This document shows, piece by piece, positions 1-64,000 of a stretch of 64,000 nucleotides of DNA. Numbering within the stretch: the first letter of the stretch is position 1; each line of letters begins with the position of its first letter. Source of the stretch: Chthoniobacterales bacterium (GTDB taxonomy: Bacteria; Verrucomicrobiota; Verrucomicrobiia; Chthoniobacterales; UBA10450); the NCBI GenBank assembly GCA_036270055.1, contig DATBDG010000155.1, positions 13,863 through 77,862 of the forward strand, written 5' to 3'. Position numbers and translations under genes: made by a program. The notes below the pieces were generated by a model. The model ran no database searches, had not been told where the DNA came from, and worked only from the letters and a program-made list of their open reading frames with translations.

Positions 1-676
1 ACGATGGCCTCCTCCAGATTGTTGCCTGGCGCGATGGCAGTGCCCTGGATCGCGACCAGCTGCGTGCTTTGCCAGTTATCGTTCGCCGCGAGAACGCTTC
101 CGTGTTGGCATCGTGAAATCCACTTGCGGATCGGGCAGCACATTGGAAACGCCCCGAATTGCAACCGCAGGCGCTGAGGCCGGGCAGATCGAAAAGAAAG
201 TCTGCGGCTGCCTCGCAACTGGCCGCGGCGTCGATGACGAAGTTGCAGCCGATGGAGGAGATCATCGCCCTGCTCCATGGCGCGCGATCGCTTCGCCGCA
301 ATCCTGATCGGGTTTATCGCGGCCCTCGCGCTCGCAGTGGCGACGATCGGGATTTACAGCGTGATGGATTATGCCGTCTCGGAGCGCATCCGCGAGATCG
401 GCATTCATTTTACCCTGGGCGCACAACGCCGCGACGTTTTCTGGCAAATGATGACGCACGGAATGACCCTCGTCCCCGCGGGGTGGTGATTGGCGCACGT
501 TTGACCTTGGCTTTGCCCGACTCCTGACCGGGCTGCTTTTCGGCATCCGCGCGACTGATCCGGTGATCGTGGCCGGCGCGATTCTGCTCCTCATTACGGT
601 TGCCCTGTTGGCCAATTATTTTCCGCCGCGCCGAGCAACCAAGATCGCACCTCAGGTGGCTTTGAGCTACGAATGA
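1..676 (+). pseudogene. Degraded 3' part of an FtsX/MacB-type (ADOP-like) ABC transporter permease, broken by several frameshifts. The 5' end lies outside the window.
   Basis: The family-typical C-terminal sequence is split over three frames. First ..PMEEIIA in the frame of ORF 159..527. Then ARDRFAAILIGFIAALALAVATIGIYSVMDYAVSERIREIGIHFTLGAQRRDVFWQMMTHGMTLVPAG in ORF 277..489 (stop 487-489). Then GVVIGARLTLAL back in the 159..527 frame (stop 525-527). Then ARLLTGLLFGIRATDPVIVAGAILLLITVALLANYFPPRRATKIAPQVALSYE* ending at TGA 674-676. The intact paralogue at 42796..44013 ends ..PIEALRYE. Confidence 0.55.
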
Positions 677-720
677 TGCCCCGAGATGAAAGTCATCTCG
701 GACCACTTCCCCTAACGAAA

Positions 721-3081
721 CTAGCGCGAGGGCTCGTAGTCTTCGGGCTGCGCTTGTGATTGGCCTTGTGGTTGCGGCGGTTGCTCGCCACCCGCGCGCG
801 GCTCGTCGTAGCGATGCTCACGATCCCGGCCACGACCACCACCACCACCGCGACCCCCGCGGCGATCGCCGCGGTCGCCACGGTCGCGGCGATGTCCGCC
901 GCCGTCGTCGGAGCGGTGTTCGCCGCCACCCTCGCCTTCACCTTCCTCGCCGATCGGCGCGCCGGTTTCGACTTCGCCGCGTTCTTTGAGCGCCGCTTTG
1001 CGCGATAGTTTCACCCGGCCCTTGTCGTCGATGCCGATGCATTTCACCCAGATCATCTCGCCGATCTTGGCCACGTCTTCGGTGCGGCGGACACGGAAAT
1101 CGGCCAGCTCGGAGATGTGAACGAGGCCGTCCTTGCCTGGGAACACTTCCACGAAAGCTCCGAACTCCTTGATCGAAACGACCCGACCGTGATAGGTCTG
1201 GCCGACTTCGATTTCCTTCGTCATGCCGCCGATGATTTCCTTGGCCCGCGCCATCGACTCGCCGCTCGTGGCGTAGATGTGGACGGAGCCGTCGTCTTCG
1301 ATGTTAATCTCGGCGCCGGTCTCAGCCACGATGCCCTTGATCGTCTTGCCACCGGGCCCGATGAGGGCGCCGATCTTCTCCGGATTGATTTTAATCGTCT
1401 CGATCCGGGGCGCGTATTTGCTCAACTCCGGCCGTGGGGCGGCCAGCGCTTCGGCCATGATGCCGAGGATTTTTGTGCGCGCGTCTTTGGCCCGGTGGAC
1501 CGCTTCGGCCAGAATCTTGTGGCTGACTCCGGGAAGTTTCAGGTCGAGCTGGAATCCGGTCACTCCGTCCTTGGTTCCGCAAAGTTTAAAATCCATGTCT
1601 CCGAAATGATCTTCGGAGCCGATGATGTCGGTCAGGAGATTGTAGCGCTTGAGGTTGCCGCTCTCGTCGTTCTCGGTCACGAGCCCGACGGAAATGCCGG
1701 CGACCGGGGTCGAGATTGGAACCCCCGCGTCCATTAAGGCGAGCATGCCGGAACAGACGCTCGCCATCGAGGTCGAGCCATTGGATTCCATCACTTCGCT
1801 CGTGATGCGGATCGCATAACGAAAATCTTCCTCCTTCGGCACGACCGGCTCGACGGAACGCTCCGCGAGCGCGCCGTGACCGATCTCGCGCCGGCTCGCG
1901 CCGCCGAAACGGCCAGTCTCGCCCACACTGAAAGGCGGGAAATTGTAGTGGAGCAGGAAGCGTTTCGATTGTTCGCCGCCACCGTAGGCGTCGATCATCT
2001 GCGCTTCTTCGATCGGAGCGAGGGTGGCGAGCGCCATCGCCTGGGTCTCGCCGCGTTGGAAAATCGCGGAACCGTGCGCGCGCGGCAGGACGCCGACTTC
2101 GCAGGTGATCTGGCGCAGATCGTCGTAGCCGCGACCGTCGACCCGCTTTTGTTTGTCGAGGATGTTGCCCCGGAACGATTTTTTCTGAATGTAATCGAAA
2201 GCCTGGTTGATGGAGAATTTGTCCGCCTCGGGAAATTTCTCGAGCACCGCCGCTTTGACTTCATCGCGCAGGCCGTTGACCGCCTTGCTCCGGGCCACTT
2301 TGCCTTCCGTGTAGAGCGCGGCTTCGATGCGATCACCCGCCACGCGGTCGGCAATTTCGAGCATCTCGGGATTAACTTCCAGGAGCGGCATCTCCCGCTT
2401 CGGCTTGCCGACCTGGGCCGCGAGTTCCTTCTGGATGCGGATCATTTCGCGTGCGTGGCCATGGGCGAACTCGATCGCTTTGATGAACTCGTCTTCCGGC
2501 AATTGGTTGGCCGCGCCTTCGATCATGATGACGTCGTTCTCCGTCCCAACGTAAACGAGATCGAGATCGCTCTGCCCGCGCTCGTCATGAGTCGGGTTGG
2601 CGATGAATCCGCCGTTCACCCGGCCGATCCGAACCGCGCCAATCGGCCCCTTGAATGGAATGTCGGAAACGCAAAGCGCGGCCGAAGCGCCGTTGATCGC
2701 GAGAATGTCGGGATCGTTCTGGCCATCGGCACTGAGGAGAATGCTGATGACCTGGGTGTCGTAAAGGTAGCCGGAGGGAAAGAGCGGCCGGAGCGGCCGG
2801 TCGGTCATGCGCGAGGTGAGCGTTTCCTTTTCGCTCGGGCGCCCTTCGCGTTTGAAATAGCCGCCGGGGAATTTCCCGACCGCGGCCGCCTTTTCCCGGT
2901 AATCGACTGTGAGCGGGAAAAAATCCTGCCCTTCCTTGATCGTGGTGGCCGAGACCGCGCTGGTCAGGACGATGGTTTCGCCGCAGGAAACGATGACGGA
3001 GCCGTCGGCAAGTTTGGCAATTTTGCCGGTTTCAATATTGATTTGCGTGGACCCGATTTGGGCCGTGACCTTGTGTTGCAT
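721..3081 (-). CDS. pnp: Polyribonucleotide nucleotidyltransferase (PNPase) with an about 83-aa Gly/Arg/Asp-rich C-terminal extension
   Basis: ORF 721..3120. Two RNase PH-like domains, KH and S1 are recognisable (..[11 protein letters not shown].., ..FGDMDFK.., ..[17 protein letters not shown]..). The ATG at 3081 ([10 protein letters not shown]..) is preferred over the upstream GTG at 3120. Stop is TAG. Confidence 0.95.
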
Positions 3082-3276
3082 AGCTTGGATTTCTGGATGT
3101 GCGAAACCCAGGCCGGTCACCCTGATTGTAGGTTTTAGATCCGCGGCGCGGCGAAGCTAAAACCTATACTCAAGGTGCACAGACGGCCTGGTCGCCGGTT
3201 GTGTTACTTGGTTTACGCCATGGCTCAAGCGGCGCGCGATGAACGCGAGCGGCGCCAGAGATTGAGCAGCTGCGGG

Positions 3277-3540
3277 TTATTTCCGCAGGTTCAACTTCTC
3301 GATCACCTGCTTGTAGCGATCGTTTTTCGACCGGCTGAGATAATCGAGAAGGCTTCGGCGCGTGGCGACCATCTTGAGGAGGCCGCGGCGCGAGGAATGA
3401 TCTTTGGCGTGACTCTTCAGGTGTTCGGTGAGCTGCGAGATCCGGCGGGTCAAAAGTGCAACCTGCACATCGGCGCTGCCGGTGTCTTTCTCGTGGAGCT
3501 GGAACTCCTTCATGTCCATCGTGTCACTACTTTCTGCCAT
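3277..3540 (-). CDS. rpsO: 30S ribosomal protein S15
   Basis: [68 protein letters not shown].. is classic S15. Internal ATG at 3540 of ORF 3277..3750. Canonical rpsO-pnp arrangement. Confidence 0.95.
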
Positions 3541-3676
3541 AAACGAAGCGGGACAGTAGATGAACTTCGCCGAATCGCAAGTGACGGCAGCGGGTCGGAA
3601 AATCGGACGCGCCTCGGACGGCTCGTGCACTTCACCTCCAGCGTAGCGTCCAGCCGCCAGACAAATCGGCCGCGCC

Positions 3677-4318
3677 TTATTTGCCGTCAGTCCCGAAAGG
3701 ATGCGGGGCGGCCCCTGCATTCTGCATATGGCGAATGTCATTCCCGGCATCTTTCATGTTTTGTTCGCGCCGACGGTCATTCCGCGCGTCCGCGTAGAGG
3801 ATCGCGTTCGAGGCCGCTTTCGCGCGCGCCTGGATCGACTCGGGATTGATATGGAGTTGCCGCGACAAGGCGCCCCACGATTTCACTTTTTCCCGCAGCG
3901 CCAGGATATCGGCCAGACTTTTCCCGCTCCCCTCGGCGACCGAGTTCGCGACGAGCAGCTCGCCGTAACTCAAATGGGTCTGAGCCTGCTGTTCGATCAA
4001 AGTCCGGATTCGGACCTTGGTCTGCCACGCCACGGCTGTCGGCACCAAGCCAACCCCACGCACTGTCTTGCCCCCTTGTTCGTCCAGATAGTAGATGGCA
4101 TTGCGGAAGGCAAAGGTATCCTGCCCGAGAGTCCTGGCCTGGATGGTCGTCACACCGGAATCAGTATACCCGCCGCCAATCAAACTCCCGGCCTTCGGTG
4201 TGACCCAAACGGTTGACTCCTTATTCTTCGATTGAGCTGGCGCTTGGGCCTGAGCCGGGACGCCAGAAAAGAGCACGAGCACCGCGAACACGATAAGGAA
4301 CCGGCACGCTGTTTTCAT
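3677..4318 (-). CDS. Hypothetical secreted protein (N-terminal signal peptide)
   Basis: ORF with [26 protein letters not shown] signal-like N-terminus. No family recognised. Confidence 0.6.
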
Positions 4319-4335
4319 GTCTGGAATTTACGGCC

Positions 4336-4875
4336 TCAGGGCCCTGCAAGACAAGGCTGGAAGTCGAGAATACTTTGCCCAAACAACGGCAGGTTTTGTT
4401 CAAGAGTGGCGCCATTCTTCGTGTCTTTCGCACGACGCAGCGCATCGATCTGCTCTTCCCTCACCTCGTCCGGCGCGCGGGTCAGGGTGCACGCATACTC
4501 GAGAATCGCCCTCTCACGCCGGTCGAAAACTTCCGTCAGGGCGCCGGTTTCGAGAGCTTTTCGGATCGCGCCCGACTTTGCGTCGTCGCCCAGGAGTCGG
4601 CGCTAACCTGTGCAGTGATGCTCGACGCAATAGCCACACCCATTGAGCAGGCTGACGTAAATCCCGATCACTTCGAGCAGCCATTCCAGGAGCGAATTTC
4701 CCCGATGATGCAGCACATTTTTATAAAGCGCCATGTGCGCTTCGAGCGTGTGCGGACGCAGACTATGGATCTGCAAAACGTTGTCGACATAACCGTCCGG
4801 CCCGGCAATTCGCCGGTAAATATCGCGCAACGATTCTTCCGCTTCTCCGGGCTTGATGACGCGAATCCAACTCAT
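4336..4875 (-). pseudogene. Carboxymuconolactone decarboxylase (CMD)/AhpD-like peroxidase-related gene interrupted by an in-frame TAG
   Basis: ORF 4603..4875 ends ..LLNGCGYCVEHHCTG-TAG (stop at 4603-4605). The same frame continues without further stops: RRLLGDDAKSGAIRKALETGALTEVFDRRERAILEYACTLTRAPDEVREEQIDALRRAKD.. to TGA at 4336-4338. Total 180 codons, the normal size and motif order (CxxC..HH..GL..LL) for this family. Confidence 0.6.
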
Positions 4876-4897
4876 CGGTCGTCACTCATCAATTCCC

Positions 4898-5500
4898 TCA
4901 CATCCGGCCGCGCCGCTGATAAAAGTGATACCGACTGAGGATTGATTCGACGTAGCGCTTCGTGCCGGGGAAATCGATGTTCTTTTGAAAGGCACCGGGA
5001 GAGATCGGCTTTTTTCCGTCGCCCCCGGCCCAGCGCTGGGCGCGGCTCGCCCCGGCGTTGTATTCCGCGAGCGCGAACGGCGTTGGATCGCGCGCTTTTT
5101 CCCAGTGCAACATGGCGCGGTGCAGATACCAGGCACCCGCTTCCAGGTTTGTCTTCGGATCGAATAACTCCTCGACCCGGAAATTTTCCAGCTGATGTTC
5201 CTCGGCCCATTCGCGCGCCGCGATCTCGCTCACTTGCATCAGCCCGCGTTCGCCGGCCCCGCCCAGCTTTTGCGGATCGAAGCGGCTCTCCCGCCAGATG
5301 ACCGCCTTGACGAGCATCGGATCGAGCTGGTTCGCAGTCGAAACGACGTGGATAAGTTGATCGTATTGCTGAAAACGGGCCGGGCTGAGCCATTCGTAAA
5401 GGGTGTAAAGCGGATCCCCCGAGCGCCAGGCGAGGAGCCCGATCCCAACCACCGCCGCCAGCAGCACGCAGATGATGAACTTAAAGAGAAACCGAATCAT
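4898..5500 (-). CDS. Lytic transglycosylase (SLT domain), membrane anchored
   Basis: N-terminal TM segment, then ..MLVKAVIWRESRFDPQKLGGAGERGLMQV..AGAWYL..YNAG.. SLT catalytic motifs. Confidence 0.8.
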   Translation of the reverse strand: MIRFLFKFIICVLLAAVVGIGLLAWRSGDPLYTLYEWLSPARFQQYDQLIHVVSTANQLDPMLVKAVIWRESRFDPQKLGGAGERGLMQVSEIAAREWAEEHQLENFRVEELFDPKTNLEAGAWYLHRAMLHWEKARDPTPFALAEYNAGASRAQRWAGGDGKKPISPGAFQKNIDFPGTKRYVESILSRYHFYQRRGRM

Positions 5501-5659
5501 GGGTTCAGCTATGTGGGAGGAGCTTTGCGCCCCGATCGGCCGGACCGCGCAACCGATCGCCGCACAAAGGCACGAAAAATCGGCCGCTGGATAAGTTGGC
5601 TGGCGCGCGGAAAGTCACGGCCAGAATCAATTCACGCAAGATCGGCGTGAGCAATCAAA

Positions 5660-7885
5660 ATGTCCGCCTTTGTCCGAGTCGTGATCGATCGCTCCATCCG
5701 GCGCGAGCTGGATTACAGCGTGCCTGAGACCATGGCCGACAAAGCGGTCGTCGGCTCCCGCGTCCGCGTCCCCTTTCGCGACAAATCGCTCCTGGCCACG
5801 GTGGTCGCGACCCTCGAGGAAAGTTCGGCGAGCGGGATCAAGCCGATCCTGGCATTGTTAGGCGAAAAGCCCGTTCTGAGCCCGTCTCTGATCGACCTCG
5901 CCCGCTGGATGGCGAGTTATTACTGTTGCCCGCTCGAGACCGTGATGCGGAGTCTCCTCCCGCAGGTCATCCGGAAAGCCGAGGTCGGCTGGAAAAAACA
6001 GCTTTTCGTTAGTCCGGCGCGCGCCGCGAATGCGGAGGAGATCGAGAAGCTGCGAAAACGCGCCCCGCGCCAGGCCGAGCTGCTCGAAGCGATCGCGCAA
6101 CTTTCGGAGCCAATTGCCGCCGCCGATCTCCTGCGCCAGACCTCGCTCGAGAACGGAACTCTCCGCGCGCTCGTGAAACGCGGCTTTGCGGAGCTGCGCG
6201 AGCAGGCCGTCGCGCGCGATCCGCACGCCGCCGAGCAGTTCATCGCCGACACTGAGCTGGCGATGAACGAGGAGCAGACCGCGGCCCTCAGGCTGGTCGA
6301 GACCGCGCTCGAAGATCCGCAAACGCATCCGCCGATCCTGCTCCACGGCGTGACCGGGAGCGGCAAAACGGAGGTTTACCTGCAAGCCATCCGCGCCACT
6401 CTCGCCCGCGGCAAAACCGCCATCGTGCTCGTCCCGGAAATTTCCCTCACCCCACAGACGGTCGAGCGTTTCAAGAACCGTTTCGCCGCCCAACCCGACA
6501 GGGTCGCGGTCCTCCACAGCCATCTCTCGGAAGGCGAGCGACACGACGAATGGCACAAGCTGCATGCCGGCCGGGCCCAGATCGTGATCGGCGCCCGCAG
6601 CGCGATTTTCGCGCCCCTCGAAAACCTTGGGCTGATCGTGGTCGATGAAGAACACGAGACCTCCTACAAGCAGGAGGAAGCGCCTCGCTATCATGCCCGC
6701 GATGTCGCTGTCGTTAGGGCAAAGCTCGAAAAATGCGCCGTCGTTCTCGGGACCGCCACCCCGTCGCTCGAGAGTTATCACAACGCCACCCGCGGGAAAT
6801 ACGTCCTGAGCACCCTGACCCAGCGGGTCGATCAATGCCAGATGCCGCTCATCCGCATCGTCGATCTGCGCCAGGAACGCCGGAAAGAAAAAGCCGCCGC
6901 CATTTTGTCGGAGAAACTCCGCACTGCGATGGAGGATCGCCTAACGAAAAAGGAACAGACCATCCTCTTCCTCAATCGCCGCGGCTTTTCCACCTCGCTC
7001 CTCTGCAGCAATTGCGGAAAAGCGCGCGAATGTCCAAATTGCAGCGTCGCCCTCACCTTCCACCGCACGAACGCCCGGCTCAGTTGCCACCTCTGCGGCC
7101 ACAGCGCAGCCGTTCCCGAGCGCTGCCCCGAATGCCACCAAGACGCCCTCATCTACGCCGGTTTCGGGACCGAGAAAGTGGAGGCGAACGTCTCCGCCAT
7201 TTTCCCCAAAGCCGTCGTTAGAAGAATGGACGCCGATTCCATGTCGCGGAAGGACGCGTACCGCGAAACGCTCCATGCTTTTCGCGCCGGCAAGATCGAC
7301 ATCCTCGTCGGCACCCAGATGATCGCGAAGGGCCTGCATTTCCCTAACGTCACCCTCGTCGGCATCATCAACGCCGATCTCGCGCTCCACCTCCCGGACT
7401 TCCGGGCGGGGGAACGAACCTTCCAACTCCTCACCCAGGTCGCGGGGCGGGCCGGCCGGGGCGAAGAACCAGGCGAAGTCTTTGTCCAGACCTACACCCC
7501 GTTTTCACCTTCCATCCAATTTGCGCGTCACCACGATTTCGCCGGTTACTTCGAGCAGGAGCTGGAATTCCGGGAGCGGTGCGATTTTCCACCGTTTAAG
7601 CACGCCGTCCTCATCACCGTGCGCTCCGAGCACGAAGCGCGCGCCGGGTTTTCCGCCGAGACGCTGGCGCGGCGGCTCGGTGAAGCGCTCCCCGGGAAAT
7701 ACACCCTCAGCGCGCCCGCGCCCGCGCCGCTTGAAAAGCTCCAGGGCCATTATCGGTTCCACATTTTGCTCCGCGGCGCGGGGATCGTCAGGCTAAGCCG
7801 CCTCATTCGCGAAACGCTTGACCAGCTTCCGTTCCCCGAAGATGTCTTCGTCGCGGTTGACGTCGATCCGTATCAATTGCTCTAG
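5660..7885 (+). CDS. priA: Primosomal protein N' (replication restart helicase PriA)
   Basis: 741 aa. Walker A GVTGSGKTEVY, DEEH box, Cys-rich zinc region (CSNCGKARECPNCSVALTFH..CHLCGH..CPEC), C-terminal helicase motifs. Confidence 0.93.
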   Translation: MSAFVRVVIDRSIRRELDYSVPETMADKAVVGSRVRVPFRDKSLLATVVATLEESSASGIKPILALLGEKPVLSPSLIDLARWMASYYCCPLETVMRSLLPQVIRKAEVGWKKQLFVSPARAANAEEIEKLRKRAPRQAELLEAIAQLSEPIAAADLLRQTSLENGTLRALVKRGFAELREQAVARDPHAAEQFIADTELAMNEEQTAALRLVETALEDPQTHPPILLHGVTGSGKTEVYLQAIRATLARGKTAIVLVPEISLTPQTVERFKNRFAAQPDRVAVLHSHLSEGERHDEWHKLHAGRAQIVIGARSAIFAPLENLGLIVVDEEHETSYKQEEAPRYHARDVAVVRAKLEKCAVVLGTATPSLESYHNATRGKYVLSTLTQRVDQCQMPLIRIVDLRQERRKEKAAAILSEKLRTAMEDRLTKKEQTILFLNRRGFSTSLLCSNCGKARECPNCSVALTFHRTNARLSCHLCGHSAAVPERCPECHQDALIYAGFGTEKVEANVSAIFPKAVVRRMDADSMSRKDAYRETLHAFRAGKIDILVGTQMIAKGLHFPNVTLVGIINADLALHLPDFRAGERTFQLLTQVAGRAGRGEEPGEVFVQTYTPFSPSIQFARHHDFAGYFEQELEFRERCDFPPFKHAVLITVRSEHEARAGFSAETLARRLGEALPGKYTLSAPAPAPLEKLQGHYRFHILLRGAGIVRLSRLIRETLDQLPFPEDVFVAVDVDPYQLL

Positions 7886-7890
7886 CTAGC

Positions 7891-8826
7891 CTAGCCGTCA
7901 TCGGGCTGGGTCATCCCCGGCGATTGCGAGGGAATGGGAAACGTCGGCGCGGGTGGAACGGGACCGAGGGCCGGTGGTGGAGGCGCCGCAGCACCACGCT
8001 GGTAGTATTGCATCCGCGTATCGAGAAAGAGCAGCGCCCAATTCCGCAATGGATTGCCAGCCGAAAGATCGCTGTAATAGCGGCGGGCGTAGCCGATTTT
8101 CTCCTCGCCCGCCTGCGGAAAGTTGTTCATATACTCGGCCGTGCCCCACATCTCCCAGGTAAACCCGACGGTGTAGGCGGTCGCATCATCCCGCGGCTCT
8201 CCCGGCATGACATCGACCGCTTCCTGAAATCTTTTGCGCGCTTCGTCGATGCTGTGAAAAGGGCCGCGCTGCGCGTAAAACATCGCGAGACTGCGCAGGG
8301 CGATCATCTTCGCCAGCGGCTCCTGGCTCACCCCCACGGCATTGCGCAGGTACTCTTCCGCTTTGGCCGTGCCGCCGTTCGCGAGCTTGTCTGTGGCCAG
8401 CACGTTGTACTCGGACGAGGAGACATTGTGCGGGATTTCGCGCACGATATTATCGGCCGCCTCGGCCAGGATCATGCGCCTGTTGTTGATGATGCCGCCG
8501 ATGAACTCGCGCTCCTGGGTCGAGAGCTTTTGCGCTTCGGCCGAAGCCAGCCTGGCCTGCTGCTCGCCGCTCAGATCGATCAAGCTCGAAACAATCGCGC
8601 GCAGCGATTCCTGCTTTTTCTGCACATCCTGTTTTCGCCCCTGCACGCCGCTGTAGATCGCGGTCGAGATCGAAAGGAGGAGAGCGAGGAGCCCGGCCAG
8701 GCTCGGCATCTGCCGATACCAGGGGGTTTTCTTCTCGGCCGCGGCGATCTGGAGGGCATCGACCTGATCGCGTAGGAGCTGGACCGCCTGCTCGAGTTTG
8801 GCGACCTGTTCGGGATCGGTCGGCAT
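7891..8826 (-). CDS. Hypothetical membrane-anchored protein (N-terminal coiled coil, one TM segment, Pro-rich C-terminus)
   Basis: Long ORF with ATG start. No family recognised. Confidence 0.55.
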   Translation of the reverse strand: MPTDPEQVAKLEQAVQLLRDQVDALQIAAAEKKTPWYRQMPSLAGLLALLLSISTAIYSGVQGRKQDVQKKQESLRAIVSSLIDLSGEQQARLASAEAQKLSTQEREFIGGIINNRRMILAEAADNIVREIPHNVSSSEYNVLATDKLANGGTAKAEEYLRNAVGVSQEPLAKMIALRSLAMFYAQRGPFHSIDEARKRFQEAVDVMPGEPRDDATAYTVGFTWEMWGTAEYMNNFPQAGEEKIGYARRYYSDLSAGNPLRNWALLFLDTRMQYYQRGAAAPPPPALGPVPPAPTFPIPSQSPGMTQPDDG

Positions 8827-8847
8827 GGCGCGGAATCGTTAGGCGGG

Positions 8848-9126
8848 TTACGCCACGGTCACACCTTGCCAGAAAGCGACGCGGCCTTTGATGTTGGCGG
8901 CCGCTTCTTTCGGGTCGGGATAATACCAGGCGGCGCCTTGGTTGACCTGGCCATCCACGACCACGTCGTAGTAGCTCGCTTCGCCCTTCCACGGACAATG
9001 GGTATGCCGATCGCTCTCCCCAAGATGCTCGCGCCGAATTGAGTCGGCCGGGAAATAATGGTTGCCTTCCACGACGACGGTGTCGTCGCTCTCGGCAATG
9101 GTGGCGCCGTGCCAGGTGGCTTTCAT
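8848..9126 (-). CDS. DUF427 domain protein
   Basis: MKATWHGATIAESDDTVVVEGNHYFPADSI..CPWKGEASYYDVVVDG..NQGAAWYYPDP is the typical DUF427 pattern. ATG at 9126 inside ORF 8848..9159. Confidence 0.7.
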   Translation of the reverse strand: MKATWHGATIAESDDTVVVEGNHYFPADSIRREHLGESDRHTHCPWKGEASYYDVVVDGQVNQGAAWYYPDPKEAAANIKGRVAFWQGVTVA

Positions 9127-9192
9127 AAATTTTTTTGGTCGCGCCGAGCGGCCAGTCACCGCGGTGGTCGATTGGCCGGCTGGAAGCTTGCG

Positions 9193-10425
9193 CTATCTTT
9201 GGGCGATCTTTCGCGTGCCGTCAATCAAGCGCTCGATCTCCTCCTCTGTCGTGTAGCAGGCGCTGCCCGCGCGGACCAACCCCTTCGCCGCCAGACCGAG
9301 GCGCTCCACCACGCTGCTCGCATAAAAGTCACCGTTCGAAACGAAGACCGCGGCGGCCGCCAACTTTTGGGCGACTTCCGCCGACGAAAGACCAGCAACG
9401 GTGAATGCGACTGTCGGTGTTCGGGCAAAATCGGGAGGCGGTCCGTAGACTTTCACGCCCTCGATTTCGCTCAAACCATCCCACAACTGCCTAATGAGGC
9501 GATGGCCGTGCGCACGCAATCCGGCAAACGCGGTTTGGAGGGAAGCGCGCCGCGTTTCCCGCGGAGCGAGCGAGGCGAGAAAATCGACCGCGGCCGACGC
9601 GCCGACGAGCCCTTCGTGATTCTGGGTCCCGGTTTCGACCCGCTCCGGAGCGTCGTTAGGCGCAGGCCCCAGCTTGGGAAAGTCGACCGCCGCCAAAAGA
9701 TCGTGCCGGCCGTAGAGAATCCCAATGTGCGGCCCGTAAAATTTATAAGCCGAGCAACTGAGGAAATCGCAATCGAGCGCCCGCACATCGACCAGCTCGT
9801 GCGGTGCGTAATGGACCGCGTCGACGAAGATCTGCGCGCCAACGCCATGCGCCATTTCTCCCGCGCGCCGGACGTCGGTGATGGTGCCGAGGGCGTTGGA
9901 AGCGGCGCCGACCGCGACCAGTCTGGTCCGCGGGCCCAATTGCCGCCCGAAACCTTCCCAGTCGAGCTGGCCGGTTGCCGGAATCATTTTCGCGACGCGG
10001 ATCGTGACGCCCCGTTCCTTCTCCAGCGCCTGCCAGGGCGCGACGTTGGCGTGGTGATCCAGTTCTGTGACGACGACTTCGTCCCCCGGCCCGTAGCTCC
10101 GGCCCAGGGCCCGCGCGAGGTGGAAAGTGAGCGTGGTCATGTTGGCGCCGAAAGCAATCTCGTTAGGCGAGGCGTGGAGGAAGTCAGCCAGGGCGGCTCG
10201 GGCGCCGGCGATCAGGACGTCGGTTTCGCGGCTGGTCGGAAATTCCCAATGGGTGTTGGCGTTGTGATGCAGCAGGTAGTCGCTCATGGCCGCGACCACC
10301 GCGTTCGGGACCTGGGTGCCACCGGGCCCATCGAAATAGGTGACCGGTTGCTGGTCGTGCTGGCGGCGGAGCGCCGGGAAATGTTCCCGGAGCGCGGGAA
10401 TGGGAATGAGATCGGCTGGATTCAT
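9193..10425 (-). CDS. Class V aminotransferase / cysteine desulfurase-like protein
   Basis: PLP-fold motifs (..FVDAVHYAPH..LSCSAYKFYGPHIGILYG..). ATG at 10425 (MNPADLIPIPALREHFPAL). Confidence 0.85.
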   Translation of the reverse strand: MNPADLIPIPALREHFPALRRQHDQQPVTYFDGPGGTQVPNAVVAAMSDYLLHHNANTHWEFPTSRETDVLIAGARAALADFLHASPNEIAFGANMTTLTFHLARALGRSYGPGDEVVVTELDHHANVAPWQALEKERGVTIRVAKMIPATGQLDWEGFGRQLGPRTRLVAVGAASNALGTITDVRRAGEMAHGVGAQIFVDAVHYAPHELVDVRALDCDFLSCSAYKFYGPHIGILYGRHDLLAAVDFPKLGPAPNDAPERVETGTQNHEGLVGASAAVDFLASLAPRETRRASLQTAFAGLRAHGHRLIRQLWDGLSEIEGVKVYGPPPDFARTPTVAFTVAGLSSAEVAQKLAAAAVFVSNGDFYASSVVERLGLAAKGLVRAGSACYTTEEEIERLIDGTRKIAQR

Positions 10426-10483
10426 GGTCTGCGCGGCAAGCCTATCTTCTGCACCATTTTTGTCGAAGGCGCGCGATTTTGAT

Positions 10484-10527
10484 TGAAAAAAGAAGAAGCC
10501 AGCGGCTGTCAAAACAACCGCTGGCTC
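10484..10527 (-). terminator. Rho-independent terminator candidate downstream of the 10554..12377 gene
   Basis: On the minus strand: AGCCAGCGG-N12-CCGCTGGCT hairpin followed by TCTTCTTTTTT. Confidence 0.5.
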
Positions 10528-10553
10528 TTCGAACCAAACCGAATTAGTCGCGA

Positions 10554-12377
10554 CTAGGGATGGGCGCTTTCGGTCATCTGCGCCGGCACGTGATAAACCT
10601 CGACCAAGGCTACACCCGAGGTGCCGTCCTTTCCGGTCACGATCGCGGTGTAACTGCCAGGCACGAGATTGGCGAAAATGGCGGACTCCGCAGCTGCCGG
10701 GGGTTCGAGCATTGCCGCCGTGACCCCTGCGGAGTAATTATCCGGCGGGCCATCTGTTTCCCAGTTGTCGTTGGCCGCAATCCTATCTGCGTCGCTGTTG
10801 CGAAGCTCTAACACCGGATCGATCAAGGCGTTCGCCACGGGTGGATCAAGGTCCGCGAGGGACGGCCCGATGGCCCGGACTACCACGGAAGCATCATTCC
10901 CGCCGGTCGGGCCCACGATGACGCCGGCGATGAGGACGTTCTCCCCTGTTCCGACCAGGCCCCGCGTACTGATATTAAGTAGTTCGCCGCCCGCACTCGG
11001 ATCATCCAAATCGTAAACCTCGACCAAGGCCACCCCGGTAGCGCCATTGCTGCCTTTAATGATGGCGGTGTAGGATCCGGGTTCGAGAGTCATGACAATG
11101 GCCGACTCAACATTGTCGGACGGTGCGAGGTTATTCTCTGTCAGGATCATTTGATCCTCGGGCGTGTTGTTCATCCAATTGTCGTTTGTAGTTAAGAGGC
11201 CGCTTGCGTCATGCAGTTCGAGGATGGGATCGGAAAGCGGATTCGATATCTGCGCAGCTGACAAAGACGGACCTATTCCGCGGATCACGACCAACTTTGG
11301 ATCCGTACCGGAGATGATGAAGCCACCAATCCCGACGTTGTCGCCAGTCTCCACGTCGACGCGGGTCGAGATGTTAAGCGGATGGCTGGCGGGGGTCGGA
11401 GCCGGGCTAGGTGTTGGGGTTGGCGTTCCCGACGGGGTGGGCGTCGGCGTCGGGGTGGGTGTCGGTGTCGGGGTCGGTGTCGGCGGCGTGGTCGGAACGG
11501 CGGTCTCAAAGACGAGGAAATTGGGCTCTCCTCCACTCGCGAACTGCCGCACGGCGACGTTCGGCTTGACCACGAGAATTTGCCCGCTGCGGTCAGCGAC
11601 ATAGAGGTCTCCCACTCCTTCGGTATCACCGCCGAACCTGGCCGGCCGAAAATCCATGCCGCTGAGATCACCGAGACCGCTGGCCAAAGGAGCAGGATCC
11701 AGCACGTCGTTGACGATTTTCTTGATCGTCCCGTCGCTTGTGCTTACGAACACCACCTCCGCCGGCAGGTCGTTGACCGCCATCGTTTGCGCCGCGACTC
11801 CTCTGTTCGTGGCCATGTCAAAGCTAATATCTCCGCTCGCTCCGACCTTCAGGACAACCTCGCCATTGGATACAAAGCGATTGAAGGCTTGGGCGAAGCT
11901 ATGGGAATCCACGTCGAATGGACTCGCGATTACGCGAAAAACGGTCGGGGGATGCATCCCATCCAGCGGGACCTTCAGAACCCGGCCGGCGCCACTCTCG
12001 GCCACCAGTAGATCAGAGCCATCCAAGGTGACTCCGATCGGGTTATCGAGGTTGGCGAGAACCGTGGTCTGAGTCGCGGTGGCGAGATCGTACTTGAAGA
12101 TCGCGCCATCGCCCGGCTGCCCAGCGCCAGCATCAGCAACATAGAGGTTCTTTCCTTGGTCGAACGTGATCCCTTGGGGACTGGTAAGACCGGTCGTGAA
12201 GGTGCTTGAGCTTCCATCGGGGGCATAGACAATCACGGAACCTGTCGCCAGGTCGGTGACGTAAAGATCGCCGGCGGCACCGAACGAACTGGAAGCGAGT
12301 GGAGCCGCGAGTGCGACTAGTGCAATGGTGAGTTGGCTCAGGAAGGCCCGAGCGGACGGTCGATTGATTGCAAACAT
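10554..12377 (-). CDS. Secreted beta-propeller (NHL-like repeat) protein with PT-rich linker and two tandem C-terminal 'LNISTR' beta-sandwich-like domains
   Basis: Signal peptide. Repeated ..LYV(A/T)D.. propeller-like blades. TPPTPTPTPTPTPTPTPTPS linker. Two about 120-aa repeats: LNISTRVDVETGDNVGIGGFIISG..IRGIGPSL..DPILELHD..NDNW..PGSYTAII..GVALVEVYDL and LNISTRGLVGTGENVLIAGVIVG... Confidence 0.8.
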   Translation of the reverse strand: MFAINRPSARAFLSQLTIALVALAAPLASSSFGAAGDLYVTDLATGSVIVYAPDGSSSTFTTGLTSPQGITFDQGKNLYVADAGAGQPGDGAIFKYDLATATQTTVLANLDNPIGVTLDGSDLLVAESGAGRVLKVPLDGMHPPTVFRVIASPFDVDSHSFAQAFNRFVSNGEVVLKVGASGDISFDMATNRGVAAQTMAVNDLPAEVVFVSTSDGTIKKIVNDVLDPAPLASGLGDLSGMDFRPARFGGDTEGVGDLYVADRSGQILVVKPNVAVRQFASGGEPNFLVFETAVPTTPPTPTPTPTPTPTPTPTPSGTPTPTPSPAPTPASHPLNISTRVDVETGDNVGIGGFIISGTDPKLVVIRGIGPSLSAAQISNPLSDPILELHDASGLLTTNDNWMNNTPEDQMILTENNLAPSDNVESAIVMTLEPGSYTAIIKGSNGATGVALVEVYDLDDPSAGGELLNISTRGLVGTGENVLIAGVIVGPTGGNDASVVVRAIGPSLADLDPPVANALIDPVLELRNSDADRIAANDNWETDGPPDNYSAGVTAAMLEPPAAAESAIFANLVPGSYTAIVTGKDGTSGVALVEVYHVPAQMTESAHP

Positions 12378-12559
12378 AGGTATTCTGCTTTCGAGGTATT
12401 TGCGGCTGCATTTTTGTGCAGCCAGATTGGCTTGGTTATACTGACTGTATTTCCAGACAATCGCGATAATGATTATTATGAGTTCGATTGTCTATAACTA
12501 TTTGGGCTGTGCGGCGAAATGGTCCGGCTAAAGGTTTTTATTCTCGAAACGTAGATAGA

Positions 12560-13018
12560 TCAGGTGTGGGTCGGCCCCCTCGCTGGCTCTGGCGCCACGC
12601 GCCAGCGAAGGCCGCGCTCTGGACCCCGCGCCACCATCTGGAATACCAAGTCCCGGACAAAGTCCGCGCCTGGGAAGCCCTGCGGCGCTAACAGATGATA
12701 AATGTCCACCAGTGCCACGCCCACGGTGTCATCCTTGCCCCGGACGATGGCGGTGTTTTTTCCTCCCACTAGGTTTACGAGAATCGAGGACTTGCGCGCA
12801 TCCTGCGGCGCGAGCCCAGAAGCTTGAATTTCTCCTTCGAGGTTGTCGGCCCAGTCGGCATTCGTCTTGATCGTGTGGCCTTCGCCGTCGTGCAGCTCCA
12901 GGGCCGGATCCGCTAAGCGCGTCGCCACCGTAGCTCCGGGCCGCGTCGACACATGACACACGGATATTGTCGGTCCTCCGATGTCCTTCCTATCACCGTC
13001 CCGTAATGGAATTGTCAT
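12560..13018 (-). CDS. Orphan, internally truncated copy of the 'LNISTR' domain (possible gene remnant)
   Basis: ..ISVCHVSTRPGATVATRLADPALELHDGEGHTIKTNADWADN..APQDARKSSILVNLVGGKNTAIVRGKDDTVGVALVDIYHLL aligns to the C-terminal repeats of 10554..12377. It lacks the GDNVLIGGFI..IRAIGPSL segment and any signal peptide. Confidence 0.4.
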   Translation of the reverse strand: MTIPLRDGDRKDIGGPTISVCHVSTRPGATVATRLADPALELHDGEGHTIKTNADWADNLEGEIQASGLAPQDARKSSILVNLVGGKNTAIVRGKDDTVGVALVDIYHLLAPQGFPGADFVRDLVFQMVARGPERGLRWRVAPEPARGPTHT

Positions 13019-13183
13019 CTTTTTGTTATCAGTCGGCGATTAGGAAGGTCCGGGATTTTTTGTCGAGCTTTTTCTCGTCCAAGGGGACCCGACGGCCCAG
13101 CCGGGTCGCCGATCGCGAGCGAGAGCGGGAGTGCGAAATTGCCGATTGTCACTGCCCCCTCACAAGCGCATCCTTAACCAATT

Positions 13184-13597
13184 ATGAACTCGAACGTCTC
13201 GGTCGAGACCGTCACCCAGCTCTCTGTTTTCCTCGGCAACCGACCCGGTGCCCTCGCCCGCGTCTGCGCGGAATTGGCCGCGGCCCAGATCAACGTTCAC
13301 GCCCTCGCCACTTCGGATACGATCGACCACGTCGTCGTCCGGATGGTGGTGAGCGACCCGACCAAGGCCCTCATGATCTTGGGCGAACGGGGCGTCCTCG
13401 CGTTGGAGAACGACGTCCTCATGATCGAAAGCAACAACGAGCCCGGGACCCTCGCCACGATCGCGGAGCGGATGGCAAAAGCCGGGATCAATATCGAATA
13501 CGCCTACCTCGCAATGCGACCGCAGTCCGAGCAGGGTCTCATGGTTCTCCGGCCCTCGAATGTCGAGAAGGCGGAACGGGCCCTGCGCGATTTGTGA
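13184..13597 (+). CDS. ACT domain-containing protein (two ACT-like halves)
   Basis: TQLSVFLGNRPGALARVCAELAAAQINVHAL.. and ..IESNNEPGTLATIAERMAKAGINIEYAY.. ACT signatures. Confidence 0.8.
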   Translation: MNSNVSVETVTQLSVFLGNRPGALARVCAELAAAQINVHALATSDTIDHVVVRMVVSDPTKALMILGERGVLALENDVLMIESNNEPGTLATIAERMAKAGINIEYAYLAMRPQSEQGLMVLRPSNVEKAERALRDL

Positions 13598-13609
13598 TCC
13601 GGCTCGTCG

Positions 13610-14125
13610 TTAGGCGTTAGACGCCGTCCGCCCAGACGAAAAGATTTTCACTCCCACCAGGCCGGAGAGAGTCCCGAAGATTCCGCAAAAAACGGCGCTG
13701 CCGAGCAATTGGAAAAGGAGCACGTACCACTGGAATGGCTTCGCCGCCTGTTGCGCAAAGGCATCGCGCATCGTGTCGAGCATGACCGGCCCGGCGAAGG
13801 AGCGAAAGATGGTGAGCATCAACTGCGAATTCTGACGCTGCCAAAGCTGGTAATCGAAAAACATCCAGATGATGTCCACCACCACGATCGCCGCCACGCT
13901 GCCCAGAAACGTGCTCAGAAAGCCGAGCTTCGCGCCATCCTTGTATTGCAGCCTTTGGCCGCAGCGCCGCACCGCATGCCAGACCGCAACCAGCGCACCT
14001 GCAATATAAGCCGGGAGGATGAAGACATTCAGATACGGGAGAAGCCCGACCACCGCGCTCGCAATCGCTCCGGCGTAGAGCGAGCTTTCCGTTTTCGACC
14101 CCGGAGCAATCTCATCTGCGGACAT
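13610..14125 (-). CDS. Hypothetical integral membrane protein (about 4 TM segments)
   Basis: ATG at 14125 (MSADEIAPGSK..) within ORF 13610..14284. Hydrophobic segments. The TAA stop lies inside a TCGTTAGGCG motif copy. Confidence 0.6.
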   Translation of the reverse strand: MSADEIAPGSKTESSLYAGAIASAVVGLLPYLNVFILPAYIAGALVAVWHAVRRCGQRLQYKDGAKLGFLSTFLGSVAAIVVVDIIWMFFDYQLWQRQNSQLMLTIFRSFAGPVMLDTMRDAFAQQAAKPFQWYVLLFQLLGSAVFCGIFGTLSGLVGVKIFSSGRTASNA

Positions 14126-14304
14126 GAAGGCCGTTAAAACAAAATCGCGCGCTCGGGGCGAGAAAAACTTTGCGGTGAAAAAGCCATTGCGTCCGGCAAA
14201 GCCACACGCGGCCACGAACGGCGGAGGACAACTTTCCACTCGCCCTGCGATGTCACTTTGATAATAGAGAATCGGAATGACCAACTGCGCGATTCCCCTT
14301 TTCG

Positions 14305-15138
14305 ATGAAAACTGAAGCCCTGCGGTCGGTGCCCCTTTTTCGGGCGCTGGACGACGAAGCCGCCCGTGAGCTTTGCAGTCTGCTCACGACACGCGATGTC
14401 GCGAAGGGCACGCCGCTCTTCCATCGCGGCGAGCCAGGCGACTCCATGTACGTGATCGAGCAGGGCTGTGTCCGCATCAGCGTCAAGGATACTGAGGGTC
14501 ACGACACGACCCTGGCGGAAATGGGCAACGGCGAATTCTTCGGCGAGATGTCTCTTTTGGATGGGCACGCCCGCTCGGCCGACGCGACTACGAGCGCGGA
14601 TTCGCGCCTCGCCGTTCTGCCCCGGGCCGATTTTCGCATGTTCCTGCGCAAAAATCCGGACGTCGCGCTCGGCATTCTGACCGCCCTGACCCATCGGCTG
14701 CGGCGGACGGACGATCTTTTGCGGCACCGCGTTTCGCGCAACGCCAATGAAGAAGAGGAGGCGCGCCTCACGGTCGCCGACCGGGCTGCCGACATGATCG
14801 CGGAATTTGGCGGAAGCTGGAAATTCATCGGAGCTTCGATTTCCTTCTCGCTGCTCTGGATCGCCTTCAACAGCTGGTTCCTCTTCCATCCCTTCGATGA
14901 ATATCCCTACGTCCTGCTCAACCTCGTGCTTGGGATGGTGGCCGGTTTGCAGGCTCCCATCATCATGATGTCGCAAAATCGGCAGGGCCAAAAAGACCGG
15001 CTTCGCGCCGACCTCGATTACCGGGTGAACCTGAAAAACGAGCTCCTGCTTTCCGAAGTCCTGCGCCGTCTCCAATCGCTCGAGGCGAGCCGCAACGGCC
15101 GGCCCAACGCCGAGTTCGAATTCGGCCCGGAAGACTAG
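14305..15138 (+). CDS. Cyclic nucleotide-binding domain fused to a DUF1003 membrane domain
   Basis: cNMP motif ..GEFFGEMSLLDGHARSADA.. at the N-terminus. C-terminal ..FGGSWKFIGASISFSLLW..YPYVLLNLVLGMVAGLQAPIIMMSQNRQ.. is typical of DUF1003. Confidence 0.8.
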   Translation: MKTEALRSVPLFRALDDEAARELCSLLTTRDVAKGTPLFHRGEPGDSMYVIEQGCVRISVKDTEGHDTTLAEMGNGEFFGEMSLLDGHARSADATTSADSRLAVLPRADFRMFLRKNPDVALGILTALTHRLRRTDDLLRHRVSRNANEEEEARLTVADRAADMIAEFGGSWKFIGASISFSLLWIAFNSWFLFHPFDEYPYVLLNLVLGMVAGLQAPIIMMSQNRQGQKDRLRADLDYRVNLKNELLLSEVLRRLQSLEASRNGRPNAEFEFGPED

Positions 15139-15145
15139 TGAACGG

Positions 15146-15234
15146 CGGAAGGGGTGGGATTCGAACCCACGGTGAGTTTCACCCCACGCTCGATTTCGAG
15201 TCGAGTGCCTTAAACCGGACTCAGCCACCCTTCC
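15146..15234 (-). tRNA. tRNA-Ser (anticodon CGA)
   Basis: Minus strand GGAAGGGTGGCTGAGTCCGGTTTAAGGCACTCGACTCGAAATCGAGCGTGGGGTGAAACTCACCGTGGGTTCGAATCCCACCCCTTCCG. 7-bp acceptor stem, anticodon stem CTCGA/TCGAG with loop CTCGAAA, long variable arm, TTCGAAT T-loop. No encoded CCA. Confidence 0.9.
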
Positions 15235-15313
15235 TGGCAGGCGCTACTATGAAAGCGCGCGCCGCTTTTGCAATCAGGAAGGGAGACGATCGACCCCCGC
15301 AGTTGCCGAACGA

Positions 15314-15599
15314 TCAACGAACGCAGCGCTCAAACGCCAAATAAAACCCAAAGCCCCAAAGCGCAAGCAGAACGCCCGTGCCGCGACTGATGTAGCTGCG
15401 CCCGGGCAGATTTTCCAGCCCAACGAGGATCGTCAGAACCGCGATCCAGAGCAGGTTCATCACTGCGAGAACGAAGAGCAACGCCATCAGGACCCAGCAG
15501 CACCCGGTGCAATACCAGGCCATGCTCTAATCCCATCAGAAAGGCGCCACCCCGGCCTTCGCGCCACCGCGTGCTGATGAATTCCAGGGCGCGCGACAA
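15314..15599 (-). pseudogene. Truncated and frameshifted remnant of a DUF2182-type metal-binding membrane protein
   Basis: ORF 15330..15599 ends ..GGAFLMGLEHG. The sequence continues in another frame (ORF 15314..15523) as AWYCTGCCWVLMALLFVLAVMNLLWIAVLTILVGLE... Together these match only the C-terminal about 90 aa of the family. Confidence 0.45.
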
Positions 15600-15697
15600 T
15601 GGGTGAGGCCACTGCGTTTTAAGGGCGTGAACTGAAAGACTCCGGCGAGCAATCCGTTCAGCGAAAATCCAGGCCTTCGCCTAATGACAAACGACTT

Positions 15698-17986
15698 CTA
15701 CGATTCCTGTTCGGCCGCGATTTTCTGGATCGCGATCTTCAATTCCTGCCAGTCGACCGGCTTGGTGATGTGACGGGAAAAGCCGGCCGCCATGCTGTCG
15801 AGAATATCGTCCTTCATCCCGTAACCGCTCAGCGCGATCCCCGGCATTCGATGCTGGCTGGCGAGGTCGCGCATCAGCTCGTGCCCGCTTCCATCGGGCA
15901 GGCCGAGATCGCTGATCAGAATGTTGAAGCCACCACCGTCTTGGCTCTCATCGCTGCTCGCCTCGATCAGCTCGCGTGCTTCGCGGAGGGTTCCGGCCCA
16001 AGTCACTTCGTGGCCGGCCCGCTGTAGGAGACGTTTTAGTTGCTGCGCGGTATCGGGATGATCTTCAACGAGCAGGACGCGCAACGAGCGCGGCGAGATC
16101 GCGCTCCCCGCACCGCTTGCAGGCATCGCCCCGTGCGGCCGCACCGCCGCCCCGGCCTCGACCGTCCGCAGCCGAATGATAAACTTCGCGCCTTTGCCTT
16201 TTCCTTCGCTCGTCGCGATGATACTGCCGCCGTGCAGCTCGACGATCGCGCGACTAATGGCGAGGCCGAGCCCGAGCCCGCCAAAGAGGCGCGAGCGCGA
16301 ATGTTCTCCCTGTTCAAAGGCGTTAAAGATGCGCGGCATGGTGTCGCGACTGATCCCGATGCCGCTGTCGCTCACTTCCACGATGAGGTCGGGGTTTGTT
16401 TTGCCGTCCGGTTTTTCGTTGTAGACGCGGACGTCGATCGAGCCGAAATCCGGGGTAAATTTGCAGGCGTTCTGGAGCAGATTCCAGAAGACCTGGGTCA
16501 TGCGCGAACTGTCCGCCAGGACGTGCGTCTCGGTGGCGCTCAGCTTGATCGAGACGCGCAGATTTTTACGGGCGGCCGCCGCCGCACAATAACTTTGCAT
16601 GGCGTGCTCGAGCAGGGGGCGCACATCGACCGGCTGGCGGCTCAACTCCAGTTTACCGCGGATGATGCCGGTGACGTCGAGCAGGTCGTCGATGAGGCGC
16701 GCTTCCACCTCGATGTTGCGCCGGATCATCTCCAGCTCGCGCCGGAGATGGACCGCAATGGTTTCGTCCTCCTCCAGCATCGCCACGGCCGCCAGCACCG
16801 GTGTGAGCGGGGTCCGCAGCTCGTGGCTCAGGATGGCGAGAAAATTGTCCTTCGCCTTGTTGGCTGCTTCGGCGGCTTCCTTCGCCCGGCTCAGTTCTTC
16901 CTCGTTCTTCTTGCTCGCGGTGATGTCCATGTTGACCCCGCTCATCCGGACCGCCTTGCCGTTCGCGTCGTAGAACACGCGCCCGCGCGAGGCCATGTGC
17001 CGGACGGTGCCGTCAAGATCGATGATGCGAAAATCAACATCGATCGTGCTCTTGTGGGCGATCGCTTCCTCTGTCGAGCGCTCCAGGATGGGTCGATCGT
17101 CGGGATGCACGATCTTAAGGAACGATTCGATCGTCCCGTCGAAGTCCTCCCGGGTCCGCCCGTAGAGCGGATACATGTAATCATCCCAGGCGATGCGCCC
17201 GGTTTCGATATTCCAATCCCACGTCCCGGTGCGCGAGCCTTCGAGGGCGAGACGGAGCCGCTCCTCGCTCTCCGCCAGGGCCGCGCTGCTCTCGCCGATT
17301 CGCATCAGCATCCGGTTAAAAGCTTCGGTCAATTGCCCGATTTCGTCCTGGCCGTGCTTGACCGCGCGCACCGAATAATCGGGCCGATCCGAGACCGAGC
17401 CGGCGACCTGGGCCAGCTCGAGGATGGGAACCGAAATGCGGCGCTGCAAAGTGGTCGTGAGCGCGATCGCGCCTAACGATGAGGCGGCCCCAACCAAAAG
17501 CAGAAGCAAGCCATAGACCGCGAAACGCGAATACATTTCCCCCAGGTCCGCCTGCAGATAGATCGTCCCGAGCCGCGTCCCCTGCTGGAGAATGGGCCGG
17601 AACATGGCGAGATGCGATCGACTGAAGCGGTAGCCATCCGGTCTCGGCTGTCGCGGAAATCGTGAAACCGGCCAGTTGGTCGGAAAGCGCGCGAAGATTT
17701 CACCGTCCTCGCCATAGATCGCAGCTTCGGTCACCTGATGTTCGGCGGAGAGCGCCGCCAGGATTTCCTGCGCGCTTTGTGGATCCTGAAAGGCCACCGC
17801 GCCGGTGCTGTTGGCGCCGATGATTTCCGCCAGGACACCGATATTGAGCGTGAGCGAGCGGCGAAAAGTGAGCAGCTCATAGGTGATGAGAGCGCTGCCC
17901 ATGAGGAGAAGGGCGAAACCAGTCGTGAGCAAGATCACCAGCATGAGCTTGCGTTTGATCGGCGTATCGCGCAGGAAAACGGCCAT
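15698..17986 (-). CDS. Hybrid sensor histidine kinase (CHASE8-like periplasmic sensor, HAMP, PAS, HisKA, HATPase_c, receiver)
   Basis: 762 aa. Two TM segments flank a sensor domain. H-box ..AILSHELRTPL... N/G boxes ..WNLLQNACKFT.., ..DSGIGI.., ..GGLGLGLAI... C-terminal receiver ..RVLLVEDHPD..LISDLGLPDGSG... Confidence 0.9.
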   Translation of the reverse strand: MAVFLRDTPIKRKLMLVILLTTGFALLLMGSALITYELLTFRRSLTLNIGVLAEIIGANSTGAVAFQDPQSAQEILAALSAEHQVTEAAIYGEDGEIFARFPTNWPVSRFPRQPRPDGYRFSRSHLAMFRPILQQGTRLGTIYLQADLGEMYSRFAVYGLLLLLVGAASSLGAIALTTTLQRRISVPILELAQVAGSVSDRPDYSVRAVKHGQDEIGQLTEAFNRMLMRIGESSAALAESEERLRLALEGSRTGTWDWNIETGRIAWDDYMYPLYGRTREDFDGTIESFLKIVHPDDRPILERSTEEAIAHKSTIDVDFRIIDLDGTVRHMASRGRVFYDANGKAVRMSGVNMDITASKKNEEELSRAKEAAEAANKAKDNFLAILSHELRTPLTPVLAAVAMLEEDETIAVHLRRELEMIRRNIEVEARLIDDLLDVTGIIRGKLELSRQPVDVRPLLEHAMQSYCAAAAARKNLRVSIKLSATETHVLADSSRMTQVFWNLLQNACKFTPDFGSIDVRVYNEKPDGKTNPDLIVEVSDSGIGISRDTMPRIFNAFEQGEHSRSRLFGGLGLGLAISRAIVELHGGSIIATSEGKGKGAKFIIRLRTVEAGAAVRPHGAMPASGAGSAISPRSLRVLLVEDHPDTAQQLKRLLQRAGHEVTWAGTLREARELIEASSDESQDGGGFNILISDLGLPDGSGHELMRDLASQHRMPGIALSGYGMKDDILDSMAAGFSRHITKPVDWQELKIAIQKIAAEQES

Positions 17987-17988
17987 GT

Positions 17989-18531
17989 TCAGGATCGAAT
18001 ATCTGCCACCTGGAGAAGCTTTGAGCTCACGTTCAGCCTCGCCCTTCGCAAGGCGCCGGAATTGATTCGCAGCCGGACCCGGTTTTGCTCGGCAACGAGG
18101 GCGATCATCCCGCCGCGATCAAGGAAGGTTTCCGTCTCGCCGACTGTGACCACGTTCAGTCCCGCGACCGCGGCAAAGATCTGATCGAGCTGGCCGGCAT
18201 TGCTCTGACTGACAAAAAGCAGGTGGCACTGCCGGATATCGCGAGGCCCGGCGAAGTGAGCGATCTGGATAGGGCGCCCATGATACGTTTCCCCCGCGAT
18301 TGCTTCCGTCAGCATCCCGCCGAAGGGATCGGCCCCCACGATCCCGATGATGAGCGGCTCCTGACGCGAGCGAAAGGCGGAGTCGGGCCATTCGATGAAG
18401 CGGCAGAAGTTGTAAAGGAAAACCGCCTTGAGCGCGTACTCGTTAGGCGAAGGGGGCGCAGCCCCGAGCGGCGCGAGGGTCACGACGAGGAAAAGGGCGA
18501 GCAAGGCCCGGAGCCGGCTTAGAAACTCCAT
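17989..18531 (-). CDS. YfiR-like periplasmic protein (DUF4154)
   Basis: ATG at 18531 (MEFLSRLRALLALFLVVTLAPLGA.. signal peptide). ..EYALKAVFLYNFCRFIEWPD..LIIGIVG..LLFVS..VVTVGE..GGMIAL.. is typical YfiR/DUF4154. Overlaps the upstream receptor gene by 13 nt. Confidence 0.75.
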   Translation of the reverse strand: MEFLSRLRALLALFLVVTLAPLGAAPPSPNEYALKAVFLYNFCRFIEWPDSAFRSRQEPLIIGIVGADPFGGMLTEAIAGETYHGRPIQIAHFAGPRDIRQCHLLFVSQSNAGQLDQIFAAVAGLNVVTVGETETFLDRGGMIALVAEQNRVRLRINSGALRRARLNVSSKLLQVADIRS

Positions 18532-20468
18532 CGCAATGTCCCGTAAACGCTTCGCGGCACCTCGCGCGTGATCGTGGCGCCGGCAAATTCTGCGTGCGAA
18601 TCGTGCAAAAGATTGCGGCCCACGAGCGCGAGCTCGAGGCCCTTGACCGGCGACCAGGCGAGACGCAGATCCATTTCCAGATAGGACGGGGTCGAGGGAT
18701 TGGGCAGTTGGTCGACAAAACGAAGGTAGGAATCGAACTGCACATTGCCGGGCAGGTCGATCGCCGAATGCGCCAGAAAGCTCAGGTTCGGATCGTTGGC
18801 CTCGCCGGTTCCGCCGCTCTCGTCGTTGCTTCCCGCGTCGCCCCGGATGGCGAGCTGCAGGACCGAAACGCTCCCATCCAGTTGCCACCAATCGGTCACC
18901 CGCCATTTAGCCGCGAGAGTGCCGCCGTAGGATTCGCCTTCCTGCCGATTCTCGAGCAGGATGATTCCGTCAGGCTGGAGCTCCTGGCTGCGGAGGTTGT
19001 CGTAGTCGTTGTAAAAAAGGGCGAGATCGAAGGAGATCTGTTCCATCGCCTTAAGCCGGTAACCCAGCTCGTAAGCCACCAGTTCTTCCGAATCGAACCC
19101 GCTCGTCCCGGCAAACACGGCCGGCAGTCCGGTCGAAGGATTGGGCGCGACCAGATCCTGATCGATCCGGGTCGGAGTGCGAACGGCGCGGGAGATCGCG
19201 CCCCAGATGCTCTGGCCTTTGCTCGGCAGCCAGAGGAAACGCACGGTCGGCTGAATCTCGAATCCGCTAAAGGTGTTGTATTCAATTTTCGTCCCGGCCG
19301 TGATGGAAAAGAGATCCGGGACGATGTGCCATTCATCCTGCAGATAACCGCTCACCAGTTGCTGCGTATCGCTCGAGGGCAGAAAGGCGAGCGAGGGACC
19401 GAGGTTGCCGATGTCGTCATCCGAGACCCGGTAGTTGGCCCCGTAGACGATGTCGTGTTCGCCGCTCCGAAACTGGTGGTGCAATTCCAGGTCGTAGGTG
19501 TTGCGTTCTTCCTCGAATACTCGCGGGATGAGCCGGTGCGTCCGGTCGAAATAGGCCTGCAGCGTCAGGTTGGAATCTTGCCCCAGCTCGCGCGTCCAGC
19601 GCCCGATGACATTTCCCCCGTCGACCTCGATGTCGCCGCTGTTGAGCTGCCCGAAATATCCGCTGTAGATGTCGCCTTGGAGCGTGACGTTATCCTCCCG
19701 ATGAATCCGCGAATCGACCCGAAATCCCCCCTGCGTGATGTGATAATCGTCCTGCGCGTCGCCACCGGCCGAGAGATCGAGACTGTCGCGGCTCTGGTGT
19801 AGGACGTAGACACGATAGGCCGTGTTCGGTCCGATCATTCCGCCATAACGAATGCCTCCAAAGCCGGTCTCTTCATCGCCCGCCCCGCCGTAGATCATCA
19901 CTCCCTGGGTCTCGTCGGCCGATTTGGTGCGAATGTTGATCACGCCATTAACGGCATTGGCGCCCCAGAGCGTGGCGCCGGGGCCGCGAATGATTTCGAT
20001 CTGGTCGAGGTCGGGCAGGAAAGTCTGTTGCACATCCCAAAAGACGCCGGAGAAGAGCGGCGAGTAGAGGGTGCGGCCATCCATCAACACCTGCAGTTTG
20101 TTGGCGGTGGAAATGTTGAAGCCGCGGGTCGAGATCGCCCAGGTATGGCCATCGATCTGCGCCACCTCCATCTCGGGCGCGAGGCGCAATGCGTCCGGCA
20201 AATTCGTCACCCCCGCCCGCTGGATATCCTCCGCAGTGATAACATCGATCGCGCTCGCGGCCCGTGAGAGCGGCTCCGGTCGCCGGGCCGCCGAGGTGAT
20301 CTCCACGTCGAGCAATTGTTCGATCGGCAACTTCTTCAGCTCCGCCGGCGAGCGATAGGCGGGCGGCGCCGGGCTCTCTCTCGGACTCGGCGTCGGGACG
20401 CGCAGAGCGTTCTGGGCCGAGGCGTGCCCCATCCCGAGCAGGAAGAGAAAGACGAAGAGTCGCTTCAT
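18519..20468 (-). CDS. TonB-dependent outer-membrane receptor
   Basis: Signal peptide, plug domain (..IEIIRGPGATLWGANAVNGVINI..), long beta-barrel, C-terminal ..YGTLRWSF. Confidence 0.9.
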   Translation of the reverse strand: MKRLFVFLFLLGMGHASAQNALRVPTPSPRESPAPPAYRSPAELKKLPIEQLLDVEITSAARRPEPLSRAASAIDVITAEDIQRAGVTNLPDALRLAPEMEVAQIDGHTWAISTRGFNISTANKLQVLMDGRTLYSPLFSGVFWDVQQTFLPDLDQIEIIRGPGATLWGANAVNGVINIRTKSADETQGVMIYGGAGDEETGFGGIRYGGMIGPNTAYRVYVLHQSRDSLDLSAGGDAQDDYHITQGGFRVDSRIHREDNVTLQGDIYSGYFGQLNSGDIEVDGGNVIGRWTRELGQDSNLTLQAYFDRTHRLIPRVFEEERNTYDLELHHQFRSGEHDIVYGANYRVSDDDIGNLGPSLAFLPSSDTQQLVSGYLQDEWHIVPDLFSITAGTKIEYNTFSGFEIQPTVRFLWLPSKGQSIWGAISRAVRTPTRIDQDLVAPNPSTGLPAVFAGTSGFDSEELVAYELGYRLKAMEQISFDLALFYNDYDNLRSQELQPDGIILLENRQEGESYGGTLAAKWRVTDWWQLDGSVSVLQLAIRGDAGSNDESGGTGEANDPNLSFLAHSAIDLPGNVQFDSYLRFVDQLPNPSTPSYLEMDLRLAWSPVKGLELALVGRNLLHDSHAEFAGATITREVPRSVYGTLRWSF

Positions 20469-20624
20469 CTATAAAGGACGTCGGCACCGCAGTTCGGTCC
20501 GCCGGGATCCACCAGCAAAATGCCAGGAGTTGCGCATCGCATGATGATCGGAAGTGATGGTTAGTCCGGCTCTGGGAAAGGTCAATCCGCAATCGCCCAG
20601 CCCAGCTCTCACCGGGCACCAACC

Positions 20625-21548
20625 TCAGGCGAGCTCATCGAACATCTCGGCCAGACCTGACGTGAGGGAATATTGCGGCCGATAGTCGAGGAGCCTTTGC
20701 GCGGCCGAAATGTCGGCCTCCGAACGCACGATATCGCCGGGTGGCATGGGCGCGCGCTCGACCGCGCTCTGCCAGTGCGGGAAAAATTCCCGCATCATTT
20801 CGGCAAGTTGCAAAATCGAGACCGCACGGCCGCAGCCGAGGTTACAAACGGTGAATGGAGCGAGGTCGGGCGCTTCGAGCGCACGCGAAATTCCCGCGGC
20901 GATGTCCTGCACATAGACGAAGTCGCGCGTCTGGGTGCCGTCGCCGAAAATTGTCACCGGCTGGTTTGCGCGCAGCGCGCCGGCGAATTTCGTGATCACG
21001 CCCGAGTAAGGTGAATCGGCCACCTGCCGCGGGCCGAAAACGTTAAAAAAGCGCAACGCGACGAACGAGAAATCGTCCCGGGCAAAGAGGCGCCCGTATT
21101 CTTCACTCGCGACTTTCTGCAGCCCATAGGGTGAGACCGGCCGGCGCGGATGATCTTCCGCGATCGGAACGGTCTCCGGATGACCATAAACCGCCGCCGA
21201 GCTGGCGAAGACGAGGCGGGGAGTGCCGAGCTCGCGGGCCAGTTCGATGACGCGGACGGTGGCGGTCAGATTGCGCGCATGGGCTCGCCCGAGTTGCCCC
21301 CAGGAATCATTGACCGAAGCCAGAGCCGCCAGATGCACGACGGCCGCAAACGGGCCGGCGAGCCGATCGGCCGCGACGGTGAGCAGATCGGCCGGGACGA
21401 TGTCGAGCGCGCCTGCGCAGGGAAGATTCTCTGCTTTACCAGTGCTGAAATCATCGATCACCGTCACGCGATGGCCAGCCTGGAGGAGCCGGTCGACCAG
21501 ATGCGAACCAATGAAACCTGCACCGCCAGTGATGAGATAATGCGCCAT
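20625..21548 (-). CDS. NAD-dependent sugar-nucleotide epimerase/dehydratase (SDR, GalE-like)
   Basis: MAHYLITGGAGFIGSHL Rossmann motif. YxxxK (..SPYGLQKVASE..). Confidence 0.9.
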   Translation of the reverse strand: MAHYLITGGAGFIGSHLVDRLLQAGHRVTVIDDFSTGKAENLPCAGALDIVPADLLTVAADRLAGPFAAVVHLAALASVNDSWGQLGRAHARNLTATVRVIELARELGTPRLVFASSAAVYGHPETVPIAEDHPRRPVSPYGLQKVASEEYGRLFARDDFSFVALRFFNVFGPRQVADSPYSGVITKFAGALRANQPVTIFGDGTQTRDFVYVQDIAAGISRALEAPDLAPFTVCNLGCGRAVSILQLAEMMREFFPHWQSAVERAPMPPGDIVRSEADISAAQRLLDYRPQYSLTSGLAEMFDELA

Positions 21549-21557
21549 CGCGATTCG

Positions 21558-22715
21558 TTAGGTTGGCCGGGCCGATTCTAGCACGCCGCGATAAGTTTCC
21601 CAGGTGCGCCGCACCATCTTTTCGACCGGAAACTGACGTGCCCGCGGCGGACCCGCGGCCCGCAGTTCGGCACGGCGCTCCGGATTGCGGAGCAGCGCGG
21701 CGATGGCGCTGGCGAGCTTCGCCGGGTCAGTCGGATCGACCAATTCCGCCGCCGTGCCCGCCACTTCGGCCGTCGCCGAGGTCGCGCTGGCCACGACACA
21801 GGCGCCGGTCGCGAGCGCTTCCAGGATCGGCAGGCCAAATCCTTCGTAGATCGACGGGAAGACAAAGAGATCCGCCCGGCGGTAGATTTGTTTCAGCATC
21901 GCGTCGGACACAATTCCGAGACGGACGATCGCATCCTGCAACCGCAGCCTTCCCACGAGCATTTCGAATTGCCTCTCGCGTTCCGTCGTCACCAGACCGC
22001 GACCGAAAAGGACCAGCTTCAGCTGCGGAAAATCCCGTTGCAGAACGGCCACGGCCTCGAGGAGCACAGCCAGATTTTTGCGCGGCTCCAGATTGTAAGG
22101 CGACGCGAGCAGCACGGTCCCGGGCTTGAAAACCGGATGCCTCTGCAGAAGATCGTCGCCCGGCTCCGCGAAAAAATTTTCCTCAACGCCGTGATGGACG
22201 ACCACGCTCCGTTCCGGACCGATACCCCAGAGACGCGCCAGATCGTCCGCGGTGGTTTGCGAAATGCAGATGACGCGGGCGGCGCGCTCCTGGAGGCGGC
22301 GGCGATGAAGGCGATAGAGCGGGTCGCGGCGGGTCGTTTCGTACTCGGGAAAGAGTTGTTCGATCAAGTCGTGTTGCGTCACGATCACCGGGCAGCGCGC
22401 GCTGAGCGGGATGAAATCGTGCACGATGTGGAGAAGGGAAATTCGCTCCGCCAGGAAAGAGCGAAGATAGGCCAACTCATCCACCCAGATCGCGCCGCGA
22501 TGTCGCCAGTGTTGGAGGCGCCGATAATGCCAGCACGAGCCGGGCGTGAAGAGATCCTTTAGTTCATCGACCGGCCCCGGGCGCGAGCCGAGCAAAAGAA
22601 AATTCTGCGCGCCGCCGATTGCGGCCAGGCCGCGCACCAGCTGCACAACATAGCGGTAATGCCCTGCTGTCATCTGCAGATGATCGAGGGTCGAGAAATC
22701 GAGTGCGATCCTCAT
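21558..22715 (-). CDS. Glycosyltransferase family 4 (GT-B fold)
   Basis: C-terminal ..FVFPSIYEGFGLPILEALATG.. motif. ATG at 22715 overlaps the upstream stop (ATGA at 22712-22715). Confidence 0.85.
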   Translation of the reverse strand: MRIALDFSTLDHLQMTAGHYRYVVQLVRGLAAIGGAQNFLLLGSRPGPVDELKDLFTPGSCWHYRRLQHWRHRGAIWVDELAYLRSFLAERISLLHIVHDFIPLSARCPVIVTQHDLIEQLFPEYETTRRDPLYRLHRRRLQERAARVICISQTTADDLARLWGIGPERSVVVHHGVEENFFAEPGDDLLQRHPVFKPGTVLLASPYNLEPRKNLAVLLEAVAVLQRDFPQLKLVLFGRGLVTTERERQFEMLVGRLRLQDAIVRLGIVSDAMLKQIYRRADLFVFPSIYEGFGLPILEALATGACVVASATSATAEVAGTAAELVDPTDPAKLASAIAALLRNPERRAELRAAGPPRARQFPVEKMVRRTWETYRGVLESARPT

Positions 22716-23614
22716 CCGCGCTCCCGGCCTTTCCAACCCTGCACGAATCGCGTCGCGCTCCGGCCGACGATGGCCTGCAGGCCCAGACGAACGAGCGCGG
22801 GTGTCGGGAGAGCGCGGGTCTCAAGGAGACGGAAAAGGAGCGTGCGCAGGACCGGGCCGCGCGCGCCTAACGAGTTGAGCTGATGCACCATGTCGCCCGC
22901 GGCCTGCGCGATGGCGCGCCGCTCATCGGGCGAAGCGCCGCGGCGCAAAAGCGGCCGGTAAATTTTCTCGATGATCTCGGCGTGCAGCCGGACGAGTGCG
23001 CGGACCGACTTCGATTGCTCGTGCAACCGGTAGCGGGAAAAGACTTCCGGCACGTAGCGAAATTTTACTCCGCGCTCTCCCAGCTTGAGCCAGAGATCGT
23101 AGTCCATGCAATAATGCAAATCTTCCCGCACCCCGGGCGGAACGATGCTGGTGCGATAAAAACAGGAAGGCTGAGCAATGAAACGGTGCGCCAGATGGCG
23201 CAGGCGCGAGTAAGATTCACTCCGGAACTTTTCGATCACCGTCTCACCGTCTTCGCCCACGTAAAGGCAATCGCCATAGACGACGCCGGCCTCCGGATCC
23301 TTGGCAAACTCATCGGCGACCCGCTGGAGCACACCCGGCTCGAGAAGATCGTCGCTGTTCAACCACGACCAGAGGTCGCCGTGCAGATGGGCGAAGCCTT
23401 TGTTCAGGGCGTGGCTTTGCCCGCGATCTTTCTCGCTTTCCCAGTAGCTGAGCGTCGGCGCATAACGACGAATGATCTCAACGCTCGCATCCGTGCTGCC
23501 GCCATCGATCACGATCATTTCGAGGTCGGGATAACTCTGGTCGAGCAGCGAACGGAGCGTCGCCTCCAGATACGCGCCCTGGTTAAAGGACGGCGTGACG
23601 ATGCTGATTTTCAT
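22712..23614 (-). CDS. Glycosyltransferase family 2
   Basis: MKISIVTPSFNQGAYLEATLRSLLDQSYPDLEMIVIDGGSTD.. GT2 N-terminus. ATGA overlap with the upstream gene at 23611-23614. Confidence 0.85.
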   Translation of the reverse strand: MKISIVTPSFNQGAYLEATLRSLLDQSYPDLEMIVIDGGSTDASVEIIRRYAPTLSYWESEKDRGQSHALNKGFAHLHGDLWSWLNSDDLLEPGVLQRVADEFAKDPEAGVVYGDCLYVGEDGETVIEKFRSESYSRLRHLAHRFIAQPSCFYRTSIVPPGVREDLHYCMDYDLWLKLGERGVKFRYVPEVFSRYRLHEQSKSVRALVRLHAEIIEKIYRPLLRRGASPDERRAIAQAAGDMVHQLNSLGARGPVLRTLLFRLLETRALPTPALVRLGLQAIVGRSATRFVQGWKGRERG

Positions 23615-24924
23615 CCCGCGATCTCCTCGAACCAAGCGAGATAATCCCGAACCATCCGTTCGCGACCGAAAAGCCGCCGCCCGGCCGCTTCCGCCCGGGT
23701 GGACATCGCCTGGCGGCGTTCAGGGTTATCGAGTAGGCCGGCGATCGCTTCGGCCATCGCCCCGGCGTCGCCGGGGGGCGTGAGAATTCCCGTTTCGCCG
23801 TCGACGATCTGTTCCGCAATCCCACCCACTGCGGTCGCCACGACCGGCGTGGCGCAAGCAAGCGCTTCGAGAATCGAGGTCGGAAACGTGTCGGCTCGCG
23901 CGGCGTGGAGATAGAGATCCGCCGCCTGATAAAATTCGGCCACCCGCCGCGGATCTTCCATGAATGGGACAAACCGAATCTCGGCTCGCCCGATCTTTTC
24001 GTTAGGCGCATCCTCCCCGACCGCGAGAAAAATGAGCGGCCGCAAAGTGCCCCGCTCGCCCAGACGCGCGATTGTCGTGCGCAAGGTGCGGTAATCCTTC
24101 CAGACATTTTCGCGGATGCTGAGGGCGGTGAACAAAAGAACATCGGCGTCCGCTGGAAGATCAAGCCGCGCGCGCGCCGCCGCCGGATCGCCGGCCCGGA
24201 AAACTTCGAGATCGATCCCGTTCGGAATCACCCGGCTCTCGATAACGGCGGGCCTGACGATGGAGCGCTCCACCTTATTTAGCAGCCAGCGCGAGGGCGT
24301 GGCGAGATAAAATCGGCTTCGCCCGTAAAGCTCGCGTTTCCGTTCCCAGTTGAAGGCGGTCGCGTCGCGCTCGATCGCGGGCGGGATAGTGAGATCGGGA
24401 CATTGCCCGCAACCGGTCAGCCAGCGTTCGCAGGCGAAGGAGTGCGCGCAATGCCCGCTCAGGAGCCAGGCATCATGCAGGGTGAGGACGAGCGGGACGC
24501 GGGCGGAGAGCTCGGGCAGAAAGCGCAGATCGAAATAATCCCGATGCAGATTGTGGGCGTGCACCACCTGCGGTTGGAAACCGGGCAAATCGAGCAGGCG
24601 CCGGGTCCCGGGATAATGAAACGGCTCCCGCCCACGCCGCCGATCGAATTCATTGGGCAGATCACCCAGCCGCGAAAGCTGGTGGGTGATCCTGGGCAGA
24701 ATCCGCACCTCCCGCTCGAGCAATGCCCGGGTCATCTCGCCTAACGAACGCCGCAGCCAGGGGCGCGGGATCTCATGCACGTCCGGGTCCCGAGAAAATT
24801 TCGTCCCCACCGCGAGTGCGGCGCGCGAGCCACGCGCGCGGTAGCCTTGGAACAAACTCAAGGCGATCTGCTCCGCGCCCCCGGCCCGGTCGCTCGTGCT
24901 CACGAGCAGGATATCGGGTTTCAT
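23611..24924 (-). CDS. Glycosyltransferase family 4 (GT-B fold)
   Basis: ..ADLYLHAARADTFPTSILEALACATPVVATAVGGIAE.. motif. The ATG at 24924 (MKPDILLV..) is preferred over the GTG at 24933. Confidence 0.85.
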   Translation of the reverse strand: MKPDILLVSTSDRAGGAEQIALSLFQGYRARGSRAALAVGTKFSRDPDVHEIPRPWLRRSLGEMTRALLEREVRILPRITHQLSRLGDLPNEFDRRRGREPFHYPGTRRLLDLPGFQPQVVHAHNLHRDYFDLRFLPELSARVPLVLTLHDAWLLSGHCAHSFACERWLTGCGQCPDLTIPPAIERDATAFNWERKRELYGRSRFYLATPSRWLLNKVERSIVRPAVIESRVIPNGIDLEVFRAGDPAAARARLDLPADADVLLFTALSIRENVWKDYRTLRTTIARLGERGTLRPLIFLAVGEDAPNEKIGRAEIRFVPFMEDPRRVAEFYQAADLYLHAARADTFPTSILEALACATPVVATAVGGIAEQIVDGETGILTPPGDAGAMAEAIAGLLDNPERRQAMSTRAEAAGRRLFGRERMVRDYLAWFEEIAG

Positions 24925-24925
24925 T

Positions 24926-26767
24926 TCAGCCACGGAAAAGGCGCTTCAGTTCCCGCTCGAAAACCGGCCCGTTCCAGTTGCGGACAGAGCAGCGCGGCAA
25001 AGCAAAGCGATCGGATTGCGGCCAAACCGGTCCTTCCAGGACGGAGACGGCGGTTCGAAATCTGTTCTCGGCGCAGGCCGCGAGGCAATCGTCATTGAAG
25101 GAACCGAAGGGATAGGAAAAATGTTCGACCGGACGTCCGAGGATTTCTTCCAAGGTTTGCTTGCTCCCCGCGATCTCGGCCGCCTGTTCTGCCTTCGTCC
25201 GATAATCGAGATCGCAATGCGTCACGGTATGTGCGCCGAGCGTAACGAGCGGCTCGCGCGCCAGGGTGGCCAGCTCCTCCGCCGTCAGACAGCGATAGAG
25301 CGGGCGCGCATCGGCCGGGACGCCCGTGATGGAACGCAGGTGCCCCAACACTTCGGCCTGTTGCGAAGCGGCCAGCGGCCGCAGCTCCAGGTGCAGATCG
25401 AAGAAAAGGCGCCGGCGCGCCGTTGCTTCGTCAGGCGTTCGCGGACTCCATTCCCGCGCGCGTCCGTTGATTTGCAACCGCAACACATCTGGCAAAGCCG
25501 TGGCTCCGAGCACGAGCCGCTCCAGATCGTCCCACCAGAATTCGCGCTTCCTCCCAATCTGACCGGTCACGATGTAAATTATCGCGGGCACCCCCGCCTC
25601 GCGCAGGATTGGGAGCGCGTTTTCGAGGTTATCGAGATAACCGTCGTCGAACGTCAGAACGACGCCGCGCCGTGGAAAATCCCGGCTCGGCAAGGCGTCG
25701 GCGAGTTGGTCTAGAGTCATCGGCTCGCCGATCCGTCTGATGACCTCAAGTTGTTCCCGGAAATGGTCGCGGCTAACCGAGAGTTGGTGCGGGTCCCTCT
25801 CCGGCTCATAGACGCGGTGGTAGCAAAGAATGACCGGCGGCGGAAAAATGGCGGCCCGCGTCCGGTGTCGAATCCTGGCGGCGAGACGGCGCGCGCGCCC
25901 CGTCTGCCGGCGGAGGCGACCGGGCAGGCGTTGCACGAAAGAGGGGGGGCGAAAGCGTTTCAGGGCACTCTGCAGGGTCTCCCAGACTTCACCCTGAGCG
26001 GCGCCGCGTTCGACCAGATGTGTCTCGAGCCAACGGAGAAATTCAAGAACTGGCGGTTCGAACCCGCTGGTGCGCCAGGCGATGGCGTTGCAGGAATCGG
26101 GATGTTGCCGATAGCGATACCACGATTTGGAGCAGGCATAGACCGGATAGGAAAGGCAGATCTTGGCATGAACAATCTGGTCCTCGCACATCGTCTTGAA
26201 GCGTTCGTCGTAGCCCCCGACGCGCTCGATCATGCTCGCCCGAACCATGATTCCGCTCGGAATGTTCTTCTCGTTGCGAAGGAAAAGATTCAAGAGCTCG
26301 GGCGGCTGAATGAGCCGGTCGGTCGTCAGCCCCAGATCCTGAATTTCGTCGGTGTCAGCCGGCCGGCCCGTCCAACTGCGCCAGAGTTCGAGCGGCCCGT
26401 AAACATAAGCCGCTTCCGGATGCGCGCGGAGCAGGCGCGATTGATCCGCCAGCTTGTCCGGCCGCCAGACGTCGTCGGCGTCGAGATAGGAAATGAATTC
26501 GCCGCGCGCGTGCCTGAGGCCGAGGTTGCGCGAGGCGCTCATCCCGCGGTTGGCGTGTCCGGCGTGCTCGAGGTAGCGGATCCTGTCGGGGCAACGCGCG
26601 GCGAAATCCTGCGCGATGTTGGTCGCGCGATCGGTCGAGCCGTCGTCGACCAGAAGCAGTTCCCAGTGGGAGTAGGTCTGGGCGCGGACGCTCTCGATTG
26701 CTTCGGTGATAAACCGATCGCCATTGAGGAAAATCGTGATGACTGAAACGAGCGGTTCGTTATCCAT
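24926..26767 (-). CDS. Fusion protein: family 2 glycosyltransferase (N) and NodB-type polysaccharide deacetylase (C)
   Basis: N-terminus VSVITIFLNGDRFITEAIESVRAQTY..LLLVDDGSTD..YLDADD. C-terminus ..VVLTFDDGYLDNLENALPILREAGVPAIIYIV... ATG at 26767 next to the GTG at 26770. Confidence 0.85.
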   Translation of the reverse strand: MDNEPLVSVITIFLNGDRFITEAIESVRAQTYSHWELLLVDDGSTDRATNIAQDFAARCPDRIRYLEHAGHANRGMSASRNLGLRHARGEFISYLDADDVWRPDKLADQSRLLRAHPEAAYVYGPLELWRSWTGRPADTDEIQDLGLTTDRLIQPPELLNLFLRNEKNIPSGIMVRASMIERVGGYDERFKTMCEDQIVHAKICLSYPVYACSKSWYRYRQHPDSCNAIAWRTSGFEPPVLEFLRWLETHLVERGAAQGEVWETLQSALKRFRPPSFVQRLPGRLRRQTGRARRLAARIRHRTRAAIFPPPVILCYHRVYEPERDPHQLSVSRDHFREQLEVIRRIGEPMTLDQLADALPSRDFPRRGVVLTFDDGYLDNLENALPILREAGVPAIIYIVTGQIGRKREFWWDDLERLVLGATALPDVLRLQINGRAREWSPRTPDEATARRRLFFDLHLELRPLAASQQAEVLGHLRSITGVPADARPLYRCLTAEELATLAREPLVTLGAHTVTHCDLDYRTKAEQAAEIAGSKQTLEEILGRPVEHFSYPFGSFNDDCLAACAENRFRTAVSVLEGPVWPQSDRFALPRCSVRNWNGPVFERELKRLFRG

Positions 26768-26828
26768 CACCGCGATGGTTCGCCGTCATGACAACCGAAG
26801 TCGCGCGAAATCGATTTCAGGATCCTTT

Positions 26829-28226
26829 TCACGGAGCGGCTTTTTCGCAGAGGAGAAGGACGCGGGCGCCGGGATACGAGGGCAGAATTTGGATTTTCGA
26901 AAAATGCCGGCCCAACGCCGCCTTGAAGTTGTCGAGGGTGTAACCGGCAAACCAATCCGACCAGAGCGGGCCGACCTCGGGGTCATGACCGGGAATGAAT
27001 TCGACGACGAGCCAGCGCTGGGAGAAGGCGGCCAGCCCAGCGCAGATTTCTCGGAGTCCGAGACGTCGATAGCGAAAGACGAGATCGTGCAGGAAGCCGA
27101 GCATCAAAACCATCTCGCACGGGAAGCGCTCGGTCGCGGCGATGTGAACGTGGCCGCTCAACCCCCGGGCCGGGGTCGGCCGAGTGAAATCCATGACGAG
27201 CGGCAGAATCGATAACTGGCGCGCGCGGGCGCTGGCAAAAAGGCGCGCGACCGCCTCGGGATCGAGATCGAAAGCAAGAACGTCGGCCCCAAATTGCGCC
27301 GCCAGTTCGCTGCGCCAGCCGGACCCACTCGCGATGTCGAGCACGGTGGCCGGTTTTTTCTCACTCAGAATTTGATGCAGACTCCGTTCTTTCGCGTTCC
27401 ACTTTTCGTTAGGCCGAAAATCGTGAGGAGCCGCTTGCGGTTCATCGAACGGCACCCGGACGCTTTCGACTTCGGCTCTGATTTGTTCGAGTCGCACCAG
27501 CAGTGGGATTTCCGGCACCGCCTTTTCGTTTTTACCGAAAACGGAGCGGAACGGGCGCAGAGTTTTCCGCACCGCCTTGCGTTTCTCTTCCGGAAGATGA
27601 CTGAGCAAAGCCGTCGTCACATCGATGAGCAACGAACGCGAGGCTCCCACCAGCTCGAGATCGCCGCGCTGCACGACTTCGCTCTCGGCGATGATGGCGC
27701 GGACGAGTTTCTCGCGGCCTTGCCCCATGAGGTGAAGCGGGTGCACGCAGTTGTCGTAGAACTCCGCTTCCGCCGGCCATTGACGGCTGCCATTCGCCGG
27801 CTGGATCGAAGTGAGATCGACCCAGACCGGACGGCATCCGTCAAAAATGACGTTCCAGGGATGGCCGTCCTTCAACATCAGGTCGTGTCGCGCCAGAGCG
27901 ATCGCGAGATTGATGATCGTGAGGGTGGCGGCGCGAAACATCGCGGCGCACCATTCGAAGGGATAGGAAGCGAAAGCGAGCAACCGATGGCGCAAAACGA
28001 CTTCAAAACCTTCCGCCACATACGGCGTCACTTCAGTCTCGATCAGCAATCCCGCCGCGATCAATTCCCGGCCCGCTTCGCTCTCGACGAACTGCGCCAG
28101 AAAAGGCGCTAAAGGTCCGCTCAGCCCCCGATACAATTCGCCCCGCCATTTGAAAAGCCGCCCCGCCTCATCCTGAAAGGAGAGCGGATGAAAACGGATT
28201 TCGTCGCTCGGAACCGTCTCTTTCAC
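26829..28226 (-). CDS. Two-domain protein: N-terminal kinase-like domain and C-terminal class I SAM-dependent methyltransferase (candidate glycan chain-terminating enzyme)
   Basis: C-terminus ..VLDIASGSGWRSELAAQFGADVLAFDLD.. (SAM motif I). N-terminus ..LMLKDGHPWNVIFDGCRPVWVDLTSI.. resembles the D-x-H-P-x-N ... D motif of APH/protein-kinase-like enzymes. GTG at 28226 overlaps the upstream TGA (GTGA). ORF 26829..28433 extends further into the upstream gene. Confidence 0.7.
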   Translation of the reverse strand: MKETVPSDEIRFHPLSFQDEAGRLFKWRGELYRGLSGPLAPFLAQFVESEAGRELIAAGLLIETEVTPYVAEGFEVVLRHRLLAFASYPFEWCAAMFRAATLTIINLAIALARHDLMLKDGHPWNVIFDGCRPVWVDLTSIQPANGSRQWPAEAEFYDNCVHPLHLMGQGREKLVRAIIAESEVVQRGDLELVGASRSLLIDVTTALLSHLPEEKRKAVRKTLRPFRSVFGKNEKAVPEIPLLVRLEQIRAEVESVRVPFDEPQAAPHDFRPNEKWNAKERSLHQILSEKKPATVLDIASGSGWRSELAAQFGADVLAFDLDPEAVARLFASARARQLSILPLVMDFTRPTPARGLSGHVHIAATERFPCEMVLMLGFLHDLVFRYRRLGLREICAGLAAFSQRWLVVEFIPGHDPEVGPLWSDWFAGYTLDNFKAALGRHFSKIQILPSYPGARVLLLCEKAAP

Positions 28227-29464
28227 GGCGGCCCTTCCTGCAACGACCACTGGTGCTGGAGCAGGCAAAGCACCCACTCGCGCGGCGGCATCCGCCCGGT
28301 CTGATAAAATTCGTCGGCCTCGACATCGAACGACGTCGCCTGCTCGACGTGATCGGCCATCGCCGTCCCGCGAAAGAGCGCGAGATTGATGTAACAACGG
28401 CCGGGAGTGAGATTGATCGGGTCGGTCGCGCACGTCACCACGCCCTCTGCCGGGAGCTTTTCCGGAATCCCGCCGACGGCGTCGCTGTCGAAAAGGTAAA
28501 TGCCGGTGTTGTTGTAGTCGTAGATCGTGACGAGAAAACGAACATGCCTGAGGGGCCGGTCGCTTTTGTAGGCGAGAGTAAATTTCATCCGGCTCGACGA
28601 GCTGACGAAATGACCGGAATCGACGCTCTCGACTTTGCAGGAGAGGAGACGCGCGCTGCCGTCGCCTTTGCGATCGCTCCGCTGCTCGAGGTCGACGATC
28701 TCCTCCTCGATCGTCGACTTGAGATAATCGCGCACCACCTCCTGGGTCGGGCCGTTGCCGAGCAATTTTCCCTTCTTGAGCAAAACCACCCGCTCACACA
28801 GCGCCAGGATCGAAGCCATATTGTGACTAACGAAGAGGATCGTGCGCCCTTCCCGGGCCACTTCGCCCATTTTGCCGAGACATTTTTTTTGAAATGCCGC
28901 GTCGCCCACCGCCAGCACTTCGTCAACGAGCAGGATCTCCGGTTCCAAATGGGCGGCGACGGCAAACGCCAGCCGCACATACATCCCACTCGAGTAACGT
29001 TTCACCGGCGTATCGATGAACTCCTCGACCTCGGCGAAGGCGACGATCTCGTCGAATTTTGCGCGGATCTCGTGCCGCCGCATCCCGAGGATGGCGCCGT
29101 TCAGGAAAATGTTTTCGCGCCCGGAAAGATCGGGGTGAAAACCGGTCCCGACCTCGAGCAGGGAAGCGGGCCGGCCGCGCAGGACCGCTTCGCCCCGGGT
29201 GGGCTCGGTGATGCGCGACAAAATCTTGAGCAGAGTCGATTTCCCGGCGCCGTTCTGGCCGATAACTCCCACCATTTCGCCGCGATTAACCGCGAACGAC
29301 AAATCCCGCAGCGCCCAAAAATCTGCCTTCGCCAAGCGGCCGTCGCTGCTTTTGCCATGCACCCGATGCCAGGTGCGGTCGATCGAATCGCGAATGCTGG
29401 TCGCGCCGATCCGGCCCAACCGATAACGCTTGGCGATGCCTTCCAGCTCGATGATGGGACGCAT
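28223..29464 (-). CDS. Polysaccharide ABC exporter ATP-binding protein (Wzt/TagH-like) with C-terminal beta-sandwich extension
   Basis: ATG at 29464 (MRPIIELEGIAKRYRL..). Walker A GQNGAGKSTLL, signature YSSGMYVRLAFA, Walker B ILLVDEVLAVGD. Followed by about 160 extra C-terminal residues. Confidence 0.9.
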   Translation of the reverse strand: MRPIIELEGIAKRYRLGRIGATSIRDSIDRTWHRVHGKSSDGRLAKADFWALRDLSFAVNRGEMVGVIGQNGAGKSTLLKILSRITEPTRGEAVLRGRPASLLEVGTGFHPDLSGRENIFLNGAILGMRRHEIRAKFDEIVAFAEVEEFIDTPVKRYSSGMYVRLAFAVAAHLEPEILLVDEVLAVGDAAFQKKCLGKMGEVAREGRTILFVSHNMASILALCERVVLLKKGKLLGNGPTQEVVRDYLKSTIEEEIVDLEQRSDRKGDGSARLLSCKVESVDSGHFVSSSSRMKFTLAYKSDRPLRHVRFLVTIYDYNNTGIYLFDSDAVGGIPEKLPAEGVVTCATDPINLTPGRCYINLALFRGTAMADHVEQATSFDVEADEFYQTGRMPPREWVLCLLQHQWSLQEGPP

Positions 29465-29472
29465 GGGCAACC

Positions 29473-30348
29473 TCAAACTGTGTCGATAAAAGTGCGCTCG
29501 GTCCGTTGAAAAATCATCACCCCGGCAAGGAAAAGGAAGGCCGCCAGCGCGCTCGAACAAAAATACTGACCGGCATTCACCTCGCCCCGGCCTAACAAGA
29601 GAAAACGCATCATTTCGACCGGGGGCGCGAGAGGGTTCAGGGCCATCGCCCATTGCCAGCGGGCCGGCACTTTCGAGAGCGGATAAATCACCGGGGTCAG
29701 ATAAAGCCAGACCTGCACAATCAGCGGGAGAGCATGGCGCAGATCGCGATACTTGGCGGTGCAGGAGGCCACGATCAGCCCCGCCCCCACACTCACCGCC
29801 GCCACCTGCAGCAGAACGAGCGGCGCGAGCAAGAGCCGCGCGTCGGTCCCGAATTGGGCGCCGGCCGCGGTGAAAAATTTGTAGTAGCACCAGAAGATCG
29901 CGAAGATCGCGGCTTCGATTACGAAGGCGATGAGATTGGAAAGCGCAACCGCGAACGGCACGATGAGACGCGGGAAATAAACTTTGCCGAAAAGTTCGAC
30001 GTTACTCGTGAAGGTGCCGCCGGTGAGCTGGAATGTCTGCGCGTGATAATTCCAGACGAGCAGCCCGCAAAGGTAAAACAGGACCGGCGGCAGCCTGTCG
30101 GTCGAGATGCCGGCGAGCTTCCCAAAGACGAGCGTGAAGACAAGCGTCATCGCCAGCGGTTGCACAATCGCCCACGCCGGCCCGAGCGCCGTCTGCTGAT
30201 AGCGGGCAACGAGATCCCGTCGCACGAGGAGCGCGAGGAGGTCGCGAAATTCCCAGAGAGCGCGCAGGTCGATGCGGAGCCAGCCCTGGTTCGGCCGGAT
30301 GCGAATCTCGAAATCAGATTCCTGGCCCGTTGTCATCACATCGTGCAT
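29473..30348 (-). CDS. ABC-2 type polysaccharide export permease (Wzm-like)
   Basis: Six predicted TM segments. N-terminal ..WEFRDLLALLVRRDLVARYQQTALGPAWAIVQPL.. is typical of ABC-2 permeases. Start uncertain (ATG at 30348 or 30336, TTG at 30396). Confidence 0.85.
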   Translation of the reverse strand: MHDVMTTGQESDFEIRIRPNQGWLRIDLRALWEFRDLLALLVRRDLVARYQQTALGPAWAIVQPLAMTLVFTLVFGKLAGISTDRLPPVLFYLCGLLVWNYHAQTFQLTGGTFTSNVELFGKVYFPRLIVPFAVALSNLIAFVIEAAIFAIFWCYYKFFTAAGAQFGTDARLLLAPLVLLQVAAVSVGAGLIVASCTAKYRDLRHALPLIVQVWLYLTPVIYPLSKVPARWQWAMALNPLAPPVEMMRFLLLGRGEVNAGQYFCSSALAAFLFLAGVMIFQRTERTFIDTV

Positions 30349-30663
30349 CGTCAACCCATCTGCCGCGGGGAGCTGCTTGGTGACTGTAGCGACCAACCAG
30401 CTAACGAGCCAGTATTTCGCTCACAAGGGCCGATTTTGGACTCAAAACAAACCTGCCGGAGGACACTTTTTCAGGGAGGCGGAAGCCGAAAAAAATGTTA
30501 CAATAAAAGGCTTGCCACAGTGGCCAAATTGCCCGCATATGGTGGTTTCTCCTGACGCTGGCCCCAATATCCTGTTGTTGGATCTTGTCCGCAGGTTATT
30601 AACTGGCCGGCTTCAGAGGCTCATTCACAGCTATTCACAATCAACCCGAACTCGCCTAAACCA

Positions 30664-33600
30664 ATGATCCAGCTCAAACCCGGCCTTCAGCCCACCACGC
30701 TCGCCAAAAATCGCAAGTCGCTTTCTCGCCGCCCCAAATCTTCCCGGAAGAAGAGACGCGGCTTGCGTTTTGCGCGAGTGTTCAGTGACGCGAAGGTCGG
30801 GCCCTTTGAGCAGATGGAGTGGGAACGCCGCACCGCCGAGATCACCGACGACAGCGGGAAAGTGATTTTCAAGCAGGAAGAGATCGAAGTCCCGAAAGGC
30901 TGGAGCCCGCTCGCGACCAAGATCGCGGTCTCGAAATATTTTTATGGCGACATTTCGAACGGGACCGACCCGCACAAAGGCGGACGCGAAACCTCCGTCC
31001 GGCAGCTCATTCATCGCGTCACCCGCACGATCACTGATTGCGGAATGGCGGACGGCTATTTCGCCGACGAGAAAACGGCCGAGACCTTTTACGATGAGTT
31101 GACCTGGCTCTGCGCCAATCAGTACGGCGCCTTTAACAGTCCGGTCTGGTTCAACGTCGGGCTCTATCATCAATACGGGATCGGGAAAGACGCCGGCGAA
31201 GGAAATTACTTCTACAATCGCGAAACCGGCGAGGCCGAACGCGCCGCGACGCAATACGAATATCCGCAGGGGAGCGCCTGTTTCATCCAGTCGGTCGACG
31301 ACACGATGGAAGACATCATGCGGCTGGCGATGAGCGAAGCGATGCTCTTCAAATATGGGAGCGGCACCGGGAGCGATCTCTCGTCCTTGCGCAGCACGCG
31401 CGAGAAATTGAGCGGCGGCGGCAAACCGAGCGGGCCGCTCTCGTTCCTCAAGGTCTACGACCAGGTCGCCAATGTGGTGAAGAGCGGCGGCAAAACGCGG
31501 CGCGCCGCGAAGATGAATACGCTCAAGGATTGGCATCCCGACATCGAGGAATTCATCGACGCGAAACAGAAGGAAGAGAAAAAAGCCTGGGCCCTGATCG
31601 AGCAGGGCTACGACGGCAGCTACAACGGCGACGCCTACGGCTCCGTCATGTACCAGAACGAAAACCTGAGCGTGCGGGTGAGCGACGATTTCATGAACGC
31701 GGCGATCGAGGACCGCGAATGGTGGACCCGGCGGGTGCGCGACGGTTCGCCTTGCGAACGGAAGGAAGCGAGAAATCTCCTGCACAAAATCGCCGAGGGC
31801 ACGCACATCTGCGGCGACCCGGGGATGCAGTTCGACACCACCATCCACCACTGGCACACCTGCAAAGGCACCGGCCGGCAGAATTCCACCAATCCCTGCA
31901 GCGAATATCTTTTCCTCGATAACACCGCCTGCAATCTCGCCTCTCTCAACCTGATGAAATTCAAGACGGAGCAGGGCGCCTTCGATGTCGAGCGTTTCAA
32001 GGCCGCGGTGCGCGTCTTCATCACCGCTCAGGAAATCATCGTCGATAATGCCAGTTACCCGATCAAGGAGATCGCTGAGAATTCGCACATCTTTCGCACG
32101 TTAGGCCTAGGCTATGCCAACCTCGGCTCGCTCATCATGAGCTACGGCTACGGCTACGACAGCGTGGAAGGGCGCGCCCTTTGCGGAGCGATCACCGCCA
32201 TCATGACCGGCGAGGCCTACGCCGAAAGCGCGCGCATGGCCGCGGTCATGGGACCGTTCCCGGGCTATCGCGATGCCCGTGCCAGCGGGGTGCCGAAGCC
32301 GGTCGCGAAAGACAACGTCGCGCCCATGCTCGAAGTGATCGCGCAACATCGTTGCGCCGTGCGCGAAATTCCGGACAACGAAGAGTTCGCCTACCTGAAA
32401 GAGGAGGCGGCCCGAGTGTGGGAGCGCGCCGCGGAACTCGGCGAGGAGCATGGTTACCGTAACGCGCAGGTCACGGTCCTCGCGCCCACTGGTACGATCA
32501 GTTTCCTGATGGACTGCGACACGACCGGGATCGAGCCGGACATCGCGCTCGTAAAATACAAGCTCCTGGCTGGCGGTGGCATGTTAAAAATCGTCAACCA
32601 GACCGTCGGCCCCGCTCTCGAGAAGCTGGGTTACAACTCGGAGGAGATCGAGCGCATCATCGCGCACATCGACGCATTCGACACAATCGAAGACGTGACC
32701 GACACCGACGGCTCGAAGATTTCCTCCGGCTTAAAACCGGAACATCTCTCGATTTTCGATTGCGCCTTTAAGCCCTACAAAGGCGAGCGCTCGTTAGGCT
32801 ACATGGCCCACCTCCGGATGATGGCGGCCGCCCAGCCGTTTCTGAGCGGCGCCATTTCCAAGACCGTCAACATGCCGGAGAGCGCGACGGTTGATCAGAT
32901 CATGAACACCTACATCGAGGGCTGGCGCCTCGGGCTCAAAGCGATTGCGATTTATCGCGACGGCTCGAAGCGCTCCGCGCCCTTGAACACGCGGAAGACC
33001 AAGGACATGGGCAGTTCCGGCGACGGCGCCCTCCTCACCGGCCGCGAACAGCTCGAGGCGCGCATCGTCGAGCTCGACCAGGAAATTTCGACCCTGCGCG
33101 AACAGCTCGACCAACCGGTGCGCCATCGCATGAGCGACACCCGGATGTCGCTCACCCACAAGTTCGAGATCGCCGGCCACGAAGGCTACATCACGGTCGG
33201 CCTCTACGAGAATGGCCAACCGGGCGAGCTTTTCATCCAAATGTCGAAGGAAGGCAGCACGATCGGCGGCCTCATGGACACCGTCGCCACCCTCACCTCG
33301 ATGGCCTTGCAATACGGCGTCCCTCTCGAGAGCCTGGTGAAAAAATTCGCCTATCAGCGCTTTGAGCCGAGCGGGTTCACCAAGAATCCCGATATCCGCA
33401 ACGCCAGCAGTATCACCGACTACGTTTTTCGCTGGCTCGGCTGCCAGTTCATTAAAGGCTACAAGGAAGCGACCTCCCCCAGCCGCTCCCATCCCGAGCT
33501 GCCGCTCAAAGAAATCGCCGACATGGAAAAGAAAGCCGTCAATCGCCCCGTCTCCGACCTCTCCCGGACCGGCGACAAGGAATTGATCGACGTGATCACG

Positions 33601-33789
33601 AACCACGCGCCTAACGAGGGCAATCCCTCGAACCTGACCCACGGCCGGACTCACGCCGAGCGCGTGACCGAAGCCCTCGGCAACATGTTCATGGACATCA
33701 CCTGCTCCCATTGCGGGAGCAACAAGGTGATCCGGGCCGGCGCCTGCGGCGTCTGCACCGAGTGCGGCACGAGCCAGGGGTGCAGCTAG
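30664..33789 (+). CDS. nrdJ: Class II (adenosylcobalamin-dependent) ribonucleotide reductase
   Basis: 1041 aa. ..NPCSEYLFLDNTACNLASLNL.. active-site region. ..GLKAIAIYRDGSK... C-terminal Cys-rich tail CSHCGSNKVIRAGACGVCTECG. Confidence 0.93.
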   Translation: MIQLKPGLQPTTLAKNRKSLSRRPKSSRKKRRGLRFARVFSDAKVGPFEQMEWERRTAEITDDSGKVIFKQEEIEVPKGWSPLATKIAVSKYFYGDISNGTDPHKGGRETSVRQLIHRVTRTITDCGMADGYFADEKTAETFYDELTWLCANQYGAFNSPVWFNVGLYHQYGIGKDAGEGNYFYNRETGEAERAATQYEYPQGSACFIQSVDDTMEDIMRLAMSEAMLFKYGSGTGSDLSSLRSTREKLSGGGKPSGPLSFLKVYDQVANVVKSGGKTRRAAKMNTLKDWHPDIEEFIDAKQKEEKKAWALIEQGYDGSYNGDAYGSVMYQNENLSVRVSDDFMNAAIEDREWWTRRVRDGSPCERKEARNLLHKIAEGTHICGDPGMQFDTTIHHWHTCKGTGRQNSTNPCSEYLFLDNTACNLASLNLMKFKTEQGAFDVERFKAAVRVFITAQEIIVDNASYPIKEIAENSHIFRTLGLGYANLGSLIMSYGYGYDSVEGRALCGAITAIMTGEAYAESARMAAVMGPFPGYRDARASGVPKPVAKDNVAPMLEVIAQHRCAVREIPDNEEFAYLKEEAARVWERAAELGEEHGYRNAQVTVLAPTGTISFLMDCDTTGIEPDIALVKYKLLAGGGMLKIVNQTVGPALEKLGYNSEEIERIIAHIDAFDTIEDVTDTDGSKISSGLKPEHLSIFDCAFKPYKGERSLGYMAHLRMMAAAQPFLSGAISKTVNMPESATVDQIMNTYIEGWRLGLKAIAIYRDGSKRSAPLNTRKTKDMGSSGDGALLTGREQLEARIVELDQEISTLREQLDQPVRHRMSDTRMSLTHKFEIAGHEGYITVGLYENGQPGELFIQMSKEGSTIGGLMDTVATLTSMALQYGVPLESLVKKFAYQRFEPSGFTKNPDIRNASSITDYVFRWLGCQFIKGYKEATSPSRSHPELPLKEIADMEKKAVNRPVSDLSRTGDKELIDVITNHAPNEGNPSNLTHGRTHAERVTEALGNMFMDITCSHCGSNKVIRAGACGVCTECGTSQGCS

Positions 33790-33856
33790 CCTGCTCGCCG
33801 AAGCTTTTTAAGCAAAAACGAAGATGGTGAAAATAACACCAAGCCGAAAAATTTAA

Positions 33857-33905
33857 GGGCCGCTGGAGCGCGTCAACGCTACCAGCGGCCCAATCTTTTT
33901 CTCTT
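33857..33905 (+). terminator. Rho-independent terminator of nrdJ
   Basis: GGGCCGCTGG-N15-CCAGCGGCCC hairpin followed by AATCTTTTTCTCTT. Confidence 0.6.
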
Positions 33906-34149
33906 GTTCCACGCAACTAGTTCAAGAGAGGATGCGCAGGCGTAGCAGTGAGGCAGGCCGATAAAGCCCCAGTTCAGGCCGCGACGGCGCCGGAAGCCCG
34001 GCGGATGTTGCGGCGCTCGCTCATCAGTCAGACAAACGGCGCAGGATGAGCGAACGCCACGGTTCTGCCCAACGGAAAATCTGGACGGGGCAGCATGCGT
34101 CCTGGCTGGAATATGCTTGGCGTTGGAAAAACGCCCGCCGCCCCGTTCG

Positions 34150-35142
34150 TTAGGCCGGCTCGAGCAGCCAGCTGGCGATCGAGAGATAGAAGAGCAGGGT
34201 CAGGATATCCGCCAGAGCCAGCGTCAGCGGACCAGCCGCAATTTTTGGATCAAGCCTCAGCGCATGAAGCAGCGACGGAATGCTCAGCCCGAGCAAACAC
34301 GCCATCACGAGCGAAGTGAGAATGCTCCCGCCGATCACGACCGCGGGCCAGCCCGCGCCAAGCCAGAACCAGACGATCGCCGCCACGAGCAGGCCGCAGG
34401 CCGCGCCTAACAACAAGGCGGTCGCGACCTCCCGCCGAAACGTGGCCAGATACCAGCGGAGCGTCGGCCGACTGCTGCGCAACGCCTGGATCGTGACCGC
34501 CATCGATTGAATGCTGACGCTTTCCCCCAACCCGAGCACGAGCGTCAGAAAAAACGCGATCACCAGGCTTTGCCGAAGGGTGAGAGCAAACGCACTCGCG
34601 AGGAGGGCGCAGACCGTCCCGCTCCCGATCGTCGCCAGCAGCCAGGGAAAACGATAGCGAAACGCCTCCAGCGGCCGGGCGTCGCGGACCTGCGAAACGT
34701 GAAAGCCAATCGTCTCAAAAATGTCCTCGTGCTGCTCGCGCTCCGCGATGTCGAACACTTCCTCGGTAAAAACGCCGATATCGACCAACCCAAGGATGCG
34801 TCGCTCGTCGTCCACCACCGGAAAGGCGAAAAACTTGTGGAGCACGAAAAATTCACAGGCCTCGAGCAGCGTCGCGCTTTGCGGAATGGCGATGACCCGC
34901 TTGATCATGAGATCGCCGATGCGCTCCTCGGGCAGAGCGGTGAGCAAGCGACGGGTCGGGAGCACCCCGACCAACCGATGATCTTCATCGAGCACGTAGA
35001 AGTAGACGATTTTCTCGCCGATTCCCTCCCGGCGTAGCGTGTCGAGCGCTTCGCGCGCGGTCATGCCTTCGCGCAGCCGGGCAAAATCCTGCCGGACGAA
35101 ACGAGTTACCGGCTGATCGAGGTGCGGTGGCGAGGCTTTCAT
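34150..35142 (-). CDS. MgtE-family magnesium transporter (CBS pair and MgtE membrane domain, no recognisable MgtE N-domain)
   Basis: ATG at 35142 (MKASPPHL..) or 35199 within the over-long ORF 34150..36039. CBS-like ..VYFYVLDEDHRLVGVLPTRRLL.. and ..AFPVVDDERRILGLVDI... TM part ..LGLGESVSIQSMAVTIQAL..DPKIAAGPLTLALADILTLLFY... Confidence 0.8.
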   Translation of the reverse strand: MKASPPHLDQPVTRFVRQDFARLREGMTAREALDTLRREGIGEKIVYFYVLDEDHRLVGVLPTRRLLTALPEERIGDLMIKRVIAIPQSATLLEACEFFVLHKFFAFPVVDDERRILGLVDIGVFTEEVFDIAEREQHEDIFETIGFHVSQVRDARPLEAFRYRFPWLLATIGSGTVCALLASAFALTLRQSLVIAFFLTLVLGLGESVSIQSMAVTIQALRSSRPTLRWYLATFRREVATALLLGAACGLLVAAIVWFWLGAGWPAVVIGGSILTSLVMACLLGLSIPSLLHALRLDPKIAAGPLTLALADILTLLFYLSIASWLLEPA

Positions 35143-35241
35143 CGCCGGATCATAGCCGTGAAGCGGTCTTGATTCGAGGCGGACTCGAGCGCTTGACATC
35201 GGCCGGGGGTTATTTCCCGTGCAGTCAGCAGATCGCTCGGC

Positions 35242-36006
35242 ATGCGCAAAATTATTTTCATCTTCCTGATCGTCGGAGCTAGCGTTGTCGCCGCATGGTT
35301 CTGGCTGCCTAAGCACAAGAAAATTGAACCGACGGTGAACCATGCTCCTCCCGCGACGCCCGCAGAGTTGAAGACGATTCAAGATCGCCTGGCCGAATTC
35401 GGGGGGCCGGTGCGGAAACGACTCGCGCCCCACTTTGCGCAAGCCGGCGTGCATTATCCGCCGTCGCGCCTGGCTTTCGTCGCGATCAAGGAAACGCAGA
35501 AACTGGAAGTGTGGGCCGCGAATGAGGGCGAAGAGCTCCGTTTCATTCGCGAATATGATGTGCTGGCGGCGAGCGGCCGGCTCGGTCCGAAGTTGCGCGA
35601 AGGCGACCGCCAGGTTCCGGAAGGCGCCTATCGCATCGTGCTCCTGAATCCAAACAGCCGCTATCATCTTTCGCTGCGCGTCAGCTACCCGAACGAATTC
35701 GACCTCGCGCAGGCCGGGCGCGAAGGGCGCACCGAACCGGGCACCGACATCATGATCCACGGCGGCGCGCGCTCGCGTGGGTGTCTCGCGGTTGGCGACG
35801 AGGGCGCGGAAGATATGTTTGTCGTCGCGGCCCTCACCGAGACGCGGGAGATTCCCCTTCTCATCAGCCCGGTCGATTTTCGGGTGCGCGAATTTGCCGC
35901 GCCCGCGGACGCGCCCACCTGGACCGAGGAACTCTACCGCGAAATTCGCGCGAAGCTGGCGGCCTTCCAGCGACCGCCGGCGATCGAAACCGTGGACGTC
36001 GACTAA
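35242..36006 (+). CDS. L,D-transpeptidase family protein (YkuD/YafK-like)
   Basis: N-terminal membrane anchor. Catalytic ..IMIHGGARSRGCLAV.. (H-x-G..S/R-x-G-C) motif. Confidence 0.8.
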   Translation: MRKIIFIFLIVGASVVAAWFWLPKHKKIEPTVNHAPPATPAELKTIQDRLAEFGGPVRKRLAPHFAQAGVHYPPSRLAFVAIKETQKLEVWAANEGEELRFIREYDVLAASGRLGPKLREGDRQVPEGAYRIVLLNPNSRYHLSLRVSYPNEFDLAQAGREGRTEPGTDIMIHGGARSRGCLAVGDEGAEDMFVVAALTETREIPLLISPVDFRVREFAAPADAPTWTEELYREIRAKLAAFQRPPAIETVDVD

Positions 36007-36086
36007 GAATTGCCCGTCATTCAGCACCGCTAATTTCAATCACCTCTTGCGGAGTGTGATAACGTTGCGCTTCAGTTCGTTTCTCG

Positions 36087-37103
36087 ATGCAAATCACCAC
36101 CTCTTCCGGCTCTTCCGCGTCACCTTTTCCACCCGGCTTCCAGTTCCGGCCCTTCCGTTTCCTCCTCGGGGTCATTGGGACGATCGGAATCCTGGTCACG
36201 CTCTTCTCGCTCCTTTTCGGCTTTGTCTCCATCCCGACTAATTCTGTCGGCGTGAAGCTCCGGTTCGGTGCTTACCACAGCACCGAGGGACCGGGCCTGG
36301 CCTACGCGATCCCGTATGTTGACGAAATCACGATCGTGCCAACTCAGCGGCTCTTAAAGCTCGAGTTCGGGTTTACGACGCCGCAGGCGACGAATGAATT
36401 TCAGGGCGACAATAATCCCGAAGACACTGAGACGATGATCACGGGCGACCTCAATACCGCCCTCGTCCCTTGGGTGGTGCAATACCGGATCACCGACCCG
36501 AAGCAGTATCTCTTCGGGGCGCGCGAGCCGGAACAGACGCTGCGCGATCTTTCGGAAAGCGTGATGCGCGAAGTGATCGGCGATCGCACTGTCGATGAGG
36601 TGCTGACCATCGGCCGGCACGATATCGAAACGGCCGCGCTCGGCCGACTGGCGAAGCTCTCCTCCGACTACGGGCTCGGCTTGCAGATCCAGCAGGTGCA
36701 GCTTGCGACGGTGCGCCCGCCTCCCGCGGTCCAGGCCGCCTTCAACGAAGTCAACCAGGCGCAGCAGGAAAAGCAGACCGCGATCAACCAGGCGTGGGCG
36801 ATTTATAACGACGCCGTGCCGAACGCCCGCGGCCAGGCCAAGGAGCGCGAGAAACAGGCCGAGGCCTATGCCTTTCGCCGGGTCAACGGCGCGAAGGGCG
36901 ACACGGAAAAATTCTCTCTCCTCCTCGCCGAGTATACAAAGGCGCCGGAGATCACGCGGCAGCGGCTTTATTTTGAAGCGATGGAATCGATCCTCCCGGC
37001 GCTCGAGCGCAAGATTGTGGTCGACGACAGCATCAAAGGCGTCTTGCAAACCCTCCCGCTCCTGCCGCCCGCACCCGCCGCCACGCCCGCCCCGCAACCA
37101 TGA
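36087..37103 (+). CDS. hflK: FtsH protease modulator HflK (SPFH/band 7)
   Basis: TM anchor, SPFH domain (..MITGDLNTALVPWVVQYRI..), coiled-coil ..AFNEVNQAQQEKQ..A.GQAKE... Followed directly by hflC. Confidence 0.85.
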   Translation: MQITTSSGSSASPFPPGFQFRPFRFLLGVIGTIGILVTLFSLLFGFVSIPTNSVGVKLRFGAYHSTEGPGLAYAIPYVDEITIVPTQRLLKLEFGFTTPQATNEFQGDNNPEDTETMITGDLNTALVPWVVQYRITDPKQYLFGAREPEQTLRDLSESVMREVIGDRTVDEVLTIGRHDIETAALGRLAKLSSDYGLGLQIQQVQLATVRPPPAVQAAFNEVNQAQQEKQTAINQAWAIYNDAVPNARGQAKEREKQAEAYAFRRVNGAKGDTEKFSLLLAEYTKAPEITRQRLYFEAMESILPALERKIVVDDSIKGVLQTLPLLPPAPAATPAPQP

Positions 37104-37177
37104 GGACGCCCGTCAGGCTCGACAGAGTCTCGCCCCACCAAAATTGCCGCATTGCCTAACGACACCTAACGAACCAC

Positions 37178-38206
37178 ATGGCCACCATCTATCGCCCACA
37201 CTTTTCCACCCGCTTCGTCGGCTTCATGCAGAATCCCATCCTCGCGATCATCGGGCTCATCTTCTTGCTCACCGCCTTGAAATGGGGTGCGCTACTTTTC
37301 ACCGTCCACCAATACGAGACCGCGATCGTGACCCGCTTCGGCAAAGCCATCCGGGTCGAGAAAACGCCGGGGCTGAAGCTCAAGGTGCCCTTTATCGACG
37401 CCGTGCACCGCTTCGATAACCGCATCCTGGCCTGGGACGGCCCGCCGACCGAAACACCGACCAAAGACAAGCTCTATCTCATCGTCGATTGCTTCGCGCG
37501 CTGGCGGATCAGCGACCCACTTCTCTATTACAATCGCCTGAACGACGAACGGAGTGCGCTCTCCCGCCTCGACGACATCCTCGGAAGCGAAACCCGCACC
37601 GCCGTGGCCTCGAACGACCTGGTCGAGATCGTGAGGGTAACCAAGGGACGCGAGCCGGTGCATGACGAAGAGCTGGAAAAGAGCGGAACCGTCCTGCCGA
37701 GCAACTTGCCCGACATCGAGCTCGGCCGGAGCGCGATCGAGGAGCAGATCACGCAGCGCGCCCGGGAAAAGATCGAAGGCTTTGGAATCGAGCTGCTCGA
37801 TGAGCGCTTCAAGCGGAGCAAATACAATCCCGACGTCGCGCAGAAGATCATCGAGCGGATGTCGAGCGAGAGGCACCAGATCGCCTCCAAATTCCGCTCC
37901 GAAGGGCGGGGCGAAGCCGCCAACATCAACGGACAAAAGGAGAGCGACGTCGCGTCGATCCAGTCCGCCGCCCAGCGCAACGCCCTCAAGATCGAGGGCG
38001 AGGCCGATGCGGAGGCGGCGCGTATTTACACCGCGGCCTACAACACGCCGGAAGCGCAGAACCTTTATTCGTTCCTTCGCCGGCTTGATGTGGCGCGCTA
38101 CGGGTTCAACCAGGGCACGTCGGCCGTCATCTCAACCAGCAGCGATTTCGGCGGCGTCTTGAAGGGAATTGGCAACCCGTCGCCTCAGCCGCCGCTCCGA
38201 CCCTGA
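37178..38206 (+). CDS. hflC: FtsH protease modulator HflC (SPFH/band 7)
   Basis: TM anchor and ..VTRFGKAIRVEKTPGLKLKVPFIDAVHRFDNRIL..TKDKLYLIVDCFARWRI... Alternative start at ATG 37226. Confidence 0.85.
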   Translation: MATIYRPHFSTRFVGFMQNPILAIIGLIFLLTALKWGALLFTVHQYETAIVTRFGKAIRVEKTPGLKLKVPFIDAVHRFDNRILAWDGPPTETPTKDKLYLIVDCFARWRISDPLLYYNRLNDERSALSRLDDILGSETRTAVASNDLVEIVRVTKGREPVHDEELEKSGTVLPSNLPDIELGRSAIEEQITQRAREKIEGFGIELLDERFKRSKYNPDVAQKIIERMSSERHQIASKFRSEGRGEAANINGQKESDVASIQSAAQRNALKIEGEADAEAARIYTAAYNTPEAQNLYSFLRRLDVARYGFNQGTSAVISTSSDFGGVLKGIGNPSPQPPLRP

Positions 38207-38315
38207 CGCGGAACGGGAGCGACTGTCGGAAAACGCGCCACAACTGTGTCTCTTGTCGAATGGACCGCGGACGCTTGCGAACTCAGAGGTTTGGCGCAGT
38301 TTTGATGTCTCTGAC

Positions 38316-39251
38316 ATGACTTCCGACGCGATCAAAGTCGAACGTCCCACGACCAACTCGAAGATTTTCGCGTTCAGTCGCTGGGACGCTCTCCCCGCGC
38401 TCGCCGGACTTCTCCATCTCGCCTACTTTTTCGCGCTCTTCTTCCTCTACCCGCGCACGCCGCTCTGGATCATGCTCATCCTTGGCTTCATCTACGCGCT
38501 CATGATCAACGCCAACATCAACGGCGTGGCGCATAACTTTATTCACAACCCCTTCTTCCGCGCCCCGCTCCTCAACCGCCTTTTCGGCATCGTCGAGTCA
38601 GTCGCCTGCTGTTTTTCGCAGACCTATTACGACGTCGTTCATCTCCAGCACCACAAGGGAAACAGCGATCGCAAGGACGAAACGGGCGAGACGATCGATT
38701 GGCTCTCGATCTACCGGCACGGTCATGACGACGAGCCGGAGAACCCGTGGAGCTACGTTTTCCTCAGCTTTTTCCGCGACAACCCGGCCGCGATCAAACG
38801 CGAGCTGAGGAAGCGTGGCGAAGTGGAGGTGCGCTGGGGCAACACCGAGCTGGCGGCGGTCGTGGTCACGCTGCTGACGATGTTCTTTTTCAACTGGCGC
38901 TATGTCGTCTTCTACTTTCTGCCGTTCTTCTATCTCGGGCATTGCTTCAGTTATCTGAACGGCTACTTCCGCCATTACGGGGCCGATCCCGAGAAGCCGA
39001 TCGCCTGGGGCGTGAGCAGCTACGGCAAAATCTACAACTGGCTTTTCTTCTACAACGGCTACCACGCCGAGCATCATTTCCGGCCCAAGGTGCATTGGAC
39101 AAAAATGGAAGAGTTCCACCAGCAGATCGCTGACCTGCAGCGCGCGGAAGGCGTGCGCGTGATCGAGCACGCCCACATGCTCGGCTTCCTCGATCCTAAT
39201 CTCCCACCGCGCAAAGGCAGCGGCCGCGCGCCGGCGACCGCCGCTTCGTAG
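38316..39251 (+). CDS. Membrane fatty-acid desaturase family protein
   Basis: Three His boxes (HNFIH, HLQHHKGN, HAEHH) and TM segments. ATG at 38316 inside ORF 38169..39251. Confidence 0.8.
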   Translation: MTSDAIKVERPTTNSKIFAFSRWDALPALAGLLHLAYFFALFFLYPRTPLWIMLILGFIYALMINANINGVAHNFIHNPFFRAPLLNRLFGIVESVACCFSQTYYDVVHLQHHKGNSDRKDETGETIDWLSIYRHGHDDEPENPWSYVFLSFFRDNPAAIKRELRKRGEVEVRWGNTELAAVVVTLLTMFFFNWRYVVFYFLPFFYLGHCFSYLNGYFRHYGADPEKPIAWGVSSYGKIYNWLFFYNGYHAEHHFRPKVHWTKMEEFHQQIADLQRAEGVRVIEHAHMLGFLDPNLPPRKGSGRAPATAAS

Positions 39252-39366
39252 CAGCGGCCTGTAGACGCTTCGCTGTGCGAAGCGCGAGAGTGACTCCCAT
39301 TTTTGAAGATAACTCTTGTCAACCACCCGCAGACTCGTGTCGCCCACAGGGCGACCTCCACAACCC

Positions 39367-40902
39367 CTACTTCGCGGCCGATAGAAGATTATGTCCCGTC
39401 ATCTCCTCTGGTTGCGGCAGCCCCAGCAGGAAAAGCAATGTCGGTGCGATGTCGGCCAGAATGCCGTTTTCGAGCCGGAACTTCTTCGCGTCCTCCGCCA
39501 CGTAGATCAGATGCACCAGATTGGTCGTATGCGCGGTGTTAGGCGAGCCATCAGGATTGCGCATCAGCTCGCAATTGCCGTGGTCCGCGGTGATGAGCAA
39601 TTTTCCGCCTAACGACAGCACCACCGGCACGAGCCGGGCGAGACAGGCGTCGATGGTTTCGACCGCTTTCACCCCGGCTTCCACCACCCCGGTGTGGCCG
39701 ACCATGTCGGGATTGGCGTAGTTCAGGATGATGAGGTCATACCGATCGAGCCGCCTCAGGACTTCATCGGTTACCTCGACCGCGCTCATCTCCGGCTGGA
39801 GATCGTAAGTCGCGACTTTGGGGGAAGGAATAATCTTCCGATCCTCTCCTGTCGCCGCTTTCTCAACTCCGCCGTTAAAAAAATAGGTGACGTGCGGATA
39901 TTTCTCCGTCTCGGCGATCCGCAGTTGCTTCCTGCCTGCCGCGCTCACCACGTCGTCGAGAATATTCTTGAGCGACTGCGGCTCGAAAATGATCGGGCAT
40001 TGGTAGGTCACGTCGTACGCCGTCATCGTGACGTAATACACCCGCGGCCAGACTTCGCGGTCGAAGCCATCGAAATTCTCGAACAGAAACGCCTGGGAAA
40101 GCTGCCGGGCGCGGTCAGCCCGGAAATTGAAGAAGATGACGGTATCGCCGTCGCGAATCCGCTGCTCGTTAGGCTCGGCAAAGATCAGCGCCGGCATGAA
40201 CTCGTCCGTCTTCCCCGCCGCGTAATGTCGGCTGACGGCGGCGGACGGTTGGTCTTCGCACACTTCCCCCCGCCCGAGGACGATCGCGTCCCAGGCCAGC
40301 TTCGTCCGATCCCAGCGCCGGTCGCGGTCCATCGCGAAGTAGCGCCCGACGACTGTGATGATGCGCGCCCCGCTCTTTGCCAACTGGGCCGCGCAGGTCG
40401 TCAGGTAATCGGCGCCACCGGTCGGCGACGTGTCGCGGCCATCGGTGATGGCATGCACGACGAGGTTCTCGACCCCGGCCTCCTTCGCCGCCGCTGCCAG
40501 CGCGATGAGATGATCGTAATGGCTGTGCACTCCGCCGTTGGAGACCAGCCCGATGAAATGCAGTCGCCCGGTCTTGGCCTTGTCGAACGCTTCCCGCAAA
40601 ACATCGTTCTTCTTCAGTTCGCCTTCCGCAATTGCCTTGTTGATCCGGGTCAGGTCCTGATAAACGATCCGGCCCGCGCCGAGGTTGAGATGGCCGACCT
40701 CGGAATTGCCCATCTGCCCCGCCGGCAGCCCGACGTCTTCGCCGCTCGCGCTCAGGGTCGCGCCCGGATAGTCACGATAAAGCTGGTCGTGAAAGGGCGT
40801 GTGCGCGAGCAGGGTCGCGTCCCCGTTCTTTTCCGCCTGCGCTTTTCCGCCCGGGTTGATTCCCCATCCATCGCGGATGACCAAAACGATCGGCTTTGCC
40901 AT
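39367..40902 (-). CDS. gpmI: 2,3-bisphosphoglycerate-independent phosphoglycerate mutase
   Basis: MAKPIVLVIRDGWG..MGNSEVGHLNLGAGRIVYQDL..SNGGVHSH..ADHGN.. conserved iPGM motifs. ATG at 40902. Confidence 0.93.
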   Translation of the reverse strand: MAKPIVLVIRDGWGINPGGKAQAEKNGDATLLAHTPFHDQLYRDYPGATLSASGEDVGLPAGQMGNSEVGHLNLGAGRIVYQDLTRINKAIAEGELKKNDVLREAFDKAKTGRLHFIGLVSNGGVHSHYDHLIALAAAAKEAGVENLVVHAITDGRDTSPTGGADYLTTCAAQLAKSGARIITVVGRYFAMDRDRRWDRTKLAWDAIVLGRGEVCEDQPSAAVSRHYAAGKTDEFMPALIFAEPNEQRIRDGDTVIFFNFRADRARQLSQAFLFENFDGFDREVWPRVYYVTMTAYDVTYQCPIIFEPQSLKNILDDVVSAAGRKQLRIAETEKYPHVTYFFNGGVEKAATGEDRKIIPSPKVATYDLQPEMSAVEVTDEVLRRLDRYDLIILNYANPDMVGHTGVVEAGVKAVETIDACLARLVPVVLSLGGKLLITADHGNCELMRNPDGSPNTAHTTNLVHLIYVAEDAKKFRLENGILADIAPTLLFLLGLPQPEEMTGHNLLSAAK

Positions 40903-40997
40903 AGAGCGCACTCTCCCGGCGGGCGCCCCCGCCCTCAAGCGGTTTCCGACGGCTGCGGGATTGACAAGGCCGCCCGCCGCTCGCTCTATGCCGGTGC

Positions 40998-42257
40998 ATG
41001 AAATGGCGTAACCAGATCCTGGCGCTCCTCTGCCTCTTGATCTTTATCGCCTTCGGCTTTCTCTATTTTCAGCACTGGGTGGTGCAAAAGCCCTTCGGTA
41101 TCGTTCTTTTCATAGGCGAAGGCCTGACCGCCGACCGGGTGGCCGCGACCCGCGCCTACGCGGGTGGCGCGACCTCACGGCTCACGATCGAATCGCTCCC
41201 GGCCATGGCGTTGCTGAGCAATTACTCGCAGGATTTCGCCGTCCCCGACGAAGCGGCCGCCGCCACCGCGCTCGCCACCGGAGCGAAGGTAAACAATCGC
41301 AGCCTGGGGATTGGGCCTAACGACAAGCGGCTCCTCACCATCATCGATCTGGCGCGGGAAAATGGACGCGCCATTGGCGTCGTGGCCAATGGCAGGCTCT
41401 CCGATCCGACCATCGCCGCTTTCTACGCCAGCGGTCAGGGCGACGTCCTGCAGCAGTTGGCCGAGAAAAAAAAAGTCGACATCGCGCTTGGCGGCGGACT
41501 TGAAAATTTCCTCCCGGAAGCGAAACGGGGACGGCGCACCGATGGCCGCGATCTCGTCCTCGAGATGCGGCGCAACGGTTATGAGATCGTGCGGACTAAC
41601 GCCGAACTGGAAGCCATCCCGCAATGGCGCCGGCCGAAGCTGCTCGGTCTTTTCAGCCAAGGCGAAATGGCCTACGCGAATGAAATCGCCGCGGGAAGCG
41701 AACAGCCGGCCCTGGCCGACATGACGCGACGCGCGATTCAGTTGCTGCAATGGAACGCGAGCGGTTACCTCCTCATCGTCGACGCCGGGCTCATGCGCAC
41801 CGCGGCCCGGGAAAATCGCGGCGAACGCACCCTGGCCGAAACTCTCGAACTGGACCGGGCGGTCGCGGTCGCGCGCAGTTATATGGGCAAAAATTCGATG
41901 ATTTTGGTGACGGGAAATCTCGGGATCGGCGGACTCTCGCTCAACGGGTACCCATTCCGGCGCGACAGCGGGGTCGGGCTTCTTGGCATCAACTCATCGG
42001 GTGAACCGGCGTTGACCTGGGCGACCGGCCCTAACGGCATCACCATGCCGCCCGCGCCGCCCACGACTGAAACGCCGCCGCCGCCCGGGGAAGGCCCAGT
42101 GCCAAACAGCGTGCAGGAGCCAGCCGCGGCCTATGCTCCGTGGGCGCGCAACACCCTGGACGATGTGCTGGCGGCGGGAAGCGGCCAGGGAACCGAATCG
42201 CTCCACGGATTCCTCGACAACACGGTGATTTTCAAAATCATCGCCGAGCAGTTGTGA
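40998..42257 (+). CDS. Alkaline phosphatase family protein with degenerate catalytic residues (probable pseudo-enzyme)
   Basis: N-terminal TM/signal. Overall PhoA-like order, but GDGMG is GEGLT, D-S-A-A is DEAAAATALATG (nucleophile Ser replaced by Glu) and VTADHAH is VTGNLGIG. Confidence 0.75.
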   Translation: MKWRNQILALLCLLIFIAFGFLYFQHWVVQKPFGIVLFIGEGLTADRVAATRAYAGGATSRLTIESLPAMALLSNYSQDFAVPDEAAAATALATGAKVNNRSLGIGPNDKRLLTIIDLARENGRAIGVVANGRLSDPTIAAFYASGQGDVLQQLAEKKKVDIALGGGLENFLPEAKRGRRTDGRDLVLEMRRNGYEIVRTNAELEAIPQWRRPKLLGLFSQGEMAYANEIAAGSEQPALADMTRRAIQLLQWNASGYLLIVDAGLMRTAARENRGERTLAETLELDRAVAVARSYMGKNSMILVTGNLGIGGLSLNGYPFRRDSGVGLLGINSSGEPALTWATGPNGITMPPAPPTTETPPPPGEGPVPNSVQEPAAAYAPWARNTLDDVLAAGSGQGTESLHGFLDNTVIFKIIAEQL

Positions 42258-42347
42258 ATGTGGACGCTTCGCTCCGCCTCGCTTTCCCTGCCTATTTTCA
42301 ATATGGGTCCACTCAGCACTAAATAGGTCGCTTCCGCAGGGAGGCGT

Positions 42348-42713
42348 CTACACCGGCAGATCGGCCGCCTGCCAGGCCCGGAAACCGCCGCTCATCGAAC
42401 GGACATTGCGGTAGCCCATCTTTTGCAGGCTCTCCGCCACGAGCGCCGACCGGCTCCCGCCGCCGCAATAACAGATGATGCGCTGGTCGAGGTCCGGCAC
42501 CAGCTCCTCGATCTCGACTTCAACCTCGCCGCGGTTGAGATGCTTCGCACCGCGGGCGTGACCGGCTTTCCAGTCTTCATCCGCGCGCACATCGATGAGG
42601 AGCGCGGCGCCGCAGCCGGCTTCGTGCATGGCGTCGTTAGGCGAAATTTCCTGGATGTTCTTCTTTGCTTCCGCGACCAGTTTTTGAAAACGACTTGGTT
42701 GCTCCATCTCCAT
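42348..42713 (-). CDS. Rhodanese-like sulfurtransferase domain protein
   Basis: ..LIDVRADEDWKAGHARGAKHL.. and active-site loop ..ICYCGGGSRSA... Confidence 0.85.
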   Translation of the reverse strand: MEMEQPSRFQKLVAEAKKNIQEISPNDAMHEAGCGAALLIDVRADEDWKAGHARGAKHLNRGEVEVEIEELVPDLDQRIICYCGGGSRSALVAESLQKMGYRNVRSMSGGFRAWQAADLPV

Positions 42714-42795
42714 TCCTTAGGCCGCGGCGCTCTCTTTGTCATCCCGATCCGGCGGAGCGCGGAGAGGGACCTCACAATTGGGGGCACGCCCTCAA

Positions 42796-44009
42796 TCATT
42801 CGTAGCGCAGAGCTTCGATTGGATCGAGGCGGGAGGCCTCGCGCGCGGGATAAAAGCCGAAGAAGATCCCGACCGCCGCGCTGAATAGAAAGGCGACGAT
42901 GATCGAGGTCACGGAAATCAGCGTCGGCCAATCGGCCACGACCGAGAGGACCTGCGAAGCAGCGAGCCCGAGGATGATGCCGATGACCCCGCCGATCGAG
43001 CTCAGGGTCACGGCTTCGATCAGGAACTGGGTGAGAATATCACGCGCGTGCGCGCCGACCGCGAGGCGCACGCCAATCTCGCGCGTCCGCTCCGTCACAC
43101 TGACGAGCATGATGTTCATGATCCCGATCCCGCCCACGACTAACGACACGCTGGCGATCGCGCCTAACAACAAGCTCATGACCCGTGAAGTGGCGGTGGC
43201 GGTCTCCGCAATCTCCTGCTGGTTGCGGACGGTGAAATCGTCGTCCCGCCCGGGGCGGATGTTGTGTCGCTGGCGGAGGAGCTCTGTGATCTGTTGTTGC
43301 GCCGGACCGAGATCGTCAGGCGAACCGACTTGGACGTTGATTCCGCGCAGGGTGCTGCCGCCGATGACGCGTTTCATCGCGCTCGTGTAGGGCATGATGA
43401 CGATATCGTCCTGGTCGGGTCCCTGCGGACTCAGGCCCTTGGGCGTGAGGACGCCGGTCACGAGGAACGGCACACCCTGGATGCGCAGCACCTGGCCGAT
43501 CGGATTTTCCGAGCCGAAGACCTGGCTCGCGGTCGTCCGCCCGATGACACAACCCTTGTTTGCGCTCCGCACATCCTGCGGGGTGAAAATCGCACCCTCG
43601 CTCAACGGCCATTGCCGGATGTCGAAATATTCCGGCGACTCTCCATAAATGCGGGTGAACCAGTTCTGGTTCCCGGCCGAGACCTGGCGGGTCGAAATGA
43701 CTTCTTCGCTGACCGCAATCACGCCCGGCACTTCGCGGCGGATCGCTTCCGCGTCTTCAATCTTCAAGGTGCCAGCGCTCCCCCAACCGGTCCGGATGCC
43801 GCTCGATGTGACGCTTCCGGAAAAAATCAGGATCACATTTTCGCCCAGGCTGGCGATCTGTTGTTCGACCTGAGCCTTGGCCCCGTTGCCGATGCTGACC
43901 ATCGCGATGACGGCGGCGACGCCGATGATGATGCCGAGGGCGGTCAGAACCGAGCGCATCTTGTTTCGGCGCAAAGCCCGAAAGGCGATCTTGAAAGTGG
44001 ACTCGAATT

Positions 44010-44013
<4 letters not shown>
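42796..44013 (-). CDS. MacB-like ABC transporter permease (FtsX domain with periplasmic MacB_PCD)
   Basis: 405 aa. N-terminal TM, large periplasmic domain, C-terminal ..[42 protein letters not shown]. Confidence 0.9.
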
Positions 44014-44759
<746 letters not shown>

Positions 44760-44769
44760 GGACGCGGCG

Positions 44770-45936
44770 CTAAAACCGGCGCCGCCCGCCGGTGAAAGGA
44801 TTATTGGCCTGTCGCTCGGCTTCGGAGGCTTTGCCGGTGACCGCGGTTACGACCTGATCGCCTTCCTTCAAGCCTGCCTGAACTTCGGTGAAAATTCCGT
44901 CGCTGATCCCAGTTTTGATCTGCACCGCCGTCGGGCCGGAGCCGCGCAGGACATAAACCGTGCGCTCGGTCTGATGCTCGCCCGGTTTGCCTCGCCTTCC
45001 ACGCGTTCCGATCGGCGGCGGGGTCGCATCCGGCGGCCGGAAGCGCAGAGCGGCGTTGCTGATCCGCAGGACATTGTCGCGTTGCGCGCCGACGATCGAG
45101 ACGTTGGCGGTCATGCCGGGCTTGAGTTTCAGGTCGGCGTTGTTGACCCCGATGACCGTGTCGTAAGTGACTACGTTCTGCACCGTGGTCGGCGCGTTGC
45201 GCACCTGCACGACTTCTCCGTGAAAGGTGCGGCGCGGAAAAGCGTCGACCGTAAAATCCACCTTCTGCCCGACCTCGACCGTCCCGATATCCGCCTCCGC
45301 GACCGCGGCGTCGATCTGCATCTTCGCGAGATCATTCGCGATCGTGAAAATGACCGGCGCGCTCAGGCTGGCGGCGACGGTCTGGCCGACATCGACGCTG
45401 CGCGAGATGACGATGCCGTCGATCGGCGAGATGATCGTGCAATGATCGAGATCGACCTTCGCCTTTTGCAGCGCGCCTTCCTTGATCTTCACGTTCGCCT
45501 CCGCCTGGTGGAGGGTGGCGTTGGCCTGGTCGAGCTCGGACTGCGACGAGTTCTGTTTCTTCACCAGCTCCTCCATTCGTTTCTGGGTGAGCTGGGCCAA
45601 TTCCAGAGCCGCCTTGGCGTTGTCAAGATCGCCTTGCGCCTGCATGACCGCCGCCTGAAATACGGCCGGATCGATTTCCGCCACGACCTGTCCGGCTTTC
45701 ACGGGCGAGTTAAAATCGACCACCAGTTTTCGGATGTTGCCGGAAATCTGGCTGCCCACCTGCACGTTTACGACCGGATTGAGCGTGCCGGTCGCGCTCA
45801 CCGCCTGGGTGATCGAGCCGCGCATGACCGCGGCAGTTTGGTACTCGTTAGTCCCCGCGCCTCCACACTGACGCAAAGCAAAGAGCGCGACGAGAACGGC
45901 CAACGCCGCCACCACGATGAGGATGATCCGCTTCAT
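44770..45936 (-). CDS. Efflux periplasmic adaptor subunit (MacA/HlyD family)
   Basis: Signal/anchor, barrel-sandwich, coiled-coil hairpin (..[25 protein letters not shown]..) and C-terminal beta domains. First gene of the macA-ATPase-permease operon. Confidence 0.9.
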
Positions 45937-46009
45937 GAAAAAAGGCCGACGACAAAGCGCCGGCGCGTATTATTGAGACCGTTCGGAAGGAAATTCGTTA
46001 CAAGAAAAC

Positions 46010-46804
46010 ATGCGCCGCTACTTCGAAATTTACTCGATCATGCTGCGCAACTCGCTCATTCGCGAGATGAGTTTCAAGGCCAACTTCATCCTCTGGATGA
46101 TCGTCGAGGTGCTCTGGTTTTGCGGCCAGATTTTGTTCTTCAGCATCATTTTCGGGCAGGTGAATCAGATCGGCGATTGGACGAAATGGGAGGTGGTTCT
46201 GCTCGTCGGGACGCATCAGATCATCGCGCAATTGTTCCAGGCATTTTTCTTCACGAACGTCGCGAATGTGCCCGAGCTGGTGCGGACCGGGAAGCTCGAT
46301 TCGCTCCTTGTTTTGCCAATCGACAGCCAGTTTGCCGTCTCAACGAAGCAGTTCGGGCTCGACAGCGTGATCAACGCTCTCATCGGCGCGTGCGTGGTTA
46401 TTTTTTCCCTGCGGCAGTTACATGTCGCGCCGGGGCCGTGGGCCATCCTGCTTTATTTCGTGGCAATCGGGTTCGGGGTCGCGATTCATTATTCGATCAT
46501 GCTCACGCTCGCGGCCGTCAGTTTCTGGATCGTGCGCGCGCAGGGGCTCGTTTACGGCTACTTCAATTTCCTCAATATCGCGCGCTACCCGGATGTGATT
46601 TTCCCGCAGCTTTTCCGCTGGGTTTTTGGCTGGATCATTCCGGTCATCATCGTCGCCAATATCCCCGCCCGGCTCCTCATCAAGTCGCTCGGACAACCGA
46701 CGTGGCTCATGTTTCATCTCATCGTCGCGGGATCGATCGCGGCTCTGATCAGCCGCGCTTTCTGGCGCTGGGCGCTCCGGCATTATTCCAGTGCCAGTTC
46801 CTGA
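46010..46804 (+). CDS. ABC-2 family membrane protein (DUF990-like permease)
   Basis: 264 aa with six hydrophobic segments. N-terminus MRRYFEIYSIMLRNSLIREMSFKANFILW.. is typical of this family. No partner ATPase is adjacent. Confidence 0.7.
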   Translation: MRRYFEIYSIMLRNSLIREMSFKANFILWMIVEVLWFCGQILFFSIIFGQVNQIGDWTKWEVVLLVGTHQIIAQLFQAFFFTNVANVPELVRTGKLDSLLVLPIDSQFAVSTKQFGLDSVINALIGACVVIFSLRQLHVAPGPWAILLYFVAIGFGVAIHYSIMLTLAAVSFWIVRAQGLVYGYFNFLNIARYPDVIFPQLFRWVFGWIIPVIIVANIPARLLIKSLGQPTWLMFHLIVAGSIAALISRAFWRWALRHYSSASS

Positions 46805-46941
46805 GGCGGGGCCAAAGGCGAATAGGCAAAAAACGGACCGTTGAAATCGCTCCGAAACCGCTTGCGCCAAATTCTAATTGCCCTTAATTAAGCCTCCCTC
46901 AATCCGGACGAGAAGCGAAAGCATCCCGACCCATTACCTTT

Positions 46942-47676
46942 ATGGCGCGTTCAACCAAGAAATCAGCACCAAAGAAGCCGGCCCGCAAAGCGGCACCTAA
47001 GAAAGCTGCGGCGCGCAAAGCCCCGGCCGCTAAGGCGAAGCCGACCCCGGCGCGAAAAGCGAAGCCGGCCAAGGCCGCGCCCGGCGGGAAGACCGCGAAG
47101 CTGAGCAAGTCGGCGCCCGTTCGGTCGGCGAATGGCAAAGCGCGGAAAGCGAACGGCAAAAACAACCAGACTTTCGCGATTATCAATCACAAGGAGAAGG
47201 AGCGCCGGCTCGATCCCTTTACCCGCGGGCAAAAGGAAAAGCTCCTGCAATTGCGCGACGCGATGGTCGATTCCATGGCCGGCGTGGCGCAGGACACCTT
47301 GCGCGCGCGCGCCGAGGGAAGCGAAGCCTCCGCCTTCGGAATGCACCAGGCCGATGCCGGGAGCGACGCCTACGATCGTGATTTCGCGCTCAGCCTTCTC
47401 TCCCAGGAACAGGACGCCCTTTACGAGATCGACGAAGCGCTGAAGCGGATCGAGCTCGGCACCTACGGCAAATGCGAGATGTCGGGTAAGCCGATCTCGC
47501 ATGCCCGGCTGGAGGCGATTCCCTTCGCCCGCTACACCGTCGAATGCCAGTCGCAGCTCGAGAAACAGAGCAAGGCTTCGCGCGTCCGGCAGTCGGTCAC
47601 TTCGCTTTTTGGCCTGACGGATGACGAGGCGCGGGAGAGCGAGGAAGAAGAAACCGTCGCAGACACGAAGGAATAA
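46942..47676 (+). CDS. DksA/TraR-family protein with N-terminal Lys/Ala/Pro-rich histone-H1-like tail and acidic C-terminus
   Basis: Residues 1-75 [41 protein letters not shown]... Core ..[66 protein letters not shown].. is DksA-like, with only two of the four usual Cys. Confidence 0.8.
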
Positions 47677-47681
47677 CGAAC

Positions 47682-47855
47682 ATGGCGCAGGAAATCATCA
47701 CCCTCGAATGCACGGAAGCGAAAGCGGCCGGCATGCCTCCCTCGCGTTACATGACGACGCGAAACAAGAAAAGCCCGCGGACGCCGAACCGGCTGGAAAA
47801 GAAAAAATATAATCCCTTCATGAAGCGGCACACGCTCCACCGGGAGACCAAGTAA
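47682..47855 (+). CDS. rpmG: 50S ribosomal protein L33
   Basis: 57-aa ORF not in the supplied track (below cutoff): [57 protein letters not shown]. Stop TAA at 47853-47855. Confidence 0.9.
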
Positions 47856-47860
47856 TCAGC

Positions 47861-48100
47861 ATGCAACCGAAGACCGCCAAACGCCGTTCCGCCTTTCGCC
47901 GGGCCAACCGCACCATGCCGCGACGCCGGATCGATCTGGCGGCGGAAGCGATCGATTACAAGAACCCGGATTTGCTCCGCAAATTCGTGACCGAAAGCGG
48001 CAAGATTCTGCCCCGCCGCGTGACCGGAATGCCGGCCCATCTGCACCGCAAGATCACGCGCGAGATCAAGCGCAGCCGGTCGGTCTTGTTGATGAAGTAA
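47861..48100 (+). CDS. rpsR: 30S ribosomal protein S18
   Basis: ..[48 protein letters not shown] is classic S18. Confidence 0.92.
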
Positions 48101-48262
48101 GCGCCTTCTCGCGCGCCGTTCCTATGGCCGCTTCGCTCTACGAAGCGCGGGTCGGCGGGTTGTCCGCAGCTCCGGCTTAGACTTTTCGGCGGACTCGCTC
48201 GCCCATTCCACAACTTTCGCGCCTCCCAGAACAGGAGTCCAAATTGCCGCGACCAGGTCGAG

Positions 48263-48592
48263 TTACGGGTGCGCGAACGCCGGCGGGCTCGTGGCTTCGA
48301 TCGCGCTGAAGGTCTCGATGATCTTGTAGGTGTGATTCGCGTTTTTCGGCACCGACCAAGAATCGCCCGGATTCAGGATCAGGGTCTGGCCTTCGAGATG
48401 GAGCTCGGCTTTGCCCTTGAGCACGTAGCCGACGGTCTCGTAGGGATGTTTTGAGATCGGTTTCTTATCGTTAGGCTTCTCGTTTTCCCAGAGCCGCATC
48501 GCGATGTGCACCCCGGAAGCGAGATACTTTTCGCCCTCCGGGCCGTGGGGCGAAAACTCCGATGTCACCTTGGTCACGCTGGTGTCTTTCAT
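48263..48592 (-). CDS. Cupin domain protein
   Basis: 109 aa. ..HPYETVGYVLKGKAELHLEGQTLILNPGDSWSVPKNANHTY.. cupin motifs. Confidence 0.8.
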   Translation of the reverse strand: MKDTSVTKVTSEFSPHGPEGEKYLASGVHIAMRLWENEKPNDKKPISKHPYETVGYVLKGKAELHLEGQTLILNPGDSWSVPKNANHTYKIIETFSAIEATSPPAFAHP

Positions 48593-48710
48593 CTCTAAGG
48601 ATTCGCACCCGCCGCGGCCTAAGGCCGTGCGGACAGGCGACCCATCGGCAACCGGACCAGGAAACCCCGGTCCGGTTGCTGAGGTCTAAATGCAGCAGCT
48701 CGGCTCGAGC

Positions 48711-49451
48711 TTACGGCAGGATCCGATCGGTCAGGGTGTCGTGATGGAGAGCAACGTGGTCACGAAGCTCGTACCAGCCACCCTGACCCTTGTTTGTTTG
48801 GGCGATGCTGTTCTTTTCGTTCTCGCCGAATTTTTCCCAGGAATCGTAGCGCACGAGTGCGAGGAAATTCCAAGGCGCGCCTTCGAGGTGCGCGAAGAGC
48901 GCGTTACCCGAGGAAGTGTCGCCCGGCGCCTGCTCGCTCAGCATCTTTTCCAGATCGTCACGATGACCGGGCGCAGCGCGATAATCCGAAACAACATAGA
49001 CCGACCCCGCGGTCTTGGCGGCATCGCCATCGAGGCCCATCTGTTTGGCAAACTCCGCCCACGGCGGGCCAGCCACATAGGTGTCGCCGTGCCATTCTCC
49101 GAGGCCGCGTTGTTGCGGCGTCATCGTGGGCCCGCCGGTCTCGACCGTGGCCTTGGCCCCCATATGCTCGATCGCGACATAATCCCAGGCGTCGCCATCC
49201 TGGTGACGCAGAATGATTCCCTTGGCGTTGGGATGCTGCGGGTCGGGCTCCTTTATCCAGTCGGCCAGTTCCTTGGCTTTGCCGAGGGCGGCTTTGACGA
49301 TGAAGACGTGATAGACATCGGTCCGCTTCGAAGCGGAAGCGTCCGCCGGTTTTTCAGACTTGGCCGCGGGGGCCGTGCCTTGGGCTTGCAGCACGCTCAA
49401 CGGCACAAGGCCGACGAGCGCGAGGATAAGAATACGAATGAATGAATGCAT
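48711..49451 (-). CDS. Hypothetical secreted protein
   Basis: ATG at 49451 (MHSFIRILILALVGLVPLSVLQAQG signal peptide) inside ORF 48711..49514. No family recognised. Confidence 0.6.
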   Translation of the reverse strand: MHSFIRILILALVGLVPLSVLQAQGTAPAAKSEKPADASASKRTDVYHVFIVKAALGKAKELADWIKEPDPQHPNAKGIILRHQDGDAWDYVAIEHMGAKATVETGGPTMTPQQRGLGEWHGDTYVAGPPWAEFAKQMGLDGDAAKTAGSVYVVSDYRAAPGHRDDLEKMLSEQAPGDTSSGNALFAHLEGAPWNFLALVRYDSWEKFGENEKNSIAQTNKGQGGWYELRDHVALHHDTLTDRILP

Positions 49452-49570
49452 GTTTTTTCTTTCTTGTTGGTGATTTGGAAAGTCCTCCATCTCAAGGGCA
49501 TGGCGACGTGTCAAGCACCGAGAAAAATTGATTTGATCGCCCGCCAGACGATCCGGAGCCGAATCTCCGC

Positions 49571-50755
49571 CTAACGATTCGGGGCGCGCGGCTCGCGATG
49601 GGCGAGCTTGAGCGGCTTCGCTTCCTTCAGAACATGGCGCGCGATCACGAGCCGTTGCACCTGCGAGGTGCCCTCGCCGATCTCGCAGAGTTTCGCGTCG
49701 CGCAGATATCGCTCGATCGGGAGGTCGCGGCTGTAGCCGTAGCCGCCGTGGATCTGCATCGAGCGATCGCAGATCCGGACCGCCGACTCCGAGGCCATCA
49801 ACTTCGCCATGGCTGATTCCTTGGTCGTGTTCTCGCCCTGGTCCTGGAGAAAGGCGGCGTGCATCGTCATCACTTCAGCCGCTTCCAGTTCCATCGCGCT
49901 ATCGACCAGCATCCATTGCACGGCCTGGAAATCGCCGATCGCGTGCCCGAATTGCTTGCGCTCATTGGCGTAGGAATTCGCGCGCTCGAAGGCTGCTTCC
50001 GCGATCCCGACGGCGAGCGCGGCGATCCCGATGCGGCCGCGATCGAGCACCGTCAGCGCCTGTTCGCGACCGCGGCCCCGTTCGCCTAACAATTCCCCCT
50101 GCGCGTTTTCAAAACGCAGCTCGGCCGTGTCGCTCGCCCGCATTCCGTAAGTGTGAATCTTTCGTATCGGCGTGACCTGGTCCTTCATCAGAATGAAGGC
50201 ACTGATTTCGTTTTTCCCTTTGTCGGTCTGGCCGGTCGTCGCCATGACGACGACGAGATCGGCCGTCCGCCCGCTGGTGATGAATTTCTTCAGCCCGTTG
50301 ATCCGCCATCCGTCATTCTGTTCGGTCGCCTTGGTCTCAATCCCGCCGGTGTCGCTGCCCGCATTCGGCTCGGTCAGGGCCCAGGCACCGATCCATTCTC
50401 CACTCGTTAGGCGCGGGAGATATTTCTGTTTCTGCTCCTCCGTCCCGAAACGGTTGATCTGGCCGACGGCCAGCGCGTTGTGGGCCGCGATGTCCATCGA
50501 GAGCGCGGCGTAGGCTTTGCCCAGTTCCTTGATCGCGAGCGCTGCCGCCACATTGCTCATCCCACCGCCGCCGTACTTCTTCGGCGCGGCCATTCCCATC
50601 ATGCCGATCTCGCCGGCGCGGGTGAAAATTTCGCGCGGCAACTTTTCGTCGTGATCCCATTGATCGGCGTGGGGCATCACTTCGTCGCGGGCAAAGGCAG
50701 TGACGCGATCGAGGAAGGCGCGTTCTTTGTCACTCAGCGGGTGTTCGAGAATCAT
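49571..50755 (-). CDS. Acyl-CoA dehydrogenase
   Basis: ATG at 50755 (MILEHPLSDKERAFL..). ..GAWALTEPNAGSD.., ..QIHGGYGYSRDLPIERYLRDAKLCEIGEGTSQVQ... The TAG stop lies inside a motif copy. Confidence 0.9.
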   Translation of the reverse strand: MILEHPLSDKERAFLDRVTAFARDEVMPHADQWDHDEKLPREIFTRAGEIGMMGMAAPKKYGGGGMSNVAAALAIKELGKAYAALSMDIAAHNALAVGQINRFGTEEQKQKYLPRLTSGEWIGAWALTEPNAGSDTGGIETKATEQNDGWRINGLKKFITSGRTADLVVVMATTGQTDKGKNEISAFILMKDQVTPIRKIHTYGMRASDTAELRFENAQGELLGERGRGREQALTVLDRGRIGIAALAVGIAEAAFERANSYANERKQFGHAIGDFQAVQWMLVDSAMELEAAEVMTMHAAFLQDQGENTTKESAMAKLMASESAVRICDRSMQIHGGYGYSRDLPIERYLRDAKLCEIGEGTSQVQRLVIARHVLKEAKPLKLAHREPRAPNR

Positions 50756-50831
50756 AGGCGTACGATGGTTAGGCCAGCGTAGCGCTCCCGGGTATTGGGA
50801 GCGAAAAGAAAAAGCGCGTGGCGCCACCTCC

Positions 50832-50986
50832 GGGGAGCACGGGCTGCTAGCCCGTCGTTCGGTGGAGCCTCCACCGAAACCGCACGCTGCGTTACGCGAT
50901 ACCCACCGCCCCATCCACGAGTTGCGCTCCGCGCAAACGCACCCGGCAGACTGCCGGATGCAACGGGCTAACAGCCCGTGCTCCCC
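50832..50986. repeat. 155-bp structured intergenic repeat, copy 1 (terminal inverted repeats GGGGAGCACGGGCTG../..CAGCCCGTGCTCCCC)
   Basis: Reverse complement of the copy at 54003..54155. Contains nested hairpins. Lies between two minus-strand genes. Confidence 0.7.
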
Positions 50987-51005
50987 GCAATCAGGCAGCG
51001 CCGCG

Positions 51006-52361
<1,356 letters not shown>

Positions 52362-52412
52362 GAGGGGAGAAACCTAATCATGGATTGGGGGATTGGGCAC
52401 GGAGGAATAACG

Positions 52413-52507
52413 ACAGGATTAACAGGATGGACAGGATTAGGATCGAGAATAGAGAGCGATCCCTGCTGGCCTTTTCTCAATCCCGTAAAATCCTGTCAAT
52501 CCTGTCC
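52413..52507. repeat. Inverted arrays of a 9-bp unit (ACAGGATTA x3 ... AATCCTGTC x2) in the divergent intergenic region
   Basis: ACAGGATTA / ACAGGATGG / ACAGGATTA at 52413-52439. AATCCTGTC AATCCTGTC at 52489-52506. Inner palindrome GGATCG..CGATCC. Located between the CoA-transferase (minus) and prpD (plus) starts. Confidence 0.55.
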
Positions 52508-52559
52508 AAAACAGCCCGGCTTGCCGCGCGGCGATTCGTCGCCAGATTGCAGGCTCTCT

Positions 52560-53954
52560 ATGTCCAAATCACTCGCTCATCGCCTCGCGGAATACGTCTG
52601 CTCGCTCCAGTTCGAAGATCTCGGCAAGAATGTCGTGCACGAGGTAAAACGGCGGGTGATCGACTCCTTTGGGTGCGCCCTCGGCGCCTGGCACGAAGAG
52701 CCGTGCGCGATCGCGCGAAAAGTCGCCTCCGATTTTTCGGCCAATAACGGCGCGACCGTCATCGGGACCGATCATCAGGCGCCGCCAGACTGGGCGGCTT
52801 TCGCGACAGGCTGCTGCATTCGCTATTTCGATTACAACGACACCTATCTTTCGAAAGAACCGGCGCACCCGAGCGATAACATCGCCGCCGTCCTCGCCGT
52901 CGGTGAAAGCGTCGGGGCGAGCGGGAAAGCGATGATCCTCGCGACCGCGATTGCCTACGAAGTGCAATGCCGGTTCTGCGACGCCGCCAGCATTCGATCG
53001 CGCGGCTGGGACCACCCGACCTACGGCGCATTCTCGACCGCCCTCGCATGCGCGAAGCTGATGCAGCTCGACCCGGAACGGACCCGTCATGCGATCAACA
53101 TCGCCGGGGTGCATTGCGCCGCTTTCCGGCAGGCGCGCGTGGGCGAGCTGTCGCATTGGAAGGGCGTCGCCTTTGCGAATGCGGCGCGCCTTGGGGTTTA
53201 CGCCGCGCTTCTCGCCCGCGCCGGCATGACCGGTCCGGCCCCGATCTTCGAGGGCGCGATGGGTTTCGAGAAAGAGCTTGGGGTCTCGTTAGGCAAGGTC
53301 GGCGAGGTTTTCGACAAATCGCAGGAAGCCGTCCCGGGTGAAGGCCCGGCCTCGATGATCCTGAAAACGAGCATCAAATACTGGCCGGCGGAATACCATA
53401 GCCAGAGTGCGATCGAAGCCGCGCTCTTCCTGCGCCAGCAAATCGGCGATCCCTCTCAGATCCGGTCGGTCCGGATCGAGAGCCACGACGCCTCGGTCGA
53501 CATCATTGGGAGTGAGCCGGAGAAGTGGAAACCGGAAACGCGCGAGACCGCGGACCACAGTCTGCCTTACATCACCGCGATCGCGCTCCTCGATGGCGAA
53601 GTAACGGAGAAACAATTCCAGCCCGAGCGTTTCACGGACCCGAAGATCTGGAAATTCCTCGAGGAGGTGACGGTGCAGCGGGACGACGAGCTGAGCGCGC
53701 TTTACGCCAAGGCCGTGGCGAACATCGTGCACGTCACGCTGCATGACGACCGCACCTTCACCAAGCGGGTCGATTATCCGTTAGGCAATGCGCTCAACCC
53801 GGTGAGCGATGAACAACTCGAAGGCAAATTCAACTCTCTCGTCGTGCCGGAACTGGGCGAAGCCGGCGCGCGCAAGCTCCTCGACGTTGCGTGGAAACTG
53901 GAGGAAGCGCCCGATCCCAGCGAGTTGATGGAGCTGGCCAGGATGCCGGCATGA
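52560..53954 (+). CDS. prpD: MmgE/PrpD family protein (2-methylcitrate dehydratase)
   Basis: ATG at 52560 (MSKSLAHRLAEYVCSLQFEDL..VVHEVKRRVIDSFGCALGA..). Full-length PrpD architecture. Sits in the prp locus. Confidence 0.85.
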   Translation: MSKSLAHRLAEYVCSLQFEDLGKNVVHEVKRRVIDSFGCALGAWHEEPCAIARKVASDFSANNGATVIGTDHQAPPDWAAFATGCCIRYFDYNDTYLSKEPAHPSDNIAAVLAVGESVGASGKAMILATAIAYEVQCRFCDAASIRSRGWDHPTYGAFSTALACAKLMQLDPERTRHAINIAGVHCAAFRQARVGELSHWKGVAFANAARLGVYAALLARAGMTGPAPIFEGAMGFEKELGVSLGKVGEVFDKSQEAVPGEGPASMILKTSIKYWPAEYHSQSAIEAALFLRQQIGDPSQIRSVRIESHDASVDIIGSEPEKWKPETRETADHSLPYITAIALLDGEVTEKQFQPERFTDPKIWKFLEEVTVQRDDELSALYAKAVANIVHVTLHDDRTFTKRVDYPLGNALNPVSDEQLEGKFNSLVVPELGEAGARKLLDVAWKLEEAPDPSELMELARMPA

Positions 53955-54002
53955 CGACACATCTACCGGACTCATTTTGCGGTGCGGGTGGCGGCAGATT
54001 CC

Positions 54003-54155
54003 GGGGAGAACGGGCTGTCAGCCCGTCGCATCCGGCAGGTTGCCGGATGCATTTGCGCGCAGCGCCTCGTGCCAGGAACCTTCCCGGATTGCGTCACTCC
54101 GCGTGATGTTCGGCGCAGACTGCACCGAACGACGGGCTAACAGCCCGTGCTCCCC
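54003..54155. repeat. 155-bp structured intergenic repeat, copy 2
   Basis: GGGGAGAACGGGCTGTCAGCCCGTCGCATCCGGCAGGTTGCCGGATGC....GTTCGGCGCAGACTGCACCGAACGACGGGCTAACAGCCCGTGCTCCCC. Reverse complement of 50832..50986. Lies between prpD and prpB. Confidence 0.7.
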
Positions 54156-54200
54156 GGATTTCCTTGCAGCAACTTCGAACCAAAGAAGCTAATCTCCATC

Positions 54201-55082
54201 ATGGCTGAGCAGACGAAGACATCGAAACTCCGGAGCCTAATCGCGAAGGGTATTGTCGCGCTGCCGGGCGTGCCGAACGCCTCCATGGCGCGACAGGTTG
54301 AGCGGGCCGGTTTCGATGGGGTTTACATCAGCGGCGCGGGACTCGCCAACTGCACCGCCGGCTTGCCCGATGTCGGACTCCTGACCTTGAACGAAGTCGC
54401 GATGCTCGCCGGGTTCATCGCCAAGGCGGTGACAATTCCCGCGATCGTGGATGCCGACACGGGATTTGGCGGTGCCGAAAACGTCGGGCGGACTGTCTAC
54501 GAGCTGGAGCGCGCCGGGTTGGCTGGCTGCCATCTTGAAGACCAGGAATTTCCGAAACGCTGCGGTCATCTCGCGGGCAAACGCCTGGTGGGAACCGACG
54601 AGATGACGGCGAAGATTCGCGCCGCGGTGGCGGCAAAAGCCGATCCGGATTTTCTTCTCATCGCGCGGACCGATTCGCGTGCGCTGGAAAATTTCGACGG
54701 CGCCGTGCAGCGTGCCAACGCCTACGTCGCCGCCGGGGCGGACGCGATATTTCCTGAGGCGCTCCAGACAAAGGAAGAGTTCCGCGATTTCGCGCGGGAA
54801 GTGAAAGTGCCGCTGCTCGCGAACATGACCGAGTTTGGCAAAAGCCCGTCGCTCAACGTGCGGGAGCTGAGCGAGCTTGGTTATCGGTTGGTGATCTTTC
54901 CGCAAAGCGCGTTTCGTGTTTCGATGAAAACGACCGGGGAATTTTTCCGCGCGCTGAAAGAGGCGGGCACGCCCGACGAATGGCTCGACCGGATGCAGAC
55001 GCGGAAGGAACTTTACGAGATGCTCGAGTACGATCCGGCGGCGGAGAGCTGGCCGGGTTATGAAGCGGCGAAAGAGAAATAA
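54201..55082 (+). CDS. prpB: Methylisocitrate lyase (isocitrate lyase/PEP mutase family)
   Basis: ATG at 54201. ..VDADTGFGG.., ..HLEDQEFPKRCGHLAGK.. (K-[KR]-C-G-H signature), ..IARTDS... Confidence 0.88.
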   Translation: MAEQTKTSKLRSLIAKGIVALPGVPNASMARQVERAGFDGVYISGAGLANCTAGLPDVGLLTLNEVAMLAGFIAKAVTIPAIVDADTGFGGAENVGRTVYELERAGLAGCHLEDQEFPKRCGHLAGKRLVGTDEMTAKIRAAVAAKADPDFLLIARTDSRALENFDGAVQRANAYVAAGADAIFPEALQTKEEFRDFAREVKVPLLANMTEFGKSPSLNVRELSELGYRLVIFPQSAFRVSMKTTGEFFRALKEAGTPDEWLDRMQTRKELYEMLEYDPAAESWPGYEAAKEK

Positions 55083-55141
55083 ACGTCCAACGCTCCTCGC
55101 TCAATGAAGAGCGCGGAACGCGGCTCCTTTTCTGCAATTAG

Positions 55142-55176
55142 ACGTTGAACGTTGAACGTTGAGCGTTGGACGTTAA
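55142..55176. repeat. Tandem heptamer repeat (ACGTTGA x3, GCGTTGG, ACGTTAA)
   Basis: Five consecutive 7-bp units in the prpB-prpC spacer. 55161-55174 is the exact reverse complement of 55082-55095. Confidence 0.7.
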
Positions 55177-55203
55177 GAGTAACGACCAGACCGAAAAGAA
55201 ACT

Positions 55204-56346
55204 ATGAGCATCGAACCCAAACCAGCTTACAGCCCCGGCCTCGCCGGCGTCATCGCCGGAGAAACAGAGATCTGCTGGGTCGATCCCAACGCCGGCCTCA
55301 TGTATCGCGGCTACGACATTCACGAGATGGCCGAGAAAGCGAACTTCGAGGAAGTCGCTTACCTCCTCCTCCACGGCGAATTGCCGACGGCCGAGCAACG
55401 CGCAGAATTCTCCAGCGCGCTCGCGAAGGAGCGCCCTCTTCCCAAACAGGTCCTCGAAATGCTGCGGCTCCTGCCGAAGAAAACCCACCCGATGGACATG
55501 CTGCGGACCGGCGTTTCGATGCTTGCCCCGTTCGATCCGGAACTGAACGACAACTCGCACGACGCCAACATTCGCAAGGCCATCCGTTTGATTGCGAAAG
55601 TCTCGACCCTGATCGCGGACGGTTTTCGCATCCAGCGCGGCGAAGATCCGCTCCCAGAGCGGCCCGACCTGACTCTGGCGGGAAATCTTTTTTACAAACT
55701 CGAGGGCGAAGTTCCGCCTTCGTGGAAGATCCGGATGATGGACACAATTTTCATCCTTTACGCCGATCACGAGTTCAACGCCTCGACCTTCGCGGCCCGC
55801 GTCACCGCTTCGACCCTGGCCGACATGTATGCCGCCGTCACGAGCGCCTGCGGCACGCTCAAGGGTCCGCTGCATGGCGGCGCTAACGAGGAGTCGATGA
55901 AGATGCTCGACGACATCAAAACGCCCGACCGGGCGGAAAAATGGATGATGGATGCGCTCGCCAGGAAAGCCAAAATCATGGGCTTCGGCCATCGCGTTTA
56001 CAAAAAAGGCGATTCGCGGGTGCCGATCATGCGCGAGATCGCGCGCGATCTGGGCGAGCGGGTTGGGAAAAAAGATTGGGTGCCGATTTGCGAAAAGCTC
56101 GAAGCGACGATGGAACGCGAGAAACATCTCTGCGCCAACGTCGATCTCTACGCCGCGCCCGTTTTCACGATGCTGGAATTTCCGCCGGAGTTGAACACGC
56201 CGATTTTCGCCGCTTCGCGCGTCGCCGGCTGGTGCGCGCACGTCGTCGAGCAACAGGACAACAACCGATTGATTCGTCCGCGCTCGCTTTACACCGGCCC
56301 GGAGGCGCGGCCCTACACCGGTTCACCCAACGGCGCCGGAGCCTAG
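55204..56346 (+). CDS. prpC: 2-methylcitrate synthase / citrate synthase family
   Basis: 380 aa. ..ILYADHEFNASTFAARV..GPLHGGANE..GFGHRVYK..D.R.. citrate synthase motifs. Functional call is from locus context. Confidence 0.88.
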   Translation: MSIEPKPAYSPGLAGVIAGETEICWVDPNAGLMYRGYDIHEMAEKANFEEVAYLLLHGELPTAEQRAEFSSALAKERPLPKQVLEMLRLLPKKTHPMDMLRTGVSMLAPFDPELNDNSHDANIRKAIRLIAKVSTLIADGFRIQRGEDPLPERPDLTLAGNLFYKLEGEVPPSWKIRMMDTIFILYADHEFNASTFAARVTASTLADMYAAVTSACGTLKGPLHGGANEESMKMLDDIKTPDRAEKWMMDALARKAKIMGFGHRVYKKGDSRVPIMREIARDLGERVGKKDWVPICEKLEATMEREKHLCANVDLYAAPVFTMLEFPPELNTPIFAASRVAGWCAHVVEQQDNNRLIRPRSLYTGPEARPYTGSPNGAGA

Positions 56347-56404
56347 CGCGCGCCTCTTGCTTGCGCGGACAAAACGAGCAAGCTGGGAGCTCGCTCTGCC
56401 TTTT

Positions 56405-56869
56405 ATGGATCCACAATCACTCCAGGAAAAATACGCGCCTAACAATGCCTGCTGGGGCTGCGGTCCGGCCAATGCCGAAGGCTTGCGCATCCGCAGTTTT
56501 GCGGAGGGCGACGCGGTCGTGGCGGAATGGAACCCGGAGCCGAAGTATGAAGCCTTCCCCGGCGTTCTCAACGGCGGAATCATCGGCACGCTGCTCGATT
56601 GCCACTGCAACTGGACCGCCGCTTATCATCTCATGAAACAGGCGGGCGAAGACCGCGTGCCCTGCACGGTGACTGCGGATTACGCGATCAAGCTCCTCCG
56701 TCCGACCCCGACCCATGACTCGGTTCATCTTTCCGCCAAAGTGGTGGAATCGACCGGCGACCGCGCCACGGTCGAGGGCACCCTGACGGCGGGCGGAAAA
56801 GTCTGCGCGACCTGCCGCGGGACATTCGTGGCGGTAAAGGAAGGCCATCCCGCCTATCATCGCTGGTAG
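56405..56869 (+). CDS. PaaI-family (hotdog fold) thioesterase
   Basis: ATG at 56405. ..CWGCGPANAEGLRIR..PGVLNGGIIGTLLDCHCNW..GTLTAGGKVCATCRGTFV... Confidence 0.75.
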   Translation: MDPQSLQEKYAPNNACWGCGPANAEGLRIRSFAEGDAVVAEWNPEPKYEAFPGVLNGGIIGTLLDCHCNWTAAYHLMKQAGEDRVPCTVTADYAIKLLRPTPTHDSVHLSAKVVESTGDRATVEGTLTAGGKVCATCRGTFVAVKEGHPAYHRW

Positions 56870-57191
56870 GCACGCGCGGCCCGCGCTGTGGGCGCTCGCT
56901 CTGCGAAGGGGGAGAGAGACCTCACAATCGCAATCAACGCATTCCGCAGAGAGAGCACGTGGATTGCATTTCTGAGGTTCTTCGCCCCGAAAAGCTTTCG
57001 GGGCTCAGGATGACAAGCGAGGAAGAGGCCGATTTCGGGGGAGTTCGATAACTACGGAGAAACAGGGCGAGCTGGGAAATCCTTCGTCCACTCCATTGAT
57101 TTGGCGGCACGTTCAGGCACTTCCGCCCGGGGGAATTCGATGCCCGAATTCCGTCGATGCGCGGTCTAGCGTGGCGTGATTATGGTGCGGC

Positions 57192-57659
57192 ATGCAAAAA
57201 TCAAACTTTCGAATCGTGCCGCTGGCGACCGAAGTCGCGGAAGCGGCGCGCACCCGGGCGCGAGAGGGCGCGCCTGATCATGCCTGCGTCACGGTCGATG
57301 CGCCGACGGGTTATCCTTGCCGGCATTGTTTGCGCTGGGCGCAACCGGACGAGCAGGTCGTTTTGTTCCCCTATGCGTCGATCCCGGCGGGCCGTCCCTA
57401 TGCCGAGAGCGGACCGATCTTCGTTCATGCGGAATCCTGCCCGCGCTATGAGGCGACGGACGAGTATCCGGCGGATTTTCGCAACGGCCGGGTGATTCGC
57501 GCCTACAACTCACAACAGGAGATGATCGCGGCCGAAGCGGCCCCAAATGGCGACGCCGAAACGGTCATTGAAAAGCTGCTCCACAACCCGGAAACTGAAT
57601 TTCTACAGGCCCGCAGCGCCGACCGCGGCTGCTACACCTTCGCCATCCAACGCGCATGA
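57192..57659 (+). CDS. DUF1203 domain protein
   Basis: ..GYPCRHCLRWAQPDEQVVLFPY..PYAESGPIFVHAESC.. is characteristic of DUF1203. ATGA overlap with ada at 57656-57659. Confidence 0.75.
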   Translation: MQKSNFRIVPLATEVAEAARTRAREGAPDHACVTVDAPTGYPCRHCLRWAQPDEQVVLFPYASIPAGRPYAESGPIFVHAESCPRYEATDEYPADFRNGRVIRAYNSQQEMIAAEAAPNGDAETVIEKLLHNPETEFLQARSADRGCYTFAIQRA

Positions 57660-58717
57660 AAACGCTCGAACTCCTTCCGCCTAACGACACCATGTACCAG
57701 GCCCTGGTCGAGAGCGACCCGAGCTTTGAAGGTATTTTCCTCGTCGGGGTCCGCACCACCGGGATCTTCTGTCGTCCGACCTGTAGCGCGAAAAAACCGG
57801 CGCGGCAGAACGTCGAATTCTTCCCTTCGCCTAACGAGGCCTTGATCGGTGGTTATCGGCCCTGTTTGCGTTGTCACCCGATGGATCCGGCGCGTCCCGC
57901 GCCGGAATTGATCGAGCGGCTGCGGGCCGAAGTGGAGAAAGCGCCCGATGGGCGGCTGACCGACAAGGAGCTGGCCTCGCTCGCGATCGATCCTTCGACC
58001 GCGCGGCGCCAGTTCAAGCGCTACTACGGGATGAGCTTCCAGGCCTATCACCGGGCGCGCCGGATGGGCCTCGCCCTGCGCAACGTGCGCCGCGGCGAAC
58101 GCGTCGAGGAGGCGCGCAACGGGAGCGGCTTCAGCTCTGAGAGCGGATTCCGCGAAGCTTTCGCCAAGATCTTCGGCGACCCACCGACAACCGCCAAACG
58201 GCATGACTGCCTTTTCGCCGAACGCCTAACGACTCCGCTCGGCACCATGCTGGCGGTGGCGGATGACGAAGGTCTGCGCCTGCTGGAATTCGGCGATCGC
58301 CGCGCCTTGGAACGCGAGTTGCCGATTCTGCGCCAGCGTCTCGGGAAAAGCGTCGTCCCGGGGGAGCATCCACATCTCACCGCGACGCGAAAACAACTGG
58401 CCGATTATTTTGCCGGGAAGAATCTCGAATTCGACATTCCGCTCGCGCCCGTCGGCTCGGAGTTTCAGCGCCGCGCCTGGGAAGTCCTGCGCTCGGTTCC
58501 ACTCGGGGAAACGCGCTCCTACTCCTGGATGGCAGAGCAGCTTGGTGACCCCGGCGCGCGCCGCGCGGTCGGGCGCGCCAACGGCCTGAACATGATGGCG
58601 ATCATCATTCCCTGTCACCGCGTCATCCGGGCCGACGGCACCCTCTGCGGCTACGGCGGCGGGCTCTGGCGCAAGAAGTGGCTCCTCGAGCACGAACGAA
58701 AGTTCGTTAGGGCGTAA
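57656..58717 (+). CDS. ada: Bifunctional Ada-type regulator / O6-methylguanine-DNA methyltransferase (Ada Zn domain, AraC HTH, MGMT)
   Basis: N-terminus ..GIFCRPTCSAKKPARQNVEFF..GYRPCLRCHP. (Ada zinc site). Central AraC-type HTH. C-terminus ..IIIPCHRVIRADGTLCGYGGGLWRKKWLLEHE (PCHR active site). Confidence 0.88.
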   Translation: MKTLELLPPNDTMYQALVESDPSFEGIFLVGVRTTGIFCRPTCSAKKPARQNVEFFPSPNEALIGGYRPCLRCHPMDPARPAPELIERLRAEVEKAPDGRLTDKELASLAIDPSTARRQFKRYYGMSFQAYHRARRMGLALRNVRRGERVEEARNGSGFSSESGFREAFAKIFGDPPTTAKRHDCLFAERLTTPLGTMLAVADDEGLRLLEFGDRRALERELPILRQRLGKSVVPGEHPHLTATRKQLADYFAGKNLEFDIPLAPVGSEFQRRAWEVLRSVPLGETRSYSWMAEQLGDPGARRAVGRANGLNMMAIIIPCHRVIRADGTLCGYGGGLWRKKWLLEHERKFVRA

Positions 58718-59690
58718 GGACGGCAGCGCCGCTCAGGTTACCGCTCCGCAGCGCCTCGAGCGCTTCGTTCGCCTCCTCGAGCGGAAAAGTGCGCGTCTCG
58801 GTCCGCACCGGCACCTGCGGCGCGAGGGCGAGGAATTCTTCCCCATCGCGCCGGGTGAGATTCGCGACCGAACAAATCGTCCGTTCCTGCCAAAGATCGC
58901 GATAGGGAAAAGACGGAATGTCGCTCATGTGGATCCCGCCGCAGACCACGGTGCCGCCCCGCTCCAGCACCCGCAGTGCCGCCGGGACGAGTGGACCGAC
59001 CGGCGCGAAGATGATGGCTGCATCGAGAGGCTGGGGCGGAGTTTCATCCGAGCCGCCCGCCCATTCTGCGCCGAGGCGGCGGGCGGACTCTTGGGCGGTG
59101 GTGTCGCCTGGCGAGGTGAAGGCGAAGATTTCGCGCCCCTGATGTCGCGCGACCTGCGCGATGATGTGGGCCGCGGCGCCGAAGCCGTAGATTCCAAGCC
59201 GTTGCGCGTCGCCTGCTTTACGCAGACAGCGATAACCAATGAGCCCCGCGCATAACAACGGCGCCGTGGCCACATCGCCGTCGCTCTCGGTAACGCGAAA
59301 GCAGAATCTGGCATCCGCGACCGTTAATTCGGCATAGCCGCCGTCGATCGTGTAGCCGGTGAAGCGCGCGAACGGACAAAGATTCTCACGTTCCGACTCG
59401 CAGAATTTGCATTCGCCGCAGGTCCAGCCGAGCCAGGGAATTCCCACCCGCTGGCCGACCTCAAATCCCTCCACTTGCGGCCCGAGCCCTTCAATCCGCC
59501 CAACAATTTCGTGTCCGAGAATGAGCGGCAGTTTCGGATCTGGCAACTCGCCGTCGAGCACGTGCAGATCGGTGCGACAGAGCGCGCACGCTCCGATTCG
59601 TACCAGCACCTGGCCGGCTTTCGGCTCTGGCCGGGGCAACTCTTTGCTCACCAGCCGCCGACGAGGCGATTCCAAAACCATCGCGCGCAT
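58707..59690 (-). CDS. Zinc-dependent alcohol dehydrogenase (MDR family)
   Basis: MRAMVLE..GACALCRTDLHV..GHEIVG..CGECKFCESERENLC..GFGAAAH... The TAA stop lies in a motif copy. Confidence 0.88.
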   Translation of the reverse strand: MRAMVLESPRRRLVSKELPRPEPKAGQVLVRIGACALCRTDLHVLDGELPDPKLPLILGHEIVGRIEGLGPQVEGFEVGQRVGIPWLGWTCGECKFCESERENLCPFARFTGYTIDGGYAELTVADARFCFRVTESDGDVATAPLLCAGLIGYRCLRKAGDAQRLGIYGFGAAAHIIAQVARHQGREIFAFTSPGDTTAQESARRLGAEWAGGSDETPPQPLDAAIIFAPVGPLVPAALRVLERGGTVVCGGIHMSDIPSFPYRDLWQERTICSVANLTRRDGEEFLALAPQVPVRTETRTFPLEEANEALEALRSGNLSGAAVLTP

Positions 59691-59749
59691 CGGGATGATT
59701 AAACGCGATCCAACCTTTTTGAAACCCACCGGCCGCGAGCTGAACGGAG

Positions 59750-59823
59750 CGCGCCCAGGAGGACTCGAACCTCCGACCGTCGGATTAGAAATCCGATGCT
59801 CTATCCGGCTGAGCTATGGGCGC
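59750..59823 (-). tRNA. tRNA-Arg (anticodon TCT)
   Basis: Minus strand GCGCCCATAGCTCAGCCGGATAGAGCATCGGATTTCTAATCCGACGGTCGGAGGTTCGAGTCCTCCTGGGCGCG. Canonical cloverleaf with anticodon loop TTTCTAA. No encoded CCA. Confidence 0.9.
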
Positions 59824-59942
59824 TGTGCGACGGCACAGTAATCGCGCCACGCAGCACCGCAATGCTTGCCGGACGCCCTTGCGACACCTGACCTCCCTGC
59901 AACCGAGCGGCCGCCGTTACACCGCCGACTGAGGAATCGCGA

Positions 59943-60161
59943 CTAATCGCGGATGCCGTTTTTTAGCTCCCAGACCTTGAGCGCGGCCAGGAGCAGGCTC
60001 TTGGTTCGCGAAAGGGTGCCGACGGCAGGACGGATGGCTTCGTCGCCCGGGGTCGTCGGGGCCTTGGCGCGGCGTCGGGCGGGTTTGGCACGCCTTTTCG
60101 GGCGCGGACGCACCGCCGCTTCGCTTTTCGAGAGGTGCCCGCTCGGATTTAACGGTGTCAT
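59943..60161 (-). CDS. Small basic hypothetical protein (72 aa), weakly supported
   Basis: ATG at 60161 (MTPLNPSGHLSKSEAAVRPRPKRRAKPARRRAKAPTTPG..). No homology recognised. Could be non-coding. Confidence 0.3.
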   Translation of the reverse strand: MTPLNPSGHLSKSEAAVRPRPKRRAKPARRRAKAPTTPGDEAIRPAVGTLSRTKSLLLAALKVWELKNGIRD

Positions 60162-60265
60162 AGTTGCCAGCCCTAAAGAGCAGCTTCCCTGCCAGCTTCG
60201 TCCGCCGCCGGTTTCGCCGGAAAAGCGCTTGTGCCTCTGCGGTTCTTCGGCGATTTCATCCCGGC

Positions 60266-61276
60266 ATGACAGCGAATGCAAAACTCGGTTGTCTGAGCGT
60301 CTTTCTCTTCGTCGCTCTCTGCGCCAGTCTCTTCATGAATCTCGTGCTGGCGCTGGGCGCGTTTCAGCGTCTGGCCGATGGCGGTGGCGATGTGGAAATG
60401 CGACCACGCTTTCGCGAGGTCATCCTGGAGCGGGGAGTCGGCCGGAGCGCGAACAAGATCGCGGTTATTTCCCTCCGTGGGATCATCAGCACCGGCGTGC
60501 GCGGCGCCGTCGGGGAATCGATGGTGGACGATCTGCGCTGGCAGTTCGACCAGGCGCGGAAGGACGAGAACGTGCGCGCGGTCGTTTTCGAGGTCGACTC
60601 GCCCGGCGGCGAAGTGACGGCTTCGGACATGATTTACAACGCCGTCGCCAAAACCCGGGCGCAGAAACCGGTCGTGGTTTACATGGAATCGCTCGCCGCT
60701 TCCGGGGGTTATTACGTTTCCTGCGGGGGGAAATATCTGATGGCAAACGAGACGAGTATCACCGGCAGCATTGGCGTCATCATCCAGACGCTGAATTACC
60801 AGCAGCTCTTCGATAAAATCGGGCTCGTGGCCGTCGTCTTCAAAAGCGGAAAATTCAAGGACATGCTGAACGGGGCGCGGCCGATCACGCCTGAGGAACG
60901 CGAGTACATCCAGAGCTTCGTCATGAAGACCTACGAAAAATTTCTCGGGATCGTGGCCCGGGAACGCAACCTCTCGGCTGACGCGCTCCGCAACGGCATC
61001 GCCGACGGACGCATTCTTTCGGGGCGCGATGCGCTCGAATACAAGTTGATCGACGGCCTCGGCCAAATCGAGGATGCCTACGCGAAAGCGAAGGAACTGG
61101 GGCGCGCCCCGGACGCCAAGATCGTGAAGTACGGCCCGCCCTTCAGCCTCGGCACCTTCTTCCGCCTCCTAACCAAGAGCGGCGACACGAAAATCGAACT
61201 CTCCTTTCCCGGGCAGCTCACTCCGCAACTGGAGAGCGGGCGCGCCTATTTTCTGCCCAGCTTTTACGCTCCCTAA
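60266..61276 (+). CDS. sppA: Signal peptide peptidase SppA (36K type)
   Basis: N-terminal TM. ..VRAVVFEVDSPGGEVTASD..ESLAASGGYYVSC..TGSIGV.. ClpP/crotonase-like serine peptidase S49 motifs. ATG at 60266. Confidence 0.85.
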   Translation: MTANAKLGCLSVFLFVALCASLFMNLVLALGAFQRLADGGGDVEMRPRFREVILERGVGRSANKIAVISLRGIISTGVRGAVGESMVDDLRWQFDQARKDENVRAVVFEVDSPGGEVTASDMIYNAVAKTRAQKPVVVYMESLAASGGYYVSCGGKYLMANETSITGSIGVIIQTLNYQQLFDKIGLVAVVFKSGKFKDMLNGARPITPEEREYIQSFVMKTYEKFLGIVARERNLSADALRNGIADGRILSGRDALEYKLIDGLGQIEDAYAKAKELGRAPDAKIVKYGPPFSLGTFFRLLTKSGDTKIELSFPGQLTPQLESGRAYFLPSFYAP

Positions 61277-61291
61277 CGACCCGGCAGCGAG

Positions 61292-62080
61292 ATGGTGAAC
61301 AGCCTGATCAACACGCTGCTCGTGGCCGCGGGCCTCTTCGTCTACCTCTCGCTCTTTCGCCAGGTGGCGGCGCGCGGGAACGGCGCGCCCGCCCTCGGCG
61401 AAAGGGAGTTGGGGCTGCCGGAGGCGATCGCGGCGTTGCTCCTCATTGGTTGGTTTGGTCTGACCGTGCTGGTCGCGGCCAGGGTGCAGCCGGCGGCCCT
61501 GCAAACGCGCGAGCTTCTCTATACCGGCGCATTTAATCTCGCGATCGTCTCGATTTTGACCGCGCTTTTGCAGTTGCGCGGCTTTCGGGTGGTATCGTTA
61601 GGCGGCTTTTCCCGGCTCGGTTTCGGCCGCATCGTGAGCACGGCGGCGGTCCTACTCTTTGCGGCTTATCCGCTCCTCTTCGCGGCGGACAGCATCTCGC
61701 GCTGGGCTCTGGGCGAGGGCGCGGGCAAACAGCAGATCGTCGAGATGTTCACCGGCTCCGAAACGCTCCCGCAGCGCATTCTCATCATTGTGCTTGCGAT
61801 CGCGATCGCTCCGCTTGCGGAAGAATTCATTTTCCGCTTCTTCCTCTATGGCGTGCTCAAGCGGTATCTCGGGCGCGGCCCCGGGCTCGTCCTTAACGCG
61901 CTCCTTTTCGGCGCCGTCCATGTCCATTTGCCGAGTTTCCTCCCACTCTTTGTCCTCGGCGGATGTTTCACCCTCGCCTATGAATGGAGCGGCTCGATTC
62001 TCGTCTCGATGACGATGCACGCCCTCTTCAATTTCTTCTCTCTCAGCGCGCTCGCTTTCCCTGATCTGCTTCCCCAATGA
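61292..62080 (+). CDS. CPBP family intramembrane glutamic endopeptidase (CAAX protease/Abi)
   Basis: Multiple TM segments with ..APLAEEFIFRFFLYG.., ..FGAVH.. and ..HALFNF.. motifs. Confidence 0.8.
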   Translation: MVNSLINTLLVAAGLFVYLSLFRQVAARGNGAPALGERELGLPEAIAALLLIGWFGLTVLVAARVQPAALQTRELLYTGAFNLAIVSILTALLQLRGFRVVSLGGFSRLGFGRIVSTAAVLLFAAYPLLFAADSISRWALGEGAGKQQIVEMFTGSETLPQRILIIVLAIAIAPLAEEFIFRFFLYGVLKRYLGRGPGLVLNALLFGAVHVHLPSFLPLFVLGGCFTLAYEWSGSILVSMTMHALFNFFSLSALAFPDLLPQ

Positions 62081-62967
62081 AACTGCGCGAGGTGGGCGAG
62101 GATCGGCTCATCGCGCAGCTGGTGGCGCGTTTGCCTTCGCGTCCGGACGTTCTGGTCGGACCGGGCGACGACTGCGCAGTGCTGAAGGGACCGGGGAAAG
62201 ACCGGCTGCTTCTTTTCAAAACGGATTGTGTCGTTGCAGGGGTGCATTTTCAGCCTGACGAAAAGCCATCCGCCGTCGGCTGGAAGGCGATGGCGCGCAC
62301 CTTGAGCGATTTTGCGGCCATGTCCGGTTTGCCACACTTTGCTCTCGTCACCCTGATCGCACCGCCAGACCGCGAGATGCGCTGGGTGAAGGAAATTTAT
62401 CGCGGACTGGAGCGGGTGGCGGATCGATTCAAAGTCGCCATCGTCGGGGGGGAAACGAGCGGCACCGACGGCCCGGCGGTCATTTCAATCAGCGCGCTGG
62501 GAAGCGTAGAGAAAAATCGCCGGGTCTCGCGCGGCGGCGGGAAAGCAGGCGATGCACTCTTCGTCACCGGCTGGTTGGGCGGGTCGATTCGGAGCAAACA
62601 CCTGAGGTTCATCCCGCGAATCGAGGAGGCCCGCTGGCTCACGGCCCATTTCAGCATCCATGCGATGATGGATTTGAGCGACGGTCTTGGGGCCGACCTG
62701 CCGCGGCTCGCGATGGCGAGCGGAGTTGGTTTCGAGATCGAGGAAGCGGCCTTGCCATGCAGTCGCGGATCGTCAGTTGAGCGGGCGCTTAACGATGGCG
62801 AAGACTACGAATTGCTTTTCGCGCTTTCCCCTAACGATGCCGAAGTTTTGGAAAAAAAATGGCGCGAGAAATTTCCGCGCCTCCCGCTCACCCGCATCGG
62901 TTGGTTCACTCGTCACGCGTCACCCATCACCCGTCACGCTCTCCATGGCTTCCTTCATTTCCAATAA
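62077..62967 (+). CDS. thiL: Thiamine-monophosphate kinase
   Basis: ..GDDCAVL..DCVVAGVHF..MARTLSDFAAMSG..GGETS..DLSDGLGADL.. AIR-synthase-like ThiL motifs. ATGA overlap with the upstream gene. Confidence 0.88.
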   Translation: MKLREVGEDRLIAQLVARLPSRPDVLVGPGDDCAVLKGPGKDRLLLFKTDCVVAGVHFQPDEKPSAVGWKAMARTLSDFAAMSGLPHFALVTLIAPPDREMRWVKEIYRGLERVADRFKVAIVGGETSGTDGPAVISISALGSVEKNRRVSRGGGKAGDALFVTGWLGGSIRSKHLRFIPRIEEARWLTAHFSIHAMMDLSDGLGADLPRLAMASGVGFEIEEAALPCSRGSSVERALNDGEDYELLFALSPNDAEVLEKKWREKFPRLPLTRIGWFTRHASPITRHALHGFLHFQ

Positions 62968-63364
62968 CGTGGAAGAAACAATCGGTTTCGCGCGGGACTG
63001 GGGCGCGGCCCTCGCGCCTAACGACGTCGTGGCCCTGGTCGGCGATCTCGGCGCGGGCAAAACGCATTTCGTCAAAGGCCTCCTCCAGGCGTTCGCAACC
63101 GCGGAGGAAGCGACCAGTCCCACCTTCACCCTCGTGCACGAATATCGCCGCGGCCGGCTGCCGGTCTTTCATTTCGATTTCTACCGGATCGAGCATCCGT
63201 CGGAGATCGATCACATCGGCTTCGGTGATTATCTAGAGGAAGGCGGCGTCGCGATCATCGAATGGGCCGATCGTTTTCCGCAGGTTTTTCCGCCGCGGAC
63301 CCGCTGGCTGCGGATCAAAGCCACGAGCGAATCGCAACGCACCATCACGGAGGACGAAAGGTGA
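62945..63364 (+). CDS. tsaE: tRNA t6A37 biosynthesis protein TsaE (ATPase)
   Basis: ATG at 62945. ..VVALVGDLGAGKTHFVKGL..SPTFTLVHEY..HFDFYR..GVAIIEWAD... Confidence 0.85.
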   Translation: MASFISNNVEETIGFARDWGAALAPNDVVALVGDLGAGKTHFVKGLLQAFATAEEATSPTFTLVHEYRRGRLPVFHFDFYRIEHPSEIDHIGFGDYLEEGGVAIIEWADRFPQVFPPRTRWLRIKATSESQRTITEDER

Positions 63365-63954
63365 AAGTCCTCGCGCTCGAACTCTCCTCGCCGGTCGGGA
63401 GCGTGGCTTTTTGCGATGAAGAAGGCGGGCGGGATTTGCGGGCCTTCCCTGCCGATCGGAAAGACTCGGGATTTTTTTACCAAAATTTGAGCGCGATTTA
63501 TCAGCAGTTCGGCCCGCCCGAGCTGATCGTGGTCGGTACCGGGCCGGGATCGTACGCCGGCGTTCGGATAGCGATTGCGACCGCCCTGGGTTTGAAAGCC
63601 GCTTCCGGAGCGCGGCTGCTCGGTCTTCCTTCGATCTGCGCGGTCGATCGCGCGGAGTATTTTTTTGTCGGGGACGCCCGCCGGAATTCGTTTTTTTTCG
63701 CTCACGTGAAGGAGGGCCGCTGCCTCGAAGGTCCAACCCTGGCGAGTGCGGGCCAGATCGAAGCGCGGATGAAGGGGGCGCCGCAACTGCCGGTAATCGC
63801 GACCCAGCCTCTGTCGCCGTTTCTGGATGTGATGGTGGAGGATCCCTCCGCCCTGCGTCTGGCGGAACTCGCGATCGCCCACGATGAGGGCGCGGAAATG
63901 CCGCTCGAGCCGATCTATTTACGCGAGCCCTACATCACAACTCCACGAAGATGA
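63361..63954 (+). CDS. tsaB: tRNA t6A37 biosynthesis protein TsaB (YeaZ)
   Basis: GTG at 63361 overlaps the tsaE stop (GTGA). VKVLALELSSPVGSVAF..VVGTGPGSYAGVRIAIATALGL... Confidence 0.8.
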   Translation: MKVLALELSSPVGSVAFCDEEGGRDLRAFPADRKDSGFFYQNLSAIYQQFGPPELIVVGTGPGSYAGVRIAIATALGLKAASGARLLGLPSICAVDRAEYFFVGDARRNSFFFAHVKEGRCLEGPTLASAGQIEARMKGAPQLPVIATQPLSPFLDVMVEDPSALRLAELAIAHDEGAEMPLEPIYLREPYITTPRR

Positions 63955-64000
63955 ATTCACCGATTGCAGAACGTTGTTGGGCAGAAGTGGAAGGAGCCGC
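63951..64000 (+). CDS. 5' end of an unidentified gene (runs off the window)
   Basis: ATG at 63951 overlaps the tsaB stop (ATGA). Only 16 codons are visible (MNSPIAERCWAEVEGA). Confidence 0.3.
   Translation, partial: MNSPIAERCWAEVEGA

Follow-up and report, generated by a model that had tools for sequence, protein, structure and literature searches.

What maintains a short, exact word at very high density in the DNA of an uncultured soil bacterium of the Chthoniobacterales (Verrucomicrobiota)? In the 64-kb stretch analyzed here (the window), the hexamer GTTAGG/CCTAAC occurs 51 times (24 plus, 27 minus) and the octamer CGTTAGGC 32 times (18 plus, 14 minus), reproducing exactly the counts and strand splits of an earlier note on this DNA. 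In 100 dinucleotide-preserving shuffles of the window, the octamer was expected 1.50 ± 1.16 times, with a maximum of 5. The decamer TCGTTAGGCG was present in 21 copies against 0.09-0.26 expected. The over-representation was also far above expectation under an order-3 Markov model, where the 9-mer TCGTTAGGC was the top word of the window (30 observed, 0.6 expected, z = 38), approximately 50-fold over chance and with the runner-up words far below. The conserved core is these nine bases, as preference for G at the tenth position is confined to the source genome and its three closest relatives. The coordinates listed in the note all matched, except for 41326, which should read 41316 on the minus strand. 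The sites are given below; each is a 9-mer copy unless another form is named.

6939..6947, minus: TCGTTAGGC(G) in priA, antisense; CGC CTA ACG (Arg-Leu-Thr)
8836..8844, plus: TCGTTAGGC(G), intergenic, between genes 7891-8826 and 8848-9159
9653..9661, plus: class-V aminotransferase gene (9193-10512, minus), antisense; Pro-Asn-Asp
10160..10168, plus: same aminotransferase gene, antisense; Pro-Asn-Glu
13607..13615, plus: overlaps the TAA stop of gene 13610-14215 (minus)
17471..17479, minus: hybrid histidine kinase gene (15698-17986, minus), sense; TCG TTA GGC, Ser-Leu-Gly
18440..18448, plus: YfiR-like gene (17989-18531, minus), antisense; Pro-Asn-Glu
22865..22873, minus: glycosyltransferase-2 gene (22712-23614, minus), sense; Ser-Leu-Gly
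23999..24007, plus: glycosyltransferase-1 gene (23611-24933, minus), antisense; Pro-Asn-Glu
24739..24747, minus: same glycosyltransferase-1 gene, sense; Ser-Leu-Gly; the gene holds both orientations
27406..27414, plus: gene 26829-28226 (minus), antisense; Pro-Asn-Glu
32099..32106, plus: octamer ACGTTAGGC, one mismatch to the 9-mer, in nrdJ, sense; ACG TTA GGC, Thr-Leu-Gly
32791..32799, plus: nrdJ, sense; Ser-Leu-Gly
33609..33617, minus: nrdJ, antisense; Pro-Asn-Glu; common to 18 word-bearing genomes
34147..34155, plus: overlaps the TAA stop of an MgtE-family gene (34150-36039, minus)
37154..37162, minus: intergenic, between two SPFH genes
37164: one-mismatch copy TCGTTAGGT, 10 bases from the copy at 37154..37162
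39607..39615, minus: gpmI (39367-40902, minus), sense; Ser-Leu-Gly
40166..40174, plus: gpmI, antisense; Pro-Asn-Glu
41315..41323, minus: alkaline phosphatase gene (40998-42257, plus), antisense; Pro-Asn-Asp; the copy formerly placed at 41326
42634..42642, plus: rhodanese gene (42348-42713, minus), antisense; Pro-Asn-Asp
44393..44401, plus: ABC ATPase gene (44010-44759, minus), antisense; Arg-Leu-Thr
44732..44740, minus: same ABC ATPase gene, sense, fourth frame (GTC GTT AGG CTG)
48468..48476, plus: cupin gene (48263-48592, minus), antisense; Pro-Asn-Asp
49569..49577, minus: supplies the TAG stop of an acyl-CoA dehydrogenase gene (49571-50755, minus)
50404..50412, plus: same acyl-CoA dehydrogenase gene, antisense; Arg-Leu-Thr
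53286..53294, plus: prpD (52560-53954, plus), sense; Ser-Leu-Gly
53779..53786, plus: octamer CCGTTAGGC, one mismatch to the 9-mer, in prpD
57679..57687, minus: ada-like gene (57656-58717, plus), antisense; Pro-Asn-Asp
57829..57837, minus: same ada-like gene, antisense; Pro-Asn-Glu
58224..58232, minus: same ada-like gene, antisense; Arg-Leu-Thr
61595..61603, plus: CAAX-protease-like gene (61292-62080, plus), sense; Ser-Leu-Gly
63016..63024, minus: tsaE (62945-63364, plus), antisense; Pro-Asn-Asp

The placement of these copies bears on whether the word is read in one direction. Strand symmetry was assessed in the window and in 23-kb loci from related genomes. As the earlier note had described, copies lie on both strands, in different frames and in both senses relative to transcription (16 plus and 14 minus in the window). 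Pooled over the related loci, the orientations numbered 111 and 107, the four combinations of word strand and gene strand in 23 genomes gave 54/60/57/47, and all four stop-free reading frames were used (83/71/34/30). No clear intergenic enrichment was seen in the window, where 2 of the 30 copies are intergenic, or in the 23 genomes, where 18% of word sites lie outside genes compared to 14% of the DNA being non-coding. Inverted close pairs able to form terminator hairpins were rare (5 of 404 sites of TCGTTAGGC). The word could alternatively be a hotspot of recombination resembling Chi, or a polar signal of the KOPS/AIMS type read by a translocase (RecBCD, AddAB, FtsK); words of this class are also short, non-palindromic, over-represented and lineage-variable. 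They are orientation-dependent, and their skew follows the replichore, whereas here neither the window nor the pooled loci showed skew, both orientations are interleaved along the window while cumulative GC skew is monotonic, and the sole orientation bias, with gene strand, is explained by coding constraints. Chi is over-represented in E. coli, but only about 6-fold, compared to about 145-fold for the uptake word of a pasteurellacean (PMC1939737). This explanation is very improbable and close to refuted.

Within genes, the pressure acts at the DNA level. The note had argued against a peptide or codon effect, and permissive tripeptides in the window are indeed near-saturated with the word despite the rare codons that it forces (TTA 2%, CCT 8%): Pro-Asn-Asp/Glu is spelled with it in 14 of 15 cases and Ser-Leu-Gly in 7 of 11, and 4 of 7 Arg-Leu-Thr carry it. 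The rare codons pointed out previously are in frame (TTA at 32101 and 32794 in nrdJ, AGG at 6716 and CTA at 6941 in priA), and the six stop codons said to be supplied by the word, falling within copies or one-mismatch copies, correspond to ends of gene calls at 13610, 21558, 34150, 49571, 58707 and 61274-61276.

Among 80 related genomes, TCGTTAGGC fills one clade, with flank "dialects," and an unrelated second word, AAGATCGACA, which contains GATC and TCGA, fills another; one genome is saturated with both words and many have neither. Dialects, a different word, both words or none in sister lineages indicate a discrete specificity determinant, open to gain, loss and swap. Each word distorts solely its own tripeptides. 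In 22 genomes with the first word, Pro-Asn-Asp/Glu reaches 4.2 times the expectation from amino-acid composition and is 84% word-spelled, and in 14 genomes with the second, Val-Asp-Leu (2.7 times) and Lys-Ile-Asp (4.0 times) are 76-78% spelled by that word. Cross-controls using the other word's tripeptides remained mostly near 1 (0.45-1.7), with at most 24% word-spelled. A tripeptide excess of 2-4-fold is a reported hallmark of the uptake sequences USS and DUS (PMC2817400).

Codon choice at invariant nrdJ peptides follows the word of the lineage: genomes with the first word use TCG TTA GGC within Arg-Ser-Leu-Gly, and those with the second use YTA AGA TCG ACA AGA for Leu-Arg-Ser-Thr-Arg. The nrdJ copy at 32791..32799 is retained in 25 word-bearing genomes, while other lineages have other codons (e.g. 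AGC CTC GGT) or a different third-position residue. Overall, the perfect 9-mer was kept in 63 of 90 site-by-genome comparisons compared to approximately 8 expected. The sites are more conserved than their flanks in word-bearing relatives (identity 0.94 vs 0.77), and in word-less genomes identity at the word positions is just 0.4-0.6, such that conservation is restricted to genomes bearing the word. One could also take the word for the core of a mobile element dispersed through the genome (REP/MITE-like), or for an artefact of codon use or of a conserved peptide, but nothing except its high copy number speaks for this. Across the copies in the window, no information was found in the flanks beyond 9-10 bases, and therefore they are not a repeat family, in agreement with the note; they lack a hairpin partner, occupy four frames and both senses and lie in frame within conserved housekeeping genes, and word-less relatives spell identical peptides differently. 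Unshared flanks, multi-frame genic placement and lineage-specific spelling of the nrdJ peptides refute this practically negligible candidate.

To our knowledge, the DUS/USS signature has so far been known only from two proteobacterial families, those of Neisseria and Haemophilus. The likeness to these uptake sequences proposed in the note is borne out at the sequence level by unshared flanks, absence of strand skew, use of all four stop-free frames, near-saturation and excess of the tripeptides, dialects, a second word and position conservation, and the dialects and word switching parallel those in Neisseriaceae and Pasteurellaceae (PMC3630211). The enrichment, of a magnitude typical for uptake sequences, and the graded spectrum of mismatched forms given below also speak for this reading. 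TCGTTAGGC (TCGTTAGGCG in the source genome) may well be a new, lineage-specific uptake-sequence-like self-recognition word, and by analogy its signature suggests preferential uptake of own-species DNA by these soil bacteria. We infer uptake, a receptor and a driving role of recombination. Word-bearing double-stranded DNA would be bound, in either orientation, by a DNA receptor on the cell surface that forms part of a type IV pilus or competence apparatus, same-species fragments would be preferentially imported as a result, and word-carrying alleles would be fixed through homologous recombination. Repeated biased transmission ("molecular drive") could then write the word wherever protein function tolerates it, in spacers and stop codons as well as at synonymous positions and in permissive tripeptides. 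Genes for competence, pili or a receptor were absent from the 64-kb window; type IV pilin-like genes are present in related loci. ComEC homologues, some adjoining RuvB, are reported in Verrucomicrobia populations of Angelo meadow soil (PMC7305173 Table S3). Since ComEC is near-universal in bacteria (PMC6299819), its presence would not separate the explanations. Several of the related MAGs appear to derive from Angelo meadow.

All of this evidence would also fit any orientation-independent intracellular process favoring the word. One such process, which we regard as unlikely though worth weighing, is binding by a chromosomal protein that is abundant and indifferent to orientation, such as a nucleoid-associated or condensin-loading protein or a factor that tells self from non-self, with density kept by intracellular selection instead of uptake bias. 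The word is exact, non-palindromic, on both strands and position-conserved in word-bearing genomes, its lineage-specific distribution could track the specificity of a DNA-binding protein, and its copies in the window are spaced a little more regularly than at random (coefficient of variation 0.76 vs 0.97, p ~0.08). However, the nucleoid and segregation sites known so far have degenerate or palindromic sequences, or occur less often by orders of magnitude. Selection per site would be tiny among thousands of sites, yet 84% of Pro-Asn-Asp/Glu are converted, and this near-total conversion costs rare codons and amino-acid changes. One genome, moreover, is saturated with both of the unrelated words.

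A somewhat less likely process is a bias of mutation or repair toward one specific sequence, of the kind put forward for cyanobacterial HIP1, through a methyltransferase and a very-short-patch-like mismatch nuclease or other biased gene conversion of near-matches. We know of no word class of such abundance other than the HIP words. The one-mismatch variants listed in the note are present. One-mismatch forms of TCGTTAGGC were in excess in the window (35 vs 13.6 expected) and two-mismatch forms were depleted (127 vs 172), a graded spectrum, as if near-matches were converted upward. Depletion of the latter together with the excess of perfect forms fits directional conversion. The second word contains GATC and TCGA, which counts for this process, and HIP words are comparably abundant, also genic and lineage-variable (in part, PMC1939737). 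On the other hand, neither TCGTTAGGC nor AAGATCGACA is palindromic, HIP1 itself (GCGATCGC) is just approximately 2-fold enriched in the window (20 vs 10.6), and reading nine contiguous asymmetric bases and correcting any mismatch is without known precedent. The commonest one-mismatch form is TTGTTAGGC (7 copies), the deamination product at CpG, although patch repair predicts its removal, and no methyltransferase or nuclease gene was found in the 64-kb window.

Compared to known systems, the word shares with HIP1 of cyanobacteria, whose function is likewise unproven, the hyper-abundance of an exact genic word that overrides codon preference and varies by lineage; HIP words are palindromic and tied to methyltransferase sites, whereas the words here are asymmetric. 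Chi (GCTGGTGG) and KOPS/AIMS are likewise asymmetric, short, over-represented words varying by lineage, but theirs are replichore-skewed and modestly enriched, in contrast to the strand-symmetric, approximately 50-fold enriched word described here.

The DUS of Neisseriaceae is GCCGTCTGAA with its dialects, recognized by ComP, a minor pilin of type IV. It is similarly a non-palindromic short word (9-12 bases), enriched tens- to hundreds-fold at approximately 0.5-1.3 copies per kb, on both strands and in genes and spacers, with one-base and flank dialects tracking phylogeny (PMC3630211). It differs in sequence and phylum, approximately 35% of its copies in Neisseria are genic (PMC2817400) compared to approximately 90% here, and the terminator-capable inverted pairs typical of many DUS/USS are nearly absent here. 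A wholly unrelated second word in sister lineages, with one genome carrying both, sets the present system apart, and its uptake preference and ComP-like receptor are putative.

The USS of Pasteurellaceae is AAGTGCGGT (Hin type) or ACAAGCGGT (Apl type). Its sequence is unrelated, its flanking AT-rich segments are missing here, our two words are not mutual variants, and their function is putative. Nevertheless, both systems have a 9-base core and mostly genic copies (65% in H. influenzae; PMC2817400; PMC1939737), a reading-frame bias, word-encoded tripeptides in 2-4-fold excess (PMC2817400) and one-mismatch forms in graded excess.

An unbiased k-mer scan of the window returned a single dominant word, the 9-mer TCGTTAGGC (word 1), present in 30 copies against 0.6 expected under an order-3 Markov model (z = 38), and no other word was comparable. 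The counts given for this over-represented word in the earlier note were reproduced, with 51 copies of the hexamer core GTTAGG/CCTAAC (24+/27-) and 32 of the octamer CGTTAGGC (18+/14-), the latter against 1.5 +/- 1.2 (maximum 5) in dinucleotide-preserving shuffles. Its coordinates were also exact, except for a CCTAAC placed at 41326, which is a typographical error for 41316. The decamer with a trailing G, TCGTTAGGCG, occurred 21 times in the window against 0.09-0.26 expected. Order-3 Markov models and dinucleotide shuffles were used in place of a maximal-order Markov expectation, which is uninformative for this word (37 x 32 / 41 = 29 expected, 30 observed) because the 8-mer and 7-mer sub-words occur almost solely within word 1. 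Simulated order-3 sequences contained 0.6 perfect, 13.6 one-mismatch and 172 two-mismatch copies, compared with 35 one-mismatch and 127 two-mismatch copies observed in the window.

Spacing of the copies was weakly more even than random (p about 0.08). Positions 1-6900, which cover an FtsX-like fragment, pnp, rpsO, an SLT transglycosylase gene and the start of priA, hold no perfect copy and one-mismatch copies at 710, 1814 and 5855, with a fourth at 6006; the longest other copy-free gap is 5.4 kb (27.4-32.8 kb), and gaps are not significant at n = 30. Two copies in direct orientation, one a perfect TCGTTAGGC and one TCGTTAGGT, stand 10 bases apart at 37154-37172 in the spacer separating two paralogous SPFH/Band-7 genes, and at 13607-13622 a partial repeat of word 1 comes after the word (TCGTTAGGCGTTAGAC). 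The commonest raw 8-mer of the window was CGATCGCG (40 copies), and the palindrome ACTAGT occurred 6 times against 0.62 expected (order-3 Markov, z = 6.8; small numbers).

The pressure behind word 1 targets DNA and not protein. The 30 perfect copies in the window were placed as follows:

13/30: Pro-Asn-Asp/Glu, read on the complement strand (G CCT AAC GAx)
7/30: Ser-Leu-Gly (TCG TTA GGC)
4/30: Arg-Leu-Thr (CGC CTA ACG)
1/30: a fourth open frame
3/30: overlapping stop codons
2/30: intergenic

The other two frames hold TAG or TAA and were never used within genes; all six stop codons previously ascribed to the word matched called gene ends. Despite its rare codons (in the window, TTA and CTA each make up 2% of Leu codons and CCT 8% of Pro codons), word 1 spelled 7 of the 11 Ser-Leu-Gly, 14 of the 15 Pro-Asn-Asp/Glu and 4 of the 7 Arg-Leu-Thr tripeptides in the window.

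Relatives were sampled as eighty nrdJ neighbourhoods (loci designated L), about 23 kb per relative and 1.5 Mb in total. By the relatives of its NrdJ, the window belongs to uncultured Chthoniobacterales (Verrucomicrobiota, 'Spartobacteria', Candidatus Udaeobacter neighbourhood). In the closest locus, L001, the NrdJ protein is 97% identical and the aligned DNA only about 84%, and L001 therefore represents a different species. Word 1 was over-represented in 22 further genomes (0.25-1.3 copies per kb). It dominates one large clade (L001-L019, L022 and L072; 0.13-1.26 copies per kb) and turned up independently of it in three lineages (L040/L060, L044/L051 and L073). A different clade, also large, is dominated by a word unrelated to the first, AAGATCGACA(A/T) (word 2), at a density of 0.35-2 copies per kb, and TCGTTAGGC is rare there; the window has 1 copy of word 2 against 0.54 expected. 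Many sampled lineages carry neither word, and the distribution was equally patchy on a tree built from the adjacent acyl-CoA dehydrogenase gene. The loci carrying word 2 were:

L038, L043, L045, L047-L050, L052, L056, L062, L064-L066, L069, L071, L073 and L076

One of these loci, L073 (JBEEGX010000037.1, 20.3 kb), carries both words, with 17 copies of TCGTTAGGC (word 1, 0.84 per kb) and 40 copies of AGATCGACA (word 2, 1.97 per kb), and could represent a dual-specificity or transitional lineage.

Word 1 also varied by lineage, and lineage-specific dialects are a feature of uptake sequences. The trailing-G form TCGTTAGGCG was confined to the window, L001, L002 and L006, ACTCGTTAGGC was found in L044 and L060, and TTCGTTAGG(C) in L073 and L008 and more weakly in L012, with a sub-clade flank preference ...GGCnA seen in addition. 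In L020, the one-base variant TCGTCAGGC was preferred (6 copies, beside 4 of TCGTTAGGC). L077 has 6 copies of TCGTTAGC and L078 has 7 of GTTAGGCA, and it is possible that the variants in L020, L077 and L078 are one-base or truncated dialects. Elsewhere, CGCGCAAC(G) was weakly over-represented in L057 (14 observed, 2.7 expected), and raw k-mer counts were raised by short tandem arrays of CACCGACA... in L009, GACTCCGAC... in L003 and L022, and CGACACCAA... in L022, which probably encode repetitive protein segments.

When nrdJ codons were aligned across 77 genomes, the word could be separated from the peptide that it encodes. For an invariant Arg-Ser-Leu-Gly, word-1 genomes use TCG TTA GGC for the last three residues, and other genomes in which Ser-Leu-Gly is kept use AGC CTC GGT and similar codons. 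Likewise, an invariant Leu-Arg-Ser-Thr-Arg-Glu is spelled YTA AGA TCG ACA AGA GAA in word-2 genomes and CTG CGC AGC ACG CGC GAG in word-1 genomes. A peptide or codon artefact was rejected on the basis of the four frames, the occurrence in both senses and the different spelling of the same peptides in relatives. The conservation of sites beyond their flanks that had been proposed as a check was found: the perfect 9-mer was kept in 63 of 90 site-by-genome comparisons among word-bearing genomes, where flank divergence would predict about 8; these comparisons are not phylogenetically independent, yet the contrast is large. In word-bearing genomes, identity was 0.94 within the word and fell to 0.77 across its 60-base flanks, compared with 0.4-0.6 at word positions and 0.75 in the flanks of word-less genomes.

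Word 2 is strand-symmetric, and the codons for Val-Asp-Leu, Lys-Ile-Asp and Arg-Ser-Thr are saturated with it. A reciprocal proteome test compared 22 word-1 genomes (145,000 codons) with 14 word-2 genomes and with word-less genomes.

Table. Tripeptides encoded by each word: observed relative to expected, and share spelled by the word
Word-1 genomes (22), Pro-Asn-Asp/Glu: 104 observed / 25 expected (4.2x); 84% word-spelled
Word-1 genomes (22), Ser-Leu-Gly: 1.7x expected; 52% word-spelled
Word-2 genomes (14), Val-Asp-Leu: 2.7x expected; 78% word-spelled
Word-2 genomes (14), Lys-Ile-Asp: 4.0x expected; 76% word-spelled
Word-2 genomes (14), Arg-Ser-Thr: 2.1x expected; 39% word-spelled

In the cross-controls (the other group and word-less genomes), these tripeptides were mostly near 1x (0.45-1.7x) and at most 24% word-spelled. 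L073 was saturated for the tripeptides of both words (4/4, 9/10, 15/15 and 4/4). Copies within genes, a bias in reading frame and an excess of the encoded tripeptides, with about a doubling as the criterion, are features of uptake sequences that were all found here. The same tripeptide pattern was described by Findlay and Redfield for the uptake sequences of Haemophilus, Actinobacillus and Neisseria (PMC2817400).

Word 1 occurs in both orientations without polarity on these local stretches, as uptake sequences do (16+/14- for the 9-mer in the window, 111/107 in the pooled loci). A replichore-type skew, suggested earlier as a discriminating check, was not seen in the 64-kb window, in which both orientations are interleaved while the cumulative GC skew is monotonic. 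The residual orientation bias tracks gene strand alone on the local stretches of the window and pooled loci, and word strand against gene strand across 23 genomes gave 54/60/57/47. Chi, KOPS and AIMS signals are skewed in orientation with replication direction, and a polar signal of this kind was rejected on the basis of the missing skew in the window and pooled loci and an enrichment of about 50-fold compared with about 6-fold for Chi. HIP-type words, such as the cyanobacterial HIP1 palindrome GCGATCGC, are palindromic and contain a methyltransferase site. This class was also rejected, both words here being asymmetric and GCGATCGC itself occurring at 20 window sites (e.g. 284, 17463 and 61796/61802) against 10.6 expected, a 2-fold excess in keeping with composition and Ala-Ile-Ala coding.

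Mobile repeats of the REP or MITE type have extended shared sequence with hairpins or terminal repeats and are mostly intergenic. The possibility that the copies share common flanks was not borne out, with information of about 0 beyond positions 1-9(10) in an alignment of 535 sites. Inverted, terminator-type pairs were rare (5 within 60 bases among 404 sites), and copies lie in frame in conserved genes; a mobile repeat was thus rejected. Intergenic enrichment was absent across the 23 genomes, in which 18% of sites were not fully within genes against 14% non-coding DNA. Inverted terminator pairs and intergenic enrichment are common in DUS and USS, the uptake sequences of Neisseriaceae and Pasteurellaceae, and are not defining.

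What remains after these exclusions is an orientation-independent, lineage-specific process that favours an exact 9-10-base word wherever it is tolerable. A DUS/USS-type system is ranked first, and on this sequence evidence the balance tips slightly in its favor because biased uptake with recombination is the only characterised process with such a signature. In such a system, a receptor would bind the word, word-bearing DNA would be preferentially imported and recombination would fix the word. A function as a chromosomal binding site is ranked second and appears unlikely. A sequence-specific repair or conversion bias, ranked third, is less likely still; the gene content of the window bears on it. 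The window has a G+C content of 61% and a coding fraction of about 90%, and a Pfam scan of its 59 genes, called heuristically from codon statistics, indicated ordinary housekeeping content:

pnp, rpsO, priA, nrdJ, gpmI: housekeeping genes
glycosyltransferase and ABC-transporter cluster
prpD, a PEP-mutase/isocitrate-lyase family gene (prpB-like), citrate synthase
ada-like gene, tsaE, ribosomal proteins

No competence or pilus genes were found among these 59, nor the methyltransferase or nuclease genes whose presence would have favored repair or conversion bias. Rfam and tRNA scans yielded only two tRNA genes, tRNA-Ser and tRNA-Arg, and word 1 therefore has no RNA explanation.

Small type IV pilin-like genes with a prepilin N-methylation motif (GFTLVEIMIVVAII...), usually in a tandem pair, were found in related loci:

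L065 18669-19067, + strand: pilin-like ORF with prepilin N-methylation motif
L065 19199-19597, + strand: pilin-like ORF with prepilin N-methylation motif
L042, L045, L047, L048, L049, L056, L064, L075, L077: similar pilin-like ORFs

The L065 pair is flanked by TPR-repeat genes and lies 5.5-6.5 kb downstream of nrdJ (elsewhere up to about 12 kb). In word-2 genomes such genes are conserved; two genomes that show no word enrichment, L042 and L077, have them as well, and none was found at that position in word-1 loci or the window. They were rejected as receptor evidence, as their neighbours are TPR genes and not pilus assembly genes and as they are present without word enrichment. Indirect context for the uptake reading is that ComEC homologues have been reported in soil Verrucomicrobia populations of the Angelo meadow (PMC7305173 Table S3), the site from which several related MAGs appear to come, and ComEC is near-universal in bacteria (PMC6299819).

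Taken more broadly, the Chthoniobacterales may carry a modular self-DNA recognition system whose specificity was repeatedly gained, lost and swapped (TCGTTAGGC, AAGATCGACA, both or none), a proposal for and against which we find the weight about equal. It would be either an uptake-sequence system with an exchangeable receptor, the first outside Proteobacteria, or an undescribed genome-marking mechanism; the latter might consist in biased conversion, or in self/non-self discrimination, unrelated to uptake. Chthoniobacterales rank among the most abundant soil bacteria. If the uptake reading is true, natural transformation with a species bias is a force that shapes a lineage among the most abundant in soil, and the words would serve as an inexpensive sequence marker for binning and foreign-DNA detection and as a guide to designing DNA that unculturable bacteria might take up. 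The word-1, word-2, dual and word-less clades form a natural experiment in which the specificity determinant could be sought by phylogenetic profiling. The words also bear on the debate between molecular drive and selection because their costs are visible, in rare codons and in tripeptides at a 4-fold excess.

To our knowledge, uptake-type self-recognition words have been found in two proteobacterial families only, over some forty years. A 2025 survey lists only Neisseriaceae and Pasteurellaceae for uptake words (bioRxiv 10.1101/2025.10.24.684340). In full-text literature searches, neither word turned up in a relevant context, nor did uptake sequences or similar over-represented words for Verrucomicrobia, Chthoniobacter or Udaeobacter. 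The present words would, if this reading is true, add a third and independent case, among uncultured Verrucomicrobiota of soil. Like DUS and USS, word 1 is a short (9-12 base), asymmetric word that is tens- to hundreds-fold over-represented, here in 64 kb and 22 further genomes. By inspection, however, word 1, word 2 and their complements are unlike GCCGTCTGAA or AAGTGCGGT, and as uptake words they would therefore be of independent origin. They also differ from DUS and USS in their phylum, Verrucomicrobiota, and in their placement, with about 90% of copies intragenic and almost no terminator pairs. Finally, unlike in the known systems, unrelated words have been swapped within one order, and one genome carries both.
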